A program made the translations under genes and the position numbers. The notes under the pieces were generated by a model, which searched no databases, had not been told where the DNA came from, and saw only the letters and a program-made list of their open reading frames with translations. A stretch of DNA of 64,000 nt, taken from the NCBI GenBank assembly GCA_001801685.1, contig MGYJ01000031.1:7909-71908 (forward strand), written 5' to 3'. The DNA is from Gammaproteobacteria bacterium RIFCSPHIGHO2_12_FULL_63_22 (GTDB lineage Bacteria; Pseudomonadota; Gammaproteobacteria; Xanthomonadales; Xanthomonadaceae). This document shows positions 1 to 64,000 of the stretch, piece after piece. Numbering within the stretch: the first letter of the stretch is position 1; the number at the start of each line of letters is the position of its first letter.

Positions 1-1
1 C

Positions 2-403
2 GAACTGTCGCGGTTCGCGTTTCCATTGCTCAGCCAGCACGCGGCATCGAGCATCGTCAACGTCGGCAGCGTGTCGGGCCTGACCCACGTTCGCACCGGC
101 GCGGTCTACGGCATGAGCAAGGCCGCACTGCACCAGCTGACCCGCAACCTCGCCTGCGAATGGGCCGAAGACGGCGTCCGCGTCAATGCGGTCGCGCCTT
201 GGTACATCCGCACGCGACGCACGTCGGATGCGTTGTCGCAGCCCGAATACTACGAGGAAGTCATCTCGCGTACTCCGATGCGGCGCATTGGCGAGCCCGA
301 AGAGGTCGCCTCAGCCGTCGCATTTCTCTGCCTGCCTGCGTCGAGTTACGTCACTGGCGAATGTATCGCTATCGACGGTGGGTTCCTTCGATACGGTTTT
401 TAG
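2..403 (+). CDS. SDR family oxidoreductase (tropinone reductase-like), 5' truncated by window edge
   Basis: Frame open from base 2; catalytic YxxxK (YGMSK), NAVAPW and [10 protein letters not shown]-terminal SDR motifs. Confidence 0.9.
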
Positions 404-482
404 CCGCCGGGTTCCGAACGGAGCGTGTGCCGAGGTTTGGAGCAGAGCGTCCCATGGTTCTGGGTGGGGTGGTGGCCGGTGA

Positions 483-891
483 TCATTTTGAGTCGCCACA
501 CGGAATCGGCTTGGTCAAAATAATCCCCGGCCACCACCTACGCGCACCTGTGACCAACATCGCTTCAGTGCAACACCCTGCCGCACCCCCGCCAACGCAG
601 GTCGCCCGGCGCCGTCAGTCGCACTTCGTGCTTGGTGAGGACTGCCGGGCGATCCTGCGTTTGCAGGCAGTGTGCTTGGGCGTCGCTGCGCTCGCCGGAT
701 TTGACTGGCGAAAAAACGCAGGATCGGCCGCTTGTCCCCACCGAGCAAGCCTGCGAATGGGGCAGCGGGCGACCTGCGTTGGCGGGGGTATTGCAGGGTG
801 TTGCCGTGAAGTCTCAGACCGCGCAGGTCGTTGCGGGCGAGCGCCGGATTTCATTTTGACCAAGCCGATCCCGTGTGGCGACTCAAAATGA
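483..891. repeat. 409-bp element made of nested inverted repeats (MITE/REPIN-like)
   Basis: 483-521 vs 853-891 inverted 38/39 identical; 570-608 vs 766-804 inverted 36/39; 650-662 vs 714-726 inverted 13/13; intergenic between convergent genes. Confidence 0.85.
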
Positions 892-938
892 AAGCCGGCG
901 ATCGCCCCTCGCTAAAGTAAAGCTCTCGATCTTTGACC

Positions 939-1550
939 TTACGGACAACTCTCTTCGGTAATTTGAGTCAACCGTTCAAGCTCGGATTTGCGATACGCCG
1001 CCGTGTCGCTGAACGATCGCGTGACCGCCGAGACTGCGTCCTTGCGCATCACTTTCCAGCGCGCGCAGGCCGCGCTGTCCGACAGGCGTACGCAGCTGTC
1101 TTCCACCCAGCGACAACTCAACGCCTGCGCCGGCGTCAGGTTGTTGGGATACGGGTAGTAGAGGACGAGTGGCTCGCAGCGCGGATTAGGGTCGTAGCTT
1201 TCGCTGAAGCGCTCGATGCCGTCGTAACTCGTGCAGCGATACATCGGCGGCGGCGGGATCAATTCGCGGCGACGCACCGGCGCTGGCTCGTCGGGCAACG
1301 CATCGATCGGCGGAGCCAGCACGGGGATCGCCCTCGGCTTCGGCGGATCCTTCGGGCGGGTCATCTCGCGCGATTCCGACTGGCTGCCCTTGGGGCAGGG
1401 CTCGTCCTGCAATGTCACTCGCCCCTTGGCGTCGGTGCAGCGATGCACGAGCACGGTTTCGACCGGCGATGCCGGCGTTGCCGGAGGCGTCTTGGGTGCA
1501 GCGCCAGCGGTCGATAAAACCGCTAAGCTGAGGGCGATCCACGTCTTCAT
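939..1550 (-). CDS. DUF4124-like secreted protein
   Basis: Signal peptide, HRCTDAKGRVTLQDEPC motif, Pro-rich linker, Cys-rich C-terminus. Confidence 0.7.
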   Translation of the reverse strand: MKTWIALSLAVLSTAGAAPKTPPATPASPVETVLVHRCTDAKGRVTLQDEPCPKGSQSESREMTRPKDPPKPRAIPVLAPPIDALPDEPAPVRRRELIPPPPMYRCTSYDGIERFSESYDPNPRCEPLVLYYPYPNNLTPAQALSCRWVEDSCVRLSDSAACARWKVMRKDAVSAVTRSFSDTAAYRKSELERLTQITEESCP

Positions 1551-1667
1551 GCCGGGCATTGTGCGACTGCCCGGGCGCTACCGCCAGTTGGAGTCCGCGC
1601 TGATCCATTTGGCGTTCATTGTTGTGACGATGCCGACCCACCGACCCATGCCGGAGCCTGTCCACCG

Positions 1668-3218
1668 ATGATCAATATCGCCAGCAACCTCGTCCGCAAC
1701 GCCCGGCTGTTTCCGGACAAGATCGCCGTGCATGCCGGGGCGCAGTCGCTCACCTACGCGCAGCTCGATGCCGCCGCCAACCAGCTCGCGAATGGCTTGC
1801 GCGGCCTGGACATACGGCCCAACGACAAGGTCGCGTTGAGTTGCCCGAACCTGGCGTACTTCCCGATCGCCTACTACGGCATCCTGAAGGTCGCGGCCGT
1901 GGTGGTGCCGATCAACATCCTGCTCAAGGCGCCGGAAATCGCCTACCACCTCGATGATTCGGATGCGCGCGTGTACCTGTGCTTCGAAGGCAGCGCCGAG
2001 TTGCCGATGGGCCAGGAAGGCTGGGATGCCTTCAACCGTACCGCGTCCTGCGAGCACTTTTTCCTGATGACGGCCAATCCGTCCGCGCCATCGCCCATCG
2101 AAGGCAGCAAGACCCTGGTGCAGCTGATGCACGGCCAGTCCGGCACCGGCGACACCGCGCACACGGCCGCCGACGACACGGCCGTCATCCTGTACACCTC
2201 CGGCACGACCGGCACGCCCAAGGGCGCCGAGCTTTCGCATTCCAACCTGGCGATGAATTCGATGTGCTGCGTGGCGCTGACCAAGCTCGACAGCAGCGAC
2301 GTGCAGTTGATCGCCTTGCCCCTGTTCCATACCTTCGGCCAGACCGTGCAGATGAATGCCGTGGTCGCCACCGGCGCGGCGATGGTGTTGATGATCCGCT
2401 TCGAGCCCGATGCCGTGTTCGAGGCGATGGCGCGTTACGGCGTGACGGTTTTCTGCGGCGTGCCGACCATGTTCATCGGCCTGGTCAATTCACCCAATGC
2501 TGCTGAAAAGCACGACCTCAAGGCAATCGCCTCGCGGCTGCGCCTTGGCGTTTCCGGCGGCGCGCCGATGCCGGTGGCGGTGTTGCGCCAGTTCGAGAAG
2601 AACTTCGGCGTGATCATCCTGGAAGGTTTCGGACTGTCGGAAACCAGCCCGGTCGCGACCTTCAACCATCTTGATTCCGAACGCATCCCGGGCAGCATCG
2701 GCCAGGCCATCGTCGGCGTGGAAGTCGCCATCTTCAACGACGCGGATGAAGCCGTGGCCGATGGCGAGGACGGCGAAATCGTGGTGCGCGGGCACAACGT
2801 GATGAAGGGCTATTACAAGCGGCCCGAGGCGACGGCGCAGGCGATCCGCAATGGCTGGTTCCACACCGGCGACATCGGCCGGCGCGACGCCAATGGAAAT
2901 TTCTTCGTGGTGGACCGGATCAAGGACATGGTGATCCGCGGCGGCTTCAACGTGTATCCGCGCGAGATCGAGGAAGTGCTGATGACGCATCCGGCCATCG
3001 CGCTGGTGGCGGTGATCGGCGTGCCGCACCCGGTGCATGGCGAGGAGATCAAGGCGGTGGCGGTGCTGCGCCCGGGCCATTCGCTGGCACCCGACGAACT
3101 GGTTGACTGGTGCCGCGAGCGCATGGCCGCCTTCAAGTACCCGCGCATCGTCGAAATCGTGGATGCGTTGCCGATGACGGCGACGGGCAAGATCCTCAAG
3201 CGGGCCTTGCGCCGGTGA
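1668..3218 (+). CDS. Long-chain fatty acid-CoA ligase (AMP-binding family)
   Basis: YTSGTTGTPKG, EGFGLSET, WFHTGD and TGKILKR adenylation motifs. Confidence 0.92.
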   Translation: MINIASNLVRNARLFPDKIAVHAGAQSLTYAQLDAAANQLANGLRGLDIRPNDKVALSCPNLAYFPIAYYGILKVAAVVVPINILLKAPEIAYHLDDSDARVYLCFEGSAELPMGQEGWDAFNRTASCEHFFLMTANPSAPSPIEGSKTLVQLMHGQSGTGDTAHTAADDTAVILYTSGTTGTPKGAELSHSNLAMNSMCCVALTKLDSSDVQLIALPLFHTFGQTVQMNAVVATGAAMVLMIRFEPDAVFEAMARYGVTVFCGVPTMFIGLVNSPNAAEKHDLKAIASRLRLGVSGGAPMPVAVLRQFEKNFGVIILEGFGLSETSPVATFNHLDSERIPGSIGQAIVGVEVAIFNDADEAVADGEDGEIVVRGHNVMKGYYKRPEATAQAIRNGWFHTGDIGRRDANGNFFVVDRIKDMVIRGGFNVYPREIEEVLMTHPAIALVAVIGVPHPVHGEEIKAVAVLRPGHSLAPDELVDWCRERMAAFKYPRIVEIVDALPMTATGKILKRALRR

Positions 3219-4821
3219 TCGCGAGCGCGACGGCTTCGGCGACCTTGATGCCGTCCACGCCGGCGGACAGGATGCCGCCGGCATAACCCGCGCCTTCACC
3301 GGCCGGATACAGGCCGCGCACGTTGATGCTCTGGCAATCGTCGCCGCGCCGGATGCGCAGGGGCGATGAGGTACGCGTTTCGACGCCGGTGAGCAGCGCG
3401 TCATCCATGGCGAAGCCGCGGATCTGCTTGTCGAAGGCGGGCAGCGCCTCACGGATCGCCTCGATGGCGTAGGCGGGCAGGCAACCGTCGAGTTCGCCCA
3501 GGCGAACGCCCGGCGTGTACGAATTGAGCACCGAGCCCAGGTGCGAGGAAGGGCGGTGTGCGAGGAAGTCGCCGACCCGCTGCGCAGGCGCATCGTAATT
3601 GCCGCCGCCGGCTTCATACGCGCGCGATTCCCAATAGCGCTGCAATGCGATGCCGGCCAGCGGCCCGCCTTCCGGCGCATGCGCCAGGTAATCTTCCGGC
3701 GAGATGCCGACCACAATGCCGGCATTCGCGTTGCGCTCGTTTCGCGAGTACTGGCTCATGCCGTTGGTGACCACGCGGCCGGGTTCGGATGCCGCAGCGA
3801 CCACGGTGCCGCCCGGGCACATGCAGAAGCTGTAGACCGATCGGCCGTTGCGGCAGTGGTGCACCAGTTTGTAGTCGGCCGCGCCCAGCAGCGGGTGCCC
3901 GGCCTGCGGCCCGAACCGGCGTTCGTCGATCAGCGATTGCGGATGCTCGATGCGGAAACCGATCGAAAACGGCTTCGCTTCCATGAACACGCCGCGCGCA
4001 TGCAACATCTCGAAGGTATCGCGCGCACTGTGTCCGACTGCCAGCACGACGTGGTCGGCGCGGATGGTTTCGCCGCTGGCGAGTGTCAGGCCGCGAACAT
4101 GCCCGTCCTCGATGCGGATGTCGTCCACCCGGCTGCTGAAACGGATTTCCCCGCCGAGGCCCTGGATGGTCGCACGCATGTGCTCGACCATCGTCACCAG
4201 GCGGAAAGTGCCGATGTGCGGCTTGTTGACGGTGAGGATTTCCTCGGGCGCGCCGGCCTTCACGAATTCGGTCAGCACCTTGCGGCCGTGGTGTTTTGGA
4301 TCCTTGATCTGGCTGTACAGCTTGCCGTCCGAAAACGTGCCGGCGCCGCCTTCGCCGAACTGCACGTTCGACTCCGGGTCGAGCACGCGCCTGCGCCACA
4401 GGCCGAACGTGTCCACGGTGCGTTCGCGCACGGCCTTGCCGCGTTCGAGGATGATGGGCCGAAAGCCCATCTGCGCCAGCAGCAGCCCGGCGAACAGGCC
4501 GCAGGGGCCGGTGCCGATGACCACCGGGCGCAACGCGAGTTCCGGTGGCGCGCTGGCGACCGGGTGGTAGCTGGTGTCCGGGCGGGGACTGACGTGCGTA
4601 TCGCCTTCGAAGCGCGCGAGTAGCGCGTCTGCGTCGAGCACATCGACGTCGAGCGAATAGATCAGCGTGATGGCGCCGCGTTTGCGCGCATCGTAGCTGC
4701 GCTTGTAGATGGTGAAGCCGCGCAGATCGTCGTCGAGGATGCCGAGGCGAGCAAGGACCGCCGCCCGAAGTGCTTCGGGCGGATGGTCGAGCGGCAGTTT
4801 CAGATCGGTGAGTCGCAGCAA
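3196..4821 (-). CDS. Uncharacterised NAD(P)/FAD-dependent oxidoreductase
   Basis: VIGTGPCG dinucleotide fold, GEGGAGTFSDGKL, GEGAGYAGGI; TTG start. Confidence 0.88.
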   Translation of the reverse strand: MLRLTDLKLPLDHPPEALRAAVLARLGILDDDLRGFTIYKRSYDARKRGAITLIYSLDVDVLDADALLARFEGDTHVSPRPDTSYHPVASAPPELALRPVVIGTGPCGLFAGLLLAQMGFRPIILERGKAVRERTVDTFGLWRRRVLDPESNVQFGEGGAGTFSDGKLYSQIKDPKHHGRKVLTEFVKAGAPEEILTVNKPHIGTFRLVTMVEHMRATIQGLGGEIRFSSRVDDIRIEDGHVRGLTLASGETIRADHVVLAVGHSARDTFEMLHARGVFMEAKPFSIGFRIEHPQSLIDERRFGPQAGHPLLGAADYKLVHHCRNGRSVYSFCMCPGGTVVAAASEPGRVVTNGMSQYSRNERNANAGIVVGISPEDYLAHAPEGGPLAGIALQRYWESRAYEAGGGNYDAPAQRVGDFLAHRPSSHLGSVLNSYTPGVRLGELDGCLPAYAIEAIREALPAFDKQIRGFAMDDALLTGVETRTSSPLRIRRGDDCQSINVRGLYPAGEGAGYAGGILSAGVDGIKVAEAVALAITGARPA

Positions 4822-4852
4822 GCGATGTCGGCGCTAGCCGCCCCGTGTCAGG

Positions 4853-7486
4853 TCAGGCGATGCTTCGCGACGCCGCGGAGGGCTTCTTCGCCGCGGGTTT
4901 GGCCGCTGCGGATTTGCCCGCGGCGACCTTCTTCGTGGCCTTGCGCACGACGGCTTTTTTCGGCGCGGCGCTGCCTGCCGCCTTGCTTGCCGCCTTCTTC
5001 GCCGGCGCCGTGCCGGTGGCGGCCTTCTTCGTCGCAGACTTCTTGGCAGCCGACTTTTTCGTGGCCTTCTTCGCAGCTTTTTTCGTGGCCTTCTTCGCGA
5101 CTGCTTTCTTCACCGGCGCTGCAGCGCCATTGCCGTCGGCCGCCTTGGCAGCCTTCTTGGCTGGCGCTTTCTTCGCCACGACTTTCTTGCCGAATCGTCC
5201 CCGTTGCGGACGCACCGGTGCGGCCAACAGGATCGCTTCGCATTCTTCCTGGGTCAGCGTCTTGGGATCGCGATCCTTCGGAATCTTGCCGTTCTTCTCG
5301 CCGTCGGTGATGTAGGCGCCGTACTTGCCGTTGAGCACCTGGATCTCGGTGCCCGGAAAAGCCTTGATCAGGCGATTGGCGATCATTTCCTCGCGGGCAC
5401 GAATCAATTCGGCGGCGCGCTCGTACTCGATCTTGTACGGATCATCTTCCTTGCCCAGCGAGGCATAGGTTTCGCCACGCTTGGCAAACGGGCCGAAGCG
5501 GCCGATCGCGACGGTCAGGTCCTTGCCGTCCAACTGGCCGACCACGCGCGGCAGTGTGAACAGCTTCAGCGCCTCGTCGAGTGAAATCGTGTAGATGCTT
5601 TGCCCGGCCCGCAAGGATGCGAAGCGCGGCTTGATCTCGTCGTCGGGGCCGCCGATCTGCGCGATCGGTCCGAACTTGCCCAGGCGAACGATGACAGGGC
5701 GACCCGAGTCGGGGTCGGTGCCCAAGGGGCGATCGCCACCGGGACGTTCGACGTCGCCGGCATCTTCGATGGCCTTCTTGAACGGGCCCCAGAATTTCTC
5801 GAGCAGCGGCACCCAGTCTTCCTCGCCACGCGACACCGCATCGAGCTCGTCCTCGAGCTTGGCAGTGAAGTCGTAGTCGACGTAGCGCATGAACTGCCCG
5901 GTCAGGAAGTTGATGACCGCGCGGCCCACGTCGCTGGGACGGAAGCGTTTGTTGTCGAGCTGCACGTAATCACGGAACAACAGCACCTGGATGATGCTGG
6001 CGTAGGTTGACGGACGGCCGATGCCAAATTCTTCCAGCGCCTTCACCAGGGATGCTTCCGAGAAGCGCGGCGGCGGCTCGGTGAAATGCTGGTCGGTGTG
6101 GATGGCGGTCAGCGGGATGTTCTGGCCAAGCTTCATCAGCGGCAGCTTGCGGCCTTCGTCCTCATCCTCGGCGGCCTTGGTGTCCTTGCCTTCTTCATAG
6201 ACGGCCAGGAAACCCGGGTCGAGCACGGTGGTGCCACTGGCGCGAAAGCTGTGCTCGCTGCCGGCGGCCAACTCGACCGACACGGTATTCAATGTGGCCG
6301 GTACCATCTGCGATGCCACGGCGCGCTTCCACACCAGTTCATACAGGCGACGTTCGTCATCGCCGAGGAATTTGGCAACGCTCGCGGGTGTACGCAGGGC
6401 CGACGTCGGCCGGATCGCCTCATGCGCTTCCTGCGCATTCTTCGATTTGGTCTTGTACACGTTCGGTTTGTCCGGCACCGCCTGGGTGCCGAAGTCGCGG
6501 GCGATCACGTCGCGCAGTTCCGCCAGTGCTTCGTCGGAGATATGCGTGGAGTCGGTACGCATATAGCTGATCAGGCCGACGGTTCCCTCATCGCCCAGTG
6601 CGAAACCTTCATACAGTTTCTGCGCGATGCGCATGGTGCGGCTGGTGGTGAAGCCGAGCTTGCGCGCGGCCTCTTGCTGCAGGGTGGAGGTGATGAACGG
6701 CGGCGAGGGGCGACGCTTGCGCTCCTTGCTGGTCACATCGGTAACGTGCAACGCATCGCCAGCGGCCTTGGTGACGCGGGCACGCGCCGCCTCGGCCGAC
6801 TTGCCGTCGGTCACGGTGAATTGTTCGAATTTCTGGCCGTCGAGTTTTACCAGGCGCGCGGTGAAGGCCTGCTGCGGATGCGCCAGCTCGGCTTCCATCG
6901 ACCAGTATTCGCGCGGGATGAAGGCTTCGATCTCTTCTTCGCGTTCGACGATCATGCGCAGCGCCGGCGATTGCACGCGGCCCGCGGACAGGCCGCGCTG
7001 CACTTTCCGCCACAGCACCGGCGACAGGTTGAAGCCGACCAGGTAGTCCAGCGCGCGGCGCGCCTGCTGGGCATCGACCAGGTTGCCGGCGATCTTGCGC
7101 GGATGGTCCACGGCTTCGCGGATGGCGCGCGGCGTGATTTCAGTGAATACCACCCGGTGCACGGCCTTGTCCTTGAGCAGCCCGCGCTCCTTCAGGATCT
7201 CGGCGATATGCCAGCTGATCGCCTCGCCTTCGCGGTCCGGGTCAGTCGCCAGGTAGATGGCCTCCGCACCCTTGGCCGCCTTGGACAGGGCCTCGACATG
7301 CTTTTCGTTCTTCTCGATCAGCTCGTAGCGCATCGCGAAGTTGCGGTCGGGGTCGACCGCCCCCTCCTTGGGCACCAGGTCGCGGACGTGGCCGTAGGAC
7401 GCCAGGACGGTGAAGTCCTTGCCCAGGTACTTGTTGATCGTCTTGGCCTTGGCGGGCGATTCGACGATAAGCAGGTTTTTGGCCAT
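4853..7486 (-). CDS. topA: DNA topoisomerase I with Lys/Ala-rich C-terminal tail
   Basis: IVESPAK, ATDPDREGE Toprim, SAGRVQS, ISYMRTDS active-site Tyr. Confidence 0.97.
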   Translation of the reverse strand: MAKNLLIVESPAKAKTINKYLGKDFTVLASYGHVRDLVPKEGAVDPDRNFAMRYELIEKNEKHVEALSKAAKGAEAIYLATDPDREGEAISWHIAEILKERGLLKDKAVHRVVFTEITPRAIREAVDHPRKIAGNLVDAQQARRALDYLVGFNLSPVLWRKVQRGLSAGRVQSPALRMIVEREEEIEAFIPREYWSMEAELAHPQQAFTARLVKLDGQKFEQFTVTDGKSAEAARARVTKAAGDALHVTDVTSKERKRRPSPPFITSTLQQEAARKLGFTTSRTMRIAQKLYEGFALGDEGTVGLISYMRTDSTHISDEALAELRDVIARDFGTQAVPDKPNVYKTKSKNAQEAHEAIRPTSALRTPASVAKFLGDDERRLYELVWKRAVASQMVPATLNTVSVELAAGSEHSFRASGTTVLDPGFLAVYEEGKDTKAAEDEDEGRKLPLMKLGQNIPLTAIHTDQHFTEPPPRFSEASLVKALEEFGIGRPSTYASIIQVLLFRDYVQLDNKRFRPSDVGRAVINFLTGQFMRYVDYDFTAKLEDELDAVSRGEEDWVPLLEKFWGPFKKAIEDAGDVERPGGDRPLGTDPDSGRPVIVRLGKFGPIAQIGGPDDEIKPRFASLRAGQSIYTISLDEALKLFTLPRVVGQLDGKDLTVAIGRFGPFAKRGETYASLGKEDDPYKIEYERAAELIRAREEMIANRLIKAFPGTEIQVLNGKYGAYITDGEKNGKIPKDRDPKTLTQEECEAILLAAPVRPQRGRFGKKVVAKKAPAKKAAKAADGNGAAAPVKKAVAKKATKKAAKKATKKSAAKKSATKKAATGTAPAKKAASKAAGSAAPKKAVVRKATKKVAAGKSAAAKPAAKKPSAASRSIA

Positions 7487-7529
7487 GTACTGCGGATGCT
7501 CCGGCGGGGGATGTGAACAGGGGGCGTAG

Positions 7530-7566
7530 AAGGAAAAGCCCGCGAGTGCGCGGGCTTCCCTTTTTT
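7530..7566. terminator. Intrinsic terminator, probably bidirectional
   Basis: 9-bp stem AAGCCCGCG/CGCGGGCTT with 4-nt loop, T run on the right and A-rich run on the left. Confidence 0.7.
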
Positions 7567-7707
7567 ATTAAGTGGGCCTGATGGCCGAGGCTGTCAAGCG
7601 TTGTCGCCGAACCCGGCGTATCAGAAGCGGATGAGATTACGGCACAGTCGAGAGGCGGATTGCGCGGCGCGAGGGGGCAGAGGGGGCGATTTCAAAGACT
7701 CTTGAGG

Positions 7708-8181
7708 CTAATTAATGGGCTCCGGGTCATCCCCGAACATCTGGTTTTCCATCCAGGCAAAGGCCGCCTCGGCCCCCGGCTGGTTGAACAGGACCATCAA
7801 CACGACCCACTTCAGGTCGTCCAGGTCCACTTCTTCCTGGTCCAGGGCCATGGCGCGGTCCAGCGCCAGTTCGCGCTGGTCGGCATCGAGCACGCCGTTC
7901 TGTTCGAGGAACATCAGGAAGCCCAGGCACTCGCGGTCCAACCGGTCCAGCTCGGCTTCCACGTACACGCGGACCGGTCCGTTGGCGCGCGGATTGGCCA
8001 GCGTCGGGCGCTGGTTGGCCAGCTCTTCGAGCCAGTCAAAGGCTTTGCTGATTTCCGTGGGGCTGAAGCCGGCCTGGATCAGGCCGTGCTGGAGAGAGTC
8101 GCGATCGCGGACGGCGTCGGGGTCGTCGTAGAAGTAGTTTTCGAACAGGTAGAGCAGGACGTCGAGTATGGTTTCTTTCAT
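7708..8181 (-). CDS. smg: Smg / DUF494 family protein
   Basis: [12 protein letters not shown] start, [11 protein letters not shown] end; downstream of dprA. Confidence 0.92.
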
Positions 8182-8223
8182 CACCCTTCCGCTTGCGCCG
8201 AACGTCGGCGCGCCGAGAAAAGT

Positions 8224-9378
8224 TCAGGAACGACGGCTGAAGCGACCGTGTGCGGCACTGATCATCCCGTCGAGTTCCATGGCTAGCAGCATGGCCGACA
8301 GGGGTCCGAGCGTCAATCCCGTACGTTGTGACAGTTGGTCCAGATTCACAGGGTCGTGGCCGATGGCTGAGAGTAGATTTTGTTCATCGCTTCTGGATAT
8401 GGAGACGCCACGGCCGCCGAACAAGGCACCTTGCCGACCGGCCTTGCCTGCCGGCGACTGAATCGATTCCGTCGGCTCGCGCAAGCGACCGCGCAGCGCC
8501 GACGCCAGTGATTCCGCCAGGGGTGCGAGCGCCTCGATGACCTCCCCGGGCGTTTCGGCCAGGCCGACGCCCTCGCGGATGAGGCGGTGGCAACCGCGCG
8601 CCATCGGGTTGTGGATGGAGCCCGGCAACGCGAAGACCTCGCGGCCCGATTCGGCGGCCAGGCGCGCGGTGATGAGGGCGCCCGAGCGCATCGCGGCTTC
8701 GATGACGACGGTGCCGAGCGACAGCCCGGCCACCAGCCGGTTGCGCGAGGGGAAGTGCTGCTTGAGTCCGGCGGTGCCGGGCGGATGCTCGGTGACCACT
8801 GCGCCGGTTTCGACGATGCGGGCAAGGAGGTCGGCATTGCCGGGCGGATAACACTGGTCGGGGCCCGTGCCGAGCACGGCGAGTGTGCGCGAGGTTTCCA
8901 GGGCGCCCAGGTGGGCGGCGCTGTCCACGCCCTTGGCGAGGCCGCTGGTCACCGCGAACCCGGCACGCCCGAAGGCGCGCGCGAATTGCCGAGCGTTGTC
9001 GCGGCCGCCCTCGCTGGGTCGGCGGCTGCCAACCACCGCCACCTGCGGATGCCAGAGCAGGTCAGGATCGCCGGCGACGAACAGCGCGGCCGGCGGATGC
9101 ACGCCGCTGCGCAGCAGTCCGGGGTAGTCGGGGCTGTGCCAGCCAAGGAGATGGTGGCGAGGCGAGGCCTGCAGCCAGCGCAGGTCGGACGCGAGCACAC
9201 GCAGGTCTGGTGACTGCAGCGCGGCACAGGCGCCGGGCCCGATGCCCGCCCCGCGCCAGACATCCGCTCCGGCATCGAGCGCGGCGGTCGGCCCGCCGAA
9301 GCTGTCGAGCAATCGCCGCAGCGCGCCGGCAGCAGCCCCGCTTCGGATCAGTATCAGTAGTGCGGGCGCGTCTTCCAT
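8224..9378 (-). CDS. dprA: DNA-processing protein DprA
   Basis: VVGSR, SGLAKGVD, FPSRNRLVAGLS, SGALITA, PGSIHNP motifs. Confidence 0.95.
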   Translation of the reverse strand: MEDAPALLILIRSGAAAGALRRLLDSFGGPTAALDAGADVWRGAGIGPGACAALQSPDLRVLASDLRWLQASPRHHLLGWHSPDYPGLLRSGVHPPAALFVAGDPDLLWHPQVAVVGSRRPSEGGRDNARQFARAFGRAGFAVTSGLAKGVDSAAHLGALETSRTLAVLGTGPDQCYPPGNADLLARIVETGAVVTEHPPGTAGLKQHFPSRNRLVAGLSLGTVVIEAAMRSGALITARLAAESGREVFALPGSIHNPMARGCHRLIREGVGLAETPGEVIEALAPLAESLASALRGRLREPTESIQSPAGKAGRQGALFGGRGVSISRSDEQNLLSAIGHDPVNLDQLSQRTGLTLGPLSAMLLAMELDGMISAAHGRFSRRS

Positions 9379-9464
9379 GGCCCACAAATGATCGCGGCGC
9401 CCGAGGGCGCCGCGAAGTCATCGATAACTGTAATCACCCGTAGGAAAACCCGTCGGGTGGATCC

Positions 9465-10601
9465 TTACTGGGTGGCGTCCGGGTGCTTGAGCTTGTCGCC
9501 GACGCGGGCCGGGCGAATCGCATCCATCACCAGGCCGTAGCTGACCTTGTCGAAGGTGCGGAACACCATCACGTGGCCGAGGAAATCGTCGGGCATCTGC
9601 ACCCGGTCGCTGTTTTGTGCGATCGGATTGCGGTTGCGCACGATGTCCGGACGGTTCGCGCCGCCATGCCACATCGAAAACACGGTCCCGTTGTCCACGC
9701 CACTGCTGCTGCCGACATTCAGGGCAATCACCATGCGCGGGCCGGAGAACATCAGGCCATCGGCCACCGCCAGGATCTGCGCGCCTTCCGGAATGGATGG
9801 GGCGGCATGCGGCATGAAGCAGTTGCAGTACGGACGGTCTTCAACCGGCAGCACGCGATCGCCGACATGGACCTCGCGGTTCTCGTCGCGCAAGAGCACG
9901 ACAGCCACTTCACCCTGGACGCGGGTAACTTCGCCGATCGAGTGCAGCATCAGCTCGTAACCCAGCTTGTCGTCGCCGTAGCCTTCGAACGGCGCGTCGC
10001 CGTAGCTCCAGTGCGAGTGCAGCTTGTCGGCGCGGAAGTCGACGGGCGTGGAACCGCCGAGGCGGCGACCGTTCTTCATCTTGCCCATGGCGTAGTAGCT
10101 GACCGGACGCGCGATCTGCACCATCTGCCCGGGCGTGGCGCCGGACATGCCGCGGACATACACGACCTGGCCGGAGCTGGTCATCAGCCGGTCTTCTTCA
10201 AGACCGACCACGTACGGGAAGGACTTCGGGTCCTGCACGACGGTCAATTGCTTGAGCCAGGGCTCGATCTGCGAGAGCGGAATCGTCTCGATCGCCGGGC
10301 CAGTGCGGATCTGCGGAGCCGGGCCGTTGTCGCTGGTGATGCGTGGCTCGCCGTTCACGTAGACCAGGCTGAGCACGTCACCGGGATAGATCAGGTGCGG
10401 ATTCTTCACCTGCGGGTTCGCCTGCCAGATTTCCGGCCACAGCCAGGGCTTGGACAGGAATCGCGCCGAGATATCCCAGAGCGTGTCGCCCTTTTGCACG
10501 GTGTAAGTGGACGGATGGTCCTCGCGCAGCTCTGCCGCGAAGGCAAAGGTGGCGAGGGTGAGAAACATGGCAGTCGTAACTGCAAGAAGCCGTTTAAGCA
10601 T
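9465..10601 (-). CDS. LysM peptidoglycan-binding protein
   Basis: Signal peptide, YTVQKGDTLWDIS LysM, NPHLIYPGD; conserved position beside def. Confidence 0.92.
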   Translation of the reverse strand: MLKRLLAVTTAMFLTLATFAFAAELREDHPSTYTVQKGDTLWDISARFLSKPWLWPEIWQANPQVKNPHLIYPGDVLSLVYVNGEPRITSDNGPAPQIRTGPAIETIPLSQIEPWLKQLTVVQDPKSFPYVVGLEEDRLMTSSGQVVYVRGMSGATPGQMVQIARPVSYYAMGKMKNGRRLGGSTPVDFRADKLHSHWSYGDAPFEGYGDDKLGYELMLHSIGEVTRVQGEVAVVLLRDENREVHVGDRVLPVEDRPYCNCFMPHAAPSIPEGAQILAVADGLMFSGPRMVIALNVGSSSGVDNGTVFSMWHGGANRPDIVRNRNPIAQNSDRVQMPDDFLGHVMVFRTFDKVSYGLVMDAIRPARVGDKLKHPDATQ

Positions 10602-10731
10602 GGCTGCTATCCACCTGATTCCCCAAGACAAGTAGGGTCAATATAGCCCAAATCCGGGAGCAGATTGCAAGCGGTGGGGATACAATACGATCCAGACCCC
10701 CGTATCCCGCATCGCGGCCCCGAGATCCACC

Positions 10732-11256
10732 ATGGCCAAACTACCCATTATCGAGTTCCCCGACCCGCGCCTGCGCACGATCGCAAAGCCCGTGGCCAAG
10801 GTCGACGGAACCATCCGCAAGCTCATCGACGACATGTTCGAAACCATGTACGACGCCCCTGGCATCGGCCTGGCAGCGACCCAGGTGGACTTCCACCAGC
10901 GCCTGCTGGTGCTCGATGTCAGCGAAGACAAGTCGAACCCGATGGTCTTCATCAATCCCGAGATCCTGGCCAGCGAAGGCAGCCAGGTCTACCAGGAAGG
11001 CTGCCTGTCCGTGCCCGGCATCTATGCCGACGTGAAGCGCGCCGATACCGTGACGGTGCGCGCACTTGACCGCAATGGCGACTCGTTCGAGCTGACCGCC
11101 GACGGCCTGCTGGCGGTCTGCATCCAGCACGAGATGGACCATCTGGCCGGCAAGGTGTTCGTCGACTACCTGTCGCCGCTGAAGCGCGAACTGGTGAAGA
11201 AGAAACTGGCCAAGCAAAAGCGCCTGGCGGAAGAAGATTCCGAAAGCGCGGCCTGA
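10732..11256 (+). CDS. def: Peptide deformylase
   Basis: [20 protein letters not shown]. Confidence 0.97.
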
Positions 11257-12182
11257 TGGCCTTGCGGATCGTTTTTGCCGGCACGCCTGAATTCGCGGTG
11301 CCGGCCTTGCGCAGCGCGGCGCAACACGGCGAAGTGGTGGCCGTCTATACCCAGCCCGATCGCCCCGCCGGACGCGGCCGCCAGTTGCAGCCTTCGCCGG
11401 TAAAACGCGAGGCCATCGTTCGCGGCATCCCGGTATTCCAGCCGGAGAATTTCAAGGCGGCAGCTTCGCGCGAGCAACTGCGCGCGCAGGCGCCGGACCT
11501 GTTGATCGTCGTTGCGTACGGACTGATCCTGCCATCGTCGGTGCTGGAGATTCCCAGGCATGGCTGTTGGAACGTGCATGCCTCGCTGCTGCCGCGCTGG
11601 CGTGGCGCGGCGCCGATCCAGCGGGCGATCGAAGCCGGCGACACACGCACCGGCGTGTGCCTGATGCAGATGGAGAAGGGCCTCGATACCGGCCCGGTGT
11701 TGCTGTCGCGGGAAACGCCCATCAGCGATGAAGACACCGGCGGCAGCCTGCACGACCGCCTCGCGACGCTGGGCGCGCAGGTGTTGGGTGACGGCCTGGG
11801 CTTGCTGCGCGCAGGCACGCTTCCCGTGGCACGCGCTCAACCGGCCGAGGGCGTCACTTACGCCAACAAACTCGACAAGGCCGAAGCCCGCCTCGACTGG
11901 GCGCAATCCGCCAAGTTGCTGGCGCGACGCGTCCGCGCCTTCAACCCGTGGCCGATCTGCGAGGCCGCGGTCGCCGGCGAGCGCCTGCGCATCCATGCCG
12001 CGCGCGCCCTGCCGCTCGACCACAACCAGGCCCCGGGCACCGTGTTGCTGGCCAATCGCGCCGGCCTCGACATCGCCTGCGGCGAGGGCGCGTTGCGGCT
12101 GTTGCAGGTACAGCGCGAGGGCGGGCGGCCCGTTGCGATTGCCGATTACCTCAACGCGCGCCCGCGCCTGGAAGCCCTGTGA
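11256..12182 (+). CDS. fmt: Methionyl-tRNA formyltransferase
   Basis: [30 protein letters not shown]. Confidence 0.97.
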
Positions 12183-13495
12183 CAGCCGCCCCCGGCGCTG
12201 CCCTGCGGGCGTTGGCGGCGCGCAGCGTGCTCGCCGTGCTGGCCGAAGGTCGCTCGTTGAAGGCGGAGCTGGCCGAAGTCCTGCCGCAAATCTCCGACCC
12301 GCGCGACCGGTCCCTGTTCGAGGCGATCTGTTTCGCCACGCTGCGCCACCGCTATCGCTACGAATATGTCTTGTCGCTGTGGCTGGCGCGGCCGATGCGC
12401 GACCGCGACTACATCATCCACTGCCTGTTGCTGTGCGGACTGGCGCAACTGGATGAATTGAAGTTGTCGCCGCACGCCGCGGTCGGCGCCACCGCCGAGG
12501 CGGCGCGTGACCTGGGCCGCAATGCGCTGGTCGGCCTGGTGAACGCGCTGTTGCGTCGCGCAACGCGTGAACCCTTGCCGGTGTCGGATGAAACTGCGGT
12601 GCGCACCTCGCATCCCGACTGGCTGGTCGAAACCCTTGGCCGCGACTGGCCAGACCAGGTCGAGACCATCCTTGCCAACAACAACGTAGCCGCGCCGCTT
12701 TGGTTGCGCGCGAATACGCGCCAGGTTTCACGCGACGCCTATCAGGCCCTGCTGCGCAATGCCGGCATCGAAGCCAGCGCGCCGCTGTTTCCGCAACACG
12801 CATTGCGCGTGGACGTTCGCCTGTCGCCGGAATCGCTGCCGGGTTGGCGCGCGGGCTCGGTGTCGGTGCAGGACGGCGCCGCGCAACTTGCGGTGGAGGC
12901 GATGCAAATCCAGCCCACCGAAAACGTGCTCGACGCTTGCGCCGCGCCCGGTGGAAAGTGCGCACAGATCGCTAGCCAACTGGACGCGGGCGGTTCGTTG
13001 CTGGCGCTGGACGTGGACGAGCGCCGACTGCGTCGCGTGCGCGCCACGCTCAAGCGCCTGCAACTGGAAGCGCCGAACATCGCGCTGGTCGCCGGCGACG
13101 CGATGCGCCCCGATGCCTGGGCCGACGGCAGGATGTTCGACGCGATACTGCTCGATGCGCCGTGTTCGGCCACGGGCATCATCCGCCGGCAACCCGATGT
13201 GAAATGGCATCGCCGCGCCGAAGACATTCCGGCAATGGTCGCGCAGCAGGCGCAAATGCTCGATGCCTTGTGGTCGGTGCTCGCGCCGGGTGGCCGCCTG
13301 TTGTATGCCACGTGTTCCGTGTTGAAGGACGAGAACCAGCGCCAGGTGGAAGCCTTCCTCGCGCGCACGCCGGACGCGCAGGCGCAGCCGCTGGACGAGC
13401 GGTTCGGCCACGCCAGCGGCGCGGGCCGGCAACGCCTGCCCGGTGAGGACGGCATGGATGGCTTCTTCTACGCACTGATGCGCAAAGCTGCCTGA
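12179..13495 (+). CDS. rsmB: 16S rRNA m5C967 methyltransferase
   Basis: NusB-like N-terminus, [22 protein letters not shown]; GTGA overlap with fmt stop. Confidence 0.95.
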
Positions 13496-13496
13496 C

Positions 13497-15221
13497 ATGT
13501 CCGCGCCCACCGCCCTCGACGCCGCGCAACGCCGACAGTTGTTCTGGCTGTTCGGGCTGGCGCTGCTGGTGCTCGCTGCCGGATATGGAATGCGCGATCC
13601 CTGGCCGGCCGACGAGCCGCGCTTCGTGCTGGTCGCCAAGCAGATGTTCGAAGGCGGCAGCTGGTGGTTTCCGCATCGCGGGCAGGAGCTGTATCCGGAC
13701 AAGCCGCCCCTGTTCTTCTGGATCCTCGCCGCCGCCCGCGGCCTGGTCGGAAGCTGGCGCTGGAGTTTCCTCTTGCCATCGTTGCTGTCGGGCATCGGCA
13801 CGCTCTGGCTGACCTACGACCTCGGCCGCCGCTTGTGGAATCACCGTGCTGGCCTGTGGTCGGCGATCGCCGTGTTGTCGTGCCTGCAGTTCGTCTATCA
13901 GTTCAAGCGCGCGCAGATCGACCCGACACTGGTGTTGTTCACCACGTTTGCGCTGTACGGAATGTTCAGGCATCTCCTGCTGGGCCCGGCTTGGCGCTGG
14001 TTCTGGGCAGGCTGTTTCGCCGCCGGCGCCGGCGTGGTGCTGAAGGGCGTGGGCTTCCTGCCCCTGCTTGCCTTGATTCCTTACGCGCTGATGCGCCGCC
14101 AGCGATGGCAGGGCATCGCCGACCCCGGCAATCGCAACGCGTGGCGCTGGTTGGGTGGGGGATTGTTGTTCTTCGCCGCCATCGCGGCCTGGCTGGTGCC
14201 GATGGTGACCATGGCGCTGGCTGATGGTGATCCGGTGCATCGCGCCTATCTGGACAACCTGTTGTACAAGCAAACCGCCACGCGCTATGCCGATGCCTGG
14301 CACCACCACAAGCCGTTCTGGTATTTCGGCCAGGTCATCGCCTTGTTCTGGCTGCCGTTCTCGCTGGCACTGGCCTGGTTGTGGCGCGACTGGCGCGATG
14401 CGTTGCGCAATCGCGATGCCCGCGTCTGGCTGCCGCTGGCCTGGGCAGGCCTGGTGTTGCTGTTCTTCAGCGCCAGCCCGGGCAAGCGCGACATGTACAT
14501 CCTGCCGGCCTTGCCGGCGGTGGCTTTGGCCGCCGGACCCTATCTGGGCGCGCTCATGCAACGCAGGAATTTCCAGCGTGCCTTGTTGGCTTTCTGCGTG
14601 GCGTTCGCGCTGCTGTTGCTGGGCGTGGGCGTGGCCGCGCTGGTGCAGCCGCCGTCCTTCATCCAGAAGCTGGTGACAGACCGCGGGCTGGAAGGCGGCG
14701 CCGAGGCGCTTTGGTGGATGCTGGTCCTGGTCGGCGCGAGTGCATTGCTGGTCGCGGCCTGGAAGCGCCGGGCCGGCGCCGGAATCGCCGCGGCCTGGCT
14801 GCTGGTGGCGCTGTGGTGCGGCTACGGCCTGGTCGCCCATCCGGTGCTGGACCCGAGCAGCTCGGCGCGTGCCCTGATGGAGCGTGCGCGCGCCGTCGCA
14901 GGACCCGGCGTCACCATCGGGCTGGTCGAGTGGAAAGAGCAGAACCTGCTGCAGGCCGTTGGACCGGTCCATGAGTTCGGCTTCCGCCGGCCCGCGCCCG
15001 AGCAATTGCGCATGGCCGTCGCGTGGCTGGACCAGGCGCCCGGGCAACGCCGCGTGCTCTTTTCACAGCCGCGCGTGGAAGCGCCGTGCTTTTCCGCGGC
15101 CGACCTGGAAACGCCGGCGGTGCGCAGCGTCGGCTCGGCCAATCGTCGCAACTGGTTCCTGGTGACCCGGGCCGGCATCACGCCGGCGTGCTTCGGGGCC
15201 GGTTTGAGCGACCCCGACTAA
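13497..15221 (+). CDS. ArnT-like family 39 glycosyltransferase
   Basis: DEPRF, YPDKPPL, KGVG motifs, many TM segments. Confidence 0.85.
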   Translation: MSAPTALDAAQRRQLFWLFGLALLVLAAGYGMRDPWPADEPRFVLVAKQMFEGGSWWFPHRGQELYPDKPPLFFWILAAARGLVGSWRWSFLLPSLLSGIGTLWLTYDLGRRLWNHRAGLWSAIAVLSCLQFVYQFKRAQIDPTLVLFTTFALYGMFRHLLLGPAWRWFWAGCFAAGAGVVLKGVGFLPLLALIPYALMRRQRWQGIADPGNRNAWRWLGGGLLFFAAIAAWLVPMVTMALADGDPVHRAYLDNLLYKQTATRYADAWHHHKPFWYFGQVIALFWLPFSLALAWLWRDWRDALRNRDARVWLPLAWAGLVLLFFSASPGKRDMYILPALPAVALAAGPYLGALMQRRNFQRALLAFCVAFALLLLGVGVAALVQPPSFIQKLVTDRGLEGGAEALWWMLVLVGASALLVAAWKRRAGAGIAAAWLLVALWCGYGLVAHPVLDPSSSARALMERARAVAGPGVTIGLVEWKEQNLLQAVGPVHEFGFRRPAPEQLRMAVAWLDQAPGQRRVLFSQPRVEAPCFSAADLETPAVRSVGSANRRNWFLVTRAGITPACFGAGLSDPD

Positions 15222-15308
15222 ACGCCGCCGCGCGGGCGGTCCGTGCCCGGCAGCGGCTGGGCTATCATGGCGGCCGCAACCGCCGGCGATTCGCCGATCA
15301 AGGTGATC

Positions 15309-16658
15309 ATGAAGATTCTGATTCTTGGTGCGGGACAAGTCGGTTCGTCGGTGGCCGCATCGCTGGCAGGGGAAAACAACGACATCACCGTCGTAGATAC
15401 CGACCACCAGAAGCTGCGCGAGCTTGCCGAGAAACTCGACATCCGCACCGTCGTCGGCCACGCCTCGTTGCCCAGCGTGATGGCGCAGGCGGGCGCGGAA
15501 GAAGCCAACCTGCTGGTGGCCGTGACGTCCAGTGACGAGGTCAACCTGATCGCCTGCCAGGTGGCCCAGCGCCTGTTCAAGACCGCCACCCGCGTCGCGC
15601 GCCTGCGCGAATCCGAATACATGGGCATCGCCGACGCGGTCAACGCCGCGATCAGTCCCGAAGATCTCGTCTGCCGGCATATCGAGCGCCTGATCGAATA
15701 CCCCGGCGCCCTGCAGGTGCTGGATTTCGCCAATGGCCGCGCACAACTGGTCGGCGTGCGCGCCGTGCGCGACGGCGCCCTCGTCGGCCACGAGATCCGC
15801 GAACTCCGCCAGCATCTTCCGGCCAACGTGGATGCACGCGTCGCCGCCATCTTCCGCAACCGTCGCGCCATCAAGCCCGAAGGCACCACTGTCATCCAGG
15901 AAGACGACGAAGTCTTCTTCCTGGCCGATGCGCGCAACATCACCACCGTGATGAGCGAGTTGCGCCGGCTCGACAACCGGCCGACGCGGCGCCTGCTGAT
16001 TGCCGGCGGCGGCAATATCGGGCGCAGGCTGGCGCGCAGCCTCGAGAACCGCTATTCGGTGAAGGTGCTCGAGCGCTCGCGTGAACGCGCCCGCAGCATC
16101 GCCGAGGAACTCCTGAATTCAATCGTGCTGGTGGGCGATTGCGCCGACGAAGACCTGCTGCGCGAAGAGAACATCGACCAGACCGACGTGTACATGGCGC
16201 TGACGAACGACGACGAGGCCAACATCCTGTCGGCGATGCTGGCCAAGCGCCTGGGTTGCCCGCGCGTGCTGGCCCTGATCAACCGGCCGTCCTATGCCGA
16301 ACTTGTGGAGGGTGGCAGCATCGACATCGCGGTCAGCCCGCAGCTGGTCACCCTGAGCGCGCTGCTGGCGCATATCCGCGAAGGCGCGCCGGCGCAGGTC
16401 TATTCCTTGCGGCGCGGTGCGGCCGAGGCGATCGAGGCCGTGGTGCGCGGCGACCGCCGCACCTCCCGCGTGATCGGCCGTTCGCTGGAAGAGCTCGACC
16501 TGCCGGACGCAACCACCATCGGCGGCATCGTGCGCGGTGAAAAGTTGCTGATCGCCCACCACGACATCGTCATCGAACCGGGAGACCACGTCATCCTGTT
16601 CGTGTCCGACAAGCGGCAGATGCCGCAGGTGAACGCGCTGTTCCAGGTCGGAGTCTGA
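15309..16658 (+). CDS. trkA: Trk potassium uptake NAD-binding subunit
   Basis: Two Rossmann RCK motifs (GAGQVG, GGGNIG). Confidence 0.95.
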   Translation: MKILILGAGQVGSSVAASLAGENNDITVVDTDHQKLRELAEKLDIRTVVGHASLPSVMAQAGAEEANLLVAVTSSDEVNLIACQVAQRLFKTATRVARLRESEYMGIADAVNAAISPEDLVCRHIERLIEYPGALQVLDFANGRAQLVGVRAVRDGALVGHEIRELRQHLPANVDARVAAIFRNRRAIKPEGTTVIQEDDEVFFLADARNITTVMSELRRLDNRPTRRLLIAGGGNIGRRLARSLENRYSVKVLERSRERARSIAEELLNSIVLVGDCADEDLLREENIDQTDVYMALTNDDEANILSAMLAKRLGCPRVLALINRPSYAELVEGGSIDIAVSPQLVTLSALLAHIREGAPAQVYSLRRGAAEAIEAVVRGDRRTSRVIGRSLEELDLPDATTIGGIVRGEKLLIAHHDIVIEPGDHVILFVSDKRQMPQVNALFQVGV

Positions 16659-16659
16659 T

Positions 16660-18111
16660 TTGAATCCGCGCCTCCAGGCGATGCAGCGGATCTTCGGCGC
16701 GATCATCGCGCTCAGCTCGCTGATCACCGTCCCGCCGATCCTGATCGCCTATTTCCTGGACGAGCCCAGCCTGGTCGCCTTCGTCGACAGCTTCCTGCTG
16801 ATCGGTGCGGCCGGATTCGTGTTCTGGTATCCGGCGCGCAACGCCGAGTACGAGCTCCGCCTGCGCGACGGCTTCCTGATCGTCGCATCGATCTGGGTCC
16901 TGGCCAGCCTCGTTACGGCCATCCCCTTCATGCTGACCGCGCCCAACCTCAGCTTCACCGACGCCGTGTTCGAGGCGACGTCAGGGCTGACCACCACGGG
17001 TTCGACCGTCGTGACCGGCCTCGACGCGCTACCGCGCAGCGTACTTTTCTACCGGCAGTCGCTGCATTTCCTGGGTGGCATGGGTATCGTCATCCTGGCC
17101 GTGGCCATCCTGCCGATGTTGAAGATCGGCGGCATGCAATTGTTCCGCGCCGAATCGACCGGGCCGCAGCGCGACACCAAGCTGACCCCGCGCATCGCCG
17201 ATACGGCCAAGGCCTTGTGGATGGTGTACCTGGGCCTGAACGCGGTCTGCGCGCTGGCGTTCTGGATGGGCGGCATGACGCTGTTCGATGCGATCTGCCA
17301 TGCGATGTCCACCACCGCCACCGGTGGTTTTTCCACGCACGATGCCAGTTACGGATTCTGGAACAGTCCCTTGCTGGAATCGATGACGATCGTGTTCATG
17401 CTGATTGGCGGCATCAATTTCGGCATGCACTGGTATGCCTGGCGGCGGGCGACGATCTCGCACTACCAGGCCGATTCCGAACTCAAGACCTTCCTGATCA
17501 TCGCGGCCGTTGCCAGCGCGCTGGTGGCGATCACGCTCTGGACGTCGGGGCGGTTTTCGCTGGGCGAGTCGCTGCGCCACGCCATCTTCCAGGTGGTCAA
17601 CAATCTCACCACGAGCGGTTTCATCGGCCCGGGCTTCGACAACTGGCCCGGCGCCGCGCCCTTGCTGCTGATCCTGCTGGGCTTCATCGGCGGCTGCGCC
17701 GGCTCGACGGCGGGCGGCATGAAGGTGGCGCGCTGGCAGATGATCGTGCGCCAGGGCCTGCGTGAAATTCGCCAGCTGGTACATCCCCGCGGCCAGTTCG
17801 TGGTGAAGGTGGGTGGCAAGCGTGTTTCCGAAAGCGTGGTGATTTCGGTGGCCGGCTTCTGCACCTTGTACCTGCTCAGCTTCGTGGTGATGACCTTGCT
17901 GGTGGCCTCGGCCGGCGTGGACGCGCTGACCGCATTCACTGCGGTGGCATCAAGCCTCAACAACATGGGGCCGGGCCTGGGCGGCGTCGCCATCCACTTC
18001 CAGGACCTGGGTGATTTCCCGGTCTGGGTGTGCAGCTTCGCGATGATCCTTGGCCGACTGGAAGTATTTACGGTGCTGGTGTTGCTGACGCCGCAGTTCT
18101 GGACCGAGTAG
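16660..18111 (+). CDS. trkH: Trk potassium uptake membrane subunit
   Basis: SGLTTTGS, LGGMG, ATGGFS, GGCAGSTAGG, NNMGPG pore motifs; TTG start. Confidence 0.95.
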   Translation: MNPRLQAMQRIFGAIIALSSLITVPPILIAYFLDEPSLVAFVDSFLLIGAAGFVFWYPARNAEYELRLRDGFLIVASIWVLASLVTAIPFMLTAPNLSFTDAVFEATSGLTTTGSTVVTGLDALPRSVLFYRQSLHFLGGMGIVILAVAILPMLKIGGMQLFRAESTGPQRDTKLTPRIADTAKALWMVYLGLNAVCALAFWMGGMTLFDAICHAMSTTATGGFSTHDASYGFWNSPLLESMTIVFMLIGGINFGMHWYAWRRATISHYQADSELKTFLIIAAVASALVAITLWTSGRFSLGESLRHAIFQVVNNLTTSGFIGPGFDNWPGAAPLLLILLGFIGGCAGSTAGGMKVARWQMIVRQGLREIRQLVHPRGQFVVKVGGKRVSESVVISVAGFCTLYLLSFVVMTLLVASAGVDALTAFTAVASSLNNMGPGLGGVAIHFQDLGDFPVWVCSFAMILGRLEVFTVLVLLTPQFWTE

Positions 18112-19600
18112 GCAGCATCCGCCACGGCGTCGCGAGCCCGAGCGACAGCTGGGCGTAAAGTCGGCGCGCTTCTTCTTCCGGCAGGTACGGAATATGCAGG
18201 CCGCCTTCAAGCACGTTGCTACCGGCGGTATCGAAGCGCAGCGTGGCCATGCCATGGCGGCGGTCGAACGGCGACTGCAAAAGTTCCAGCGCCTGCAGCT
18301 TGCGCGATTCGGCGAACTGCCAATGGCGGTCGAGCCAGCCACTGCGGAATGCAATCAGCCCCTTGTCGATGGAATAGGCAGAGTGCTTCGCCCAGACGAT
18401 GGCGCGCCAGTACAGCACCGGCACCAGCGCCAGCAGCATCAGGCCCGGCAGACCCTTCTGGAAGACCAAGGCGGCCGTGATGACCAGCGTGATCACCATG
18501 GGCAGGAAAAATTTCCGTCGCCATGCGCGCGGGTGCAGGGGCTTCCATTGCGACACCGGCCAGGCGGGCTCGGGCAGCAGGCGATCGATCAGCGCATCCA
18601 TTGCCGCCGGCGTCGCCAGCGGCGCGAGGTCACGCAGCGAACTGCGTTCGTTGGCCGCTTCCATCACCGCCGTGTCCACGCGAAGGCTGCGTCGCTTGAA
18701 CAGGCGATGCAGCACGCCTTCTGAAAGATTGAAGGCCTGGATGCGATGCTTGGGCACGCTGCCGCGCATTCGCGAGAGCAGGCCGCGCTGCACGCTGAGG
18801 CGGCCCTCGCTTTCGCCCAGGCGAAAGCCGTGGAACTGCAGCAGGGCGATCGCCACCGACAGCACGCGCAGGGCCACCAGCGCCGCGAGCACCAGCACCA
18901 CGGCGGCCATCGCGGCGGCCAGCACAGAAAGATGCAAGGCATCGGCCTGTCCGGTGAACCACTTGCCCAAGGCCTTGAAGACCTCGCCGATCAGGTTGTC
19001 GCCGGACTGGGCCATCACTGCGAACAAGCCGCCGATCACCACGATGCCGCGATTGTTGATCAGGCCCAGCCGCACGACCTCGCCCACGGGCAACGCCAGC
19101 AGGGTCTCCTGCTCGGCCTCGGGGGCAGCGTGTTCACGGCTGGCGCCGAGCGCACGGATCTGGCTTTCCAGTCGGTGCGCATCGTCCAGCCGCAACACGC
19201 GCATCTGGCCCTCGGGCTTTGCCGCGCCGGCCGACTCCAGGCGCACCTCGGCAACATTGAAGAGGCGGTGCAGCAGGGTCTGGTGCAGGTTGACGTTCTG
19301 GATGCGCGCAAACGGAATGTGCCGCACGCTTCGCTGCAACAGGCCGCTGCGGATGACGATGCCATCGGCGTCGATGCGGTAGCGATAGGTGAAGTACTGC
19401 GCCACCGACACCAGCATCAGCACGCCGACGCCGATCAGGCCGTACAGATCGCGATCATCGCCCTTGCCGGTGAACAGCAGGATCAGGATGGGCAGCGCAA
19501 ATTGCTTCAGCTGCCCGATCAGCGTGAACAGCCAGCTGAGCGGGTGCAGGCGTTTTTCAACGCCGGCGTCAATCACCAGCGCGGCCGGATCAGACGACAT
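18068..19600 (-). CDS. YdbT-like bacterial PH-domain membrane protein
   Basis: Repeated bPH_2-type segments (IPFARIQNV, VPKHRIQ, KLQALEL) with TM helices. Confidence 0.85.
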   Translation of the reverse strand: MSSDPAALVIDAGVEKRLHPLSWLFTLIGQLKQFALPILILLFTGKGDDRDLYGLIGVGVLMLVSVAQYFTYRYRIDADGIVIRSGLLQRSVRHIPFARIQNVNLHQTLLHRLFNVAEVRLESAGAAKPEGQMRVLRLDDAHRLESQIRALGASREHAAPEAEQETLLALPVGEVVRLGLINNRGIVVIGGLFAVMAQSGDNLIGEVFKALGKWFTGQADALHLSVLAAAMAAVVLVLAALVALRVLSVAIALLQFHGFRLGESEGRLSVQRGLLSRMRGSVPKHRIQAFNLSEGVLHRLFKRRSLRVDTAVMEAANERSSLRDLAPLATPAAMDALIDRLLPEPAWPVSQWKPLHPRAWRRKFFLPMVITLVITAALVFQKGLPGLMLLALVPVLYWRAIVWAKHSAYSIDKGLIAFRSGWLDRHWQFAESRKLQALELLQSPFDRRHGMATLRFDTAGSNVLEGGLHIPYLPEEEARRLYAQLSLGLATPWRMLPTRSRTAASATPAP

Positions 19601-20156
19601 CGTCGTTGCGCGCCGAGGCCGGCACCAGCGCGTCGCGCAAGGCCACCGCATCCGCGTCCAGGAAACCGTTTTGGCGCAGCGCATGCAGGCGGGTGCCTGC
19701 GGTGTGCACGATCAGCGTGGCCAGGCCGAAGTGGCGCTCGATCGGGCCCCGTTCGATGTCGAGGTGCTGCACGCGCGAGCGCGGCACCAGGATTTCCTTG
19801 CGCCAAAGCTTGCCGCGTTTCACGTGCAGGCCGGTTTCGTCGAGCTTCCAGAAAGTGAATTTCCAGCTGCGATAACCCAGCCAGATACTGAGGGTGATAA
19901 CCGTCAGCAACACGAGCACTACTGCCAGCACCCAACCCAGGAATGAAAACACCGGAAAGGCAATGCGCAGCGGAAAGGCCACCAGCATGCTTGCGGCTGC
20001 GCCCAGCACCAGGCCCCGGATCAGTCCGCCGATCATTGCCACCTGCGCGGCATTCGCTGTCAGCGGCTGCCAGCGATCCACGTGCTCGGGCAGGGCCGGC
20101 GGGACGATCGGCGCCGGCGAATCCATGGACGAATCGGGCAGGGTTGTTTCGCTCAT
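19590..20156 (-). CDS. YdbS-like bacterial PH-domain membrane protein
   Basis: Two TM helices then VPRSRVQHLDIERGPIERHFGLATL; overlaps ydbT-like start. Confidence 0.85.
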   Translation of the reverse strand: MSETTLPDSSMDSPAPIVPPALPEHVDRWQPLTANAAQVAMIGGLIRGLVLGAAASMLVAFPLRIAFPVFSFLGWVLAVVLVLLTVITLSIWLGYRSWKFTFWKLDETGLHVKRGKLWRKEILVPRSRVQHLDIERGPIERHFGLATLIVHTAGTRLHALRQNGFLDADAVALRDALVPASARNDDVV

Positions 20157-20157
20157 G

Positions 20158-21069
20158 TCAGTAACAGTCCGGGCGGTAGGGGTTTGTTTCGCCGGAATCC
20201 GGCGGACGTCTGCTGAAGCGCTTGTAGGTCCACTGGTACTGCGTGAGATCACGTCGGGCAATCGCTTCCACCTGCGCATTCATCGCGGCGGTAGCCGCCA
20301 CGAGGTCGTCACTGGCGATTGTAGCCATCGCTGCCTCGATGTGGATGTCGAAGCCATCGGCCACCGGCTCGGCATAGGCGAACACCACCGGCGCGCCGCT
20401 GCGCGCGGCGAGTTTGGGAATCAGGCTCAGGGTGAGCGACTGGCGGCCGAAGAAAGGCGCGAATTCGCCGCCGCCCAGTTTCGGTTGCTGGTCGGGCGTG
20501 ATGCCGACCGTCTCGCCGGCCTTCAGCGCGCGGAACAGCGGGCGCATCGCATTGGTCTCCGCCGGCACCAGCAAGACGTTTTCGCCGCCACGCGCCAGGC
20601 GCAGGAAGACATCGCCGAAGCGCTTCTCGGGCACCCGGTAGACCAGCGAGAACGGACCGCGCGAGGCCATGTACTCGATCAGCAATTCCCAGTTGCCGAA
20701 ATGCGGCGCCGCCAGGATCAGACCGCGGCCCTGCGCCAGGGCGTCGGCCAACAGGGATTCGCCATGCACGCTGCGCACCAGCGCGAGGTTGTCGGCGCGC
20801 GGCCTGGTCCAGATGCGGATGGTCTCCAGCGCGTTGCTGCCGGTGGCGCGCAGGATGCGGTCGACTTCGAGTTCGCGCTGTTCCTTTGTCCACCCGGGCT
20901 GGATGATTTCCAGGTTGCGCCGCGCGACGCGTGATGCGCGCCGGTCGAGCCGGTGCATGACATGGCCGGCCCACGCACCCAGCGCGCGTTGCGCGGGCAG
21001 GGACAGGCGTCCGACGATCCAGGCCAGCGCGTACAGCGCACGCCCGATCAATTCGTGCAGGGGATTCAT
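20158..21069 (-). CDS. Lipid A lauroyl/myristoyl acyltransferase family
   Basis: HFGNWE (HxxxxE), TPDQ, FFG, QWTYKRF. Confidence 0.88.
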   Translation of the reverse strand: MNPLHELIGRALYALAWIVGRLSLPAQRALGAWAGHVMHRLDRRASRVARRNLEIIQPGWTKEQRELEVDRILRATGSNALETIRIWTRPRADNLALVRSVHGESLLADALAQGRGLILAAPHFGNWELLIEYMASRGPFSLVYRVPEKRFGDVFLRLARGGENVLLVPAETNAMRPLFRALKAGETVGITPDQQPKLGGGEFAPFFGRQSLTLSLIPKLAARSGAPVVFAYAEPVADGFDIHIEAAMATIASDDLVAATAAMNAQVEAIARRDLTQYQWTYKRFSRRPPDSGETNPYRPDCY

Positions 21070-21134
21070 CGGCCTAGTCTAAGTGGCGGCGGACGGGTTT
21101 GACTCATCCACCCCGCGACCATCAGCATGTCCGC

Positions 21135-21572
21135 ATGATCTCCCTCATCCAGCGCGTGACCGAGGCCGCCGTGCACGTGGACGGCGAATGCGTCGGCCGG
21201 ATCGGTCCGGGCCTGCTGGCATTGGTGGCGGTGGAGCCCGGGGACGATGAGGCGCGGGTCCAGCGAATGGCCGAGCGCCTGCTGGGTTACCGCGTGTTCG
21301 GCGATGCCCAGGACAAGATGAACCTGTCGGTAGCCGACACCGGGGGCGGCTTGTTGCTGGTCAGCCAGTTCACCCTGGCGGCCGACACCAACAAAGGCAT
21401 GCGCCCCAGTTTTACCTCGGCGGCCACGCCCGAGCAGGGCCGGCTGTGGTTCGAGCGCTTGCTGGAGGTCTGCAAACAGCGCCATTCCCCGGTTGAATCC
21501 GGCCGCTTTGGCGCCCATATGAAGGTCAGCCTGATCAATGACGGCCCCGTCACCTTCTGGCTCCGTAGCTGA
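21135..21572 (+). CDS. dtd: D-aminoacyl-tRNA deacylase
   Basis: IQRV, SQFTL, NDGPVTF. Confidence 0.96.
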   Translation: MISLIQRVTEAAVHVDGECVGRIGPGLLALVAVEPGDDEARVQRMAERLLGYRVFGDAQDKMNLSVADTGGGLLLVSQFTLAADTNKGMRPSFTSAATPEQGRLWFERLLEVCKQRHSPVESGRFGAHMKVSLINDGPVTFWLRS

Positions 21573-21686
21573 CCCCCAAGCTGACTCCGCGATAAAAGCC
21601 CTTTCTAAACAGTCACTTGGATTCCAAGTGCCCGGGCCTATATACTATGTGGTTCCTTTGATCCCCTCTTTACTTCGGCAGACTCC

Positions 21687-23537
<1,851 letters not shown>

Positions 23538-23558
23538 GCACGGCGGAAGCGCTCCAAC

Positions 23559-23591
23559 AAGAAAACGGCCGCCAACGCGGCCGTTTTCTTT
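23559..23591 (+). terminator. Intrinsic terminator after rpoD
   Basis: Perfect hairpin AAGAAAACGGCCGC-CAAC-GCGGCCGTTTTCTT. Confidence 0.85.
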
Positions 23592-23632
23592 TATGCTCAC
23601 CACGCCGATCCTTGGCGCCGGAGGCCTGCACC

Positions 23633-24208
23633 ATGAACGAAGCGCATCTGTGTTCCATCGGCCTGGCGCTTGCGGCGTTGGCTGGCGTGCGCGTGTACCT
23701 GACCGTGTTCGGCGTCGGCCTGGCTGGATTGCTGGGTTGGGTGGACCTGCCGCAAACCTTGCAGGTAACGACCTCGTACTGGGTACTGGGCACGTCCGGC
23801 ACGCTGGCAGCGGTCGAGTTTTTCGCTGACAAGATTCCCGGCGTGGATTCGGGCTGGGATCTGCTGCACACGCTGTTGCGCATTCCGGTCGGTGCATTTC
23901 TCGCCGCTGCGACCCTGTCGCCGGACGGCGACCTGGGCTTGGGCGCGCTGGCCGCCGGCGCCGGCATCGCCACCTTCACCCACGTGCTCAAGAGCGCCTC
24001 GCGCGCCCTGATCAATGGCTCGCCGGAACCGGCTTCCAACTGGGCCGCGTCGTTGAGCGAGGACGCGGTGGTGCTGGGCGGCCTGTCATTGGCTTTCGCG
24101 CATCCGTGGCTGTCCCTGGCGCTGGTGCTGGGCCTGTTGCTGGTCGTGTTCGGCACGGTGTTCTGGCTGGCCCGGAAGCTGTTCGTCGGCCTGCGTCGCC
24201 GTACTTGA
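23633..24208 (+). CDS. DUF4126-like membrane protein
   Basis: EFFADKIPGVD, SLSED motifs; GGAGG RBS. Confidence 0.85.
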   Translation: MNEAHLCSIGLALAALAGVRVYLTVFGVGLAGLLGWVDLPQTLQVTTSYWVLGTSGTLAAVEFFADKIPGVDSGWDLLHTLLRIPVGAFLAAATLSPDGDLGLGALAAGAGIATFTHVLKSASRALINGSPEPASNWAASLSEDAVVLGGLSLAFAHPWLSLALVLGLLLVVFGTVFWLARKLFVGLRRRT

Positions 24209-24291
24209 GGTCGGCGACAAGCAGTAGCAGAATCGCAGCCATTCTTCGGCGGTGCGCAGGCGGGTAGACGCTGCGCGCGCTGGAACACGGC

Positions 24292-25311
24292 ATGGGACTT
24301 GGATCGGGCCTGATATTTCTTGCCAGCCTGGCAACCAGCGCCGGGCTTCCCCAGCGCTTGTCCGAAACCGGCCTTTACGCCGAAGGCGCGCCGGGAAGGA
24401 TTCACCCGCAGGCGATGACTTTCACTCCGCAATATCCCCTGTGGTCCGACGGAACCACCAAGCGCCGCTGGCTGCGCCTGCCACCTGGCACGACCATCGA
24501 CGCAAGCGATGCGGACGCGTGGAAATTCCCACCGGGCACGCGCCTGTGGAAAGAGTTCTCGCATGGTCGCCCGATCGAAACGCGAATGATCGAGAGGCTA
24601 CCCGATGGCAGCTGGCGATTCTCCGTGTACGTGTGGAACGAGCAGGGCACGGAAGCAATCCTTGCGAACGAGAATGGCATCGCCGCCTTGCCCGCAGCCA
24701 CGGCGCCGGGCGGAAAATATCGCATCCTCGCGCAAGCTGATTGCCGCGCCTGCCACGAAGCCGCCAACGTGCCGGTACTGGGCTTCAGTGCGCTGCAATT
24801 GTCACCCGATCGCGACCCCATGGCGGCGAATGCCTTCCCGATGTCGCCGGCCGATGTCGACTTGCCTGGCCTGGTGTCGAGGGGCGAGATCATCAATCTC
24901 TCGCCTGAATTCCTGAAGCATCCGCCGCGCATCACCGCGCGCACGCGGGTGGAACGCGCCGCGCTGGGCTATCTGCACGGCAATTGCGGCCACTGCCATA
25001 GCCGCGCCGACAGCGATCCGCTGGTACCGGTGGACCTGGTGCTGGAACAGCGCGTGTCCGCAGGCGCGTCGTCGTCATCGGACGTGCTGGCGTCGCTGGT
25101 GGATGCGCAAGGCGAGTACCGCATGGCGGGTGCGCACGCGTTGGTTTCGCCTGGACATCCCGAACGAAGCACGGTCGCGCTGCGAATGAAGACGCGCAAC
25201 CCGATGGCCCGCATGCCGCCGCTGGGCACGGCAGTCCCCGATCCGCTCGGGGTCGAGCTGATAGAAAAATGGATTCGAGATCTCCCACCCAAAAAGGAGG
25301 CTGCGCCATGA
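24292..25311 (+). CDS. Putative diheme c-type cytochrome (SO2930-like)
   Basis: Signal-like N-terminus, PLWSDGTTKRRW, heme motifs CRACH and CGHCH, RMPPLG. Confidence 0.75.
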   Translation: MGLGSGLIFLASLATSAGLPQRLSETGLYAEGAPGRIHPQAMTFTPQYPLWSDGTTKRRWLRLPPGTTIDASDADAWKFPPGTRLWKEFSHGRPIETRMIERLPDGSWRFSVYVWNEQGTEAILANENGIAALPAATAPGGKYRILAQADCRACHEAANVPVLGFSALQLSPDRDPMAANAFPMSPADVDLPGLVSRGEIINLSPEFLKHPPRITARTRVERAALGYLHGNCGHCHSRADSDPLVPVDLVLEQRVSAGASSSSDVLASLVDAQGEYRMAGAHALVSPGHPERSTVALRMKTRNPMARMPPLGTAVPDPLGVELIEKWIRDLPPKKEAAP

Positions 25312-25958
25312 AACACAAGACCCTCGTTGCAAGCTTGCTGCCGGTGATCGGACTGTCGGCAGTGATCGGATTGGCCTTGCAGTCCAGACCGGCGTCCAGT
25401 GCCACCGCAGGTGCGGTGCAAGCTGGCGAAACCCAGGCGGCCGACACCCCGACGGCTGCCCCGCCAGCGCTCGACGCGCAAATCGCCCGCGGGAAATACA
25501 TGGTGACGGTTTGCGGATGCAACGACTGCCACACGCCCTTGAAGATGGGCGATGCGGGGCCGGAGCCGGACTACTCACGCATGCTGTCCGGGCATCCCGA
25601 AAGTTTGGTGATGCCGTCGGCGCCAACCTTGCCGCCCGGACCCTGGAACACGTCGGTCGCAGCGACGCTGACGGCGTGGTCGGGACCCTGGGGCGTCAGC
25701 TTCACCGCCAACCTGACGCCTGACAAGGAGACTGGGCTGGGTGACTGGACGGCGCGCACCTTCACGGATGCGATCCGCACTGGTCGCCACCAGGGCCGCG
25801 GACGCCCGATCCTGCCGCCGATGCCGATCGCCATGTACAAGCACCTCACCGACGAGGACTTGAACGCAATCTTCGCCTACCTGCAGTCGATTCCGGCGAT
25901 CAGGAACAAGGTGCCCGAGCCACTGCCGCCGCCGGAGGCCACGGCAGAGGCACAATAG
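25308..25958 (+). CDS. c-type cytochrome
   Basis: Signal peptide, CNDCHTP, NLTPDKETGLG, PPMP; ATGA overlap with upstream cytochrome. Confidence 0.8.
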   Translation: MKHKTLVASLLPVIGLSAVIGLALQSRPASSATAGAVQAGETQAADTPTAAPPALDAQIARGKYMVTVCGCNDCHTPLKMGDAGPEPDYSRMLSGHPESLVMPSAPTLPPGPWNTSVAATLTAWSGPWGVSFTANLTPDKETGLGDWTARTFTDAIRTGRHQGRGRPILPPMPIAMYKHLTDEDLNAIFAYLQSIPAIRNKVPEPLPPPEATAEAQ

Positions 25959-25985
25959 CCGGACTCCATCCACGGAAGCTTCCCG

Positions 25986-26486
25986 ATGCGCGCACCTTGC
26001 CTGGTCTTGTTGATGATGATTGGCGGCAGCATCGCCATTCCCGCCGCCGTCGCGCACGAGGCAGACGCTGCGCCTGCCTTGGTGCAGGACATCGATCCTG
26101 CGGCGAAGGAAGCAGTGGCCGTGGTCGTGGCGTTTTCCGCCGCTATCCAGGGCGTGCGCATCGATGAGGCCAGCGCCTTGCTCGACCCCGCCGTGCTGGT
26201 GCTCGAAAGCGGCGGGTCGGAACGCAACCGCGACCAGTACCTGGCCGAACACGCGCAGGCCGACGCCGATTACATGAAGGATGCGCGCCAGGAACTTCGC
26301 TATCGGCAAGCGCGCATCGTCGGTGACATCGCCTGGGTTGGCAGCGAGAGCCTCATCAGCCACGAAAAGGGCGGAAAGCCAAGCTCAAGCCTCAGCACCG
26401 AAACCATGGTGCTGAGGAAAACCGCACAAGGCTGGAAGATCGTGCACATCCACTGGTCCTCCCGCCCCGCGCCTGTCGCCAAGTAG
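25986..26486 (+). CDS. Secreted NTF2/SnoaL-like (DUF4440) protein
   Basis: Signal peptide, ETMVL and WKIVHIHWS. Confidence 0.8.
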   Translation: MRAPCLVLLMMIGGSIAIPAAVAHEADAAPALVQDIDPAAKEAVAVVVAFSAAIQGVRIDEASALLDPAVLVLESGGSERNRDQYLAEHAQADADYMKDARQELRYRQARIVGDIAWVGSESLISHEKGGKPSSSLSTETMVLRKTAQGWKIVHIHWSSRPAPVAK

Positions 26487-26488
26487 TC

Positions 26489-27157
26489 CTATTCCTGCGC
26501 GACGGCGTCGGCTGCAGGCCAGCTTGAATCGCCAATGCGCTTCAAGTTCATTTCGAAGAAGCGTACATCGGGCGCGCCCGGTATCACGCGGTCGCCCACT
26601 TCGTGCCACTCGCCGCCCTTGATGGTGGCGGTGTAGCGGATGGTCATCGGGCCGGCCGGAATTTCCCAGACGAAGCCATCGGCCGTCTGCTTGAAAGAGT
26701 ACTCGCCCGAATTTCCCATCGCGTGCGCCTGGAAGCGCAGCGCCTTGCGCGCGTTGTCGAAGTAGACGATGCCCAGCGCGTTGAAACCGACGCGGCCGTC
26801 GGCTTCATAGCCGCGACCTTCGATAACTTTCACGGAGCCATCCAGGAAGGAGCCGACGCGTTCGGTCTGGGTGAGTACGTGCTTGCTGCCATCGGGCAGG
26901 GTGGTGCTGGCCGTGCCGCGCCATTCGCCATCCATGAAGGCCAGCGGCGCGATGGCTTGTTTCTGCGCTGCCATCATCGCGACTGGATCCGGTCGGCCTT
27001 GCGTGGGTCGCGCGGCGGGTTTCGCCGCTTCGGCCGGCGGCGCAGGCGAAGCCGTTGCCGCCGCACTGCCACTGGCGAAGGCTGGCGCGATCAGCGCCAT
27101 GGCGATGGCGGCGGACAGGATGCCGGCGCCCATCAAGATCAGGTTTCGGTTCATCAT
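26489..27157 (-). CDS. Secreted hypothetical protein (DUF1579-like beta-barrel)
   Basis: Signal peptide, LAFMDGEWRG, TQTERVG. Confidence 0.6.
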   Translation of the reverse strand: MMNRNLILMGAGILSAAIAMALIAPAFASGSAAATASPAPPAEAAKPAARPTQGRPDPVAMMAAQKQAIAPLAFMDGEWRGTASTTLPDGSKHVLTQTERVGSFLDGSVKVIEGRGYEADGRVGFNALGIVYFDNARKALRFQAHAMGNSGEYSFKQTADGFVWEIPAGPMTIRYTATIKGGEWHEVGDRVIPGAPDVRFFEMNLKRIGDSSWPAADAVAQE

Positions 27158-27191
27158 TTGTTTCCTCCTCGAATATTGCAGCGTGGATGGA

Positions 27192-27491
27192 TCACGCACC
27201 GGCGGGCGGCGCGTCGATCAGACTGCGCAGGGCCTTCATGTGCCGGTCGAGTGCCTTGCGTCCGGCCGGCGCGAGCCGGTACCAGGTGACCGGCTTGCGA
27301 TCGACGAAGTCCTTGCGCACGGCGATGTAGCCATCGTCTTCAAGCCGCTTCATCTGCGCGCCGAGGTTGCCGTCGGTCAGGTCGAGTTGCAGCTTGAAGC
27401 GCGCGAAGCTGATCTCGCCGTGGCGCGCCAGCAGCACGGCAATCGCCAATCGGTGCCGGTGCTCGAGCGTGGCGTCGAATCCCTCGAGCAT
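27192..27491 (-). CDS. Winged-helix transcriptional regulator (MarR/ArsR-like)
   Basis: RLAI, LTDGNLGAQMKRLEDDGYI, TWYRLAPAGR. Confidence 0.85.
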   Translation of the reverse strand: MLEGFDATLEHRHRLAIAVLLARHGEISFARFKLQLDLTDGNLGAQMKRLEDDGYIAVRKDFVDRKPVTWYRLAPAGRKALDRHMKALRSLIDAPPAGA

Positions 27492-27492
27492 G

Positions 27493-28074
27493 TCAGTCCA
27501 TCCCGGGTGCGGATGCGCGGTCTGCACGCTGGGTACTGACGCCGGCCCACACCAGTGATATGGCGGTGGCGATGCCGGCGAAGGTCCAGGCATGCGGCGG
27601 GTTGTAGACCACCAGCACCGCATAGGCGGCGAACATCACGAGGCCGCTCCACAGCAGCGGGCGTTCCAGATGCACGCCGGCCAGGGTGTACAGCAGCGCG
27701 GCAACCAACATGAAGCTGTTTGCCGTGGCCGCCATGTCGGCACGTCCCATCACCACCGGCAGTGCGACGCCGAGGAAGGCGACGCCGCCCACCAGCCAGT
27801 GGAAGCCATGGCGACGGCCGAGTTCGCCGTCGATGACGCCATTCTTCAAGGCATCGCGATGGCCGAGGTACCAGCTGAGCAAGCCGCCGCCAAAGCCGGC
27901 GACCAGCCAGAAGCTGCCGGCAACCTTTGGCGCGAGATCGGGCAGCGCGAAGCCAACCAGCACGATGAAGGCCCACAGGAAATAGATGGCCGGTACGCCC
28001 GGCGAACGGTCGCGGCGGCGCACGGCATTGGCAACGTATTGCAGGTCTTGCTTGATCGAATCGGACGGGGACAT
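27493..28074 (-). CDS. Hypothetical membrane protein
   Basis: About six hydrophobic segments; first gene of a tightly spaced three-gene operon. Confidence 0.75.
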   Translation of the reverse strand: MSPSDSIKQDLQYVANAVRRRDRSPGVPAIYFLWAFIVLVGFALPDLAPKVAGSFWLVAGFGGGLLSWYLGHRDALKNGVIDGELGRRHGFHWLVGGVAFLGVALPVVMGRADMAATANSFMLVAALLYTLAGVHLERPLLWSGLVMFAAYAVLVVYNPPHAWTFAGIATAISLVWAGVSTQRADRASAPGMD

Positions 28075-28104
28075 GGGGGCCTCCTGGGCCGGGGTGTTGG
28101 ATGG

Positions 28105-28133
28105 CAGAGTACTCTGTGATCCAGAGTTGTCAA
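28105..28133 (-). promoter_or_regulatory. Sigma70 promoter with palindromic operator
   Basis: TTGACA (28133-28128), 16-nt spacer, TACTCT; three CAGAGT/ACTCTG half-sites overlap spacer and -10. Confidence 0.6.
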
Positions 28134-28192
28134 GTAGGTTGAGCGAAACGGGCGGGGCGCAATGCCGCCTGCGTTATCATTTCGCTGCTTTC

Positions 28193-28268
28193 GGGCCTAT
28201 AGCTCAATGGTTAGAGCGCGGGACTCATAATCCCTCGGTTCCAGGTTCGAGTCCTGGTGGGCCCACCA
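28193..28268 (+). tRNA. tRNA-Ile2 (anticodon CAT, lysidine type)
   Basis: 76-nt cloverleaf, loop CTCATAA, GGTTCGAGTCC T arm, encoded CCA; resembles ileX-type tRNAs more than Met tRNAs. Confidence 0.88.
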
Positions 28269-28269
28269 A
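28254..28269 (+). repeat. attL core of island
   Basis: CTGGTGGGCCCACCAA repeated exactly at 46489-46504. Confidence 0.9.
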
Positions 28270-28378
28270 ATCTAGGTATCCTGGGCGCGACTGGACATCA
28301 AGAAAGGCCTTAAATAAAGGAACATTGTTCCGCTAGGCCCAAGTCGTTGCTCTCCGGTGGTTTACGCTGAGCGCTTGA

Positions 28379-28432
28379 CATACCCCCAGCTTCGGGGAGC
28401 ATTCTGGGGGTACGGCGCCCCAGTGGGGGTAT
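28379..28432. repeat. Putative integrase arm-type sites, left end
   Basis: CATACCCCCA 28379-28388, CTGGGGGTAC 28404-28413, GTGGGGGTAT 28423-28432. Confidence 0.55.
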
Positions 28433-28447
28433 TTCAGGTTTAATTTT

Positions 28448-29692
28448 ATGCCCCTCTCGGATGCGGCCGTTCGCGGTGCTAGGCCAGCCGAAAAAACGTT
28501 CAAGCTTTCCGATGAGCGCGGAATGTTTTTGCTCGTGACTGCGGCCGGAGGCAAGCTCTGGCGCTTCAAGTACAGAATCCTGGGTAAAGAAAAACTACTC
28601 GCCTTGGGAGCCTATCCCGACGTGAGCCTTCGTGATGCGCGAGAGCGTCGAGATGAGGCGCGCAAACTCGTTGCCGCGGGAATCGATCCGAGCGAACGCA
28701 AGCAGATGCAGAAGCGGGCCGCGCTAAAGGCTGCGGGTGACACTTTTGAATCGATCTCCCGGGAATGGGTTGGCCGTCGTGGCAAGCATTGGACTGCTGC
28801 GCATGGCGCGCGCGAACTTCGTCGCCTCGAACGCGACCTGTTTCCATGGCTGGGAAAGCGCTCTATTTCCTCGATCGACGCCGCCGACTTGCTGGACGCG
28901 CTCCGGCGCGTCGAAGAGAGGGGTGCCATCGAGACAGCGCACCGACTACGCTCCCTGGCATCTCAGATATTTGCCTACGCAATCTCGACACGTCGCGCCT
29001 CGCGGAATCCTGCCGCTGACCTGACGGGCGACGCTCTGCAGCGGGCCACTCCCAAGCATCGAGCGGCCATTACAGACCCGGCCAAGATAGGAGGCCTCCT
29101 GCGGTCGTTTGATGCCTATGAGGGCACCTTTGTCACCAAGTCTGCGCTGCGCCTCGCGCCGCTGCTCTTCGTGCGGCCCGGCGAGCTGCGCCACGCCGAA
29201 TGGTCTGAGCTCGACCTAAGCAATGCCCTCTGGAGCATTCCGGCAGAAAAAATGAAGATGCGCCAAGCGCATGCGGTGCCCCTGAGTACTCAGGCAATAA
29301 CCATCCTGAGCGATCTCCAGGCGCTCACCGGCGGATCTCGTTACGCCTTTCCAAGTGCACGCAGTGACAAGCGGCCCATGAGCGACAACGCCGTTTTGTC
29401 GGCGCTCCGACGAATGGGGTACGCGAAAGATGAGATGAGCGGTCACGGATTCCGAGCGATGGCGCGCACCGTTCTGGACGAAGTGCTGCAATTTCGACCC
29501 GATTTCATCGAGCACCAGCTCGCCCATGCAGTCCGAGATCCCAATGGCCGGGCGTACAACCGCACAGCGCATTTGGCCGAGCGTAGAAAGATGATGCAGG
29601 CGTGGGCTGACTATCTCGACCAGCTCAAAACCGGTGGTGACGTGTTGCCTTTCCAGAAGAAGGGTGGCGAACGCCAGGAGGGGGCGAGGTAA
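28448..29692 (+). CDS. P4/CP4-57-type tyrosine integrase
   Basis: N-terminal arm-binding domain (LSDERGMFL, KLLALGAYP), VRPGELR, HGFR, QLAH, AYNR. Confidence 0.95.
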   Translation: MPLSDAAVRGARPAEKTFKLSDERGMFLLVTAAGGKLWRFKYRILGKEKLLALGAYPDVSLRDARERRDEARKLVAAGIDPSERKQMQKRAALKAAGDTFESISREWVGRRGKHWTAAHGARELRRLERDLFPWLGKRSISSIDAADLLDALRRVEERGAIETAHRLRSLASQIFAYAISTRRASRNPAADLTGDALQRATPKHRAAITDPAKIGGLLRSFDAYEGTFVTKSALRLAPLLFVRPGELRHAEWSELDLSNALWSIPAEKMKMRQAHAVPLSTQAITILSDLQALTGGSRYAFPSARSDKRPMSDNAVLSALRRMGYAKDEMSGHGFRAMARTVLDEVLQFRPDFIEHQLAHAVRDPNGRAYNRTAHLAERRKMMQAWADYLDQLKTGGDVLPFQKKGGERQEGAR

Positions 29693-30444
29693 TGGTCAAC
29701 GCCACATATGCAAGCACGGCACTACTTGATCGCGTACGCAGACTGCAGTCTTGCGTCGAAGCGGCCCTTTTGCAGGGGGAGCTGCGACGGCCGGATGAGG
29801 TCGAAACCGCCGTTGCTGCGATTGCCAAGTGGGTTTCGATGGGCGAAGCGAACATCGAGTTTTCGCTGACTTGTCACGATTTGTGGGGCGATCTATGGAT
29901 TGAATACGCTGGATGGATCGAAAGCGAAACTCCGCTGTCAGTCGCTCTCGGACTTCAGTCAAATCCGGAATGGGACTATCAGGAGATTTTCGCCGCTGTT
30001 GCGCTCATGTATGCACGTTGTGCGCTTAAACAGCTCGAGTTGAAGAGCCCCACGGGAACAGCTCTGGGGGCGATGGCGTACGCCGACGCGGTTGAGCATT
30101 TCGAACGCTGGAGAAGCGTGCGCGGCCAAGCAAGGTGCCGAAATCCTTGGGATAGGCTGGCAGAACTCAGCGAATGCGTTGATAAATTGACCGCCATTCC
30201 ATACATACACAAGGCGAAATCGGAGTCAGCAAGAAGAGCGGCCCTGGCTCTACACTCCCGCGATCCAAGGCAAGCTGCAAAAATGGAAATCCATGAAGAA
30301 TGGAAGCGTCGACGCGCCCTCGGCAGTGTGAAAGCGATGGCGTTTTCAGTGGAGATGCACCACAAGCATGGCGCCGTTTTGTCCGTTGGAACGATCAATA
30401 ATCTGCAAACCGGCTGGAACAAGACATTTCATCGTGCGCGCTAA
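29692..30444 (+). CDS. Hypothetical protein coupled to integrase
   Basis: 250-aa ORF whose ATG overlaps the integrase TAA. Confidence 0.65.
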   Translation: MVNATYASTALLDRVRRLQSCVEAALLQGELRRPDEVETAVAAIAKWVSMGEANIEFSLTCHDLWGDLWIEYAGWIESETPLSVALGLQSNPEWDYQEIFAAVALMYARCALKQLELKSPTGTALGAMAYADAVEHFERWRSVRGQARCRNPWDRLAELSECVDKLTAIPYIHKAKSESARRAALALHSRDPRQAAKMEIHEEWKRRRALGSVKAMAFSVEMHHKHGAVLSVGTINNLQTGWNKTFHRAR

Positions 30445-30522
30445 GTGACATTTTGCACGCAGCGTGATGCGACGCGATTCTGAGACTGTCTACTGACCTC
30501 CTACGCTAGCTGGGAGTTAACA

Positions 30523-30795
30523 GTGACCAACCGTCCGAACCAAAGTGCTTCTCAGGCCCGCGCCGCGAGAAATGTCGCGGCTGTGAACGCATCCGCCGCG
30601 CCTCGTCGTTTTCTGCGCATAGCCGACGTGCAGGCCTCGGTGGGGCTGAGTGCAGGAACTATCTACAAGCTGGTCAAGCGCGGTCAGTTTCCGCCGCCGG
30701 TGAAGCTCACTGCGCGGTCGAGCGCCTGGCTGGCCTCGGAACTCGATCAGTGGATTGAGAGCCGTGCTAGCGCTCGCCAGTTCAAAGCCAAGTAA
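30523..30795 (+). CDS. alpA: AlpA family regulator / recombination directionality factor
   Basis: RFLRIADVQASVGLSAGTIY, GQFPPPVKL, AWLASELDQWI. Confidence 0.92.
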   Translation: MTNRPNQSASQARAARNVAAVNASAAPRRFLRIADVQASVGLSAGTIYKLVKRGQFPPPVKLTARSSAWLASELDQWIESRASARQFKAK

Positions 30796-30962
30796 GCCCC
30801 GGCCCGACCATGAATCAGTTTTATTCCCGTTGTGGCTTCGCGGCGCCAAGTGCGCCGGTGAGTGACGCCTCCCCTCGTCGCATGGCACGGATGTCGCCGC
30901 TCCACTGGTTCGTTGCCGAATTGATGGAAATCTCCACGCGGCGCGGGAGCACGGGGTAGATC

Positions 30963-32207
30963 ATGGCTCTCAATGACCCTCTGCCCGGCCGCTCAGTGCT
31001 CGGTTTGCGTCGAGCCGACCAGATTGTGTCGCGGGCCACGCCTTGGCTCATCGATGGGTGGTTGGTCGAGGGGACGCTCGCCGGGCTAGTTGCACCAAGT
31101 TCAACATGCAAAAGCTTTCTCGCAATCGATTGGGCTTGCTGCATCGCAACTGGCACGCCCTGGAACGGGCACGCCGTGAAAAAGCGGGCTGTTTGCTACC
31201 TGGCTGGGGAAGGACTTCACGGTTTGCGCAAGCGAATCGCCGCCTGGGAGATCGCCAACGGCATTTCCATCAAAGACGCTCCGCTATACCTCAGTGCCAG
31301 CCTTCCGTTTCTCTGCAACGATCTGTCTGCCATTGCGAGTATTGACGAAATGAATGAGGTCACTCTTGCTGGCCCGGGATTGGTGATCATCGACACGGTC
31401 GCTCGTGCAATGGGCGGCGCGAACGAGAATAGCGCGGAGCATATGTCCGCCCTCATCCGCTCGATGGACTGGTTCAAGCAGGAGCTCGGTGCGACAGTAC
31501 TTTCAGTGCACCACACAGGCAACAACCCTTCGAATCAGACGCGCGCACGGGGAAGCAGCGCATACCGCGCCGCCCTGGACAGCGAGTTTCTCCTCAAGGC
31601 GGTTGGCGCCCACGAAATCGAGCTGTCCGTTAGCAAATCGAAGGATTGGAGCGCTGAAGCAGCCTTGCGGTTGCGCAAGGTTCTGGTCCCGATCGAGCTT
31701 GAGGGTCAAGACGAATCGAGCTTGGTGCTTCGCCTCGTCACGAGCATCAAGACCGAAAATGCAAGGCTTACGCAGGTGCTCGCGCTGCGTGCTCAGGGAC
31801 TGAGCATCAGAAAGATCGCAGATGAGTTGAAGTTGAATCGCAGCATGGTCGAACGGTTGCTAAAGCCACACGGGAAATCCGAAGGCGAGACAGTAGCGGT
31901 TGTCTCGTCTCGGCCCCCTTATACAGGGGGTGCCGATGAGACAGCGTCCCGCCGAGACACAACGGCCGAGACAGTCCGAGACGTTCGAGACGGCGCCGAC
32001 GAGCGTTGCCAGGGACCAAGGGCGGTTCATCCAGGCCAGCAGCTTGCCGAAGGGGGGCTCGTGAATGACCCTGTAATCGTTGCGCGCGTGCGCGCGCGTG
32101 AGGGCGACAATATCGGCCCCATCGTTTTCGAGCGCCCGCACACGGGTGCAGCAACCGCAGACGCGCACGCGCGCGCTTACGAAGGCCTCAACGATGGCAT
32201 CCCGTAA
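30963..32207 (+). CDS. AAA_25 / RepA-like helicase with C-terminal HTH
   Basis: WLIDGW, Walker A-like APSSTCKS, Walker B VIIDT, VHHTG, RGSSA, LSIRKIADEL HTH. Confidence 0.85.
   Translation: MALNDPLPGRSVLGLRRADQIVSRATPWLIDGWLVEGTLAGLVAPSSTCKSFLAIDWACCIATGTPWNGHAVKKRAVCYLAGEGLHGLRKRIAAWEIANGISIKDAPLYLSASLPFLCNDLSAIASIDEMNEVTLAGPGLVIIDTVARAMGGANENSAEHMSALIRSMDWFKQELGATVLSVHHTGNNPSNQTRARGSSAYRAALDSEFLLKAVGAHEIELSVSKSKDWSAEAALRLRKVLVPIELEGQDESSLVLRLVTSIKTENARLTQVLALRAQGLSIRKIADELKLNRSMVERLLKPHGKSEGETVAVVSSRPPYTGGADETASRRDTTAETVRDVRDGADERCQGPRAVHPGQQLAEGGLVNDPVIVARVRAREGDNIGPIVFERPHTGAATADAHARAYEGLNDGIP
31887..31991. repeat. GAGAC iteron-like array around a palindrome (putative origin)
   Basis: Six direct GAGAC, two inverted GTCTC, CCCCCT-TATAC-AGGGGG at 31914-31930. 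Confidence 0.6.
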
Positions 32208-32427
32208 CTCTTCCCGCGACGCCCTGAACCGCCACAAATCACGTATGTGCGCTGCAGGATTTAGACGGCTGAACGTTTGGTGCCATCCCGATCTCGTAGC
32301 GGCGTTGGCTCAACAACGTAAGCCGAAAGAGTGCACGGGCCGGACGATAGAACGCCTGATCTTGGGTGAAGCCCGCAAGCGCCCAGCTTTCAAGAAGGTG
32401 GGGCGCAAGCCCTTGCCCAGGCGATGA
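32194..32427 (+). CDS. Small basic DNA-binding protein (RHH/MazE-like)
   Basis: RHKSRMCAAGFRRLNVW resembles the DUF3018-type pattern; overlaps the helicase stop. Confidence 0.5.
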   Translation: MASRNSSRDALNRHKSRMCAAGFRRLNVWCHPDLVAALAQQRKPKECTGRTIERLILGEARKRPAFKKVGRKPLPRR

Positions 32428-32791
32428 CCCGGAATTGGCGTCCCCATCCGACTCCGTGGCCCGACCTGCTATTTGAGGTCGTTTTGGCCATCTCTGTTGC
32501 TGTCCTAGCCACCGAATGCCCTGCGTAGGCTCAGCAACGGAGAGGGTTCTGTTGGCTGGACCAGTCCGCATACCCCCAAATGCACCCCGGGCCGGAGCCG
32601 ATTCAACTCGACGCGTGGCCAGCGACCGCTACGGGAGCCGAGACGCTGGAGAACTTCCAACCAATCCGCCAAATGTTTGGCCGAGCATTCGCACGCGCAG
32701 TCCATGCGACTGGAGTTCGAAGCTCAGGGCCATCGCTACCGTTCTCCGCACCGCTGGTTGGTCAGATTGCGCCAGGCCGGTGGCCGCTGGG

Positions 32792-33160
32792 CTACTCGAT
32801 CCGCTCAAGTCCGGAAAAGGTGAACTCGACCGTGCCGATCCCGACCAGCGCGCCGGCCGTCAGCTCATTTCCCGTTTCGCCGTCCACCAGCGAAATCGTA
32901 GCGACATACGTTTCATGGCCTTTCTCTCGGTAGCCCTCGAACGCATCGAGCCATTCGTCCTGCGTAGTCTCATCTAGCTGACCAAACGTCTTGGTCGGAT
33001 TTACGCTTACGAAAACAACTGCCGATCTTCCGGCCTTGCTGAACCAGATTTGTGGGGCTGGGAGCCACCGATCGTCGATCGAATGAACCAACATTCCCTG
33101 TGTTGCCAATTGCTCGGCAACCAGCCTCAGACCTAGGGCGGTTGGTTCGGCGATGCTCAT
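32792..33160 (-). CDS. Hypothetical protein
   Basis: 122-aa globular-looking ORF divergent from the XRE gene. Confidence 0.6.
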   Translation of the reverse strand: MSIAEPTALGLRLVAEQLATQGMLVHSIDDRWLPAPQIWFSKAGRSAVVFVSVNPTKTFGQLDETTQDEWLDAFEGYREKGHETYVATISLVDGETGNELTAGALVGIGTVEFTFSGLERIE

Positions 33161-33179
33161 GACTCAGTGGCCATATTAG

Positions 33180-33209
33180 AAATTCGTATATAGCAAATTC
33201 CTATATAGC
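33180..33209. promoter_or_regulatory. Tandem 15-bp repeat, putative XRE operator
   Basis: AAATTCGTATATAGC / AAATTCCTATATAGC, 14/15 identical, between divergent genes. Confidence 0.55.
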
Positions 33210-33237
33210 TTAAAGACCGCTTCGGAGACAAGCGGTC

Positions 33238-33522
33238 ATGCCAAAACCGATCCACCGCCCCGAATACCAACTTGTCAGAGACCTTTTACGGGATTTCAGG
33301 GTCGAGGCGGGGGTCAAGCAGGCCGAGCTCTCAGAGGCGCTGGGCAAGCCACAGCCCTATATCAGCGCGATCGAGACCGGACACCGTCGCGTGGACTTGA
33401 TTGAGGTGCGCGATATCTGTGGGGTGTTGGGCATCTCGCTCTCCAATTTTGTCTTAGCGCTGGAGAAGGGGATTCGGCGCCCAGTCAAGAAGGATAGGGC
33501 TAGCCGCTCTCGAGTTACTTAG
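33238..33522 (+). CDS. XRE family HTH regulator
   Basis: RVEAGVKQAELSEALGKPQPYISAIETG. Confidence 0.92.
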   Translation: MPKPIHRPEYQLVRDLLRDFRVEAGVKQAELSEALGKPQPYISAIETGHRRVDLIEVRDICGVLGISLSNFVLALEKGIRRPVKKDRASRSRVT

Positions 33523-33702
33523 CGATGGATCTGCCAGGGCTGACGCGAACGTGTGCACTCCCAGTATCCGGCGTCATTGTCGGCACGAGGCTCACGGCGA
33601 ATTTCCCTTCGCCACGGCTGTAAGTGGCCCCAAGCTCCGGACTGTCGTGTTTAATTGCGCAATCTTTCGTAAACTTCTCCGTGCGGCGCGGAGAAAGCGA
33701 AC

Positions 33703-34182
33703 GTGAATGTCATTTTGGTCACTTGCTATGCAGCGGTCGTTGGAACTTTGGCCTTGGGTTGGCAGATCGTCTCCTGGCGAAAGTCTCGTCGACCGGACGT
33801 CGTAGTGTCCGCAAGATTAGCCGCCGACCGGGACGGGGAGGGTGTGATCGTGAGGGTGCTTACTGGTTCGGACGTCACGATCGTACGCGCCGGAGTTACG
33901 CCCAAGAATTGGGGCTGGCAACGATATTGGAACGAGATTTCAGTTCGATCTTGGGAGCTAGGCGATCAAACTTTCGGCAGCCAAGACTGCGGACTTCCGC
34001 TAAACGTGCGATCCTCTGAACGCTTGGTGGTCTGGTTTTCGAAGGTAGAACTGGCGTCTTCCGGAATTGGATACCGCGATGGAAAGCACTACGTCGCGTG
34101 GGTCGAAACGTCCCGCGGAACTCGGCACAAGTCCAACGGCTTCGGCGGGGATCGCAATTCCCAATGGCAGACGTTTTCGTGA
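33703..34182 (+). CDS. Hypothetical protein with N-terminal membrane anchor
   Basis: Hydrophobic first ~22 aa then beta-rich soluble domain. Confidence 0.55.
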   Translation: MNVILVTCYAAVVGTLALGWQIVSWRKSRRPDVVVSARLAADRDGEGVIVRVLTGSDVTIVRAGVTPKNWGWQRYWNEISVRSWELGDQTFGSQDCGLPLNVRSSERLVVWFSKVELASSGIGYRDGKHYVAWVETSRGTRHKSNGFGGDRNSQWQTFS

Positions 34183-34463
34183 GCGCGTCAAATCGCGCTT
34201 CGACAAAGGAGCTCCGGCTTGACTGTCACTAACCCCGTCTTGCGAATGGCAACTTTCGACCCAAAATGGACATCTCCCACGTTGTTGATGCCCTCCGTCC
34301 GGCCCACGCTCCCAGTAGTTTGGCTCAGTTGTGCGTTCGCTTTCTTGCGGGCACGTACAGTCCCCGTTGAGGTTTTCCACGACCGACATCGACGCGATGG
34401 GTTGTTCCAGGTGCCTAACTCGATGCCAAGCCCCCAGATATCTACGAGAGCGTGGGCGCACCC

Positions 34464-36218
34464 CTAGGCGCGCGCCCGTTCAAAGCCATCCCATCGAGCA
34501 AAAGTGGGATCATCGCGAAGGGTGAGGTCTGAAGCCAGGACGCTGTCGAGTACGCGTCTTAGATCATCGAAGACCCAGAACTGAGCATTCGGGGATAGGA
34601 ACGCATCCATAAGTCTCAGCGCTGACCGAGGCTGCGCGTTCACATGTTGCGAGTCGGCCAGCTCTCGGAGCAGGAATTCGTTCTCGCCCGGGCGGATGAA
34701 CTGTAAGACCGTCGCGACGGCATCTTCGAATGCTCCGTTCGTCGCAAGCGCCATCTCCACCCATGGGCGGGCTTCCTTTGCGCTCCTAATCTGCGGGTCG
34801 CGGGGCCAGAACTTCTGGATCCAAGGCTTTACCTTTTCAGCCCACACCGCGTCCGGATCAACCGTGTGGTCGTCCGCACGCCTAAGCGCACTTACGACCC
34901 AGTCCAGCATGCCTGCGCGCGTCTCCGAACTCATCCGGCGGATCGCGCCCTGTGTGGCTTGGCGCGGCAAATCGTCGAGTCCGATGTGGAGCCCAGCGGC
35001 AGCCAAGGCTTGGGCCAGAGGGCCAACGGTCTCGCCCAGCTGATGGATCCGATCCGCTTGAAAGCAGTCGAGGAAGTCGGTCTTGATCTCGTTCCATAGC
35101 AGTGGATCGAGGTGAGGCTGCCAACCGAAGCCCTGCCAGACTGCGAGCGCTTCGGTCTCGTCACGCTCCCACCGGAAATAGGGTAGCAAATGCAAACGCG
35201 TGAGGTCGGGATCGATCGCGAAGAGATATGAAAGGCGCGAGGCGAAGACGACACGGGCGGGACGATGGCGAGCCTCTCCGGCGCCGACTAGGCGAACAAA
35301 GCGCTCCGTCAGCTCCGCGGGGATGCCTCCACCCACTACCAGGCGCCTTGCGAACAAAGCGTTGAGAAAGGCGAGCGCTAGGTTCCCCATGGACGTGTTG
35401 ATGGCAACAGCAGCCCAGTCGTGATCATCAGGACGGCGCGAATTGGTATCGTCCAGAGCAACCCCTGGCACCACTTTGTCAAACGCTCGCCAGAAGTCCT
35501 CTGTCGACATTTCTCGAAACTGCGCGGAGGATGCCGCGGACTCCAATAGGTAAGCAGCCGCAGAGGAAACACTGGGATCATGTGCCAGCACGTCGTCCAA
35601 TGCAGCGACCAACAAAAGCACATCTTCGCCAGGCGTGGGCGTCGCGGCCTTGGTTCGGAGACCCCAGAGCGTCGCAGTCCAGAGTTCGGCGTCGGGCCCT
35701 GTCCGGTCCGCCACGTCGCGGAGCACCGACATCATCTTCTCCCAATCACTCGCCACCATCTCCCGCCAGCCGTTCAGCGTACCTTCTCGTTGATCTGCGG
35801 ATAGTTCTTCGACAATCTCGGCTGGAGTCATCGCTTGCAGGCGGCGCTTGTCGTCCACAGCCTCTAAGGCGCGCCATCCCGACTGGCTGTAAAACGAGAA
35901 GTGTGCCTGCTCGCCCGGAGCGACATCCCACTTGGGATAGCGCACCCGCAAGCGGGCAAGCTCCGCCTCCATCGCCGCATGTGGCCGCTCGGGATCCAAC
36001 CGTTGCATGATCCGTAGCCGCTCGAATACGCGCCGCGCGCGGAGCTGATCGCGTTCAGCCTCGGGCAGGTGGTCAGACATCCATGCGGGTGGTCCCGCCG
36101 CGATCTTCTCGACCAAGGCGTTACGGGCGTCCTCTTCCAGCTGTGGCCACAGCGCAACCAAGAGGTCATAGACCTCCTTCCTCGCCGAGATATCCCAGAG
36201 TGCGGGCACGTTAGCCAT
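34464..36218 (-). CDS. C-terminal half of Dsr1-like defence-associated sirtuin
   Basis: 584 aa from ATG 36218; helical Trp-rich segments (LWDISARKEV, AINTSMG, VWQGFGW, KPWIQKFWP) recall the Dsr1 C-terminus. Confidence 0.75.
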   Translation of the reverse strand: MANVPALWDISARKEVYDLLVALWPQLEEDARNALVEKIAAGPPAWMSDHLPEAERDQLRARRVFERLRIMQRLDPERPHAAMEAELARLRVRYPKWDVAPGEQAHFSFYSQSGWRALEAVDDKRRLQAMTPAEIVEELSADQREGTLNGWREMVASDWEKMMSVLRDVADRTGPDAELWTATLWGLRTKAATPTPGEDVLLLVAALDDVLAHDPSVSSAAAYLLESAASSAQFREMSTEDFWRAFDKVVPGVALDDTNSRRPDDHDWAAVAINTSMGNLALAFLNALFARRLVVGGGIPAELTERFVRLVGAGEARHRPARVVFASRLSYLFAIDPDLTRLHLLPYFRWERDETEALAVWQGFGWQPHLDPLLWNEIKTDFLDCFQADRIHQLGETVGPLAQALAAAGLHIGLDDLPRQATQGAIRRMSSETRAGMLDWVVSALRRADDHTVDPDAVWAEKVKPWIQKFWPRDPQIRSAKEARPWVEMALATNGAFEDAVATVLQFIRPGENEFLLRELADSQHVNAQPRSALRLMDAFLSPNAQFWVFDDLRRVLDSVLASDLTLRDDPTFARWDGFERARA

Positions 36219-38259
36219 CAAGGAGATGCTCCAATTTTTGGTTCCACGAAAATCCTTGGGCGTGGTTGAGTGCAGCAAGTCCGAGCCTGCGAAGCACGGC
36301 GGCTTCGCTGGCGAGCCACTCACCGACGATTCGACGGCTTGCGACCGGATCAACTTGGTCAAGGTGCTGCCAGCCGTGCCAGATCAGCGTGATTATCAGC
36401 GTCCACTTCTCGTAGCCGCGGTTCTGCGCGTGCGGGACGATAGATGGGCGATGAAAGACGGAGACATCGGTCCCAGCGGATGCTTGCTCTATCAATGTGA
36501 ATAGATCCGCGGTCCGCCTGAGCATCGTGGTGAGTTCAGGCAAGATTGAAGCCAGGAACGCAGCGGATTCGTCGCGCGCCAGGATGCGCTCAACAAGGAG
36601 GCCCACCTGGGCGTCCCCCGGAATTACTACCTTTGCGTTAACGACTTCAGACAATCGTACTCCTCTTGCCTTCTCTTCCTCTCCCTCGGCATTCGGATTG
36701 AAGTCGGGAAGTCGCGTATCGAAAGGTTGTGCGAGGGAAACAGACGTGCGTAGTGCCGACAGCAGATCGACCTTGAACGCCAGAGCGTCGTCCCCGACGG
36801 CGAGCGTTTCGGGCACCTTCAACTCGAAAGGGAATAGCCGGCCCAACGCCAAAGTGTCTACAGAGGTGGACGTAATCAGTTTCCAGAGCTTGGCCAACCC
36901 AGGCTTCACGTCGCCCCCTTCTCGAAGAGATTGGCGAATCCGAGCCAATAGAAAGGGGTGCAAGAACCTCCGGTTGGCGAGTTTCTGGATCACGCGCGCC
37001 GCGAAGCCGTAGTCGTCGATGTGCTGGGCGAGCCAGCGCGCCAGGTGCACCGACTGCGGTGGCAGTTGCGTGTCCCGAGCGTCATGCGCCCAGGGGAACA
37101 GCGGCTCGATGACGAGTTGCGGGTGAGGAGGCAGGTCGTCACCTTCGACTTGAGCGGCTTCCACCGCTTTCTTGTGGCTCGCCAGAATATCCGTCTCACG
37201 TCGCTCGAACTCGTCAAACCACTCGATTGGTGGGCGCTTCTTCATGTCCGCGAACGCCTTGGCGCCGTGGCCGGCGTCTGTCGGTCGCCCACATAAAGCC
37301 CATACGAGGTTCGCCACGTCGCTCGGATTGATAGTGGAGGGCCGTTTCGGGGCAATTCGAGCGATCAAACCCAAAGTGCTTTTTAGATAGTCTTCTCGCG
37401 CATCGGCCCACGCGACGATCGTATTGCGAAGATGCCGATGGTCTTTCGTTTGCCGGTAAAAGATAGGCCTGAGATTGCGGTGACGATAGGGCGCGTCATC
37501 GGGGTCGTCCTTGCCTTTGTGAGGCACAAAGATGTAGGCCGGAGAGCGGTTGGACGCCACGCGCGACGATGAGTTCTCAGCGGCGAAAGCATCAGTCATG
37601 TAACGAAGTACGGGATCGTTGAGGCTGTATCCGATGAAAAGCACGGTGAAATCGCTAAACAGCTTGGCGACAAAACGCGCAGCCCATGCATCGGTCAGAT
37701 AGGAGCGCCCGAAATCCGCACTTGTCAGGACGAGATGTTCGTTAGCACCCACCTCGTCCAGTCGGCCATGCAGGTAGACCACGCTGCGCCAAGTCACAGC
37801 CTTGTCGTTGCGCGGAATAGGCAGGATTGGTCCCGAGTGCAGATCCTTGCCGAAGTGCCATTCGGTTCTTGCTTGCTCGAATAGCGTGTCGAAGTTCGTG
37901 GTAACGAGCCGAACTCCAGTGTCGCCGCGTAGCTTCGCGAGCCTAAGAATGGCTCTGTGCATGTCGAGCGAAGTTGGCGCTGCGGAAAGACACCTGTGGA
38001 CAGCGTCTCGCACCTGCGCCCTTCCGAACTTACCTTCAAGGCTGCCCAGCATGCGATCTGGCCAGAGCCATTCAGAAGACTTCTTCATGGGAAGCGTCTC
38101 TGCAAGCTCGTCATAGCAATACTTGACCAAGCCGACATAGCTAGGGAGCCCAGCCCCCATCGAGATGCCTGCGCCGCAGAAGATCACTACACGATCATCT
38201 TCGAGCGACTGCACTAGCTCGTCCGGGACGACGGGCCCTGCTTTGACGAACTTAGGCAT
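36211..38259 (-). CDS. N-terminal half of Dsr1-like defence-associated sirtuin (SIR2 NADase domain)
   Basis: FCGAGIS, TTNFD, YLHG, SADFGRSYL, FIGYSLNDP SIR2 motifs; GGAGGG RBS before ATG 38259. Confidence 0.85.
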   Translation of the reverse strand: MPKFVKAGPVVPDELVQSLEDDRVVIFCGAGISMGAGLPSYVGLVKYCYDELAETLPMKKSSEWLWPDRMLGSLEGKFGRAQVRDAVHRCLSAAPTSLDMHRAILRLAKLRGDTGVRLVTTNFDTLFEQARTEWHFGKDLHSGPILPIPRNDKAVTWRSVVYLHGRLDEVGANEHLVLTSADFGRSYLTDAWAARFVAKLFSDFTVLFIGYSLNDPVLRYMTDAFAAENSSSRVASNRSPAYIFVPHKGKDDPDDAPYRHRNLRPIFYRQTKDHRHLRNTIVAWADAREDYLKSTLGLIARIAPKRPSTINPSDVANLVWALCGRPTDAGHGAKAFADMKKRPPIEWFDEFERRETDILASHKKAVEAAQVEGDDLPPHPQLVIEPLFPWAHDARDTQLPPQSVHLARWLAQHIDDYGFAARVIQKLANRRFLHPFLLARIRQSLREGGDVKPGLAKLWKLITSTSVDTLALGRLFPFELKVPETLAVGDDALAFKVDLLSALRTSVSLAQPFDTRLPDFNPNAEGEEEKARGVRLSEVVNAKVVIPGDAQVGLLVERILARDESAAFLASILPELTTMLRRTADLFTLIEQASAGTDVSVFHRPSIVPHAQNRGYEKWTLIITLIWHGWQHLDQVDPVASRRIVGEWLASEAAVLRRLGLAALNHAQGFSWNQKLEHLLDG

Positions 38260-38534
38260 TTCCACCCTCCTGTCGTGTCGAAGTACATCTTAGGACGGCA
38301 ACCAGGTCGTCGGGCTGCACCTTCTGGCCCTCAGAAGACATTGATTGAGAGCGGTACACGCCAAGAAAGGGACTCGGGAGCTCACCTAGCACCCGAATTG
38401 GGTGCCTAGGGTGCCGTCATAATGGGGATATTAGTTAGAAGCAATTCCCTCATACCCCCAATAACGTCCCCGGCAACGGACCGATTGGCCTCATCGACGA
38501 AAAGCCGCTTCCTGACAAAGGCTAGACCGGTGCC

Positions 38535-40973
38535 TCAAGCCTGGGGTTGACGCTGGTAAAGGTATTTTTGGAACCCGGCGAAGAGCCGGCCGATTTCTTC
38601 GGCCTTCCCCAGATCCTCCAAGGCATCACGAATTGAGTCGTTGTACTTGAGCTTCAGCAACGGAGTGAGTTTCTCCTGGTCAAGCTCCTGAACGCCCACA
38701 TTGACGTAGTGGGATAGCACAAACTCTAGGAACGCCTGCTGCTTGTCATTGCATTGTTTAGTGATAGCCGCCTTGGCCTTCGCTGCGCGTTCCTCCCGGC
38801 TGATCGGTGGCAGTGCATAGGCCACGTTGGCCAGAACATCAAAGAGGTCGCTCTTCTGCGCGTCAATTAGCTTCTGCATCTCCTCCAACTGGTCATTGGC
38901 AAAGCCTTTCTCAGCCAGAGCTTGGAGAAGTTTCTTACGAGTGTCCGGCATGCTCCACAAGGTACGCAGCTCATCCTCGTCCTTGAAGAACTCCGGCAGC
39001 GTGCCGAATAGGCTTTCCAGGAACTGGGCGGCAGACATGGGCTTGCCGTCGGCACTCCAGAAGGTCGTGGCCACCATGCTTTGAATGTGGCGGGCCTTGC
39101 CGTCTGCCAGTTTCACGAGGACCTTCTTCTTGCATACACAAGGGTCTTCGCCGCATTTTTCGCAGGGTGGCCGTTCGCATTCACAGGGCGACTTGCCGCA
39201 TTTCTCACAATGTTTCGGCTCGCAAGTGCATGGCGACTGATTGCAAACCCGGCACGGCTCCGGTGGCGTCTCTTCGCAGGTGCATGGGTAGTTGCCGCAC
39301 TTCTTGCAATCCTCCGGCGGAAGCGGCTCGCCATCCCACTCCGGATCGTTGAAGTGCTCGTGGGCCTTCACGAAATCGTAGACGGTGAAATAGTCCTTGC
39401 CGTCGTAGAGCCGTGTGCCCCGGCCGATGATCTGCTTGAACTCGATCATCGAGTTGATCGGCCGCATCAGGACGATGTTACGGATGTTCCTAGCATCAAC
39501 TCCCGTCGACAGCTTTTGTGAGGTCGTCAAGATGGTTGGGATCGACTTGTCGTTGTCCTGGAAGTCACGCAGGTGCTGGTCGCCCCTGGCCCCGTCGTCA
39601 GCCGTGACCCGCACGCAGTAGTCAGGATCGGTGCTGGTCTTCGTCTGGTTGATCAGGTCGCGCACCATTAGCGCGTGTTCCTGAGTTGCGCAGAAAACCA
39701 GCGTCTTCTCGCGCTGGTCGATCAAGTCCATGAAGAGTTTGATGCGATGTGCTTCGCGCTCCCGGATCACGATGACGCGATTGAAGTCGCCCTCGGTGTA
39801 GCGTTTTCCTTGCACCACCTCGCCTTCCACAACTGCATCGTCCGGAGTGTAGGTGTAGTCATCAATGGTTGTGGCGAACTGTCTGACTTTGAACGGGGAC
39901 AGGAAGCCATCGTTGATTCCTTCCTTCAGCGAGTAGCTGTAAACAGGCTCTCCAAAGTAGGCATAGGTGTCGACGTTGTTCCTACGCTTGGGTGTGGCTG
40001 TCAGACCCAGCTGCACAGCTGGCTTGAAGTAATCGAGGATGGCCCGCCAGTTGCTCTCGTCCCTGGCACCGCCCCGGTGGCACTCGTCAATGACGATGAA
40101 GTCAAAGAAGTCCGCTGGGTAGTCACCAAAATAGGGGGTATCCCCGGGGCCACTCATGAAGGTCTGGAAGATCGTGAAGAAGACGCTCCCATTCTTCGGC
40201 ACGCGGCCCTTCTTGCGAATCTCATCGGGGGCAATTCGCACAAGAGACCCCGGAGCCTTGTCCTCGAACGGAGTGAAGGCGTTGTAAGCCTGATCGGCCA
40301 GGATGTTTCGATCGGCCAGGAACAGAATGCGGGGCCGGCGGGTCGGTTCTCCCGGCCGCTTCCAGTCGTCTAGGTTCCACCGACTGTAGAACAGCTTCCA
40401 GGCTAGCTGGAAGGCGATAAAGGTCTTGCCGGTGCCTGTTGCGAGGGTCAGCAGGATACGGTCCTTGCCGGCCGCTATGGCGGCCAGGACGCGGTCAATG
40501 GCGATGTCCTGGTAGTAGCGGCTCTGCCAAGTGCCGCCGTGGTCCTCGAAGGGCACCTGGACAAAGCGGTCGCGCCAGGCGTTCGTCTCGGCGAAGGTCC
40601 GCGCCCACAGTTCCTCCGGCCCCGGGAAGGCTGAGACATCGCCCTCGGTGCCCGTGGCCATGTCGATGCCGTAGATCTTCTTGCCATTGGTCGCGTAGGT
40701 GAAGCGCACGGCCAGCTTGGCGGCGTAGCTTTTAGCTTGCCCTACGCCCTCGGTATAGGGCTTGTCCCATGCCTTGGCCTCGATCACGGCCAGCTTGGTG
40801 TTCCGGTAGATCAGCACATAGTCGGCAATCTCTGGCGTCGCCCTTTTCCCGCCCCCCTGCAGTCGCCCCGGCGTTATGTGCTCCCGGCGGATTCGACTCC
40901 CTTCAACCACGCCCCAGCCGGCCGCCTTGAGGGCGGGATCAATGTGCTCGGCGCGGGTCTCGGCTTCGTTCAT
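38535..40973 (-). CDS. hsdR: Type I restriction enzyme R subunit (EcoEI-like)
   Basis: IEAK nuclease motif, ATGTGKT, IDECHRG, QIIGRGTR. Confidence 0.93.
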   Translation of the reverse strand: MNEAETRAEHIDPALKAAGWGVVEGSRIRREHITPGRLQGGGKRATPEIADYVLIYRNTKLAVIEAKAWDKPYTEGVGQAKSYAAKLAVRFTYATNGKKIYGIDMATGTEGDVSAFPGPEELWARTFAETNAWRDRFVQVPFEDHGGTWQSRYYQDIAIDRVLAAIAAGKDRILLTLATGTGKTFIAFQLAWKLFYSRWNLDDWKRPGEPTRRPRILFLADRNILADQAYNAFTPFEDKAPGSLVRIAPDEIRKKGRVPKNGSVFFTIFQTFMSGPGDTPYFGDYPADFFDFIVIDECHRGGARDESNWRAILDYFKPAVQLGLTATPKRRNNVDTYAYFGEPVYSYSLKEGINDGFLSPFKVRQFATTIDDYTYTPDDAVVEGEVVQGKRYTEGDFNRVIVIREREAHRIKLFMDLIDQREKTLVFCATQEHALMVRDLINQTKTSTDPDYCVRVTADDGARGDQHLRDFQDNDKSIPTILTTSQKLSTGVDARNIRNIVLMRPINSMIEFKQIIGRGTRLYDGKDYFTVYDFVKAHEHFNDPEWDGEPLPPEDCKKCGNYPCTCEETPPEPCRVCNQSPCTCEPKHCEKCGKSPCECERPPCEKCGEDPCVCKKKVLVKLADGKARHIQSMVATTFWSADGKPMSAAQFLESLFGTLPEFFKDEDELRTLWSMPDTRKKLLQALAEKGFANDQLEEMQKLIDAQKSDLFDVLANVAYALPPISREERAAKAKAAITKQCNDKQQAFLEFVLSHYVNVGVQELDQEKLTPLLKLKYNDSIRDALEDLGKAEEIGRLFAGFQKYLYQRQPQA

Positions 40974-41098
40974 GGAGGAATCCTACAACTACCCGGTGCG
41001 GTCTTGGTGCAGCAGGACCCATTCAATGCCTCCGGCGGCACTAGCTTCTGCCGGTTGACGAGGAAGGGGCGTTCGTTTCGAACCCTCACTCTGGTGAA

Positions 41099-41440
41099 CT
41101 ACCCCTCGGCTTGCTTGCGCTCGGCAACTGTCCGTCTACGCCATTCTTGGATGAAACCAACAAACTCCTGGATTAGGATTTCCCGCATCTCGTCTTCATC
41201 CATGCCGAACTCTGTGGGCAACGGGAAATAGTCACTGGCAGCAGCGGCGATGTAGTCAGCCGCAAGGTCTGTGGCCGAGTCCCGATCATCGGCACCGAAC
41301 AAGAGTTCCTCGGAGGTGGAAATGTGGCTATCGAGCCAAACGCCCGGATCGCCGAGGTTGTCTAACTCTACAAATTGCTGGCCGGGCCAGTCGCTCGGCC
41401 AGTGGGCAATGATCGGCTCTGCGGGTTCGTCGTTGCTCAT
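41099..41440 (-). CDS. Acidic hypothetical protein between hsdS and hsdR
   Basis: 113-aa ORF with ATGA overlap on the hsdS stop. Confidence 0.65.
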   Translation of the reverse strand: MSNDEPAEPIIAHWPSDWPGQQFVELDNLGDPGVWLDSHISTSEELLFGADDRDSATDLAADYIAAAASDYFPLPTEFGMDEDEMREILIQEFVGFIQEWRRRTVAERKQAEG

Positions 41441-42615
41441 AGCTCCCCACTGAAAGCTTGGCGCAGCAGCGACTTCTTCAACGCTTGCAGCGCGGCGATC
41501 TTACGCTCGTAGAGTCGGGCGAGGCGTTGGGTTTCATGGTGGAGGTCATCAAGGTTCGCGGCGAGTTGCTTTTGCTTCTTCACGTCGGGAAGCAAAACCC
41601 GAAACTCGAACAAGTGGTCGCGATTGACTTTCGGCATTCCCGCCCGGGCAGAACCTCGGATTGCGTAATCCGTGAAGGGTTTACTCAGCAACAAGTGAAA
41701 GAGGTAGTCGCGAGTAACTACGCTGGGGATTGGCGCGAGCGGATACATGTCTGCGCTGCACAATCCCTCGAAGTCTGGGCGAGCAACCTTCATCAGATAA
41801 GGGCGAATCTTGCTGTACAGCACCATTGATTCGTCGAAGAGGAACTTGCCGGAAATCAGGCCTTCTTCTCGTGCCGTCTTGAGGTCTACGAACACGCCGG
41901 TCTTTGATTCGATGTTACCCGCGCCGACGTGGGTCAAATCGAGGAACTCTTTTTTCCGTGGGTCAACGAGCGTTGAAGTAATCGCGCAGACTTCGTCGAA
42001 TCGCTTCTCCACCCACCCCGGGCCGCGCTGGGTGAAGACGGATTGGAGGCGGCTTTCGAAGATTCCGCGGACGTTTTGGAGGTTCTTTTCGGCATTGGCT
42101 TTGGCGGTGGCGATGCCCTCAAACGCTTCGTCGAGCAGGCCGACAATCCGCTGCTGTTCTGCCAGCGGGGGGGCGGGAATCGTGAGAGCCCCAAGCTTCG
42201 TCGCATTGAATCCGCCTTGTGCACTACCAGATGAACCGTCTTTGATCGACTGCCAGTAGCCAGCGGTTTGGAAGAACAGCATGACGAACTCCGGCAGCAA
42301 CTTCTTGTCGAGCAAGCGGAGCCGAATCAGATACGAAGCGAACACTGCTTCGGGCGGCTCGTCCACGAGGAAGCTCTTGCCAGTCGTTGCTCCGGTGCGC
42401 GCAAAAACAATGTCACCGCTGGCCAGCCGGTATTTGGGAATATCGGCGCTTTCGATCTTGCAGTAAGGCACAGTGTCCCATTCAACACGGTCGTCCTGGA
42501 TGTCCGTGATGCGGAGAAAACGCGGGCCGACTAGTTCTCTGGTCGCGCTTTCGGTGTAGCCGTAGTTGATGGCCGACACCGCTCCGAGCTCTTTAGTTTC
42601 CCAACCCTTCTTCAT
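41437..42615 (-). CDS. hsdS: Type I restriction-modification specificity subunit
   Basis: Two TRDs with conserved PPLAEQQRIV and KKSLLRQAFSGEL segments. Confidence 0.93.
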   Translation of the reverse strand: MKKGWETKELGAVSAINYGYTESATRELVGPRFLRITDIQDDRVEWDTVPYCKIESADIPKYRLASGDIVFARTGATTGKSFLVDEPPEAVFASYLIRLRLLDKKLLPEFVMLFFQTAGYWQSIKDGSSGSAQGGFNATKLGALTIPAPPLAEQQRIVGLLDEAFEGIATAKANAEKNLQNVRGIFESRLQSVFTQRGPGWVEKRFDEVCAITSTLVDPRKKEFLDLTHVGAGNIESKTGVFVDLKTAREEGLISGKFLFDESMVLYSKIRPYLMKVARPDFEGLCSADMYPLAPIPSVVTRDYLFHLLLSKPFTDYAIRGSARAGMPKVNRDHLFEFRVLLPDVKKQKQLAANLDDLHHETQRLARLYERKIAALQALKKSLLRQAFSGEL

Positions 42616-44069
42616 AGCAGCGCCTTGATGTTGCCCAGCACTTCCGCGCTCTCGGCGTCCAGCGCGGCGATTTCGTCCATGATGTCTTGCGGGCTGCGGT
42701 GCGCGATTTCCTCGCCACCGTTGGGGTTCTTCACGGACAAATCAAAGCTCTTCGGATCGATGGCCGCCACGTCCACGCTCCAGCTTTTGGGCGAGTCGAC
42801 TTTGGTCTTTTGCAGTGCGATGAACTCGGCGAGGTCGGCGTCGTTGAGCGGGTTGGTCTTGCCCATGTTGCGGCCGGGGTCGAGCTGGTAGAACCACACC
42901 TTTCGGGTCTTTGTGCCCTTATCGAAGAACAGTACTACGGTCTTCACGCCCGCGCCGATAAACGTTCCGCCGGGGCAGTCGAGTACCGTGTGCAGGTTGC
43001 AGCTTTCCAGGAGCAGCTTGCGCAGGCTGACCGAGGCGTTGTCGGTGTTCGACAGGAAAGTATTCTTAATGACGATGCCGCCGCGCCCGCCGGCCTTGAG
43101 AATCTTTATGAAGTGCTGCAGGAACAGGAACGCGGTTTCGCCGGTGCGTATGGGGAAGTTCTGCTGTACCTGCTTGTGTTCGTTGCCGCCAAAGGGCGGA
43201 TTGGCCAGAACCACGTCATATCGATGTTTTTCCTGGATGTCGGCGAGGTTCTCCGAAAGCGTATTGGTGTGGAGGATATTGGGCGCCTCGATGCCATGCA
43301 GGATCATGTTCATGATCGCGATGACGTAGGCAAGCGACTTTTTCTCCTTCCCGTAGAACGTCTTCTCCTGGAGAAACCGGTCCTGGGCGACCGTGCGCTT
43401 GGGATGGGTTCTCTTCAGGTAGTCGAATGCCTCGCACAAGAAGCCCGCAGAGCCGACCGCCCCGTCATAGATGCGCTCCCCTAGCTGGGGCCGTGTGACC
43501 TCGATAATGGCGCGGATAAGCGGGCGTGGCGTGTAGTACTCGCCGCCGTTCCGCCCGGCGTTGCCCATGTTCTTGATCTTCGCTTCGTACAGGTGCGATA
43601 GCTCGTGCTTCTCAACCTGGGAGCGGAAGCGGAGTTCGTCGACATGCTCGATTACCTCCCGCATGTTGTAGCCGCTGGAGATCCGGTTCTTGATCTCGCC
43701 GAAGATCTCGCCGATCTTGTACTCAGTCGTATTGGTGCCGCTTGCTCGTTGCTTGAACCCGTGCAGATAGGGGAAGAGCTTGTTGTTGACGAAGTCCCGC
43801 AGGTCATCCCCTGTCAGCGCCTTGTTGTGGTCCAGCTTGCCGTCCTTGCCCTTGGGGGCGGCCCACGCCTCCCAGCGGTATGGCTTGTCCAGGATGTAGC
43901 TGTACTTCTTCCCCTCCAGCTTGGCCTGGTCGAATAGGTCCTGCTCTAGGCCGTCAAGGTACTTGAGAAACAGCAGCCAAGACGTCTGTTCGGTGTAGTC
44001 CAGTTCTGTGGTGCAACCGGCTTCCTTCCATAGGACGTCATCGATGTTCTTGAAGGTCTGTTCAAACAC
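42612..44069 (-). CDS. hsdM: Type I restriction-modification N6-adenine methyltransferase
   Basis: GEYYTPR, DGAVGSAGFL, ANPPF. Confidence 0.95.
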   Translation of the reverse strand: MFEQTFKNIDDVLWKEAGCTTELDYTEQTSWLLFLKYLDGLEQDLFDQAKLEGKKYSYILDKPYRWEAWAAPKGKDGKLDHNKALTGDDLRDFVNNKLFPYLHGFKQRASGTNTTEYKIGEIFGEIKNRISSGYNMREVIEHVDELRFRSQVEKHELSHLYEAKIKNMGNAGRNGGEYYTPRPLIRAIIEVTRPQLGERIYDGAVGSAGFLCEAFDYLKRTHPKRTVAQDRFLQEKTFYGKEKKSLAYVIAIMNMILHGIEAPNILHTNTLSENLADIQEKHRYDVVLANPPFGGNEHKQVQQNFPIRTGETAFLFLQHFIKILKAGGRGGIVIKNTFLSNTDNASVSLRKLLLESCNLHTVLDCPGGTFIGAGVKTVVLFFDKGTKTRKVWFYQLDPGRNMGKTNPLNDADLAEFIALQKTKVDSPKSWSVDVAAIDPKSFDLSVKNPNGGEEIAHRSPQDIMDEIAALDAESAEVLGNIKALL

Positions 44070-44157
44070 CGGGATTGATCCTTAATGCGAGTAGTGCAGC
44101 TATTTGAGCATCAAGACAGCCTACGTGAAACCGGGCGAGAGCTGGCCATTGGCGACG

Positions 44158-44430
44158 TCACCGGTTCTCTGGACGAACGCCACGGCCAGGAGCCGATCGC
44201 TGCGGGACGGTGGGTGCGACGAATGGGGGCCGTGCCCCCGGCGCATGGAATGGTCTGACCCAATTCAGAAGCACAAGGCCGACCCGGATCTGACCGACGC
44301 GGATGAATTCATGCGTGCCGATGTGCTCGGCAGGGCTGGAGGTGCGCGTAACCGATCGCTTTCCGTTGGCCAGCGTCAGCACGACCTTGGTGCCGACTGA
44401 GTGCTGCGCGTTCCATTCGTTCGACGTCAT
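44158..44430 (-). CDS. Small phage-like hypothetical protein
   Basis: WNAQHSVGTKV..TRTSSPA resembles small phage proteins from memory; 3' part of the longer track ORF. Confidence 0.4.
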   Translation of the reverse strand: MTSNEWNAQHSVGTKVVLTLANGKRSVTRTSSPAEHIGTHEFIRVGQIRVGLVLLNWVRPFHAPGARPPFVAPTVPQRSAPGRGVRPENR

Positions 44431-44886
44431 AGCTTCAGTCTGGCGACCGCCCTTCCAGTATCCTGAAACTCGGAGAAGGAGACGTATCGATGCCATCGGA
44501 CCACCAGCCAAAGCAATGGACGCTCGAGCAGTCGGCAGAGATCGCCGACCACTGGCAAAAGCTGCTCGACGCGGCCGACGCCGGCGACGAGCGCGCCAGG
44601 GACTTCCTAGGGACCTTTGGGCCCTGGGCGAGCGCGCAGTTGGCGAAGCGGCGAAAGTCGTGACAGCGATGGGAAAGCCGCCGACCTTGCCATCTGGCGG
44701 CCAGTGCTGAGCGAACATCGCCGCACTGCTACAAAATTGGGCGCCGCCTTGAGCAAGTGGCCAGCGGGGCCGGGGTGGGTGCCGTGGAACATTTTTGTTC
44801 CACGGAATAAGGGGCTTCGAGTGGTGTAACGTGCTTGCCAAGCTGAATCCCTGCCGGCCGGCGGGGTATATGCGACTAGGGTTTAG

Positions 44887-44916
44887 TTGCAATGTCAGGT
44901 GCTGAGCTAATACGAT
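44887..44916 (+). promoter_or_regulatory. Possible sigma70 promoter of the hicA operon
   Basis: TTGCAA, 18-nt spacer, TACGAT, 13 nt before ATG 44930. Confidence 0.35.
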
Positions 44917-44929
44917 GGGCCATTGATTG

Positions 44930-45199
44930 ATGTCCAGCCGACTAAAAAAGAATCTCTTCAGACTCGAGGCGTGCCCAAAGGACTACACCTGGAACGAACT
45001 GACCGCGGTGATGCGTGGGCTGGGCTTTGTCGAAGCGAAGGGTTCAGGCGGATCGGCGGTCAAGTTCCGGCATCCGGATCATCCCGAGCAAGTGGTCAAT
45101 TTGCACAAGCCACACAACCGAAATCCGCCGACTGTATTGGTCGTTTACTTGAGAAAGCTGGTGGCGAGGCTGAAAGAATGGGGGTATCTGGATGCCTAA
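44930..45199 (+). CDS. hicA: HicA family mRNA interferase toxin
   Basis: WNEL..LGF, GS.VKF, LHKPH; 89 aa. Confidence 0.88.
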   Translation: MSSRLKKNLFRLEACPKDYTWNELTAVMRGLGFVEAKGSGGSAVKFRHPDHPEQVVNLHKPHNRNPPTVLVVYLRKLVARLKEWGYLDA

Positions 45200-45665
45200 T
45201 ATGTTGAACTACAACAACTACACCGCAACAGTTGAGTTTTCCGAGGAAGACGCGCTGCTTGTCGGGCAGCTAAATAACGTCGACGCACTGGTGGTTTTCT
45301 CGGCGGATAATGTCGCGGATCTAATCACCGAGTTTCACGCCGCTGTTGACACTTACCTGGCAGATTGCGCTGAGGCTGGCATCGATCCTGAAAAGCCCTA
45401 TAAGGGCTCCTTCAACGTTCGCGTCGGCGTGGAACGGCACCGCCGCGCGGCGTGCACAGCTGCTCGCTGGAGCGTTTCGCTCAACGAGTTCGTGGGGATC
45501 GCAATTGACCAGGCTGTTGATCGAAATGATCGTGGCGGGACGGTTACGCTTGTCAAGGAAAAGATATACGCCGGCGACCTCTCGGAACAGGGCTTCGAAT
45601 CCATTCGCGTGGTCGATGATGCAGTGGGTTCGATCTATGCAGCTGCGCCGTATACACGGCAATGA
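45192..45665 (+). CDS. hicB: HicB family antitoxin with ~45-aa C-terminal extension
   Basis: YNNYTATVEFS, FHAAVDTYLADC, PEKPYKGSFNVRV, SLNEFV. Confidence 0.9.
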   Translation: MPNMLNYNNYTATVEFSEEDALLVGQLNNVDALVVFSADNVADLITEFHAAVDTYLADCAEAGIDPEKPYKGSFNVRVGVERHRRAACTAARWSVSLNEFVGIAIDQAVDRNDRGGTVTLVKEKIYAGDLSEQGFESIRVVDDAVGSIYAAAPYTRQ

Positions 45666-46186
45666 CCACCGATCTCTTGGCGTTTCGCCTGATCAACGCT
45701 CGCATCAGCAAGCTCGTTGTCGATGAGCGTGCCGGGGGTGTGCTCGTCGTCGGGAAGGAACTCGATGTGGTGATCTCCCGATCCTTGCCAGAGGTGTCCG
45801 TTCACCCTTGGGGAACTCGTCCGGTTATCGAGCTGAGGGTTTCGGCCTCGGCAACGCTAAGCGGAACTGGCGAGCGAACTATGCTCGACAAGGTGTTCCA
45901 TGTTGAGTGCACGGGCGCATTCGTGTCTGCCGGTGGGAAATCTGACGGAAAGTTGGACGCGTTTCAGCCCATGGTTGAAGCTTTTTCGCGGTCCCTTTAT
46001 TGGATACTGCGCGAGCGTCTGGATTCCGTTTTTGCTGTGACGGCGCTCCGGTCTGCGAATCTCCCGTGGGACTTACCGGAGATTGGTCATCGTCTCGCTG
46101 ATACAGGGCCTCAACCGCCGCCAGCCGCGACGAAGAGGGCGCCAGTGCCCCGCAAGAAGCTGCCACGAAAGCGATCGGAGAGCTAG
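45662..46186 (+). CDS. SecB-like chaperone
   Basis: Four alternating beta strands ending VECTGAF, then helix SLYWILRERL and ANLPWDLP, the SecB-like pattern; ATGA overlap with hicB. Confidence 0.7.
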   Translation: MTTDLLAFRLINARISKLVVDERAGGVLVVGKELDVVISRSLPEVSVHPWGTRPVIELRVSASATLSGTGERTMLDKVFHVECTGAFVSAGGKSDGKLDAFQPMVEAFSRSLYWILRERLDSVFAVTALRSANLPWDLPEIGHRLADTGPQPPPAATKRAPVPRKKLPRKRSES

Positions 46187-46189
46187 CGA

Positions 46190-46402
46190 ATGGCGGGCGA
46201 GCCAAAAGCGTTTGTGCTCTATTTGGATGGTGCAGGAGAGTGGCGCTGGCGACTGTTTGCGCCCAATGCAAAAGTCATCGCCGACAGTGCGGAAGGTTAT
46301 CGAGACCGGGCCGATGCCATTCACGGGATACATTTGGTCGCCCAGATTGCGCCGGACACGAACATCTGGGATCCCGCTCAGAAGAAATGGGTTGTGGGCT
46401 AA
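46190..46402 (+). CDS. YegP / DUF1508 family protein
   Basis: FVLYLDGAGEWRWRLFAPNAKVIADSAEGY; GGAG RBS inside the secB-like 3' end. Confidence 0.88.
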   Translation: MAGEPKAFVLYLDGAGEWRWRLFAPNAKVIADSAEGYRDRADAIHGIHLVAQIAPDTNIWDPAQKKWVVG

Positions 46403-46405
46403 CCG

Positions 46406-46427
46406 CTGGGGGCATCTCTGGGGGTAG
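46406..46427. repeat. Putative integrase arm-type sites, right end
   Basis: CTGGGGGCAT 46406-46415 and CTGGGGGTAG 46418-46427. Confidence 0.55.
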
Positions 46428-46488
46428 CCAGGTCGACCGGCCGCCCAAGACCCGCGCAGATTGCCCCTCGGACACGACTATTCGGGGG

Positions 46489-46504
46489 CTGGTGGGCCCA
46501 CCAA
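46489..46504 (+). repeat. attR core (duplicated tRNA 3' end)
   Basis: Identical to 28254-28269. Confidence 0.9.
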
Positions 46505-46536
46505 TTCGAACTCGCTCGCGACGCGGAGCTCCACGA

Positions 46537-47334
46537 TTGGACAGCGATCCTGCTCACCGCAATGACCACGCGAATGCCGGCGCCTCCGAAGGGCGTGCAT
46601 TCGTGGTTCCCTGCCACGCGGTCCGGCCGGGGCAGATTGTTCACTGGCTGCAACGCGGCTGGCGCGATTTCACGCGCGCGCCCGCGCTGTCCCTGCTGTT
46701 CGGTGGCGTCATCGCGCTGATCAGCGCGGCGGTATCGGCGCTGGCCTGGTCGCTCGGTCGTTTCGCGCTGCTGGCAACCCTGCTTTCGGGCTTCGTATTC
46801 ATCGCGCCGCTGCTGGGCGTCGGCCTTTACTGCGTCAGCCGCGCGCTGGAGGCTGGGCGGACACCGCGCCTGGGTGATTCGTTCGTGCTGGCGAAGCGGG
46901 TGATCGGGCAGGCCGGCGTGTTCGCCATCGCGCAAGTGGTGATCTTGCTGCTGTGGTCGCGCGCCGGGATGTTGGTCAGCGCGCTGGTGACCATCCAGCC
47001 AGGCGACCCGCGCTCCCTGTTCGAGTTCCTGCTGATCGGTTCGGCGATCGGCTCGGTGTTCGCCGCCTTCACGTTTGCAGTCGCGGTTTTCTCGCTGCCG
47101 ATGATCGCCGACCGCGATGTCGACATGGTCACCGCCTGCATTTCCTCGGTGCAGGCGGTGCTGCGCAACAAGCTGACCATGCTGTGCTGGGCCGGCACGC
47201 TCGCCCTGCTGACCGCGATCGGTTTCGCGACGGCATTCGTCGGCCTGGTGGTGATCATGCCGTGGCTGGCCTACGCCTGCTGGCATGCCTATCGCGACAC
47301 GCTGGATGCATCATCGTGGCCGCAGTTGCCGTGA
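46537..47334 (+). CDS. DUF2189-like membrane protein
   Basis: WLQRGWRDF, SGFVFIAP, FSLPMIADRD, WHAYRD; start uncertain (TTG 46537 with GGAG). Confidence 0.8.
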   Translation: MDSDPAHRNDHANAGASEGRAFVVPCHAVRPGQIVHWLQRGWRDFTRAPALSLLFGGVIALISAAVSALAWSLGRFALLATLLSGFVFIAPLLGVGLYCVSRALEAGRTPRLGDSFVLAKRVIGQAGVFAIAQVVILLLWSRAGMLVSALVTIQPGDPRSLFEFLLIGSAIGSVFAAFTFAVAVFSLPMIADRDVDMVTACISSVQAVLRNKLTMLCWAGTLALLTAIGFATAFVGLVVIMPWLAYACWHAYRDTLDASSWPQLP

Positions 47335-47389
47335 CCCTGGTGCCGCCGACGCATCGCATGGATGCTCCCGGCATTCTGGCTGCGTGTGC

Positions 47390-47668
47390 TTACTCGGCGG
47401 CAATGGCCAGGTGCATCTCTCGCGGACACGCGATCACTTCCGTATTGCCTTCCTGCGATGGGCCGAAGCAACGCTCATCGATCGACTCGCGAACGATTGA
47501 AGGGCCGCGCGACAACCTGTCCACGGTGCGGGAATCGTCGACAATTCGGCTTGTGCGCGGCATGTCGTGGCCGGCGCCGACCCGCGAGCGGTGATCGCAG
47601 CCGGCGCCAAGGCCGGTTGCGAAGAGGGCGGCCATCATCAAGATGATCGGCTTGGATTGAGAGTTCAT
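47390..47668 (-). CDS. Putative small lipoprotein
   Basis: Hydrophobic N-terminus and lipobox-like LGAGC. Confidence 0.4.
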   Translation of the reverse strand: MNSQSKPIILMMAALFATGLGAGCDHRSRVGAGHDMPRTSRIVDDSRTVDRLSRGPSIVRESIDERCFGPSQEGNTEVIACPREMHLAIAAE

Positions 47669-47791
47669 GGTCGTGCGCTCCAGGTTGCGATGCGCGCACC
47701 ATAGGCGGACTTCATGACGTGGATGGGTCATCCACGCTGCACTTCGAATGCAGTCGGCCCACGGGCCTGCGTGAGCGATCGTGCAGCTTCC

Positions 47792-48775
47792 TCACGGAGC
47801 GAAATTGAAACTCATCGTCACGTCGCGGGATTCACCCGGAGGCTGGTACTTCCAGCGGCTCAGGGTCCTGGCCACGCTGCGTTCGAAAGCGGGATGTCGC
47901 GTGCCGACACTCTCCGTGCGAATTCCACCAACCGTGCCGTCCGAATTCACGGTGAAGGATGCGACGACCTGTCCAACCGCGCGCCGACCCCGCCTTTCGT
48001 CAGGGTACTCGGGTGCGGGCGTACGCAGCGCGACCAGTTCGGTGCGCGCCGGCGCCGCCACGGCCGAGGTTGCCGGCGGCCGAATTGCGGCGGTCGCCGA
48101 CGCCCGTGAGTCGACGGGCGTGGCGGCAGCGACGGCAGCCGGTACCATCGCCGTCGGACTGCTTGTCGGCGCCGCGACCGGTACCGGTGGCGCCATTGCT
48201 GGGGGCGCAGTCGGCGTGATTGCGGGCGCAACCACATTGGCAGTTGCCACTTCATCAAGCGCGGCCTGGCTCTCCCGTGACTCACGAGACTGGTCGAACA
48301 GGCCCTTGGTGATGGCCGAGGCCATGCGCGCCAGGGAGGGCGCACGCGGATCTGCGGCGGCAACCAGTCGGCGCAGTCGTTCCGCCTCGGCGAAATCCTG
48401 GCGTTCGATCGCCTGCTCGGCACCAATTACTGCGTAAGGCTGGAGCTCCATCAACGCACTGGCAGCCGAGTCGTCGCCTGCATCGGTCGCATCGCGCAAG
48501 GCAACGTAGTACTCCATCGCGTTGTCCCCGGCCGGCGCGTAGATGCGTTGTTCGCGAAGCGCGAGCCGGCCCCGCCTCCGGAGTTCTTCCTGACCCAGGC
48601 CTGCGTAGGCTGGCGGGGCGGTTCGAACTGCAGAGCCCGTCGCTACTGATGCCGATGTCGCGCCTGGCGAATCGGTCGGTTGTGAACAGGCGGCGAGGGC
48701 GAGCGCGATAGCCAGCGGCAAAGGCCAGCATGCGGCGGAGAGACTGGATGCAATCGGTGTGGATGCAGCGGACAT
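47792..48775 (-). CDS. TonB-like energy transducer
   Basis: Lipobox LAAC, PAGDNA helical region, Ala/Pro linker, TonB C-terminal domain (PEYP, GQVVASFTV, WKYQP). Confidence 0.8.
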   Translation of the reverse strand: MSAASTPIASSLSAACWPLPLAIALALAACSQPTDSPGATSASVATGSAVRTAPPAYAGLGQEELRRRGRLALREQRIYAPAGDNAMEYYVALRDATDAGDDSAASALMELQPYAVIGAEQAIERQDFAEAERLRRLVAAADPRAPSLARMASAITKGLFDQSRESRESQAALDEVATANVVAPAITPTAPPAMAPPVPVAAPTSSPTAMVPAAVAAATPVDSRASATAAIRPPATSAVAAPARTELVALRTPAPEYPDERRGRRAVGQVVASFTVNSDGTVGGIRTESVGTRHPAFERSVARTLSRWKYQPPGESRDVTMSFNFAP

Positions 48776-48918
48776 GGCAAGGCGCCCCGATCGAAAGGTG
48801 GTTCGACCCATGGCGCAAGATTCTGGGCACCGCGTCCTGCAGTTGGATTGCAACAGGCCTACCAGCCGGTTACACGTAATCGAATTCCGCAGCGCGTCCC
48901 ACTTTTATGCCAGACAAC

Positions 48919-49173
48919 TCAGGCCGGAACGGTCGCAAGCAGCCTCGCTGCATACAAGGGAAAGCTCATGGACTCGGCCTTGCCCTGCGCACCATCGAGA
49001 TATTCCAGCGCTTTGCGCTGGCATTCACCCTCGTGCGACAGCGTTACCCGGCTCAGGTGGCCGCGCCTTATGCCGGCTGGGTAGGCGATCATCGCCAGGT
49101 CCGGATGCAGGATGGGTGTATCGCAAATCCCGCAATGCAGGACGGGCTGGGCGTCTTCGGTCATCAGCAACAT
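48919..49173 (-). CDS. Small hypothetical protein with CxxC
   Basis: GGAG 6 nt before ATG 49173; CGIC motif. Confidence 0.35.
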   Translation of the reverse strand: MLLMTEDAQPVLHCGICDTPILHPDLAMIAYPAGIRRGHLSRVTLSHEGECQRKALEYLDGAQGKAESMSFPLYAARLLATVPA

Positions 49174-49313
49174 GTGCAGCTCCGGGGGGGGGGCGGGAGT
49201 TGACGCGAGCGTATGCGAGGCCGAGAGGGGCCGAATGATACAAATCAACTATGCGTCGCAAGCCGTGATCGGCATCACGCCGAGCCGGCTCGCGCCAATT
49301 CGCCGATGACCCG

Positions 49314-50006
49314 CTACTGACCCGCGAGCAGGTTCGCCCCGGTCAGCGCCTTCGACTCCGACGACACCAGGAACAGCATTGTCTTCGCGAGATCCGAAGG
49401 CTGCAGCCACTTGCCCGGATCCGCGTCCGGCATGTCGGCACGATTGCGCGGTGTGTCGAGGATGGTGGGTGACACGGAGTTGACCCGGATGCCGCGCGAC
49501 TTCAGTTCGTCGGCCAGCGATTCGGTCAGGCGCAGCACGCCCGATTTTGCCGCGGTGTAGGCGCCCATGCCGGCTGCTGCGCGCGTGGTCGCGGCGGCCG
49601 CGACGTTCACGATCGCACCACCCGATGGCATGTGGTCGAGCACGGCAATGCTCGCGCCCACCGCGCTCAGCACATTCGCGCTGTACATCTCCGACCACGC
49701 CTGCACGCCACCATCCACCACCTTGTTCCAGGCAAACGCGCCGGCGACATTCATCAGCGCATGCACCGGGCCGAGCTTGTCCGCAATCTGCTTGAACGCG
49801 TCCTTGGCCGACGCGGGATCGGACAGGTCGATGCCGCTGACCACCAACGCGGCGCCGTGGTCGGTGTTGCGCGGCTCGACGCGGTCGATCAGCGCAACCA
49901 CGGCGCCCATGTCGTTCGCGACCTGCGTGATCGCATGGCCCAGGATGCCCAGTCCGCCGGTGATGACGATCAGCTTTCCCTTCAGCTCCGACTCCTGGTG
50001 CGACAT
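49314..50006 (-). CDS. SDR family oxidoreductase
   Basis: TGGLGILG, YTAAK, RVNSVSP. Confidence 0.9.
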   Translation of the reverse strand: MSHQESELKGKLIVITGGLGILGHAITQVANDMGAVVALIDRVEPRNTDHGAALVVSGIDLSDPASAKDAFKQIADKLGPVHALMNVAGAFAWNKVVDGGVQAWSEMYSANVLSAVGASIAVLDHMPSGGAIVNVAAAATTRAAAGMGAYTAAKSGVLRLTESLADELKSRGIRVNSVSPTILDTPRNRADMPDADPGKWLQPSDLAKTMLFLVSSESKALTGANLLAGQ

Positions 50007-50139
50007 GGCGACAACTCCGTTGGGCGATGGAATTAAATGGAAGTTAAGCTCCCGCATTGTAGGCCAGCCTGTGCGCGCTTCATTCAACTTGTGTTCCGGA
50101 ATGGGGTCGTAACCTGACTCCGCTTAAGCACGTTCGTGT

Positions 50140-50240
50140 CTCCTGAAAGGCATACGGCACGAACAAGACCGATCCCCGGCTCCCCTCCGGCGGATCTCGC
50201 CCCGGCACCGCTCCCCTCGGTGACCGGGGTTTTCATTTTC
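50140..50240 (+). ncRNA. Candidate sRNA or structured leader with two CUCCCCU-loop hairpins
   Basis: Hairpins 50171-50196 and 50200-50229 have identical 7-nt loops and are followed by TTTTCATTTT; 5' boundary uncertain. Confidence 0.5.
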
Positions 50241-50364
50241 CGGCTCCCCCAACCGCCGATCCCGTTCGTGGCACCTTCTGGCTGCTTTCGGCGTATCGTT
50301 TGTGGACAGGCATATCGCCCAAACGCCGGGGAAGCGAATGGATAGCGGGGCTATACGGGGTGCC

Positions 50365-51948
50365 ATGACGCGGCGGCAACTGCTGCGCATGGTGGGAATG
50401 ACCGCCGGCAGCGCGGTGATGTACCAGGCCATGACCAGCCTGGGCCTGGCGGCCGAGACCCATTACAAGGGCAGGCCGCAGCTCGGCCCCGCGCCCAAGG
50501 GCGCGTCCGTACTGGTGCTGGGCGCCGGCATCGCCGGCCTGGTTACGGCGCTGGAGCTGCGCAAGGCCGGCTACCAGGTGCAGGTGCTCGAATACAACGC
50601 GAAGGCCGGCGGCCGCAACTGGACCCTGCGTGGCGGCGACACCTACACCGAACTGGGCGGCGAAGCGCAGCAATGCCGGTTCGACAAGGGCCTGTACATC
50701 AACCCCGGTCCCTGGCGCCTGCCGCACCACCACCACGGCATCCTCAGCTATTGCCGCGAGCTCGGCGTGCAGCTGGAAAATTTCGTGCAGGTGAACCACA
50801 ACGCCTATCTGCACAGCTCGAAGGCCTTCGGCGGCAAGCCGCAGCGCTACCGCACGGTGAAGGCCGACTACCACGGGCATATCGCCGAGTTGCTGGCCAA
50901 GGTCACCAGCGAAGGCAAGCTCGATGCCGTGGTCAGCAAGGAAGACAAGGAAAAACTGCTGGGTTCGCTGCAGTGGTGGGGCGCACTGGACGACAAGTAC
51001 AGCTACAAGAAGGGTTATGACAGCAGCGACCGCCGCGGCTTTGCGAAGGACGGCGGCGGTGGACTGACCGGCAAGCCGGAGTTCTCCGACCCGGTGGGAC
51101 TGCATGACGTGATCGACAGCGAGCTGTGGGGCAGCCTGCCGATGGGCGACCTGTACGACATGCAGAGTTCCTTGCTGCAGCCGGTCGGTGGCATGGACAT
51201 GATTGCGCAAGCCTTCGCGCGCGAACTCGGCGGCATCATCCGCTATCAATCCAAAGTGACCCAAATCCACCAGGACTCGAGTGGCGTGGTCGTCAGCTAC
51301 CAGGACACGGCCGCCCCGGGCGGCACGCTGACCGCCAAGGCCGACTGGTGCGTGTGCACGATTCCACTGTCCATCCTCAGCCAGCTCCCGATGAACGTCG
51401 GCGCGCCGATGACGGCTGCAATCAGCGCAGTCAACTACGCATCCGCGATCAAGATCGGCCTGCAATTCAAGCGCCGGTTCTGGGAAGAGGACGACCATAT
51501 CTACGGTGGCATCAGCTACACGGACCTGCCGATCAGCAACATCAGTTATCCGGCCACCGGCTATCACAGCCCGGGCAAGGGCGTGCTGCTGGGTGCCTAC
51601 CTGTGGGGCCCCAACGCGATGAAGATGACCTCGATGTCGCCGGCCGAACGCATTCGCGCAGCGGTGGAACAAGGCGCCCAGATCCATCCGCAATATCCAG
51701 CCGAATTCGACAACGGCATGGCCGTCGCCTGGCATCGCGTACCGCACGCGATGGGTTGCTTCGCCTTGTGGACCGACGCGAAGCGCGAAGAGCATTACAA
51801 CAATCTGTGCGCCTTCGACGGCCGCATCGTGCTGGCGGGTGAACACGCGTCGTACCTGCCCGCCTGGCAGGAGGGTGCGGTCACATCCGCACTGGATGCG
51901 ATCGGCCGCTTGCACCAGCGCGCGCTGGCCGAAGGAGCGAAGGCATGA
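50365..51948 (+). CDS. Tat-exported flavin-dependent L-amino acid oxidase family protein
   Basis: TRRQLL Tat motif, GAGIAG, GGRNWT, NPGPWR, AGEH, WQEGA. Confidence 0.88.
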   Translation: MTRRQLLRMVGMTAGSAVMYQAMTSLGLAAETHYKGRPQLGPAPKGASVLVLGAGIAGLVTALELRKAGYQVQVLEYNAKAGGRNWTLRGGDTYTELGGEAQQCRFDKGLYINPGPWRLPHHHHGILSYCRELGVQLENFVQVNHNAYLHSSKAFGGKPQRYRTVKADYHGHIAELLAKVTSEGKLDAVVSKEDKEKLLGSLQWWGALDDKYSYKKGYDSSDRRGFAKDGGGGLTGKPEFSDPVGLHDVIDSELWGSLPMGDLYDMQSSLLQPVGGMDMIAQAFARELGGIIRYQSKVTQIHQDSSGVVVSYQDTAAPGGTLTAKADWCVCTIPLSILSQLPMNVGAPMTAAISAVNYASAIKIGLQFKRRFWEEDDHIYGGISYTDLPISNISYPATGYHSPGKGVLLGAYLWGPNAMKMTSMSPAERIRAAVEQGAQIHPQYPAEFDNGMAVAWHRVPHAMGCFALWTDAKREEHYNNLCAFDGRIVLAGEHASYLPAWQEGAVTSALDAIGRLHQRALAEGAKA

Positions 51949-52427
51949 GCCTGCTGAAATCGAAACGCCTGCCCCGCACGATGCTGTTGCTGGCGATGCT
52001 GGTCGCGCTTGGGATGCCTGCCGTAGCGGCCGACAATGCGGCAGACCCGAAGGCGCCCGCCAAGCCCGTCGCCGAAGACACCGGCATGATGGGCACCAAC
52101 GACGGCGAAAAGATCTACCAGCAGATTTGCGCCGGCTGCCACATGAAGGATGGACGGGGCGCCACGGGCGCGGGCAGCTATCCTTCGTTCGCAGGCAGCG
52201 CCAACATGGCTTCGTCGCGCTATGTCGCCATCACGATGTTGACCGGCCGCCGCAACATGCCCGCGTTCGCGCCGCCGCGCCGGAACGAATTCTATTTCCC
52301 GCCGGTGTGGTTGAATGACGTGCAGGTCGCCAACGTGGTCAACTACATCCGCAGCAATTTCGGCAACAACTATCCGGACCCGATCACCGCTGATGACGTG
52401 CGTGCATTGCAACCGGACAAAAAATAA
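51945..52427 (+). CDS. Monoheme cytochrome c
   Basis: Signal peptide, CAGCH, MPAF. Confidence 0.9.
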   Translation: MSLLKSKRLPRTMLLLAMLVALGMPAVAADNAADPKAPAKPVAEDTGMMGTNDGEKIYQQICAGCHMKDGRGATGAGSYPSFAGSANMASSRYVAITMLTGRRNMPAFAPPRRNEFYFPPVWLNDVQVANVVNYIRSNFGNNYPDPITADDVRALQPDKK

Positions 52428-52440
52428 AGGGAGATCCACC

Positions 52441-52935
52441 ATGCGTCTTTTCACCGCCCCACTGCTCGCCCTCCTGATCGCGCCGGGCCTCGCCTCGGCC
52501 AGCGAAGTCGTCCGCCATAAACTGCCCGGTGGCAGCACCTTCCCCATCCTTGCAGCGGTCGAGGTGCCGGCCGGCAAGACCACCGTGTATCTCAGCGGCA
52601 TGGTCCCCAAGCCCACCAATGCCGACGCCGGCAAGGACGTGGCCGCCGTCTACGGTGATACCAAGACGCAGACCATCAGCGTGATGAACGTGATCAAGGC
52701 GCAGCTCGAGTCCATGGGCCTGACCATCGGCGACATCGTGAAGATGCAGGTGTTCCTGGTCGGCGACCCGGCCAAGGAAGGCAAGATGGATTTCGGCGGC
52801 TTCATGCAGGGCTATAGCGAGTTCTTCGGCACGGCCGAGCAACCCAACCTGCCGACGCGCTCGACCATGCAAGTCGCCGCGCTGGCCAATCCCGCCTTCC
52901 TGGTTGAAATCGAAGTCACGGCGGTCAGGCCCTGA
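52441..52935 (+). CDS. Secreted RidA/Rid family protein
   Basis: Signal peptide, YLSG, PTRST (catalytic Arg), LVEIEV. Confidence 0.88.
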
Positions 52936-53693
52936 TCAGGCTTTCAGTTTCCAGCCGGTCTTGAAGATCCACCACACGGCGACCAGGCACAGCGCCAGGA
53001 AGCCGAGGATCGCGGCCACGCTGATGCCGACGTTTACGTCGGCAACACCGTAAAAGCTCCAGCGGAAGCCGCTGATCAGGTACACCACCGGGTTGAACAA
53101 GGTGATCTTCTGCCAGATCGGCGGCAGCATGTTGATGGAATAGAACGCGCCGCCCAGGAAGGTCAGCGGCGTCACGATCATCAACGGGATCACCTGCAGT
53201 TTCTGAAAGTCATCGGCCCACAGTCCGATGATGAAACCGAACAGGCTGAAGGTGATGGCGGTCAGCACCAGGAAGGACAGCATCCAGAACGGATGGGCGA
53301 TTTCGTAGGGCACGAAGAGGCGCGCCGTCACCAATATCAACAGGCCGAGCATCACCGACTTGGTCGCGGCCGCGCCGACATAGCCGATCACCACTTCCAC
53401 GTACGACACTGGCGCGGACAGCAGTTCGAAGATGGTGCCCGCCCACTTGGGCATGTAGATGCCGAACGAGGCGTTCGAGATGCTCTCGTTCAACAACGAC
53501 AGCATGATCAGGCCGGGGATGATGAAGGCGCCGTAGCTGATGCCGTCCACCTCGCCCATGCGCGAGCCGATGGCGGCGCCGAACACCACGAAGTAGAGCG
53601 ACGTGGACAGCACCGGGGAGGCGATGGACTGGGTGATGGTGCGGAAGGTGCGCGCCATCTCGAAGCGGTAGATGGCCTTGACGCCGTGCCAGT

Positions 53694-53697
<4 letters not shown>
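52936..53697 (-). CDS. ABC-2 transporter permease (YadH-like)
   Basis: [30 protein letters not shown]. Confidence 0.92.
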
Positions 53698-54641
<944 letters not shown>

Positions 54642-56176
54642 CCAGAAATACTATCAGCGTCCCGTCGTGACCTGGCCAGCACCGTGTCGCCGAACAGGGC
54701 CTCGTTCGCTCCCCACGCGTCCACGTCGGGAATTTCCCGCCAGTTGGAGGCGATGACGCCCAGGGAGGCCATGCGGGTCATGGAGCCATGCGTGCCGAAT
54801 CGTCCGCGCAGGGACGACAGGGCCAGCAAGGCGGGATTGCCGATTTCATAGCCATCCGATAGCGACACCAGCACCTTGCTTGGATGTTTCACCGAGCCGT
54901 GGAACGCCCGCCAAAGCCGCCGCAAGGGGTCGGGCCGGGCGCTGTCCTTCGTTGCATCGAACCACTGCGACGCGCTCCATTGCAGCTCGCCATCGGCGGC
55001 GGAGTTCGACGCGGTCGCCCACGCCAGCAGGCCCAGCGGATCGCCGGATTTGACGCGGTAGCCGAAGCTCTCCCGCAAGCCGCCTTCAATGAGGCGCACA
55101 TTGGCTTCGCCATCGCGGTTGATCACCAGTACGGAGTCGTCGTGGTCAACGGCCACCAGGTCCACGCCCGGCAGGCGGGCGAAGCAGCGCGCGACGGCAT
55201 CCGCATCCGCCGGCGCCATCATCAGTGCGACGGAGCCGACTATGCCCGGCTTGGGATAGACCACGTCACCCGGGCCCGCGACGCTGCGGCTGCGGCGCAG
55301 CCCGCACCCGGCCAACTCCCGTTCCAGCGCCAGCACCTTGCCGCGCACCAAGGTCGAACCATGGTCGGACACCAGGTCCACCTGCAGGTAACGGCCGGTC
55401 CTGCGCAGCGTCTTTTCCTGCAACTGCGCCAGGTAGTCGTCCAGCCACAACAGGAATCGCCGCGTCCCCTCGCGGCCCTGCAGGTGCACCAGCGGATCGC
55501 TGGTGCCCAGGTAGGCGACGAAGTCGTGCTTCCTGCTGGCCATCAGCTCGCGTTCGATCTGGCGCAGGTCGCGAATTGCTGTCGAGTAGGAAGCGACATA
55601 GCCCAACACGCGATGCGGAATGCTGTCGCCGCTGGAGTCGGCGGCAATCTTGGGATGCGCGCGCCCGTTCAAGGACGCGATGGTCGTGCCCACGACGCGA
55701 TTGCTGGCCGGGTCGTAACGAACGAACTGATAACCGTCGGGCGGGTCGCCGCCGCCGATCGCCGCGAACGCGACCTCGGACAGGGATGGAAACGTCGACA
55801 CCATTCGCGCCGCCGGGTGGAACTGGCGGAAGTGCCCTTCCGACTGGAGTTCAATGAAGACATCGAACGGGATGCCGTCGAGCGCCAGCACCAGTCGCCG
55901 GGGCATGCCGTCTTCCGACGCCGGGGCGCCAGCGCCTGCAGCAGCCAGGGCGACCGGGCAGCCCGCCAGCAGGACCCAGGGCAACAAGGCCTTGCGAAGG
56001 CGGACGACGACGCTGGATCGGTTCGCGTGCATCATGCTGGCTCCCGAGAATTCAAAGCCTACTCGCCGCCTTCGGCTGCACGCTGACCGGCGGCTGACTG
56101 GCGCGTTCGTGGCGGGCCTCGCGCGGCACGGGAATCAGGTTGAATATCAGGGTCTAGATTCGCCAGGAGAAGCCAG

Positions 56177-56896
56177 ATGAACATCCTTCCAAGATCCGCT
56201 TTCCTGTTGCTGGCGTTGGCCGCTGGAAGCCAGGTCGCTGCGTCGGATACACCACATGCCGATGTCCCGAGCACGCGTGATCAGGCTGCCCAGGCCTGGC
56301 GCGCCGAGGGACTGCAAGCGATGAACGTCCGCGGCATGGACGTGGCCTATGCGCAGCCCGGCGCGAGCCTGCAGGCCTACCACGGCATCCTGGTCAAGCC
56401 GGTCACCGTTTCGTTCCAGAAGAACTGGGAGCGCAGTGCGGCCATTCCCATCGGCACGCGACTGCATCCGCGCGATACCGACCGCATTCGTGAAGACGTG
56501 GCGGGCGTCGTGGATCGCGAAATCAAACGAGAGTTCGAGACAGGCGGCTGGCGGGTAGTGGATGCCCCCGGCGCGGGCGTGCTCGAGGTCGAGGTGCGGG
56601 TCGTTGACCTCTACCTCAACGCACCCGACATCCAGACCGCAGGCAGGACCCAGAGCTACGCGCGATCCTTCGGCAGGCTGACCCTGGTCGCCGAGCTGCG
56701 TGACTCGGCCACCGGCGCGGTCGTGATGCGCCTGCTCGATCGCACGATCGGCCACGACCACATCACCCTCGAGCCCACGGGGCGGGTGGAAAATGCGCGC
56801 GAAGTCGGCATCGTCGCCAGCGACTGGGCGCGCGACCTGCGGCGGCAACTCGAGCTTGCCCGGGTGGCGGGCGACAGGTCTAATGGCCGGCCCTGA
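56177..56896 (+). CDS. DUF3313-like exported protein
   Basis: Signal peptide, LVAELRDSATG pattern. Confidence 0.65.
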   Translation: MNILPRSAFLLLALAAGSQVAASDTPHADVPSTRDQAAQAWRAEGLQAMNVRGMDVAYAQPGASLQAYHGILVKPVTVSFQKNWERSAAIPIGTRLHPRDTDRIREDVAGVVDREIKREFETGGWRVVDAPGAGVLEVEVRVVDLYLNAPDIQTAGRTQSYARSFGRLTLVAELRDSATGAVVMRLLDRTIGHDHITLEPTGRVENAREVGIVASDWARDLRRQLELARVAGDRSNGRP

Positions 56897-56914
56897 GCCG
56901 GACTTCATCCTGAA

Positions 56915-57580
56915 ATGCTGGAAACCGTCGAGCAGCAAACCCGGGCGCGCCCCGCCTGGACCATCCTGTGGTTGCATGGACTCGGCGCCGACGGCCACGA
57001 CTTCGCACCTATCGTGCCGGAACTGGTCCGGCCGGACTGGCCGGCCATCCGCTTCGTGTTTCCGCATGCGCGAGTGCGCCCGGTCACCATTAACGGCGGC
57101 GTGCCGATGCGCGCCTGGTACGACATCAACAGCCTGTCCATCGACCAGCGCGCCGACGAGACCGGCCTGCGCGAATCAATCGCCGAAGTGGATGCGCTGA
57201 TATCGCGCGAGCGCGATCGCGGCGTGCCGCCTTCGCGCCTGTTGCTGGTCGGTTTTTCGCAGGGTGGCGCCGTTGCACTGGCGAGCGGCCTGCGCCGCGA
57301 AGCGGGCGTTGCCGGCATCGCCTGCCTGTCGGGCTACCTGCCGCTCGGCGACAAGACCCGCGCCGAAATCACCCCCGCAGGCATCGCCACGCCGGTTTTC
57401 ATGGGCCATGGCAGCCAGGACCCGGTGGTCGCGCCGGTGCTGGCCACCCGGTCGCGCGCGGCCCTGCAGGATCTGGGCGTAAAGGTCGAATACCACGCGT
57501 ATCCGATGGCGCATAGCGTCTGCAATGACGAAGTCCGCGACCTGGGCGACTGGCTGACGGTGCGTTTCGCGGGCGGCTGA
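56915..57580 (+). CDS. Phospholipase/carboxylesterase
   Basis: LHGLG, RAWYD, GFSQG, HGSQD, final His. Confidence 0.92.
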   Translation: MLETVEQQTRARPAWTILWLHGLGADGHDFAPIVPELVRPDWPAIRFVFPHARVRPVTINGGVPMRAWYDINSLSIDQRADETGLRESIAEVDALISRERDRGVPPSRLLLVGFSQGGAVALASGLRREAGVAGIACLSGYLPLGDKTRAEITPAGIATPVFMGHGSQDPVVAPVLATRSRAALQDLGVKVEYHAYPMAHSVCNDEVRDLGDWLTVRFAGG

Positions 57581-57594
57581 CCCATACTTCGGCC

Positions 57595-58632
57595 ATGGCC
57601 GACGTCGAACGCCGCCCCTGGTTCCCTGATTTCTGTCGATTGCCGCGCATCGCCGCGGTCTTGGCCATCGCCGAACTGGTCGTGCTGATCATCGGCCTGG
57701 CCCCGACCCACGGCCAGGCCTGGACGGTGAACGAGTTCCTGGCCGCCAGCGCGTTTTCGCTGTGGATGGGTCTGACCATCGCCGTCGTCTACTGCAAGGC
57801 CGGTCCGCTGGTGGACCGCCAGCCGCGCGGACTCGCACTGGCCTTCGCCGCGGCCCTGCCCTTGGCCGTGGCCGCCTTCGGCGCCTGGGCCGTGCAACAG
57901 ATCGACATCGGCCTCGGCACCCACTACACCTTGCCCGACGACCAGCGCTGGCGTTTCGTCGGCAGCGTCTCTGCCTTGGCCATGCTGATTTCGGCGTTGG
58001 CGCTGCGCTATTTCTATGTCACCGAGCAATGGAATTCCCGACTCAAGGCGCACGCCAAGGCCGAGGTGGATGCCTTGCAGGCGCGCATCCGCCCGCACTT
58101 CCTGTTCAATTCGATGAACACCATCGCCAGTCTCGTGCGCACCGATCCGCCCACTGCGGAGCGCGCGGTGGAAGACCTGTCGGAATTGTTTCGTGCGGCG
58201 CTGGGTGCGGGGCAGGGCGAATCCACGCTGGCGGAGGAAATCCACCTCGCCAAACGCTATCTCGCCATCGAAGCCTTGCGTCTTGGGCCGCGCCTGCGCG
58301 TGCACTGGCAAGTGGCTGACGCCGCACCGCTCGACCTGCGCATGCCGCGGCTGGTGTTGCAGCCACTGGTCGAGAACGCCGTGCTGCATGGCATCGCGCA
58401 ACTCGCCGATGGCGGCGACATCCACATTGAAATCGCGCCCGAAGGCCGCCGGCTGCGCTTGCGCATCAGCAATCCCGCGCCCGCACCGCGGCCGGGGCTG
58501 GAGCCGGGCAACCAGCACGCCCAGGATTCCATCGCACAACGGCTGGCCTATCATTTTGGCGCTGACGCGAAGTTCCATCGAAGCACGCGCGACGGCATCT
58601 ACCTCTGCGAAATCGAGTTGCCCCTGCCATGA
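57595..58632 (+). CDS. LytS-type sensor histidine kinase (AlgZ/FimS-like)
   Basis: LQARIRPHFLFNSMN, QPLVENAVLHG. Confidence 0.92.
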   Translation: MADVERRPWFPDFCRLPRIAAVLAIAELVVLIIGLAPTHGQAWTVNEFLAASAFSLWMGLTIAVVYCKAGPLVDRQPRGLALAFAAALPLAVAAFGAWAVQQIDIGLGTHYTLPDDQRWRFVGSVSALAMLISALALRYFYVTEQWNSRLKAHAKAEVDALQARIRPHFLFNSMNTIASLVRTDPPTAERAVEDLSELFRAALGAGQGESTLAEEIHLAKRYLAIEALRLGPRLRVHWQVADAAPLDLRMPRLVLQPLVENAVLHGIAQLADGGDIHIEIAPEGRRLRLRISNPAPAPRPGLEPGNQHAQDSIAQRLAYHFGADAKFHRSTRDGIYLCEIELPLP

Positions 58633-59369
58633 AAATATTGATCGTCGACGATGAACAGCCGGCCCGGCAACGGCTGGCGGCGATGCTGGCCGGGCTCGAC
58701 GACATCGTGGTGGTGGGCGAAGCGGCGAACGGCCGCGAGGCGGTGGAAAAAGCCGGCGCCCTGGCCGCGGATGCGGTGCTGATGGATATCGCGATGCCGG
58801 TGATGGACGGGCTGGAAGCGGCGCGCCACCTGGCGCGGCTCGAGCCGCGACCGGCGGTCATTTTCTGCACCGCCTACGACGAACACGCACTGGCCGCGTT
58901 CGAGGCCGCCGCCGTGGACTATCTGGTCAAGCCAGTGCGGCAGGAGCGCCTGCTGGAGGCGCTGGAACGGGCGCGCCGAAGCCGCACGCCCACCGCACCA
59001 CCCGCTCCCGCCGAAATTCCAGGCGCGCCGCACCGGCAACGCAGCCACCTGGCGGCGCGCATGCGCGGCAACCTGCGGCTGATCCCGATCGAGGACGTGC
59101 ATTACCTGCTGGCCGAGGAAAAATACGTGCTGGTGCACCACGCGCGTGGCGAGGACCTGATCGAGGAATCGTTGAAGTCGCTGGAACAGGAATTCTCCGA
59201 TCGTTTCCAGCGCATCCATCGCAATTGCCTGGTGGCCAACGACGAATTCCTGGAACTCAAGCGGATGCCGGATGGGCAGGTGCACGCCATCCTGCGCCAC
59301 GGCAAGATGCCGCTGGAAGTGAGCCGCCGCTGCCTGCCGACCCTGCGCGAGCGTCTCAAGCACCTGTAA
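58629..59369 (+). CDS. LytTR response regulator (AlgR-like)
   Basis: IVDDE, MDIAMP, DYLVKP, RIHR, VSRR. Confidence 0.93.
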
Positions 59370-59424
59370 GGCGACGCGCCGCCCGCTGCCCCAACAGCGA
59401 CGGGTGATGAGCGATAATGCGCCG

Positions 59425-60342
59425 ATGAAAACCTTCCGACTGGCGACACGACAAAGCGCACTGGCGCTCTGGCAGACCGAACACGTGGCGGCGCGACTGC
59501 GCGTGGCCCATCCCGGCCTCGAAGTCGAACTGGTGCCGATGACGACCCGGGGCGATCGCATCATCGATCGACCCCTGTCGGAAATTGGCGGCAAGGGCCT
59601 GTTCCTGAAGGAACTTGAAGTGGCGATGCTGGAAGGCGCGGCCGATGCCGCCGTGCATTCGCTGAAAGACGTACCGATGATGCTGGACGGTCCGTTCGAG
59701 CTGGCCGCGATCCTGGAGCGCGGCGATGCGTTCGACGCTTTCGTGTCCGATCGCTACACCAACATCGACGCGCTGCCGAAGGGCGCGCGCGTGGGCACGT
59801 CATCGCTGCGCCGCCAGGCCCAGTTGCGCGCGCGCCGCCCCGACCTGGTGCTGGCCGATCTGCGCGGCAACGTGAATACGCGATTGGCCAAGATGGAGAC
59901 GGGCGAATACGACGCCATCATCCTGGCCTGCGCAGGCCTGGAGCGATTGGGCCTGTCGCGCTACATCCGCCATCGCCTGGATGCGCCGGGTTGGCTGCCG
60001 GCGGTGGCGCAAGGCGCGATCGCGATCGAGTGCCGCGAAGGCGATGCCGATGCCGCGAAAATCTTGTCGGCGCTCGACCATGCACCGACGCGAATCTGCG
60101 TGGAGGCCGAGCGTGCGATGAATCGCCGCCTGCACGGCAGTTGCACCGTGCCTATCGCCGCCTATGCCGCGCTCGATGGCAGCGCGCTGACGCTGGAAGG
60201 CCTGGTCGGATCGGCCGCGACCGGCGAGTGCATCCGAGCAACCCATGTCGGCCGTGCCGCTGATCCGGAAGGCCTTGGCCGCCTGGTGGCTGCGGAGTTG
60301 ATGGTGAAAGGCGCGGGGCGCCTGCTCGGCCTGTCGGGCTGA
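59425..60342 (+). CDS. hemC: Porphobilinogen deaminase
   Basis: [41 protein letters not shown]. Confidence 0.97.
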
Positions 60343-60352
60343 CGCGCGGCAC

Positions 60353-61273
60353 TCAGTAGTACAACGACACCAGGTGCTTGGCTTCGGCGAAAAATAGCCA
60401 GCGTTCCACCAACGTGCCGGCCAGCGCCGCAATCGATGCCGCCAGCAACCAGGGGCCGGCATCGACGTGCACTAGCAGATAGACCGGCAACGCAAGCAGC
60501 GCCGGCACCAGTGCAAACAAGGTCGTGGCAATCACGCGCAGCCGCTTCGAGTGCTTGCGCGCCAGCACGAAACCCATCTCGCGCAGCAGGTAATTGGCCT
60601 CGGTGTGCGGGCGTTCGAACACGGAAACCCTGCGATCTTCGGGAAGACCCAGCGCGGCGTTGCGCGTCACCGGCAACGGTCGGCTGTCGATGTCTCGCCA
60701 GGCGCGGCGCTTGAAGCGCCACAGCACGGCTGCGCCGAGCATCACCGCGAATCCCGCCATGTTGGTCACCGGCCATCCCGACAGCGCGAAAACGGCGGCA
60801 AACAACAGGCCGCCGGTAAACAGCGCAAAGACCAGGTACACCGGCAGCACCAGCGGATGGCGCCAGGCCGGAATGGGCTTGAGCGAGGCGTAGATCATCG
60901 CCGTGCAGGCGACGGTCGCCAGGGAAAATATCGCGAGCAAGGCGCCGGCGATCCGGGCGTCGAGAATGTAGTGCGAGGCCGCAGCCAGGCACAGCGCGGG
61001 CACGTAGCAAAGCACGGCCGCGATGCCCTCGCGTGACAGCCACGAACTGCGCCACTGGCTGAAGGCGCGCCACGCCCGCAGCGGCTTGCCCAGGTGCAGC
61101 GTGGATGACAACAAGCCCGCGGTAACCATCACGAAGCCCAATGCCAGCGCCGCCAGCGTCGGCGTGCGCGTGAGCGGCTGGCCGGTGGCGGCCAGCAGCC
61201 CCAGCCAGAACCACAGGCCATAACCCGCGCCTGAAAACGTGGTGAAGAAGATGACGGAAAAGGACGGGTGCAT
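60353..61273 (-). CDS. DmsC/SoeC-like membrane anchor
   Basis: MHPSFSVIFFT, HLGKPLRAW, SWLSRE, ERWLFFA. Confidence 0.85.
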   Translation of the reverse strand: MHPSFSVIFFTTFSGAGYGLWFWLGLLAATGQPLTRTPTLAALALGFVMVTAGLLSSTLHLGKPLRAWRAFSQWRSSWLSREGIAAVLCYVPALCLAAASHYILDARIAGALLAIFSLATVACTAMIYASLKPIPAWRHPLVLPVYLVFALFTGGLLFAAVFALSGWPVTNMAGFAVMLGAAVLWRFKRRAWRDIDSRPLPVTRNAALGLPEDRRVSVFERPHTEANYLLREMGFVLARKHSKRLRVIATTLFALVPALLALPVYLLVHVDAGPWLLAASIAALAGTLVERWLFFAEAKHLVSLYY

Positions 61274-62025
61274 CAGCGGCTCAGGGCGCGGTCGAGCCAG
61301 CGCAGCAGGGGTGGCAGGGAATCCTGGTCGAGTTTTTCCGCGACCGGTTCGATCGGCTGCATCGTTGCAGCGCCCGCCCGGCGCGGCCGCGGCGGCAGGT
61401 ACTTGTTGACGGGTGCATAACCCAGTTCGGGCATCAGGCTGACGCCGTCACGCGCGGCCACCAGCAGCGACACCGCCGATTCCGGATCGCCCAGGTCGCC
61501 GAAGTGCCGCGCGCGGGTCGGACACGCCTGCACGCAGGCAGGCTGCCGCACTTCTTCCGGAATGTTCTCGTTGTAGATGCGATCCACGCACAGCGTGCAT
61601 TTCTGCATCACGCCTTCCACCGCGGACACCTCGCGCGCGCCGTAGGGGCAGGCCCAGCTGCACAACTTGCAGCCGATGCACTTGTCCTCGTCCACCAGCA
61701 CGATGCCGTCTTCAGCGCGCTTGTAGCTGGCGCCGGTGGGACACACGCTCACGCAGGCCGGCGTTTCGCAATGCAGGCACGAGCGCGGGAAGTGCAGCGT
61801 CATCGCCGGCTGCGCGTCGAGCGCCTCGACTTCGTAGCTATGCACGCGATTGAACCAGACGCCGAAGGGATCCTTGCCGTAGGGGTTCTCGTCCGTCAGC
61901 GGTCCGCTGATGCCGCCGGCGTTCCATTCCTTGCAGGCTACCGCGCAGGCATGGCAGCCGACGCAGGTATCGAGGTCGATCACCAGACCGAGTTTCACTT
62001 TCGATGGCACGGGCAAGCTGGTCAT
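61273..62025 (-). CDS. DmsB/SoeB-like 4Fe-4S subunit
   Basis: CVGCHAC, CLHCETPAC, CIGCKLC, CTLC, CVQACP clusters. Confidence 0.9.
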   Translation of the reverse strand: MTSLPVPSKVKLGLVIDLDTCVGCHACAVACKEWNAGGISGPLTDENPYGKDPFGVWFNRVHSYEVEALDAQPAMTLHFPRSCLHCETPACVSVCPTGASYKRAEDGIVLVDEDKCIGCKLCSWACPYGAREVSAVEGVMQKCTLCVDRIYNENIPEEVRQPACVQACPTRARHFGDLGDPESAVSLLVAARDGVSLMPELGYAPVNKYLPPRPRRAGAATMQPIEPVAEKLDQDSLPPLLRWLDRALSR

Positions 62026-62026
62026 G

Positions 62027-63805
62027 TCAGAACGGAAAGAAAGTCGGGATGAGATAGACCGCCACGGCCCAGAACAGCAGGTTCAGCGGGATGCCCATGC
62101 GCATGAAGTCCTTGAATCGGTAATTGCCGGCGTTGTAGACCATCAGGTTGGTCTGGTAGCCCACCGGCGTGGAGAAACTGGTCGACGCCGCGAACAACAC
62201 CGCCACCAGGAACGGCGTCGGACTCACGCCGATGGACAGCGCGGCCGAGAAGGCGATCGGCGTGATCAGCACGGCCGCGGCATTGTTGCTCATGATCTCG
62301 GTCAGCACCGCGGTCAACAGGTAAACCGCCGCGAGCATCGCCAATGGTCCAAAACCGCCGACGGTGAGCACCGCGACGTCGGCCAGGCCCTGCGCGAGCC
62401 CGGATTTCTGCATGGCGATGCCCAGTGGCAGCACGCCGGCCAGCAGAACGATCACCCGCCAGTCCACGGCCTGGTAGGCCTGCTCGTTGCCGATGCAGCG
62501 AGTGACCACCAGGGCGATGCCGCCAAGGATGGCCGCCGCGACAATCGGCAACAGGCCGAAGCCGGCGATCGCGACCGCAACCGCAACGATGGCCACGGCG
62601 AGCAGTGCGCGCCCCTTCGGCTGTTTGGATTCCTCTCGCTCGTTCAGCACGATCAGGCGTTCGTTCGCGCGCAGCGACTCCAGCCCGTCACGCGGCGTAA
62701 GCAGGAGCAGCACGTCGCCGACATTCAGGCTCAGGTCGCGCAGGCGTTCGCGCAGGACTTCGCCACGCCGGTGGACGGCCAGCACGGTGGCGTTGTGCGC
62801 ATGCCTGATATCGAGGTCGTCCAGGGTGTGCCCGGCCGTGCGCGCGCCCGGCGCAACCATCACTTCCACCAGCATGTGTGCCTGCTCGCCATCCTTGTCC
62901 GACAGGTCGCTGTCGCTGAGGTGGAACTCGGGGCGCACTTCCAGCTTCGCGGCTTCCTTCAACGCCACCAGGCGGTTCCATTCGCCACGCACCAGCAGCA
63001 CGTCGCCCTCCCGCAGTTCCTCGTTGCGCGGCGACCACATCTTTTCCTGGTCGCGGATCAGTTCCAGAACATCAATGGAATATCTTTGCGGAAACTCCCC
63101 CTTGGCCACCGTCTTGCCGATCAGCGGCGAGCCAGCCAGCAACCGCAATTCGGTGATGTATTTGCCAAGCTGATAGGTTTCGGTGAGCGGTGTCGGCGGG
63201 TGATGCGGCAACAGCCAGCGCCGCGCCAGCATCATGTATACGAAGCCGATGCCCATCATGACCAGGCCCAGCGGCGTGAAGTCGAACAGGCCGAAGCCCG
63301 GGTGGCCCAGGTCCTTGGCCAGCGAATTCACCAACAGGTTGGTTGACGTGCCGATCAAGGTGCAGACGCCGCCCATCTGCGCGGCATAGGACATCGGGAT
63401 CAGCACCTGCGAGGGCGAATGGCCGTTGCTGGCGGTGGCCGCCAGCACCATCGGCAGGAATACCGCCACGGCTGCCGTGTTGTTGATGAACGCCGAAATC
63501 AATCCGACCACGATCATCAGCAACAACAGGAACAGCCAGCGCCAACGCACTCGCGCGAACAAGTGGCCGAGCCAGTGCAGCGCGCCGGTATGCGCCAGGC
63601 CGGCGCTGAGCACGAACATCGCCGCCACGGTAATGGTGGCCTCGTTGCTGAAGCCCGACAGCGCCTCGCTGGGCGAGACGATGCCCAGTACCAGCAAGCT
63701 GGCCAGCACCAGCATCGCAACCACGTCCATCGGCAGTTTTTCGCTGACGAACAGGGCCATCGCGGCGAACAGGATCAGCAGTGTCAGCAGTGCGTCCATG
63801 CTCAT
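62027..63805 (-). CDS. SLC13/DASS permease with TrkA-C domains
   Basis: SAFINNT, TLIGTSTN, SNNA, TPVGYQTN and central cytoplasmic repeats. Confidence 0.9.
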   Translation of the reverse strand: MSMDALLTLLILFAAMALFVSEKLPMDVVAMLVLASLLVLGIVSPSEALSGFSNEATITVAAMFVLSAGLAHTGALHWLGHLFARVRWRWLFLLLLMIVVGLISAFINNTAAVAVFLPMVLAATASNGHSPSQVLIPMSYAAQMGGVCTLIGTSTNLLVNSLAKDLGHPGFGLFDFTPLGLVMMGIGFVYMMLARRWLLPHHPPTPLTETYQLGKYITELRLLAGSPLIGKTVAKGEFPQRYSIDVLELIRDQEKMWSPRNEELREGDVLLVRGEWNRLVALKEAAKLEVRPEFHLSDSDLSDKDGEQAHMLVEVMVAPGARTAGHTLDDLDIRHAHNATVLAVHRRGEVLRERLRDLSLNVGDVLLLLTPRDGLESLRANERLIVLNEREESKQPKGRALLAVAIVAVAVAIAGFGLLPIVAAAILGGIALVVTRCIGNEQAYQAVDWRVIVLLAGVLPLGIAMQKSGLAQGLADVAVLTVGGFGPLAMLAAVYLLTAVLTEIMSNNAAAVLITPIAFSAALSIGVSPTPFLVAVLFAASTSFSTPVGYQTNLMVYNAGNYRFKDFMRMGIPLNLLFWAVAVYLIPTFFPF

Positions 63806-64000
63806 GGGGCGCCATCCTTGCGTGGGAATGGTGCGCCGAAGCGCAATGGCGCGGAATCCGGGTCGTGGCCCGAGAATGCGGCGAACTGCGGCGCGCTTTC
63901 TGCGCTGCTATCAGCTTTTTCGATGCGAACGCGCAAGTCGAACCACGCCGCCTGGCCGGTGACGGGATCGGCATTGGCGTAGTCACCACGCGGAGTGATG
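63802..64000 (-). CDS. 3' end of a molybdopterin oxidoreductase (SoeA-like), partial
   Basis: Hand translation gives ANADPVTGQAAWFDLRVRIEK; TGA overlaps the permease ATG; not in the ORF track. Confidence 0.75.
   Translation of the reverse strand, partial: ITPRGDYANADPVTGQAAWFDLRVRIEKADSSAESAPQFAAFSGHDPDSAPLRFGAPFPRKDGAP

Follow-up and report, generated by a model that had tools for sequence, protein, structure and literature searches.

The 64,000-nucleotide stretch of DNA analysed here (the window) comes from a Pseudoxanthomonas-like bacterium with a genome of 4.26 Mb, and it contains a mobile island of ~18.2 kb (18.25 kb) occupying the 3' end of a probable tRNA-Ile2 gene. The question raised by this locus is what kind of element it is, the original prediction being a capsid-less, satellite-like island that stacks three defence layers. 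The features listed in that prediction were all confirmed at their given positions, and its interpretation is supported in part. We lean, with slightly better than even confidence, towards an integrative element in which a phage-satellite-type backbone of 4 kb is joined to about 12 kb of defence and addiction cargo. Its gene content, boundaries, rep-iteron anatomy and module integrity are directly visible in the DNA, and it represents an already known type of element, of which it is a well-built case. We infer that it excises, replicates and is transferred in helper-phage particles, and that its lack of a packaging module reflects either loss or original absence.

The integration target is a tRNA(CAU) gene (28193–28268, + strand; ARAGORN and Rfam), which is probably a tRNA-Ile2 of the lysidine type. 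The predicted insertion at tRNA-Ile2 is plausible given the C4-G69 and C5-G68 pairs in this tRNA, which we take to act as identity determinants of tRNA-Ile2, and the presence elsewhere in the genome of separate CAT tRNAs of the elongator-Met (C77) and initiator (C61) types. The attL core, the 16-bp sequence CTGGTGGGCCCACCAA, forms the tRNA 3' end (28254–28269) and is repeated exactly in attR (46489–46504), where the core lies in a 27-nt stretch that matches the end of the tRNA gene at 85% (23 of 27 positions). The 16-mer has only these two copies in the 4.26-Mb genome, with 1.3e-5 expected in 20 kb, and the predicted repeat does bound the island. A second, unrelated exact 16-mer repeat is also found within the same 20 kb, so the weight of the att repeat lies in its position and not in its length. 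GC content is 0.56–0.63 within the island versus 0.64–0.69 outside it.

Homology to the closest relative (G010) stops at 28269 and restarts at 46509, and the island is absent from the tRNA-Ile2 locus of that genome, in which the two flanks lie on different contigs beside at least 4.5 kb and at least 10 kb of unrelated DNA. Ten further relatives were sampled, seven from the same genus, and no island gene was found within 1.5 kb on either side of their matches to this tRNA. The comparison of this tRNA locus in relatives, proposed along with the original prediction, yielded no clean empty site, with the two flanks adjoining, in any relative searched.

The first 4 kb of the island contains a P4-type integrase, orf250, AlpA, an AAA_25+HTH Rep and eight CGAGAC(A) iterons, in agreement with the integrase, AlpA, helicase and candidate origin that had been placed at the island start. 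The tyrosine integrase gene, int (28448–29692, +), encodes Arm-DNA-bind_3, Phage_int_M and Phage_integrase domains (NF007246, 1.7e-77) and is 69% identical in nucleotide sequence to the integrase gene of Stenotrophomonas phage S1; at the amino acid level it is 53% and 47% identical to the integrases of two related islands (L143 and L036, respectively). The integrase would recombine the 16-bp core. The following gene, orf250 (29692–30444, +), overlaps the int stop codon by 1 nt (TAATG) with a GGAGG upstream, and is likely to be coupled translationally to int. Its all-helical product is an ORFan with no match in Pfam, PHROGs, NCBIfam or PADLOC and no homologue among 5.8 billion proteins, and the AF2 model of it is unusable (pLDDT 48.5); by location it corresponds to iolg, the int-overlapping gene of PICMI, which overlaps int by 1, 4 or 13 nt (PMC10803314). 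The alpA gene (30523–30795, +; PF05930, 4.2e-16; phrog_2790 and phrog_66, excisionase and regulator) encodes an AlpA-family protein that may serve as an excisionase or activator.

The rep gene (30963–32207, +) encodes a RecA-type, helicase-like AAA_25 ATPase (PF13481, 2.9e-37) with a C-terminal HTH (residues 268–301), and it matches positions 518–752 of the 872-position phrog_906, which is the helicase part; a primase domain is absent by Pfam and PHROGs, which detect AAA_25 only. Conservation of rep extends only to ~31877, with homology to relatives ceasing at 31859–31877, 10 nt ahead of the first iteron, and the open frame continues across the candidate origin (31887–31991). There, CGAGAC(A) is present in six direct and two inverted copies, and GAGAC occurs eight times in 105 bp versus 0.097 expected (Poisson P 2e-13). 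An iteron cluster of its own lies directly after rep in all six of the homologous islands, which come from other genomes, each with 4–10 iterons of 6–7 nt within ~130 bp, and the iteron sequences differ (CGAGACA, GGGACA, TGGACCA, GCCGGAC, AACCGGA and CGTTACA). This recurrent anatomy strengthens the case for the predicted origin. Rep would be a helicase-type initiator whose C-terminal HTH binds the eight iterons, in which case the excised circle could replicate. The open frames of int, alpA and rep are all full length and match their domains in full, and the analysis supports an integrative element with intact integration, excision and replication modules.

Beyond rep is a small group of genes in which orf122 (32792–33160, −), with codon-position GC consistent with coding, is divergent from a gene for an XRE-family HTH regulator (33238–33522, +; PF01381, 1.3e-12; HTH_VI/control-protein-like in PADLOC). 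Neither orf122 nor orf159 (33703–34182, +) has a Pfam, NCBIfam, PHROG or PADLOC match.

The three defence modules of the original prediction are all present, although the Dsr1-like module, while intact, is a natural two-gene form rather than a single gene. The SIR2 (NADase) half is encoded by dsr1N (36211–38265, −; 684 aa; PF13289, 2e-21; NF041818 positions 2–695) and the C-terminal half by dsr1C (34464–36218, −; 584 aa; NF041818 positions 693–1260; PDLC04167 positions 670–1234), and the dsr1C ATG is placed 5 nt before the dsr1N stop, giving an 8-nt overlap. Together they span NF041818 positions 2–1260 with the domain order of Dsr1 (NF041818, PADLOC), an N-terminal SIR2 domain with its catalytic residues being followed by the Dsr1-specific C-terminal region; N124, D126 and H166 of dsr1N do not vary among relatives of the split and fused forms. 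The departure from Dsr1 is that two coupled genes replace one protein of ~1250 aa, and that the two open frames score 409.9 and 240.9 bits, each below the NF041818 equivalog cut-off of 1400. We regard the split as natural, and reject a single or frameshifted gene, because 17 loci of distant bacteria share it together with an ATGnnTRR overlap, across a clade represented in Alpha- and Gammaproteobacteria and in a Planctomycetota MAG. The two-gene Dsr1 would be expected to deplete NAD+ upon infection.

The type I restriction-modification module (38535–44069) comprises hsdM (42612–44069, −; PDLC03021, 3.4e-162, full length; PF02384), hsdS (41437–42615, −; PDLC03194, 3.7e-90, full length) and hsdR (38535–40973, −; PDLC03049, 1.3e-139, 1–781 of 812 residues), which encode the methyltransferase, specificity and restriction subunits. 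All three are full length and match PADLOC MTase_I, Specificity_I and REase_I end to end, and HsdR ends in EcoEI_R_C and contains a Cys-rich insert. Between hsdS and hsdR, orf113 (41099–41440, −) encodes an acidic protein with no match in Pfam, PADLOC, NCBIfam or PHROGs. A gene-poor stretch of 0.85 kb follows hsdM at 44070–44926.

The third module has the operon order of a toxin-antitoxin-chaperone (TAC) system. The hicA toxin gene (44927–45199, +; PF07927, 28.7 bits versus a cut-off of 27), which has a 66% identical homologue at the same operon position in L021, overlaps the hicB antitoxin gene (45192–45665, +; PF05534, 3.2e-17) by 8 nt, and hicB overlaps by 4 nt the gene for a 174-aa protein (45662–46186, +), for which an AF2 model and Foldseek predict a SecB fold. 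The moderate-quality model (pLDDT 67) shows a long helix, four long beta-strands and a fifth that is short, and SecB or Rv1957 accounts for each of its 16 best PDB matches (E 3.8e-5 to 6e-3, TM 0.41–0.59); no match to Pfam SecB or PDB entries was found at the sequence level. HicB is ~157 aa, with ~48 residues beyond the RHH forming a candidate chaperone-addiction (ChAD) tail, which its 121-aa homologue in L021 does not have. The module resembles HicAB-type Mmet-TAC of Methylomonas methanica, in which the 159-aa Mmet-HicB has a C-terminal ChAD region at 119–159 (PMC5105189), and Mtb HigBA1-SecB(TA) (5mtw) in gene order and in the predicted SecB fold. Unlike both, the chaperone is recognisable by fold rather than sequence and has a basic, disordered tail of ~45 aa, and its gene is followed by one for a DUF1508 (YegP-like) protein (46190–46402, +; PF07411, 5.8e-13). 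The hicA-hicB-chaperone trio recurs in two other contigs, and in another contig, from a metagenome, the chaperone gene is likewise followed by one for DUF1508. The operon with its DUF1508 gene would probably stabilise the island and possibly add defence, and its role as an abortive-infection system is speculation.

The absence of capsid, terminase and conjugation genes, as originally noted, is confirmed by Pfam, PHROGs and PADLOC over the whole island, with no match to capsid, terminase, relaxase or T4SS. Nor were virion-gene remnants found in the island by tblastn with the genes of relatives, and no packaging signal, terS, capsid-redirecting or other phage-interference gene was found in it. 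Rep relatives lie on 7–10-kb islands beside tRNA genes. Direct repeats of 20–47 bp flank four of these islands, and all that the islands have in common is int, rep and sometimes alpA. The two closest (L141 and L142, 44–50% identity) lie on 10-kb tRNA islands in which a phage major capsid protein gene adjoins rep, and one of these islands additionally encodes a large terminase (TerL). Homologues of the Rep domain are found in 934 phage records and 21 plasmid records, and are ~140 times denser per base in the former. The satellite link is strengthened by the capsid genes beside the two closest relatives and the terminase gene of one of them.

Comparison with known satellite families places the island near several without matching any fully. 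One is PICMI of the Vibrionaceae (PMC10803314), with which it shares a minimal set of int, int-overlapping gene, alpA and replication gene, defence cargo, a lack of capsid-remodelling and packaging genes, and a short flanking direct repeat (17 bp in PICMI, 16 bp here). PICMI differs in having a DUF3987/DUF5906 primase, where this island has an AAA_25+HTH Rep with no primase domain, in integrating downstream of fis rather than at tRNA-Ile2, in its size (~6 kb versus 18 kb, of which cargo takes up 12 kb) and in host family; PICMI are also a proven satellite family, with induction, packaging and transduction by a helper phage, whereas helper dependence is a prediction for this island. The SatelliteFinder P4-like model comprises int, psu, delta, sid, alpA, epsilon and alpha. 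The island resembles P4-like satellites in its P4-type integrase at a tRNA, AlpA, helicase-type replication protein and defence cargo, but no psu-delta-sid operon was found by Pfam and PHROGs among all island open frames, epsilon is absent, the replication protein has the AAA_25 ATPase part without a P4-alpha-type primase domain, and the host clade is another. With PICI and cfPICI of Proteobacteria (PMC10085698) it shares the int-alpA-rep order, an origin beside rep and chromosomal integration, and the capsid and TerL genes of the L141 and L142 islands recall cfPICI. The island itself lacks terS, ppi, rpp and capsid morphogenesis genes, and has no capsid, portal, head-tail adaptor/connector or terminase of its own. 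PICI of Types A and B have at least four of five core components, adding to int, alpA and pri-rep one or more for packaging or interference (terS, ppi/rpp, capsid morphogenesis), and int, alpA and rep amount to three; this 'Type C PICI' pattern is excluded by the SatelliteFinder authors as unreliable, with the warning that such clusters may be other mobile elements (PMC10085698).

A tentative model, which we find possible though rather unlikely, is that the island belongs, as a functional element, to a Rep-iteron phage-satellite family of the Lysobacteraceae that has not been described, and is still packaged by a helper phage. Such a family would span forms of 10 kb with their own capsid gene, one with a terminase, and forms without a capsid gene, some minimal and some laden with cargo. 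In this island defence systems would have filled the region beyond the origin, and the 'minimalist satellite' lifestyle of the PICMI type would extend to another bacterial family with a different replication protein. Counting against the satellite-type element that we favour are the 16-bp att core, compared with 45–47 bp in three related islands, the lack of a packaging or interference gene and of a Rep primase domain, the Type C pattern, the lack of an empty site with adjacent flanks in the relatives searched, and the ORFan status of orf250. A doubtful alternative is that the island integrates and replicates by itself but is no phage satellite, being either a chromosomally integrated plasmid-like or an 'integrative replicating' island, moved by conjugative mobilisation via an unrecognised oriT, transformation, vesicles or generalised transduction, with its satellite likeness merely reflecting a shared phage-derived int/rep toolkit. 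The absence of packaging and capsid-interference genes favours this, as do the SatelliteFinder warning, the fact that Rep+iteron modules are typical of plasmids too (with homologues in the 21 plasmid records), and three related islands (L143, L145 and L149) that also have no recognisable virion genes. However, no relaxase, T4CP or T4SS Pfam domain was found in any island open frame, as would mark an ICE or IME, the phage bias of Rep homologues and the capsid and terminase linkage of its closest relatives point the other way, and the proven PICMI satellites share the int-iolg-alpA-rep layout without packaging genes (PMC10803314).

We consider it quite improbable that the island has decayed and is no longer mobile, being what is left of an earlier satellite or island after loss of its packaging module and retained by the host as a defence island fixed in place. 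This would fit the short att core (16 bp exact, 23/27 over the longer repeat), a size about twice that of the 7–10-kb relatives, the lack of virion genes and of their remnants, and the gene-poor stretch after hsdM. Against a remnant stand the failure to find the island in other sampled genomes of the genus, which points to recent gain and not long residence, the full-length int, alpA and rep genes and the intact iteron array.

The observation of an 18.2-kb island integrated at a tRNA gene (28254-46504), with an integrase-to-origin backbone and stacked cargo modules, is confirmed, and its interpretation as a satellite-like defence island is partly supported. Satellites and tRNA islands are already known as carriers of defence systems, and none of the points made here overturns current views. 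The island is a clean natural case of a small, phage-derived chassis of int, alpA, rep and origin carrying stacked anti-phage systems, and two features are of note by themselves, a conserved two-gene form of Dsr1 and a family of Rep-iteron islands in Lysobacteraceae.

The exact 16-bp att repeat that the original prediction placed at tRNA-Ile2 is present. The first copy of CTGGTGGGCCCACCAA lies at 28254-28269 and comprises the last 15 bases of a tRNA(CAT) gene and one further base; the second, at 46489-46504, sits within a 27-nt stretch that repeats the 3' end of the tRNA at 85% identity. The tRNA gene (28193-28268) is the only one found in the window by ARAGORN, and Rfam concurs and reports no other RNA family. 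The 16-mer has exactly two sites across the whole 4.26-Mb assembly, with about 1.3e-5 copies expected in 20 kb, although the same 20 kb also holds a second, unrelated exact 16-mer repeat, so the weight of the att repeat rests on its position and not on its length. The repeats enclose DNA with a GC content of 0.56-0.63, against 0.64-0.69 beyond them, and alignment with the closest relative (G010), whose flanks have 82-87% nucleotide identity, shows left-flank homology stopping at 28269 and right-flank homology starting at 46509. The island boundaries are real, because the 16-mer placement, the GC step and these homology break points all mark them. The predicted attB junction is the tRNA 3' end terminating in CTGGTGGGCCCACCAA followed by TTCGAACTCGC, and the predicted attP junction joins GGGGGCTGGTGGGCCCACCAA to ATCTAGGTATCC.

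The target tRNA is one of six CAT tRNAs in its own genome, which include one typical elongator Met (contig C77) and one initiator-like species (C61). It has the pairs C4-G69 and C5-G68, which we take to be TilS determinants, and the tRNA-Ile2 call is therefore reasonable. Three others, on contigs C57, C91 and C96, have unusual sequences beyond the elongator, initiator-like and Ile2-like types, and may be phage-borne or come from contaminating contigs (stated contamination 2.97%).

Three metagenome assemblies from this population contain the identical island; the source metagenomes are the samples of ERZ28563591 and SRR2090157. Comparison of the target locus in relatives had been proposed as a check. 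G010 lacks the island at this tRNA, and in ten other sampled relatives with a match to the target tRNA (seven of the same genus) no island gene lies within 1.5 kb on either side. No clean empty site was found in the relatives searched; the left flank is kept only in G010, where the two flanks are split between contigs, each next to unrelated DNA (at least 4.5 kb and at least 10 kb) that the island's own genome lacks. A Logan contig from this population begins 13 nt ahead of the att core; we do not count it as a sign of excision, since assemblies break at a strain-shared tRNA anyway.

The integrase, AlpA, helicase-type gene and candidate origin expected in the first ~4.3 kb were all found, at 28.4-32.2 kb. 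The int gene (28448-29692) encodes Arm-DNA-bind_3, Phage_int_M and Phage_integrase domains and is 69% identical in nucleotide sequence to the integrase of the temperate Stenotrophomonas phage S1. It is followed by orf250, whose ATG overlaps the int stop codon by one base (TAATG) and is preceded by GGAGG; profile searches gave no family match for orf250, there is no homologue among 5.8 billion proteins, and a single-sequence AF2 model was unusable. Next are alpA (30523-30795; PF05930, 4e-16) and rep (30963-32207), which has an AAA_25 domain and then an HTH at residues 268-301, and whose match to phage primase-helicases is confined to their helicase part. The order of int, an int-overlapping gene, alpA and a replication gene is that of the PICMI satellites, where iolg overlaps int by 1, 4 or 13 nt and is needed for excision (PMC10803314). 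A sigma-70 promoter scan gave no sites, and int and rep each occur once in the own genome. Judged from their sequences, the integration, excision and replication modules of the island are intact.

The candidate origin is recognizable from the distribution of a short motif. GAGAC is scarce in the window (59 sites versus about 121 expected), and eight copies fall within 31887-31991 (Poisson P = 2e-13), with the iteron form (C/T)GAGAC(A/G) in six direct and two inverted orientations. Homology of Rep to its relatives ends at 31859-31877, so the iterons begin about 10 nt past the conserved part of the protein, and the rep open frame continues across them. In all six homologous islands examined a cluster of 4-10 short repeats lies within about 130 bp after rep, with a different repeat unit in each (GGGACA, TGGACCA, GCCGGAC, AACCGGA, CGGACA/GTCCGA and CGTTACA). 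A fixed cluster position with diverging sequence is the pattern that a cognate initiator-origin pair should show, and 31887-31991 is a well-supported predicted replication origin. We also note GC-rich palindromic repeats, GCGCGCGTGCGCG and CGCGCACGCGCGC (13 nt, 100% complementary), at 32076-32181, ~100-190 bp past the iterons and within the non-conserved tail of the rep open reading frame.

Of 400 genomes sampled from the class, 10 have a Rep homologue, as do 18 of 400 sampled from the family; this search provided the close relatives, whereas a peptide-pattern search of genome contigs gave none. The Rep-bearing loci that were fetched adjoin tRNA genes, and the genes common to the islands are limited to int, rep and, in some cases, alpA. 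The nearest kin of our Rep, two proteins at 44-50% identity, come from islands of about 10 kb that carry capsid genes. One is at a tRNA-Ser with a 45-bp direct repeat (L141, G533:C1:726000-745999, island at 2532-12740) and encodes an HK97-type major capsid protein, and the other is at a tRNA-Val with a 46-bp direct repeat (L142, G493:C2:561000-580999, island at 1015-11015) and encodes a Gp13-like major capsid protein, a large terminase (TerL) and a tail-assembly-like gene. Neither has portal or tail genes. Elements of 10 kb with this gene content cannot be phages, and the two resemble reduced, capsid-forming satellites of Lysobacteraceae. A minimal 7.3-kb island of the same genus as ours, at a tRNA-Phe with a 47-bp direct repeat (L145, G803:C1:449000-468999, island at 3160-10478), contains int together with a 133-aa gene that overlaps it by 1 nt, rep with an HTH_17 gene upstream of it, iterons and three unknown genes. 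A 9-kb island at a tRNA-Leu (L149) has a 20-bp direct repeat and an AlpA gene upstream of rep, and no direct repeat was found for the remaining two, at a tRNA-Thr (L143; GC low over about 7 kb, integrase at 53% identity) and a tRNA-Leu (L036; integrase 47% identical). At a further locus (L148, G803:C1:1255000-1274999) a rep homologue lies between two copies of tRNA-Ser(TGA) separated by 17.4 kb, and this may be another island.

Matches to the Rep domain number 934 among phage records and only 21 among plasmid records, even though the plasmid set searched was three times the size, and from this bias and the relatives' capsid genes we infer that the backbone is of phage-satellite type by descent. 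The original prediction had recognised no capsid or terminase gene in the island, and searches with Pfam, PHROGs and tblastn with the relatives' genes found none, nor any remnant of one. The satellite reading has circumstantial support from the relatives, and this member may still use a helper phage, but at least one defining feature of each formal satellite model (P4-like, PICI Type A/B, cfPICI and PICMI) is missing. A prophage-like element in the same genome, with a Phage_portal gene adjoining an HK97 Phage_capsid gene (G000:C91:3871-7030), could be a candidate helper prophage; the same contig carries one of the atypical tRNA(CAT) genes, at 41790. By linking a capsid-less island to capsid-encoding relatives, the comparison suggests a specific path, open to testing, along which satellites could become defence islands.

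The three cargo modules predicted, Dsr1-like, type I restriction-modification (RM) and TAC-like, are all present and intact, although the first takes the form of two coupled genes, together spanning positions 2-1260 of NF041818 and both lying on the minus strand within 34464-38265. The SIR2 half, dsr1N (36211-38265), covers positions 2-695 and the next open reading frame, dsr1C, positions 693-1260; the dsr1C ATG sits 5 nt before the dsr1N stop (ATGGCTAA), with GGAG 10 nt upstream. Residues N124, D126 and H166 are invariant. A frameshifted pseudogene was considered and is ruled out by the relatives. Among 1.84 billion representatives, a full HMMER search recovered fused forms of about 1235-1283 aa and also N-half-type proteins ending at exactly the same residue, several at 42-47% identity and one at 35%. 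In a clade of 17 genome loci (44-91% identity) the N-half stop is at the same place in every one, and in 16 of them the C-half ATG lies 5 nt before it (ATGnnTRR), with GGAG upstream in most. The clade spans Gammaproteobacteria (Stenotrophomonas beteli, Pseudoxanthomonas and Lysobacteraceae MAGs), Alphaproteobacteria and one Planctomycetota MAG, its hosts beyond the gamma side also including Rhizobium, Mesorhizobium, Sphingobium, Maritimibacter and Seohaeicola. Because this arrangement recurs throughout the clade and homologues at 31-33% identity are single open reading frames, the split is not damage but a conserved two-gene form of old standing. Stenotrophomonas beteli LMG 978 has the 3.8-kb Dsr1 cassette alone in common with the island (79% nucleotide identity), and the cassette thus moves independently of it. 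With this form, the NADase half can be studied apart from the half presumed to be the sensor.

The TAC-like operon is likewise present and intact, although its role in phage defence is conjecture. Both hicA and hicB match their Pfam families, HicA (44927-45199) barely exceeding the cut-off (28.7 versus 27 bits). Its GGSAVKF stretch may lack the usual histidine after GS, although it aligns too poorly with E. coli HicA for the catalytic histidine to be placed. HicB extends about 48 residues past its RHH, resembling the ChAD-bearing antitoxin of the Methylomonas HicAB-TAC, in which the ChAD region is at residues 119-159 (PMC5105189); one relative is without the tail. The following gene, orf174 (45662-46186, + strand), has no sequence-level match in Pfam, PADLOC, NCBIfam, PHROGs or a PDB profile search, and PDB sequence searches with Rep, HicB and the chaperone profile gave nothing useful. 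Its structural model (pLDDT 67) has four long strands and one short strand followed by a long helix, and its top 16 PDB structure matches are SecB and the M. tuberculosis TAC chaperone Rv1957 (best E 3.8e-5). The only relatives of orf174 (45-56% identity) also sit after hicA-hicB, and one is then followed by DUF1508. By architecture and modelled fold, hicA-hicB-orf174-DUF1508 is a HicAB-type TAC, and it enlarges the small set of such systems.

The type I RM module is complete, with hsdM, hsdS and hsdR each matching PADLOC profiles end to end. Between hsdM and hicA, 0.85 kb (44070-44926) contains no convincing gene, its Arg/Pro-rich 244-aa and 98-aa open reading frames having no matches, and may be a junction of cargo cassettes. 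The small open reading frames of the island gave no further PADLOC match beyond weak control-protein-like ones for an XRE gene. A strongly acidic 113-aa open reading frame (41099-41440) without a family match lies between hsdS and hsdR, sharing 4 nt with hsdS, and could serve the RM operon as an accessory or regulatory protein. The HsdR C-terminus is of the EcoEI type, and between this domain and the helicase core there is a Cys-rich insert with repeated CxxC...PCxC units, encoded at 39132-39308.

What the first reader, a model, noticed from the sequence alone, without database searches (positions are those of the whole stretch)
34464..38259. Dsr1-like sirtuin split into two overlapping ORFs: natural two-subunit form or frameshift
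Seen: the SIR2-containing ORF (682 aa) stops at ...HLLDG-TAA (36211). A second ORF in the +1 frame begins at ATG 36218 within ATGGCTAA, an 8-nt overlap like the hicA/hicB junction, with GGAG 10 nt upstream. Both halves are long and free of stops and sum to about 1,270 aa. Known from memory: full-length Dsr1 is of similar size and homology appears to run straight across this junction. Inference: either a functional split into effector and sensor subunits or a one-base insertion (recent inactivation or sequencing error).
Basis: partly seen in the sequence, partly recalled or inferred. Interest (0 to 1): 0.7.

Follow-up and report, generated by a model that had tools for sequence, protein, structure and literature searches.

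The report
Naturally split two-gene Dsr1 sirtuin defence
The anti-phage sirtuin Dsr1 is encoded here as two overlapping, translationally coupled genes, and the same 8-base overlap in about twenty diverged bacterial loci shows this is an old, selected two-subunit form cut inside the sensor region, not a frameshift or sequencing error.

Summary
On the minus strand, a 682-aa SIR2 ORF (38259-36211) ends in TAA inside ATGGCTAA. A 584-aa ORF (36218-34464) starts at that ATG, and GGAG lies 10 nt upstream.

The two ORFs together cover the Dsr1 profiles end to end:
- NCBIfam NF041818: positions 2-695 and 701-1260 of 1263.
- PADLOC PDLC04167: positions 2-655 and 670-1234 of 1248.

The split is not a lesion.
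- 19 loci, counting the window, have the same 8-nt ATGNNTRR overlap at the same codon. They are 34-49% identical in protein and come from Pseudoxanthomonas, Rhizobium, Mesorhizobium, Sphingomonas, Maritimibacter, Seohaeicola and metagenomes. One further locus has an 11-nt version.
- In an exhaustive search, the roughly 20 nearest clusters to ORF2 are stand-alone proteins of 583-599 aa.
- Both halves are under purifying selection (dN/dS 0.16 and 0.28) and diverge together (r = 0.92).
- The SIR2 catalytic residues Asn122 and His164 are invariant.
- Fused relatives sit nested inside the split clade. One differs at the junction by a single T, so fused and split forms can interconvert by a one-base change.

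The cut lies inside the helical sensor region, not at the SIR2/sensor boundary. This is a new variant of a known system, of moderate interest.

The parts
36211..38259 (-). dsr1N: 682-aa subunit made of the SIR2 NADase domain (about residues 1-290) and an alpha-helical region (about 291-682)
   Evidence: ORF and translation. Pfam SIR2_2 2e-21. PADLOC Dsr1 profile 2-655/1248, 5e-111. NCBIfam NF041818 2-695/1263. The fold resembles DSR2 and ThsA SIR2. 14 orthologous N-ORFs of 669-685 aa share the same start motif.
37495..37908 (-). Core of the SIR2_2 domain (ORF1 residues 118-255). It includes the catalytic Asn122 (TTNFD, codon 37896-37894) and His164 (YLHGR, codon 37770-37768).
   Evidence: Pfam match. 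His164 aligns with KomC His146, the residue mutated in PDB 9xvc (H146N), and TTNFD aligns with TTNYD. N122 and H164 are invariant in 15 split N-ORFs.
38266..38270 (-). GGAGG Shine-Dalgarno sequence of dsr1N, 6 nt upstream of ATG 38259
   Evidence: Read directly from the sequence.
36211..36218 (-). 8-nt overlap ATGGCTAA holding the dsr1C start codon (36218-36216) and the dsr1N stop codon (36213-36211); a translational-coupling junction
   Evidence: The same ATGNNTRR (one GTGNNTGA) overlap is found at the same codon in L002-L004, L006-L015, L017, L018, L021, L023, L024 and L033, with all three stop codons used. L016 has an 11-nt variant.
36229..36232 (-). GGAG 10 nt upstream of the dsr1C start; a likely ribosome-binding site that also encodes the conserved Leu-Glu of ORF1
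   Evidence: GGAG or GAGG is present at the same spacing in 14 of 16 split loci. It is also present in fused relatives, where it encodes L-E, so it cannot be separated from a coding constraint.
34464..36218 (-). dsr1C: 584-aa all-alpha solenoid subunit, equivalent to the C-terminal 45% of single-chain Dsr1
   Evidence: PADLOC Dsr1 profile 670-1234/1248, 8e-80. NCBIfam NF041818 701-1260/1263. AF2 model has pLDDT 87, pTM 0.75 and is all helical. It gives only generic ARM/HEAT/karyopherin-like fold matches. The nearest roughly 20 clusters are stand-alone proteins of 583-599 aa aligned end to end.

Best explanation
This is a natural, conserved two-gene version of the anti-phage sirtuin Dsr1.

**The two subunits.** dsr1N (682 aa) encodes the SIR2 NADase domain plus the first ~390 residues of the helical region. 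dsr1C (584 aa) encodes the rest of the helical solenoid.

**Expression (inferred).** The genes overlap by 8 nt (ATGGCTAA). A ribosome finishing dsr1N most likely re-initiates on dsr1C, helped by the GGAG 10 nt upstream, which would give roughly equal amounts of the two chains.

**Function (inferred from family knowledge).** The two chains probably assemble non-covalently to rebuild the Dsr1 architecture. In single-chain Dsr1, an Avs7-type bilobed helical-repeat sensor recognises a phage protein; for E. coli Dsr1 this is the major capsid protein. That recognition releases SIR2 NADase activity, NAD+ falls, and phage replication stops.

**Origin (inferred).** The split most likely arose once in this clade by a one-base insertion. 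The site already carried an out-of-frame ATG (from Asp/Asn-Gly codons) and a GGAG (from Leu-Glu codons). One-base changes have reversed the split several times.

**What is shown:** the gene anatomy, the homology covering the whole Dsr1 profile, conservation of the junction, purifying selection on both genes, co-divergence of the two genes, and intact catalytic residues.

**What is inferred:** translational coupling, physical assembly, the trigger, NAD+ depletion and defence.
For: - **Anatomy:**
- **Profile coverage:** the two ORFs cover the Dsr1 profiles end to end.
- **Closest N-half relatives are split.** The three nearest N-halves (47-49% identity) are stand-alone proteins of 695-722 aa, each followed by an ORF of 586-597 aa with an 8-nt overlap.
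- **Closest C-half relatives are split.** In an exhaustive phmmer search of 1.84 billion representatives, the roughly 20 best clusters are stand-alone proteins of 583-599 aa aligned from residue 1. Fused proteins appear only lower down.
- **Named genomes.** 19 genome loci include isolates and one complete chromosome. 19 loci in all, counting the window, have ATGNNTRR at the same codon with TAA, TGA or TAG stops. In 5 loci a stop codon sits directly before the ATG in the ORF2 frame, which fixes the start.
- **Selection.** dN/dS against a Pseudoxanthomonas MAG is 0.155 for the N half and 0.277 for the C half.
- **Co-divergence.** N- and C-half pairwise identities correlate at r = 0.92; Mantel test 0 of 5000 permutations.
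- **Catalytic residues.** N122 and H164 are invariant, and H164 aligns with KomC H146.
- **Self-contained cassette.** No flanking ORF is shared among 15 loci.
- **Tree.** An inner clade of 22 clusters (support 99) holds 18 split and 4 fused forms, with the fused ones nested. Fused P0006 reads AATGGCGAC where split loci read AATGGCTGAC.
- **Setting.** An integrase-bearing island next to a tRNA, also carrying a type I RM system.
- **Literature.** Dsr1 depletes NAD+ (bioRxiv 10.1101/2021.12.14.472415). The Dsr1 sensor is Avs7-like and bilobed and is triggered by the major capsid protein (PMC12803255).
Against:
- Assembly of the two chains, the trigger and NADase activity are inferred from single-chain relatives that are only 25-44% identical.
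- The two ORFs together score about 650 bits on NCBIfam NF041818, against an equivalog cut-off of 1400. The clade is therefore diverged from canonical Dsr1, and its trigger may differ.
- The GGAG upstream of ORF2 is also required by the conserved Leu-Glu codons, so it is not independent evidence for a ribosome-binding site.
- The direction of change (fission first, then re-fusions) rests on parsimony over a quick tree with several unresolved forks.
- I could not show that the cut falls at the hinge between the two sensor lobes. No Avs7 or Dsr1 structure is in the PDB copy, and fused proteins exceed the 1200-aa folding limit.
Confidence: 0.87

Rival explanations
1. Recent frameshift: a single-chain dsr1 gene was inactivated in this genome by a one-base insertion, so it is a pseudogene.
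For: Fused and split forms differ by one base at the junction. An A5 run lies 20 nt upstream of the junction.
Against: - The same 8-nt overlap at the same codon occurs in 19 loci whose proteins are only 34-49% identical.
- Both ORFs stay open over 584-685 codons in all of these loci.
- dN/dS is 0.16 and 0.28 since divergence from an already split relative.
- The nearest relatives are all split.
Confidence: 0.02
2. Sequencing or assembly error in this draft genome (99 contigs) created an apparent frameshift.
For: The genome is a draft assembly. Reads could not be inspected.
Against: An independent Pseudoxanthomonas MAG from another sample has the identical junction GATGGCTAAC while differing at about 9% of nucleotides elsewhere. 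About 18 further loci, from different projects and sequencing platforms, share the same architecture.
Confidence: 0.01
3. Programmed +1 ribosomal frameshifting at the overlap yields a full-length fused Dsr1, alone or alongside the separate chains, in the manner of prfB.
For: ORF2 is in the +1 frame. The ORF1 stop codon lies at the shift site. An SD-like GGAG lies upstream, and prfB also uses an upstream SD (established knowledge).
Against: - The two variable bases of ATGNNTRR (GC, TC, GT, CC, GG, AC, GA) and the preceding codon vary freely, so there is no conserved slippery codon.
- What is conserved is the ATG/GTG start, which a frameshift would not need.
- The GGAG spacing is 10 nt to the ATG, not the ~3 nt seen in prfB.
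- L016 has an 11-nt overlap that keeps start and stop but changes the geometry.
Confidence: 0.04
4. The two chains do not simply rebuild Dsr1. Instead dsr1C works as a dissociable regulator, for example an inhibitor released on infection or a partner recruited only when the phage trigger bridges the two chains.
For: - In Avs7 the two sensor lobes clamp the capsid protein and the C-lobe autoinhibits the effector (PMC12803255).
- The cut lies inside the sensor.
- The helical part of ORF1 and ORF2 evolve at the same fast rate, 41% and 42.5% mean identity against 65% for SIR2.
- An orphan C-half with no upstream SIR2 gene exists (L029).
Against: Nothing favours conditional over constitutive assembly. 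The tight co-divergence (r = 0.92) and repeated re-fusion to a single chain suggest the two chains work as a permanently associated unit that tolerates covalent linkage.
Confidence: 0.15

Closest known systems
Dsr1 / DSR1, defence-associated sirtuin 1 (Gao et al. 2020; Garb et al., bioRxiv 10.1101/2021.12.14.472415; NCBIfam NF041818; PADLOC PDLC04167; EcDsr1 in PMC12803255)
   Same: It has an N-terminal SIR2 domain with catalytic Asn and His, followed by ~950 residues of helical repeats. Homology covers the whole profile. It sits in a defence island. The presumed mechanism is the same: a phage protein is sensed and NAD+ is depleted.
   Different: It is encoded as two translationally coupled genes of 682 and 584 aa rather than one chain of ~1250 aa. 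It is diverged: 25-44% identity to fused relatives, and 410 + 240 bits against an equivalog cut-off of 1400.
Split DSR1 forms cut at the SIR2/sensor boundary (SIR2 of ~300 aa plus a sensor of 946-1076 aa). These appear in earlier unchecked AI notes of this scan. PMC12803255 mentions 'split proteins' only in its Methods.
   Same: They are two overlapping genes that together equal Dsr1, and they are conserved and unannotated as such.
   Different: Here the cut is ~390 residues further in, inside the helical sensor region, so SIR2 stays covalently attached to part of the sensor. The earlier notes report swapping of SIR2 cassettes; here the two genes co-diverge strictly.
Avs7 (STAND NTPase with a bilobed TPR sensor that clamps the phage major capsid protein; PMC12803255)
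   Same: According to that paper its sensor domain is homologous to the Dsr1 sensor. It offers a structural rationale for a sensor made of two lobes.
   Different: It has no STAND NTPase and a different effector. Homology of this locus to Avs7 was not tested here, because the libraries hold no Avs7 sequence or structure.
DSR2 (SIR2 + MID + CTD alpha-solenoid; senses the phage tail tube; PDB 8wy8, 8xew and others)
   Same: The ORF1 model gives its best fold matches to DSR2 chains (E 4e-6, SIR2 domain TM ~0.6). The overall logic of SIR2 plus a helical sensor is shared.
   Different: There is no sequence-level match to DSR2 models in PADLOC, and TM-scores over the full length are low (0.2-0.3). 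It is a different family.
Two-gene SIR2 systems (SIR2-HerA, SIR2/pAgo, Thoeris ThsA/ThsB)
   Same: A SIR2 NADase effector is encoded next to a separate partner gene.
   Different: In those systems the partner is an unrelated protein (ATPase, Argonaute or TIR). Here the partner is the missing C-terminal part of the same ancestral polypeptide.

Membership tests
Dsr1 (defence-associated sirtuin 1) | N-terminal SIR2 domain with the catalytic Asn and His | tested here: met
   Pfam SIR2_2 2e-21. TTNFD N122 and YLHGR H164 are present. H164 aligns with KomC H146. Both residues are invariant in 15 orthologues.
Dsr1 (defence-associated sirtuin 1) | Homology to the Dsr1 profile along its whole length, including the ~950-aa helical region | tested here: met
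   PADLOC PDLC04167: positions 2-655 (ORF1) and 670-1234 (ORF2) of 1248. NCBIfam NF041818: positions 2-695 and 701-1260 of 1263.
Dsr1 (defence-associated sirtuin 1) | Score above the curated equivalog cut-off of NCBIfam NF041818 (1400 bits) | tested here: not met
   ORF1 scores 409.9 bits and ORF2 239.9 bits. Even their sum is below 1400. This is a diverged subfamily, not the canonical equivalog.
Dsr1 (defence-associated sirtuin 1) | Single-gene system encoding one polypeptide of ~1200-1300 aa | tested here: not met
   There are two ORFs with an 8-nt overlap. The arrangement is conserved in 19 loci.
Dsr1 (defence-associated sirtuin 1) | Avs7-type bilobed helical-repeat sensor that binds a phage structural protein (the major capsid protein for EcDsr1) | tested here: inconclusive
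   The ORF2 model is a confident all-alpha solenoid, but it gives only generic ARM/HEAT matches. No Avs7 or Dsr1 structure is in the PDB copy. The trigger cannot be tested with these tools.
Dsr1 (defence-associated sirtuin 1) | NAD+ depletion on infection and protection against phage | not testable with these tools
   This needs expression in a laboratory strain, phage challenge and NAD+ measurement.
Dsr1 (defence-associated sirtuin 1) | Location among other defence genes or on mobile elements | tested here: met
   The window holds tRNA(CAT) 28193-28268, integrase 28448-29692 and type I RM hsdR/S/M 38535-44069. Relatives lie next to integrases, a resolvase, prophage genes and toxin-antitoxin genes.
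DSR2 | Sequence match to DSR2 models and the SIR2-MID-CTD architecture in one ~1000-aa chain | tested here: not met
   No Dsr2 model appears among the PADLOC hits. Only the fold of the SIR2 domain resembles DSR2, and full-length TM-scores are 0.2-0.3.

The most novel reading that the evidence does not exclude
The cut coincides with the hinge between the N- and C-lobes of the Avs7-type sensor. Each lobe would then be a separate protein, and the phage trigger (for example a capsid protein monomer) would act as the glue that brings the free C-lobe subunit onto the SIR2-N-lobe subunit. Activation would be ligand-induced heterodimerisation rather than an intramolecular clamp.

The one-base toggle between fused and split forms, seen at least three times in this clade, would then be an evolutionary switch between two activation regimes.
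Probability: 0.15. Interest if true: 0.65.

Novelty: new variant of a known kind. Interest (0 to 1): 0.42.

Why it matters
**Annotation.** Dsr1 is treated in the literature and in PADLOC, DefenseFinder and NCBIfam as a one-gene system. A conserved clade in which it is two genes means annotation pipelines will miss it or call it a pseudogene. Neither half reaches the NCBIfam cut-off.

**Mechanism.** The cut lies inside the sensor rather than between enzyme and sensor. It therefore marks a natural domain boundary in a ~950-residue sensor whose structure is not yet solved for Dsr1. It also supplies a ready-made two-piece system for asking how the sensor controls SIR2: does the C-terminal lobe inhibit, is it recruited by the trigger, and can lobes be exchanged?

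**Evolution.** The repeated one-base interconversion between fused and split forms is a clean example of how gene fission can produce a working, translationally coupled operon in a single step.

**Limits.** Gene fission and fusion are common in defence systems, and no new biochemistry is implied. The interest is moderate.

Tried and rejected
- **DNA search of 40 relatives' genomes.** Only the window's own genome matched. The cassette is accessory, so close synteny could not be compared.
- **Sequence search of the PDB.** With ORF2 and with a 22-sequence profile, nothing was found.
- **Fold search of the ORF2 model.** Only generic ARM/HEAT/karyopherin solenoids came back, with TM below 0.4, so the lobes could not be assigned.
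- **Model of ORF1.** Quality is only moderate (pLDDT 69.7, with the SIR2 core at residues 110-192 poorly modelled). I used it only for domain extent and for the DSR2/ThsA resemblance.
- **Search for a conserved third gene.** There were 0 cross-locus blastp hits among 337 flanking ORFs. The idea of a larger operon is rejected.
- **Promoter and terminator scan.** Nothing exceeded the shuffled expectation.
- **Stand-alone C-halves outside the window's clade.** I could not settle whether they show a general hot spot for fission.
  - P0085 is cut by a contig end.
  - P0090 is an orphan.
  - L030 is a clean independent split with an ATGA overlap about 14 residues upstream.
  - L031 and L032 have 53- and 23-nt overlaps and could be real splits or frameshift artefacts.
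  - My selection criterion favours proteins that begin near this site, so the hot-spot idea remains only suggestive.
- **Programmed frameshifting.** Considered and judged unlikely; see the rival explanations.


Full report
**1. The observation**

The genes lie on the minus strand. ORF1 starts at ATG 38259 and ends with TAA at 36213-36211. It is 682 aa and ends ...FSWNQKLEHLLDG. ORF2 starts at ATG 36218 and ends with TAG at 34466-34464. It is 584 aa and begins MANVPALWDISARKE.

The junction on the minus strand reads CTC CTT G[ATG GCT AA]C GTG. The ORF2 start and the ORF1 stop therefore share 8 nt, and ORF2 is in the +1 frame. GGAG (36232-36229) lies 10 nt upstream of the ATG.

The ORF listing extends ORF1 to a GTG at 38265. 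That codon lies within the GGAGG Shine-Dalgarno sequence (38270-38266) that precedes ATG 38259. All 14 orthologues examined start MP[KRQT]F[VI]xxGPxVPDxL at the position of the ATG.

**2. Both ORFs are Dsr1**

- Pfam finds SIR2_2 in ORF1 (residues 118-255, 2e-21) and nothing in ORF2.
- PADLOC Dsr1 model PDLC04167 (1248 positions) matches ORF1 at positions 2-655 (5e-111) and ORF2 at 670-1234 (8e-80).
- NCBIfam NF041818 (Dsr1 equivalog, 1263 positions) matches at 2-695 (410 bits) and 701-1260 (240 bits).

The two ORFs cover the single-chain profile end to end. Their combined score is far below the 1400-bit equivalog cut-off, so this is a diverged Dsr1 subfamily.

The SIR2 catalytic residues are intact. 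In the alignment to the solved SIR2 NADase KomC, TTNFD (N122) matches TTNYD. YLHGR (H164) matches the His146 that was mutated in PDB 9xvc. Both residues are invariant in 15 orthologues.

**3. Split or broken?**

I searched with an artificial concatenate of the two ORFs. It found fused proteins of 1235-1283 aa at 36-44% identity. The most similar N-terminal halves (47-49%) were stand-alone proteins of 695-722 aa on contigs of 14-33 kb. On each of those contigs the next gene encodes 586-597 aa and overlaps by exactly 8 nt. The overlaps are ATGTCTAA, ATGGCTGA and ATGGTTGA.

An exhaustive phmmer search of 1.84 billion representatives with ORF2 gave, as its roughly 20 best clusters, stand-alone proteins of 583-599 aa aligned from residue 1 to the end. 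Fused proteins appear only below about 280 bits.

A scan of one genome per species returned 19 loci. They include:
- a Pseudoxanthomonas MAG (88% protein identity);
- Pseudoxanthomonas sp. 3HH-4;
- Maritimibacter fusiformis;
- Rhizobium sp. Root1220;
- Mesorhizobium carmichaelinearum;
- Sphingomonas tagetis;
- the complete chromosome of Seohaeicola saemankumensis.

I scripted a junction comparison.
- 19 loci, counting the window, have an ATGNNTRR overlap at the same codon (one has GTG). TAA, TGA and TAG are all used, and the two middle bases vary.
- L016 has an 11-nt version (ATGGCGCCTAG).
- In five loci a stop codon directly precedes the ATG in the ORF2 frame, which fixes the start.
- L018 has further damage downstream. 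L019, L020 and L022 lack the junction.

The Pseudoxanthomonas MAG differs from the window at about 9% of nucleotides yet has the identical GATGGCTAAC junction. dN/dS between the two is 0.155 for the N half and 0.277 for the C half.

A recent frameshift or a sequencing error is therefore excluded for practical purposes, even though reads could not be inspected.

**4. How the two genes relate to each other and to fused forms**

Across 15 loci the pairwise identities of the N and C halves correlate at r = 0.92 (Mantel test, 0 of 5000 permutations). The genes are inherited and diverge as a unit.

None of 337 flanking ORFs is shared between loci. The pair is a self-contained mobile cassette with no third partner.

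Fused relatives read straight through the junction with two fewer residues, as expected when 8 nt are read twice. Fused P0006 has CTC AAT GGC GAC where split loci have CTC AAT GGC TGA C, a difference of one T.

The fused genes already contain an out-of-frame ATG, from Asp/Asn-Gly codons (GAT GG, AAT GG). They also contain a GGAG or GAGG, from the conserved Leu-Glu codons. A single inserted base could therefore create, in one step, a stop codon, a start codon and a ribosome-binding site in the right geometry. This last point is an inference.

Trees of the C-terminal halves (FastTree on 129 rows; IQ-TREE on 37 rows) give the following.
- The window falls in a clade of 28 clusters (support 99): 21 split and 7 fused.
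- An inner clade of 22 clusters (support 99) holds 18 split forms, with 4 fused ones nested at three places (P0003; P0004/P0005; P0006).
- The most economical reading is one fission at or near the base of this clade, followed by at least three re-fusions. The alternative, many independent fissions to the same 8-nt configuration, is much less likely.

**5. Where the cut lies**

The SIR2 fold occupies roughly residues 1-290 of ORF1. The best fold matches are DSR2 and ThsA SIR2 domains. From about residue 272 the model is helical. ORF2 is a confident all-alpha solenoid (pLDDT 87, pTM 0.75), with only generic ARM/HEAT/karyopherin-like matches.

The helical part of ORF1 (41% mean pairwise identity) evolves like ORF2 (42.5%) and unlike the SIR2 domain (65%). 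The cut is therefore inside the sensor region, about 390 residues past the SIR2 domain. It is not at the effector/sensor boundary.

A 2026 preprint (PMC12803255) reports three relevant points.
- The Dsr1 sensor is homologous to the Avs7 sensor.
- AlphaFold models of it show a sharply bent, bilobed repeat structure.
- The phage major capsid protein triggers E. coli Dsr1. In Avs7 the two lobes clamp the capsid protein.

It is tempting to place the cut at the inter-lobe hinge, but I could not test this.
- No Avs7 or Dsr1 structure is in the PDB copy.
- Fused relatives exceed the folding limit.

An independent split in another Dsr1 clade (L030) has an ATGA overlap about 14 residues upstream. This suggests the region is a permissive linker. 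My selection of 'split' proteins is biased towards this site, so the point is only suggestive.

**6. Mechanism proposed**

- *Shown:* two conserved, co-diverging genes under purifying selection that together equal Dsr1, with an intact SIR2 active site, in an integrative defence island. The island carries tRNA(CAT) 28193-28268, integrase 28448-29692, an AAA_25 protein 30963-32207 and type I RM 38535-44069.
- *Inferred:*
  - Termination-reinitiation at the 8-nt overlap gives near-equal amounts of the two chains.
  - The chains associate to rebuild the Dsr1 sensor.
  - A phage structural protein is recognised.
  - SIR2 hydrolyses NAD+ and phage replication is blocked, as reported for single-chain DSR1 (bioRxiv 10.1101/2021.12.14.472415).
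- *Programmed +1 frameshifting* is unlikely. No slippery codon is conserved, whereas the start codon is.

**7. Comparison with what is known, and novelty**

I found no paper describing a two-gene Dsr1. PMC12803255 mentions 'split proteins' only in its Methods.

Earlier AI notes of this scan (unchecked leads, not evidence) report many split DSR1 systems. Those are cut at the SIR2/sensor boundary (SIR2 of ~300 aa plus a sensor of 946-1076 aa), and some show swapping of SIR2 cassettes. The present form is cut elsewhere and shows strict co-divergence.

I therefore class it as a new variant of a known kind. It is real, conserved and unannotated, and useful as a natural dissection of the sensor. It implies no new biochemistry. 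Interest is moderate (0.42).

Noticed in passing
L030:815-4746: An independent two-gene Dsr1 in a different clade: a 729-aa SIR2 ORF and a 581-aa ORF with a 4-nt ATGA overlap. The cut is about 14 residues upstream of the window's site. A NACHT/HEAT-like gene follows downstream.
   Followed up: partly
L029:645-2420: A stand-alone Dsr1 C-half (P0090, 591 aa) with no SIR2 gene upstream. Only small opposite-strand ORFs lie there. It may be an orphan sensor fragment or the result of a rearrangement.
   Followed up: no
L019:3680-5548 (Sphingomonas sp. GB1N7): The Dsr1 C-half homology starts only at residue ~82. It is preceded in the same frame by unrelated sequence, so this looks like a recombined or truncated copy.
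   Followed up: no
L018:3354-4474 (Microvirga lupini Lut6): It has the same ATGGTTGA junction, but a further frameshift a few codons into the C-half and a run of N. It is either a decayed copy or a draft-quality problem.
   Followed up: no
L008 (Maritimibacter fusiformis) and L009 (Planctomycetota MAG): The junction DNA is nearly identical in genomes assigned to different phyla. This could be very recent transfer or a mis-binned contig in the MAG.
   Followed up: no
L026:3001-9807 (Stenotrophomonas maltophilia): The fused relative P0004 lies next to terminase and portal genes, so it is probably carried on a prophage. Fused P0003 (L025) sits beside an integrase and is followed by an ORF of more than 1295 aa with no Pfam match.
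   Followed up: no
window 39132-39308 (-), inside hsdR 38535-40973: The HsdR translation contains a run of Cys-rich repeats (CxxCxxxPCxC, four or more) between the helicase core and the EcoEI_R_C domain. A first-stage note on this already exists.
   Followed up: no
window 33703-34182 (+) and 32792-33160 (-): Two ORFs of 159 and 122 aa lie between the island's HTH_3 gene and dsr1C. Neither has a Pfam match, and their function is unknown.
   Followed up: no
L031:1146-4797 and L032:1029-4767: Two further SIR2 + C-half pairs in other Dsr1 clades have long overlaps of 53 and 23 nt. I could not tell whether they are genuine splits or frameshift artefacts.
   Followed up: partly

What the first reader, a model, noticed from the sequence alone, without database searches (positions are those of the whole stretch)
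44930..46186. HicA-HicB-SecB-like toxin-antitoxin-chaperone (TAC) operon in a defence island
Seen: hicA, hicB and a third gene are translationally coupled (8-nt ATGCCTAA and 4-nt ATGA overlaps). HicB continues about 45 aa past the usual RHH end (GGTVTLVKEKIYAG...AAPYTRQ), and the third gene has a SecB-like strand/helix pattern. Known: TAC antitoxins carry a C-terminal chaperone-addiction (ChAD) tail, and the HigBA-, MqsRA- and CmdTA-type TACs act as phage sensors. Inference: this is a HicAB-type TAC in which a phage protein outcompetes the HicB tail for the chaperone, freeing the HicA RNase to abort infection. I know of no characterised anti-phage HicAB-TAC; its position beside Dsr1-like and RM genes supports a defence role.
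Basis: partly seen in the sequence, partly recalled or inferred. Interest (0 to 1): 0.85.

Follow-up and report, generated by a model that had tools for sequence, protein, structure and literature searches.

The report
HicAB toxin-antitoxin with cryptic SecB-fold chaperone
Three tightly coupled genes on a mobile defence island encode a HicA toxin, a HicB antitoxin with an extra tail, and a partner protein that folds like the chaperone SecB but is invisible to sequence annotation; this is a rare variant of the known toxin-antitoxin-chaperone design, and its anti-phage role is plausible but untested.

Summary
hicA (44930-45199), hicB (45192-45665) and a third gene (45662-46186) overlap by 8 nt and 4 nt. 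HicB carries about 45 residues beyond the point where its two-gene relatives end. The third protein has no Pfam, NCBIfam, PADLOC or PDB sequence match. An AlphaFold model built on 47 homologues (pLDDT 87.6) hits only SecB and the M. tuberculosis TAC chaperone Rv1957 at the top of Foldseek (probability 1.00, TM 0.5-0.6).

The third-gene family is rare: 48 cluster representatives among 1.84 billion, and none in 399 other genomes of the same class. In all 11 independent loci examined it follows hicA-hicB. HicB is long in 10 of these and cut by an in-frame stop in the eleventh.

The module is the last cargo of an 18-kb tRNA-Met integrative island that also carries Dsr1 and a type I RM system. Two relatives lie beside prophage CI repressors.

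It is a HicAB-type TAC, but that class was already described and validated (Bordes 2016). What is new is the divergent chaperone lineage, which usually ends in a Lys/Arg-rich tail. Phage sensing through chaperone competition is only an analogy with HigBAC and CmdTAC.

The parts
44930..45199 (+). hicA: long-form (89 aa) HicA-family toxin, a putative mRNA interferase
   Evidence: Pfam HicA_toxin 1.4e-6, 28.7 bits against a cut-off of 27. It belongs to a roughly 87-aa subfamily with invariant LHKPH, in which the canonical GSH histidine is replaced by GS[A/R]. The match to PDB 1whz is weak.
45192..45665 (+). hicB: antitoxin of 157 aa, made of an N-terminal domain, a ribbon-helix-helix and a C-terminal tail
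   Evidence: Pfam HicB 3.2e-17. 73 homologues fall into two length classes, 110-128 aa and 148-158 aa. The 8-nt overlap with hicA is conserved across loci.
45522..45662 (+). ChAD-like C-terminal extension of HicB (residues about 111-157)
   Evidence: Alignment A4: short homologues stop here. Long homologues share a hydrophobic strand-like patch (TVTLVKEKI and equivalents) and a C-terminal aromatic motif (APYTRQ, AAYGRSH, PAYN). The long form is found whenever the third gene is present.
45662..46186 (+). Third gene: SecB-fold protein of 174 aa, the putative dedicated chaperone. The core is residues 1-142. Residues 143-174 form a disordered Lys/Arg/Pro-rich tail (46088-46183).
   Evidence: AF2 model on a 47-sequence alignment: pLDDT 87.6, four strands plus a 27-residue helix. 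The top 18 Foldseek PDB hits are all SecB or Rv1957, probability 1.00. The top BFVD hits are phage SecB. No sequence-family hit. The basic tail occurs in 40 of 47 family members.
46190..46402 (+). DUF1508/YegP-like gene of 70 aa, 3 nt after the third gene; a possible accessory fourth gene
   Evidence: Pfam DUF1508 5.8e-13 and NCBIfam HVO_2922 2e-18, the latter below its cut-off. The same arrangement occurs in the closest relative's contig. It is absent in the other nine loci.
44782..44805 (.). Perfect inverted repeat CCGTGGAACA-N4-TGTTCCACGG, about 125 nt upstream of hicA; a candidate operator (inference only)
   Evidence: No sigma-70 consensus promoter was found in 44400-46700.
28193..28272 (+). 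tRNA-Met (CAT) gene with attL, the left end of the island
   Evidence: ARAGORN; direct repeat D1.
46481..46507 (+). attR, an imperfect copy of the tRNA 3' end. The TAC and DUF1508 genes are the last cargo before it.
   Evidence: Direct repeat of 27 nt at 85% identity, with the shared core CTGGTGGGCCCACCAA. GC is 0.58-0.61 inside the island and about 0.65 outside.
28448..29692 (+). Tyrosine integrase of the island
   Evidence: Pfam Arm-DNA-bind_3, Phage_int_M and Phage_integrase.
34464..38265 (-). Dsr1 (SIR2) defence gene split into two overlapping ORFs
   Evidence: PADLOC Dsr1 profile positions 2-655 match 36211-38265 (5e-111). Positions 670-1234 match 34464-36362 (9e-80).
38535..44069 (-). 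Type I restriction-modification system hsdR-hsdS-hsdM
   Evidence: Pfam and PADLOC.

Best explanation
This is a three-gene toxin-antitoxin-chaperone (TAC) module of the HicAB type, carried as cargo on an integrative defence island.

Proposed mechanism:
- HicA is a HicA-family RNA-cleaving toxin. HicB neutralises it through its N-terminal domain and represses the operon through its ribbon-helix-helix domain.
- The roughly 45-residue HicB tail acts as a chaperone-addiction element. It makes HicB unstable or unable to fold unless the third protein holds it.
- The third protein is a sequence-divergent SecB-fold chaperone, presumably a tetramer.
- When the chaperone is titrated away, HicB is lost, HicA is freed and translation stops. 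The most likely competitor is an abundant phage structural protein, as shown for HigBAC and CmdTAC. The result is abortive infection or growth arrest.

Shown here: the gene order and coupling, the tail, the SecB fold, the strict three-gene linkage, and the mobile and defence context.

Inferred: chaperone binding to the tail, chaperone dependence of HicB, RNase activity of this HicA subfamily, and the phage trigger.
For: - Fold: the AF2 model has pLDDT 87.6 and pTM 0.76. The 18 best Foldseek PDB hits are SecB (1qyn, 1fx3, 1ozb) and Mtb SecB(TA) bound to its ChAD peptide (5mtw). Probabilities are 1.00, E-values run down to 5e-5 and target-normalised TM is 0.5-0.6. The best viral hits are phage-encoded SecB.
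- Topology: four long strands, a 27-residue helix, then a conserved extended segment (T.LR..LPWD, pLDDT above 90). This matches the description of Mtb-SecB(TA) in PMC6377645.
- Linkage: all 11 independent loci carrying the third-gene family have hicA-hicB directly upstream, including members with E-values of only 1e-3 to 1e-5.
- Tail: HicB is 148-165 aa in those loci. Relatives without the third gene are 110-127 aa.
- Coupling: the overlaps are conserved.
- Precedent: a HicAB-SecB(TA) TAC with a HicB ChAD at residues 119-159 was validated in E. coli (PMC5105189). TACs defend against phage when a phage protein competes for the chaperone (bioRxiv 10.1101/2024.02.24.581848; PMC11618068).
- Context: an 18-kb tRNA-Met island with integrase, Dsr1 and type I RM. 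Relatives lie next to prophage S24/CI repressors and integrases.
- Redundancy with export SecB is unlikely, because the genome keeps a separate housekeeping SecB.
Against: - No sequence-level link to SecB. No Pfam SecB hit in any of 47 members, no PDB sequence hit, and hhalign probability of only 2-6%.
- TM-scores of 0.5-0.6 are moderate.
- The canonical catalytic GSH histidine of HicA is absent in this subfamily.
- No PADLOC model hits any of the three proteins.
- The family was not found in the phage or plasmid collections.
- A prophage two-gene HicAB in P. putida gave no phage defence against the phages tested (PMC12894663).
- In one relative (L002) the HicB tail is cut by an in-frame stop while the third gene is intact. 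Either the tail is dispensable there or that copy is decaying.
Confidence: 0.65

Rival explanations
1. The same TAC biochemistry applies, but its biological role is addiction or stabilisation of the mobile element. Loss of the island or prophage would cause post-segregational growth arrest. A general stress switch, as proposed for the M. tuberculosis TAC, is a related possibility. In neither case would the module sense phage.
For: The module sits at the extreme end of an excisable tRNA-Met island, next to attR. Its relatives lie inside prophages and next to integrases. TACs were first described as stress-responsive, horizontally transferred modules (PMC3581621).
Against: It is placed beside CI repressors and among Dsr1 and RM genes, which is typical of defence cargo. 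Three other TAC types have proven anti-phage activity (bioRxiv 10.1101/2024.02.24.581848). In P. putida, a prophage HicAB did not stabilise the prophage either (PMC12894663).
Confidence: 0.22
2. The third protein has a SecB-like fold but is not an antitoxin chaperone. It could be a nucleic-acid-binding adaptor or regulator that uses its Lys/Arg-rich tail, or a second neutraliser acting on HicA. The HicB tail would then serve another purpose, for example as a degron.
For: A conserved basic disordered tail occurs in 40 of 47 members (mean net charge +5) on an acidic core, unlike the acidic SecA-binding surface of SecB (PMC6377645). A similar C-terminal HicB motif (APYARH) occurs in two genomes where the third gene is a different protein of about 100 aa. 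The tail motif is therefore not specific to this partner.
Against: [quoted passage not shown] The strict co-occurrence of the tail with a third gene is what the chaperone-addiction model predicts.
Confidence: 0.1
3. The adjacency is fortuitous, and the third ORF is unrelated to hicAB or is not a real gene.
For: None, apart from the lack of annotation. NCBI calls the Stenotrophomonas homologue a hypothetical protein.
Against: Linkage holds in 11 of 11 loci across sequences as low as about 20% identical. Translational coupling is conserved, and the family is conserved well enough to give a confident fold.
Confidence: 0.01

Closest known systems
Methylomonas methanica MC09 HicAB-SecB(TA) TAC (Metme_2813/2812 plus chaperone; Bordes et al. 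2016, PMC5105189)
   Same: The gene order toxin-antitoxin-chaperone is the same. The toxin is a long-form HicA; the N-terminus MSAKLRI, deduced from the published primer, resembles MSSRLKK here. HicB is about 159 aa with a roughly 40-aa C-terminal ChAD, against 157 aa and about 45 aa here. Both have a SecB-type third protein.
   Different: The published TAC chaperones were found by PSI-BLAST from Rv1957 or through Pfam PF02556. The chaperone here is not detectable that way. I could not fetch the Mmet locus: the primer search of genome contigs found nothing. Direct identity values are therefore unknown. The Mmet system was tested for toxicity control, not for phage defence.
M. tuberculosis HigBA1-SecB(TA), Rv1955-1957 (PDB 5mtw; PMC6377645)
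   Same: The chaperone fold is the same: four strands, a long helix, then an extended C-terminal segment. It is among the top Foldseek hits. The antitoxin carries a C-terminal chaperone-addiction extension.
   Different: The toxin-antitoxin family differs (HigBA against HicAB). Sequence identity is 16-18% in the structural alignment. No HMM-level match exists. The chaperone here ends in a Lys/Arg-rich tail.
Anti-phage TACs: E. coli HigBAC, CmdTAC and MqsRAC (bioRxiv 10.1101/2024.02.24.581848; PMC11618068)
   Same: They are three-gene TACs on prophages or defence islands. The chaperone is the sensor and is titrated by a phage structural protein. This is the mechanism proposed here.
   Different: The toxins differ (HigB, the CmdT ADP-ribosyltransferase, MqsR). 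Those chaperones are recognisable SecB homologues. Defence here is untested.
Housekeeping export chaperone SecB (Pfam PF02556)
   Same: The fold is shared. There is a faint sequence echo in the correct register (AGIF against AGFV strand).
   Different: The genome has its own SecB elsewhere, scoring 180 bits against PF02556. The third gene gives no PF02556 hit. Its tail is basic, not acidic, and a conserved LPWD segment replaces helix alpha-2.

Membership tests
TAC (toxin-antitoxin-chaperone) systems | Three co-oriented, tightly linked genes in the order toxin, antitoxin, chaperone | tested here: met
   Overlaps of 8 nt and 4 nt. The same order is found in 11 of 11 loci.
TAC (toxin-antitoxin-chaperone) systems | The antitoxin carries a C-terminal extension (ChAD) that its two-gene homologues lack | tested here: met
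   Alignment A4 shows a tail of about 45 aa. Short homologues are 110-127 aa and lack a third gene.
TAC (toxin-antitoxin-chaperone) systems | The third protein is a SecB homologue (fold) | tested here: met
   AF2 pLDDT 87.6. The top 18 Foldseek hits are SecB or Rv1957, probability 1.00.
TAC (toxin-antitoxin-chaperone) systems | The antitoxin depends on the chaperone for stability and for toxin neutralisation; the chaperone binds the ChAD | not testable with these tools
   This needs co-expression and solubility assays.
SecB family (Pfam PF02556) | A sequence match to the family model above its cut-off | tested here: not met
   None of 47 members hits PF02556 at E of 1 or below. hhalign against 30 SecB sequences gives probability 6%. 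The genome's own SecB scores 180 bits.
SecB family (Pfam PF02556) | Tetramer (dimer of dimers) with an acidic SecA-binding surface and C-terminus | tested here: inconclusive
   The oligomeric state was not modelled. The core is acidic (mean net charge -4.4), but the C-terminal tail is basic in 40 of 47 members.
HicA toxin family (PF07927) | A Pfam match above the cut-off | tested here: met
   28.7 bits against a cut-off of 27. The profile of six homologues retrieves 2384 proteins (E <= 0.001); most of the 120 listed carry a precomputed PF07927 hit.
HicA toxin family (PF07927) | The catalytic histidine in the G-S-H motif | tested here: not met
   The position is Ala or Arg (GS[AR]V) throughout this roughly 87-aa subfamily. 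Other residues are conserved in its place: LHKPH (H59 and H62 invariant in both alignments) and H48, which is invariant among the close TAC-linked homologues only. Activity is not testable here.
HicB antitoxin family (PF05534, RHH type) | A Pfam match and an RHH sequence pattern | tested here: met
   62.6 bits against a cut-off of 21. The pattern FNVRV...HR.A...SLN.FV is conserved.
Known anti-phage defence systems (PADLOC-DB v2) | A match of any component to a defence-system model | tested here: not met
   No hit for any of the four proteins at E of 1 or below. The neighbouring genes do hit Dsr1 and type I RM models.

The most novel reading that the evidence does not exclude
The third gene founds a separate, sequence-cryptic lineage of SecB-fold chaperones. 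These are dedicated to HicB, lack the SecA-binding features and usually carry a Lys/Arg-rich tail. With HicAB it would form a prophage- and island-borne abortive-infection system in which a phage protein displaces the HicB tail. That would be the first HicA-based TAC defence. It would also show that fold-level searches uncover TAC systems that sequence annotation misses. Tail-bearing HicBs pair with at least one further unrelated third gene of about 100 aa, which hints at repeated invention of antitoxin guardians.
Probability: 0.3. Interest if true: 0.62.

Novelty: new variant of a known kind. Interest (0 to 1): 0.5.

Why it matters
TAC systems are an emerging class of phage sensors in which a chaperone reads out the presence of viral structural proteins. 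Only HigB-, MqsR- and CmdT-based versions have been shown to defend against phage.

A HicA-based version would extend that principle to another toxin family. Because its chaperone is invisible to Pfam, NCBIfam and PADLOC, it would also show that current defence-system catalogues under-count TACs.

The strict pairing of a long HicB tail with this chaperone gives a clean, small and testable system of three genes and about 1.3 kb. It could be used to study chaperone addiction, and to ask what a basic tail on a SecB fold does.

If defence is not found, the result is still a correct annotation for a family now labelled as hypothetical protein.

Tried and rejected
- Single-sequence AlphaFold of the third protein was useless (pLDDT 39). 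Only the alignment-based model was used.
- Sequence searches for the third protein found nothing meaningful. This covers Pfam, NCBIfam, PADLOC, PDB phmmer and a PDB profile search.
- hhalign against the genome's own SecB, and against an alignment of 30 SecB sequences, gave a register-consistent but non-significant match.
- The search for related loci in genome contigs found no relative.
- An exact search for the published Mmet-hicA primer, meant to fetch the validated HicAB-TAC for direct comparison, found nothing. The paper's supplement holds no sequences.
- tblastn of the third protein against the phage and plasmid collections gave no match.
- Weak profile hits in three genomes of the same order (L011-L013) are not TA-linked and are not Pfam SecB. 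I set them aside.
- A second SecB paralogue in genome G120 is not TA-linked.
- I checked DUF1508 as an obligatory fourth gene. It is present only in the window and its closest relative, so it is not part of the core.
- A promoter scan and an Rfam scan of 43900-46700 found nothing.
- Chance adjacency is rejected on the 11 of 11 linkage.

Full report
**Observation**

- hicA runs from ATG 44930 to TAA 45199. A TTG lies one codon upstream, but all homologues begin MSxRL, so 44930 is the likely start.
- hicB starts at ATG 45192, inside the hicA stop region (ATGCCTAA, 8-nt overlap), and ends at TGA 45665.
- The third gene starts at ATG 45662 (ATGA, 4-nt overlap) and ends at 46186.
- A 70-aa DUF1508 gene follows 3 nt later, at 46190-46402.

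Pfam confirms HicA_toxin (28.7 bits against a cut-off of 27) and HicB (62.6 bits, residues 55-102). The 8-nt hicA/hicB overlap recurs in at least five related loci. The coupling is therefore a conserved feature and not chance.

**The HicB tail**

A search with HicB returned 73 relatives in two length classes, about 110-128 aa and 148-158 aa.
- In alignment A4 the short proteins end just after the ribbon-helix-helix, at about window residue 110-113. The long ones continue for 40-50 residues.
- The tails vary in sequence but share two elements. One is a hydrophobic strand-like patch (TVTLVKEKI, SVTVVRAPI, KITIAQQAI). The other is a C-terminal aromatic motif (AAPYTRQ, AAYGRSH, PAYN).
- This matches the published description of ChAD elements as C-terminal extensions that vary in length and composition (PMC5105189).

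**The third protein**

It has no hit in Pfam, NCBIfam, PADLOC or PDB sequences. The family is small.
- The word-indexed search of 5.8 billion proteins found 4 members.
- An exhaustive HMMER search of 1.84 billion representatives found 48.
- None of 47 members hits Pfam SecB, and a family profile finds no PDB chain.

A single-sequence AlphaFold model failed (pLDDT 39). With the 47-sequence alignment the model is confident (pLDDT 87.6, pTM 0.76).
- It has four long strands (8-20, 34-40, 56-66, 77-89) and a 27-residue helix (98-124).
- A well-ordered extended segment follows, carrying the conserved T.LR..LPWD motif. After that comes a low-confidence tail.

Foldseek against the PDB puts only SecB (E. 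coli 1qyn; H. influenzae 1fx3 and 1ozb) and the M. tuberculosis TAC chaperone Rv1957 bound to its ChAD peptide (5mtw) in the top 18. Probabilities are 1.00, E-values run from 5e-5 to 2e-3, and target-normalised TM is 0.5-0.6. The next hits are, from my own recollection, the SecB-like fold proteins 2o2a and 2hng. Against viral models the best hits are phage-encoded SecB.

The topology matches the description of Mtb-SecB(TA), including an extended segment after helix alpha-1. In that protein the residues following alpha-1 are among those most important for ChAD control (PMC6377645).

Profile-profile comparison with SecB is not significant. Probability is 2-6%, with a pairwise E-value of 0.006-0.03. 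The alignment is in the right register, however: strand 3, the AGIF/AGFV strand 4, and helix 1. My reading is that the fold is SecB-like and sequence membership in PF02556 is not met.

The genome has an ordinary SecB on another contig, scoring 180 bits. That protein clusters with an Arenimonas sp. SecB.

**Linkage**

This is the strongest functional evidence. I examined every locus I could fetch that carries a member of the third-gene family, including members with E-values of only 1e-3 to 1e-5.
- The loci are the window, the contig of P0002, L001, L002, L004/5, L006-8, L009, L014, L015, L016/17 and L018.
- All 11 independent loci have hicA and hicB immediately upstream in the same orientation (systematic HMM scan).
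- HicB there is 148-165 aa. The one exception is L002, where an in-frame stop cuts the tail and the remainder (...PLYTQH) is still readable behind it.
- Conversely, loci with short HicB lack the third gene.
- Among the 29 best HicB loci from 400 genomes of the same class, none has this gene or a canonical SecB within 1.5 kb, and almost all of those HicBs are short.

**Rarity and mobility**

- The third-gene family is absent from 36 genomes of the same genus and from 399 other genomes of the same class.
- In the window the module is the last cargo of an 18.2-kb island. The island is bounded by tRNA-Met (28193-28268) with attL at 28246-28272, and by attR at 46481-46507. It carries a tyrosine integrase and has GC of about 0.59, against 0.65 outside.
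- The island also carries Dsr1, split into two ORFs, and a complete type I RM system.
- In Stenotrophomonas sp. Ps181 (L004) and in L009 the module lies in a prophage, directly beside the S24/CI-type repressor. In L006-8 it lies between integrases.
- NCBI labels the Stenotrophomonas homologue a hypothetical protein.

**Family-specific features**

- Chaperone tail: 40 of 47 members end in a disordered Lys/Arg-rich tail (mean net charge +5) on an acidic core (mean -4.4). This differs from the acidic SecA-binding features of export SecB described in PMC6377645. It argues for a dedicated role, not an export role. What the tail does is unknown.
- Toxin: the HicA belongs to a large subfamily of about 87 aa in which the canonical G-S-H histidine is Ala or Arg. 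The LHKPH motif is invariant in both HicA alignments, while H48 is invariant only among the close TAC-linked homologues.

**Mechanism**

The best-supported reading is a HicAB-type TAC.
- The HicB tail makes the antitoxin dependent on the SecB-fold protein.
- Loss or titration of that protein frees HicA.
- A phage trigger is inferred by analogy with HigBAC (lambda gpV) and CmdTAC (T4 capsid protein) (bioRxiv 10.1101/2024.02.24.581848; PMC11618068). The defence-island and prophage-immunity-region contexts support it circumstantially.

It remains untested. A prophage two-gene HicAB in P. putida showed neither defence nor stabilisation (PMC12894663). An addiction or stabilisation role for the island is the main rival.

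**Comparison with what is known**

- HicB was listed among TAC antitoxins in 2013 (PMC3581621).
- The Methylomonas methanica HicAB-SecB(TA) system was validated in 2016, with a HicB ChAD at residues 119-159 (PMC5105189).
- The kind is therefore known. The new element is a chaperone lineage that sequence methods do not connect to SecB, with its own C-terminal features and strict dedication to HicB.
- I could not retrieve the Methylomonas locus to measure how far apart the two chaperones are.

**Limits**

- There is no experimental evidence of any kind.

**Verdict**

It overstates novelty, and the phage-sensing part is speculative.

Noticed in passing
L072 (G470:C1) about 1077-2105 on the minus strand, and L079 (G306:C408) about 1456-2242: Two other genomes of the same class have long-tailed HicB followed by a different conserved third gene. 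The L072 tail ends ...ADAPYARH, close to AAPYTRQ in the window. The third gene is about 100 aa, 45% identical between the two genomes (E 6e-16), has no Pfam hit, and has a Lys-rich C-terminus in L072. Tail-bearing HicBs therefore pair with at least two unrelated-looking partners.
   Followed up: partly
window 46190-46402: A DUF1508/YegP-like gene of 70 aa lies 3 nt after the chaperone gene. The same gene follows the chaperone in the closest relative's contig (P0002) but in none of the other nine loci. It may be an accessory fourth gene of one subclade.
   Followed up: partly
L002 900-1030: In this relative an in-frame stop truncates HicB right at the start of its tail (...ESVTIGH*). The rest of the tail is still readable in frame and the chaperone gene is intact. 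It is either a natural tail-less variant or a decaying copy.
   Followed up: partly
window 34464-38265 (minus strand): Dsr1 is split into two overlapping ORFs. PADLOC Dsr1 profile positions 2-655 map to 36211-38265 and positions 670-1234 map to 34464-36362. This could be a frameshift or a natural two-part form.
   Followed up: partly
window 44070-44929: There is an 860-bp gap between the divergent hsdM and hicA genes with no Pfam or Rfam hit and no consensus promoter. It contains a perfect inverted repeat, CCGTGGAACA-N4-TGTTCCACGG, at 44782-44805, and a 57-aa ORF at 44490-44663 of unknown status.
   Followed up: partly
window 45662-46186 and family alignment A2: A Lys/Arg-rich disordered C-terminal tail is conserved in character in 40 of 47 members of the SecB-fold family (mean net charge +5), on an acidic core. 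Its function is unknown.
   Followed up: partly
window 28193-28268: ARAGORN calls the island's integration-site tRNA a tRNA-Met (anticodon CAT). An earlier first-stage note calls it tRNA-Ile2. CAT alone cannot distinguish the two, and I did not resolve it.
   Followed up: no
L012 (G052:C8) 1426-1875 and L013 (G054:C91) 1486-1956 on the minus strand: Proteins of 149-156 aa weakly match the third-gene profile (E about 1e-4 to 1e-6). They sit in a conserved chromosomal context between an HhH-glycosylase-like gene and a VanY-like peptidase, are not TA-linked, and have no Pfam hit. They may be another distant SecB-like group.
   Followed up: partly
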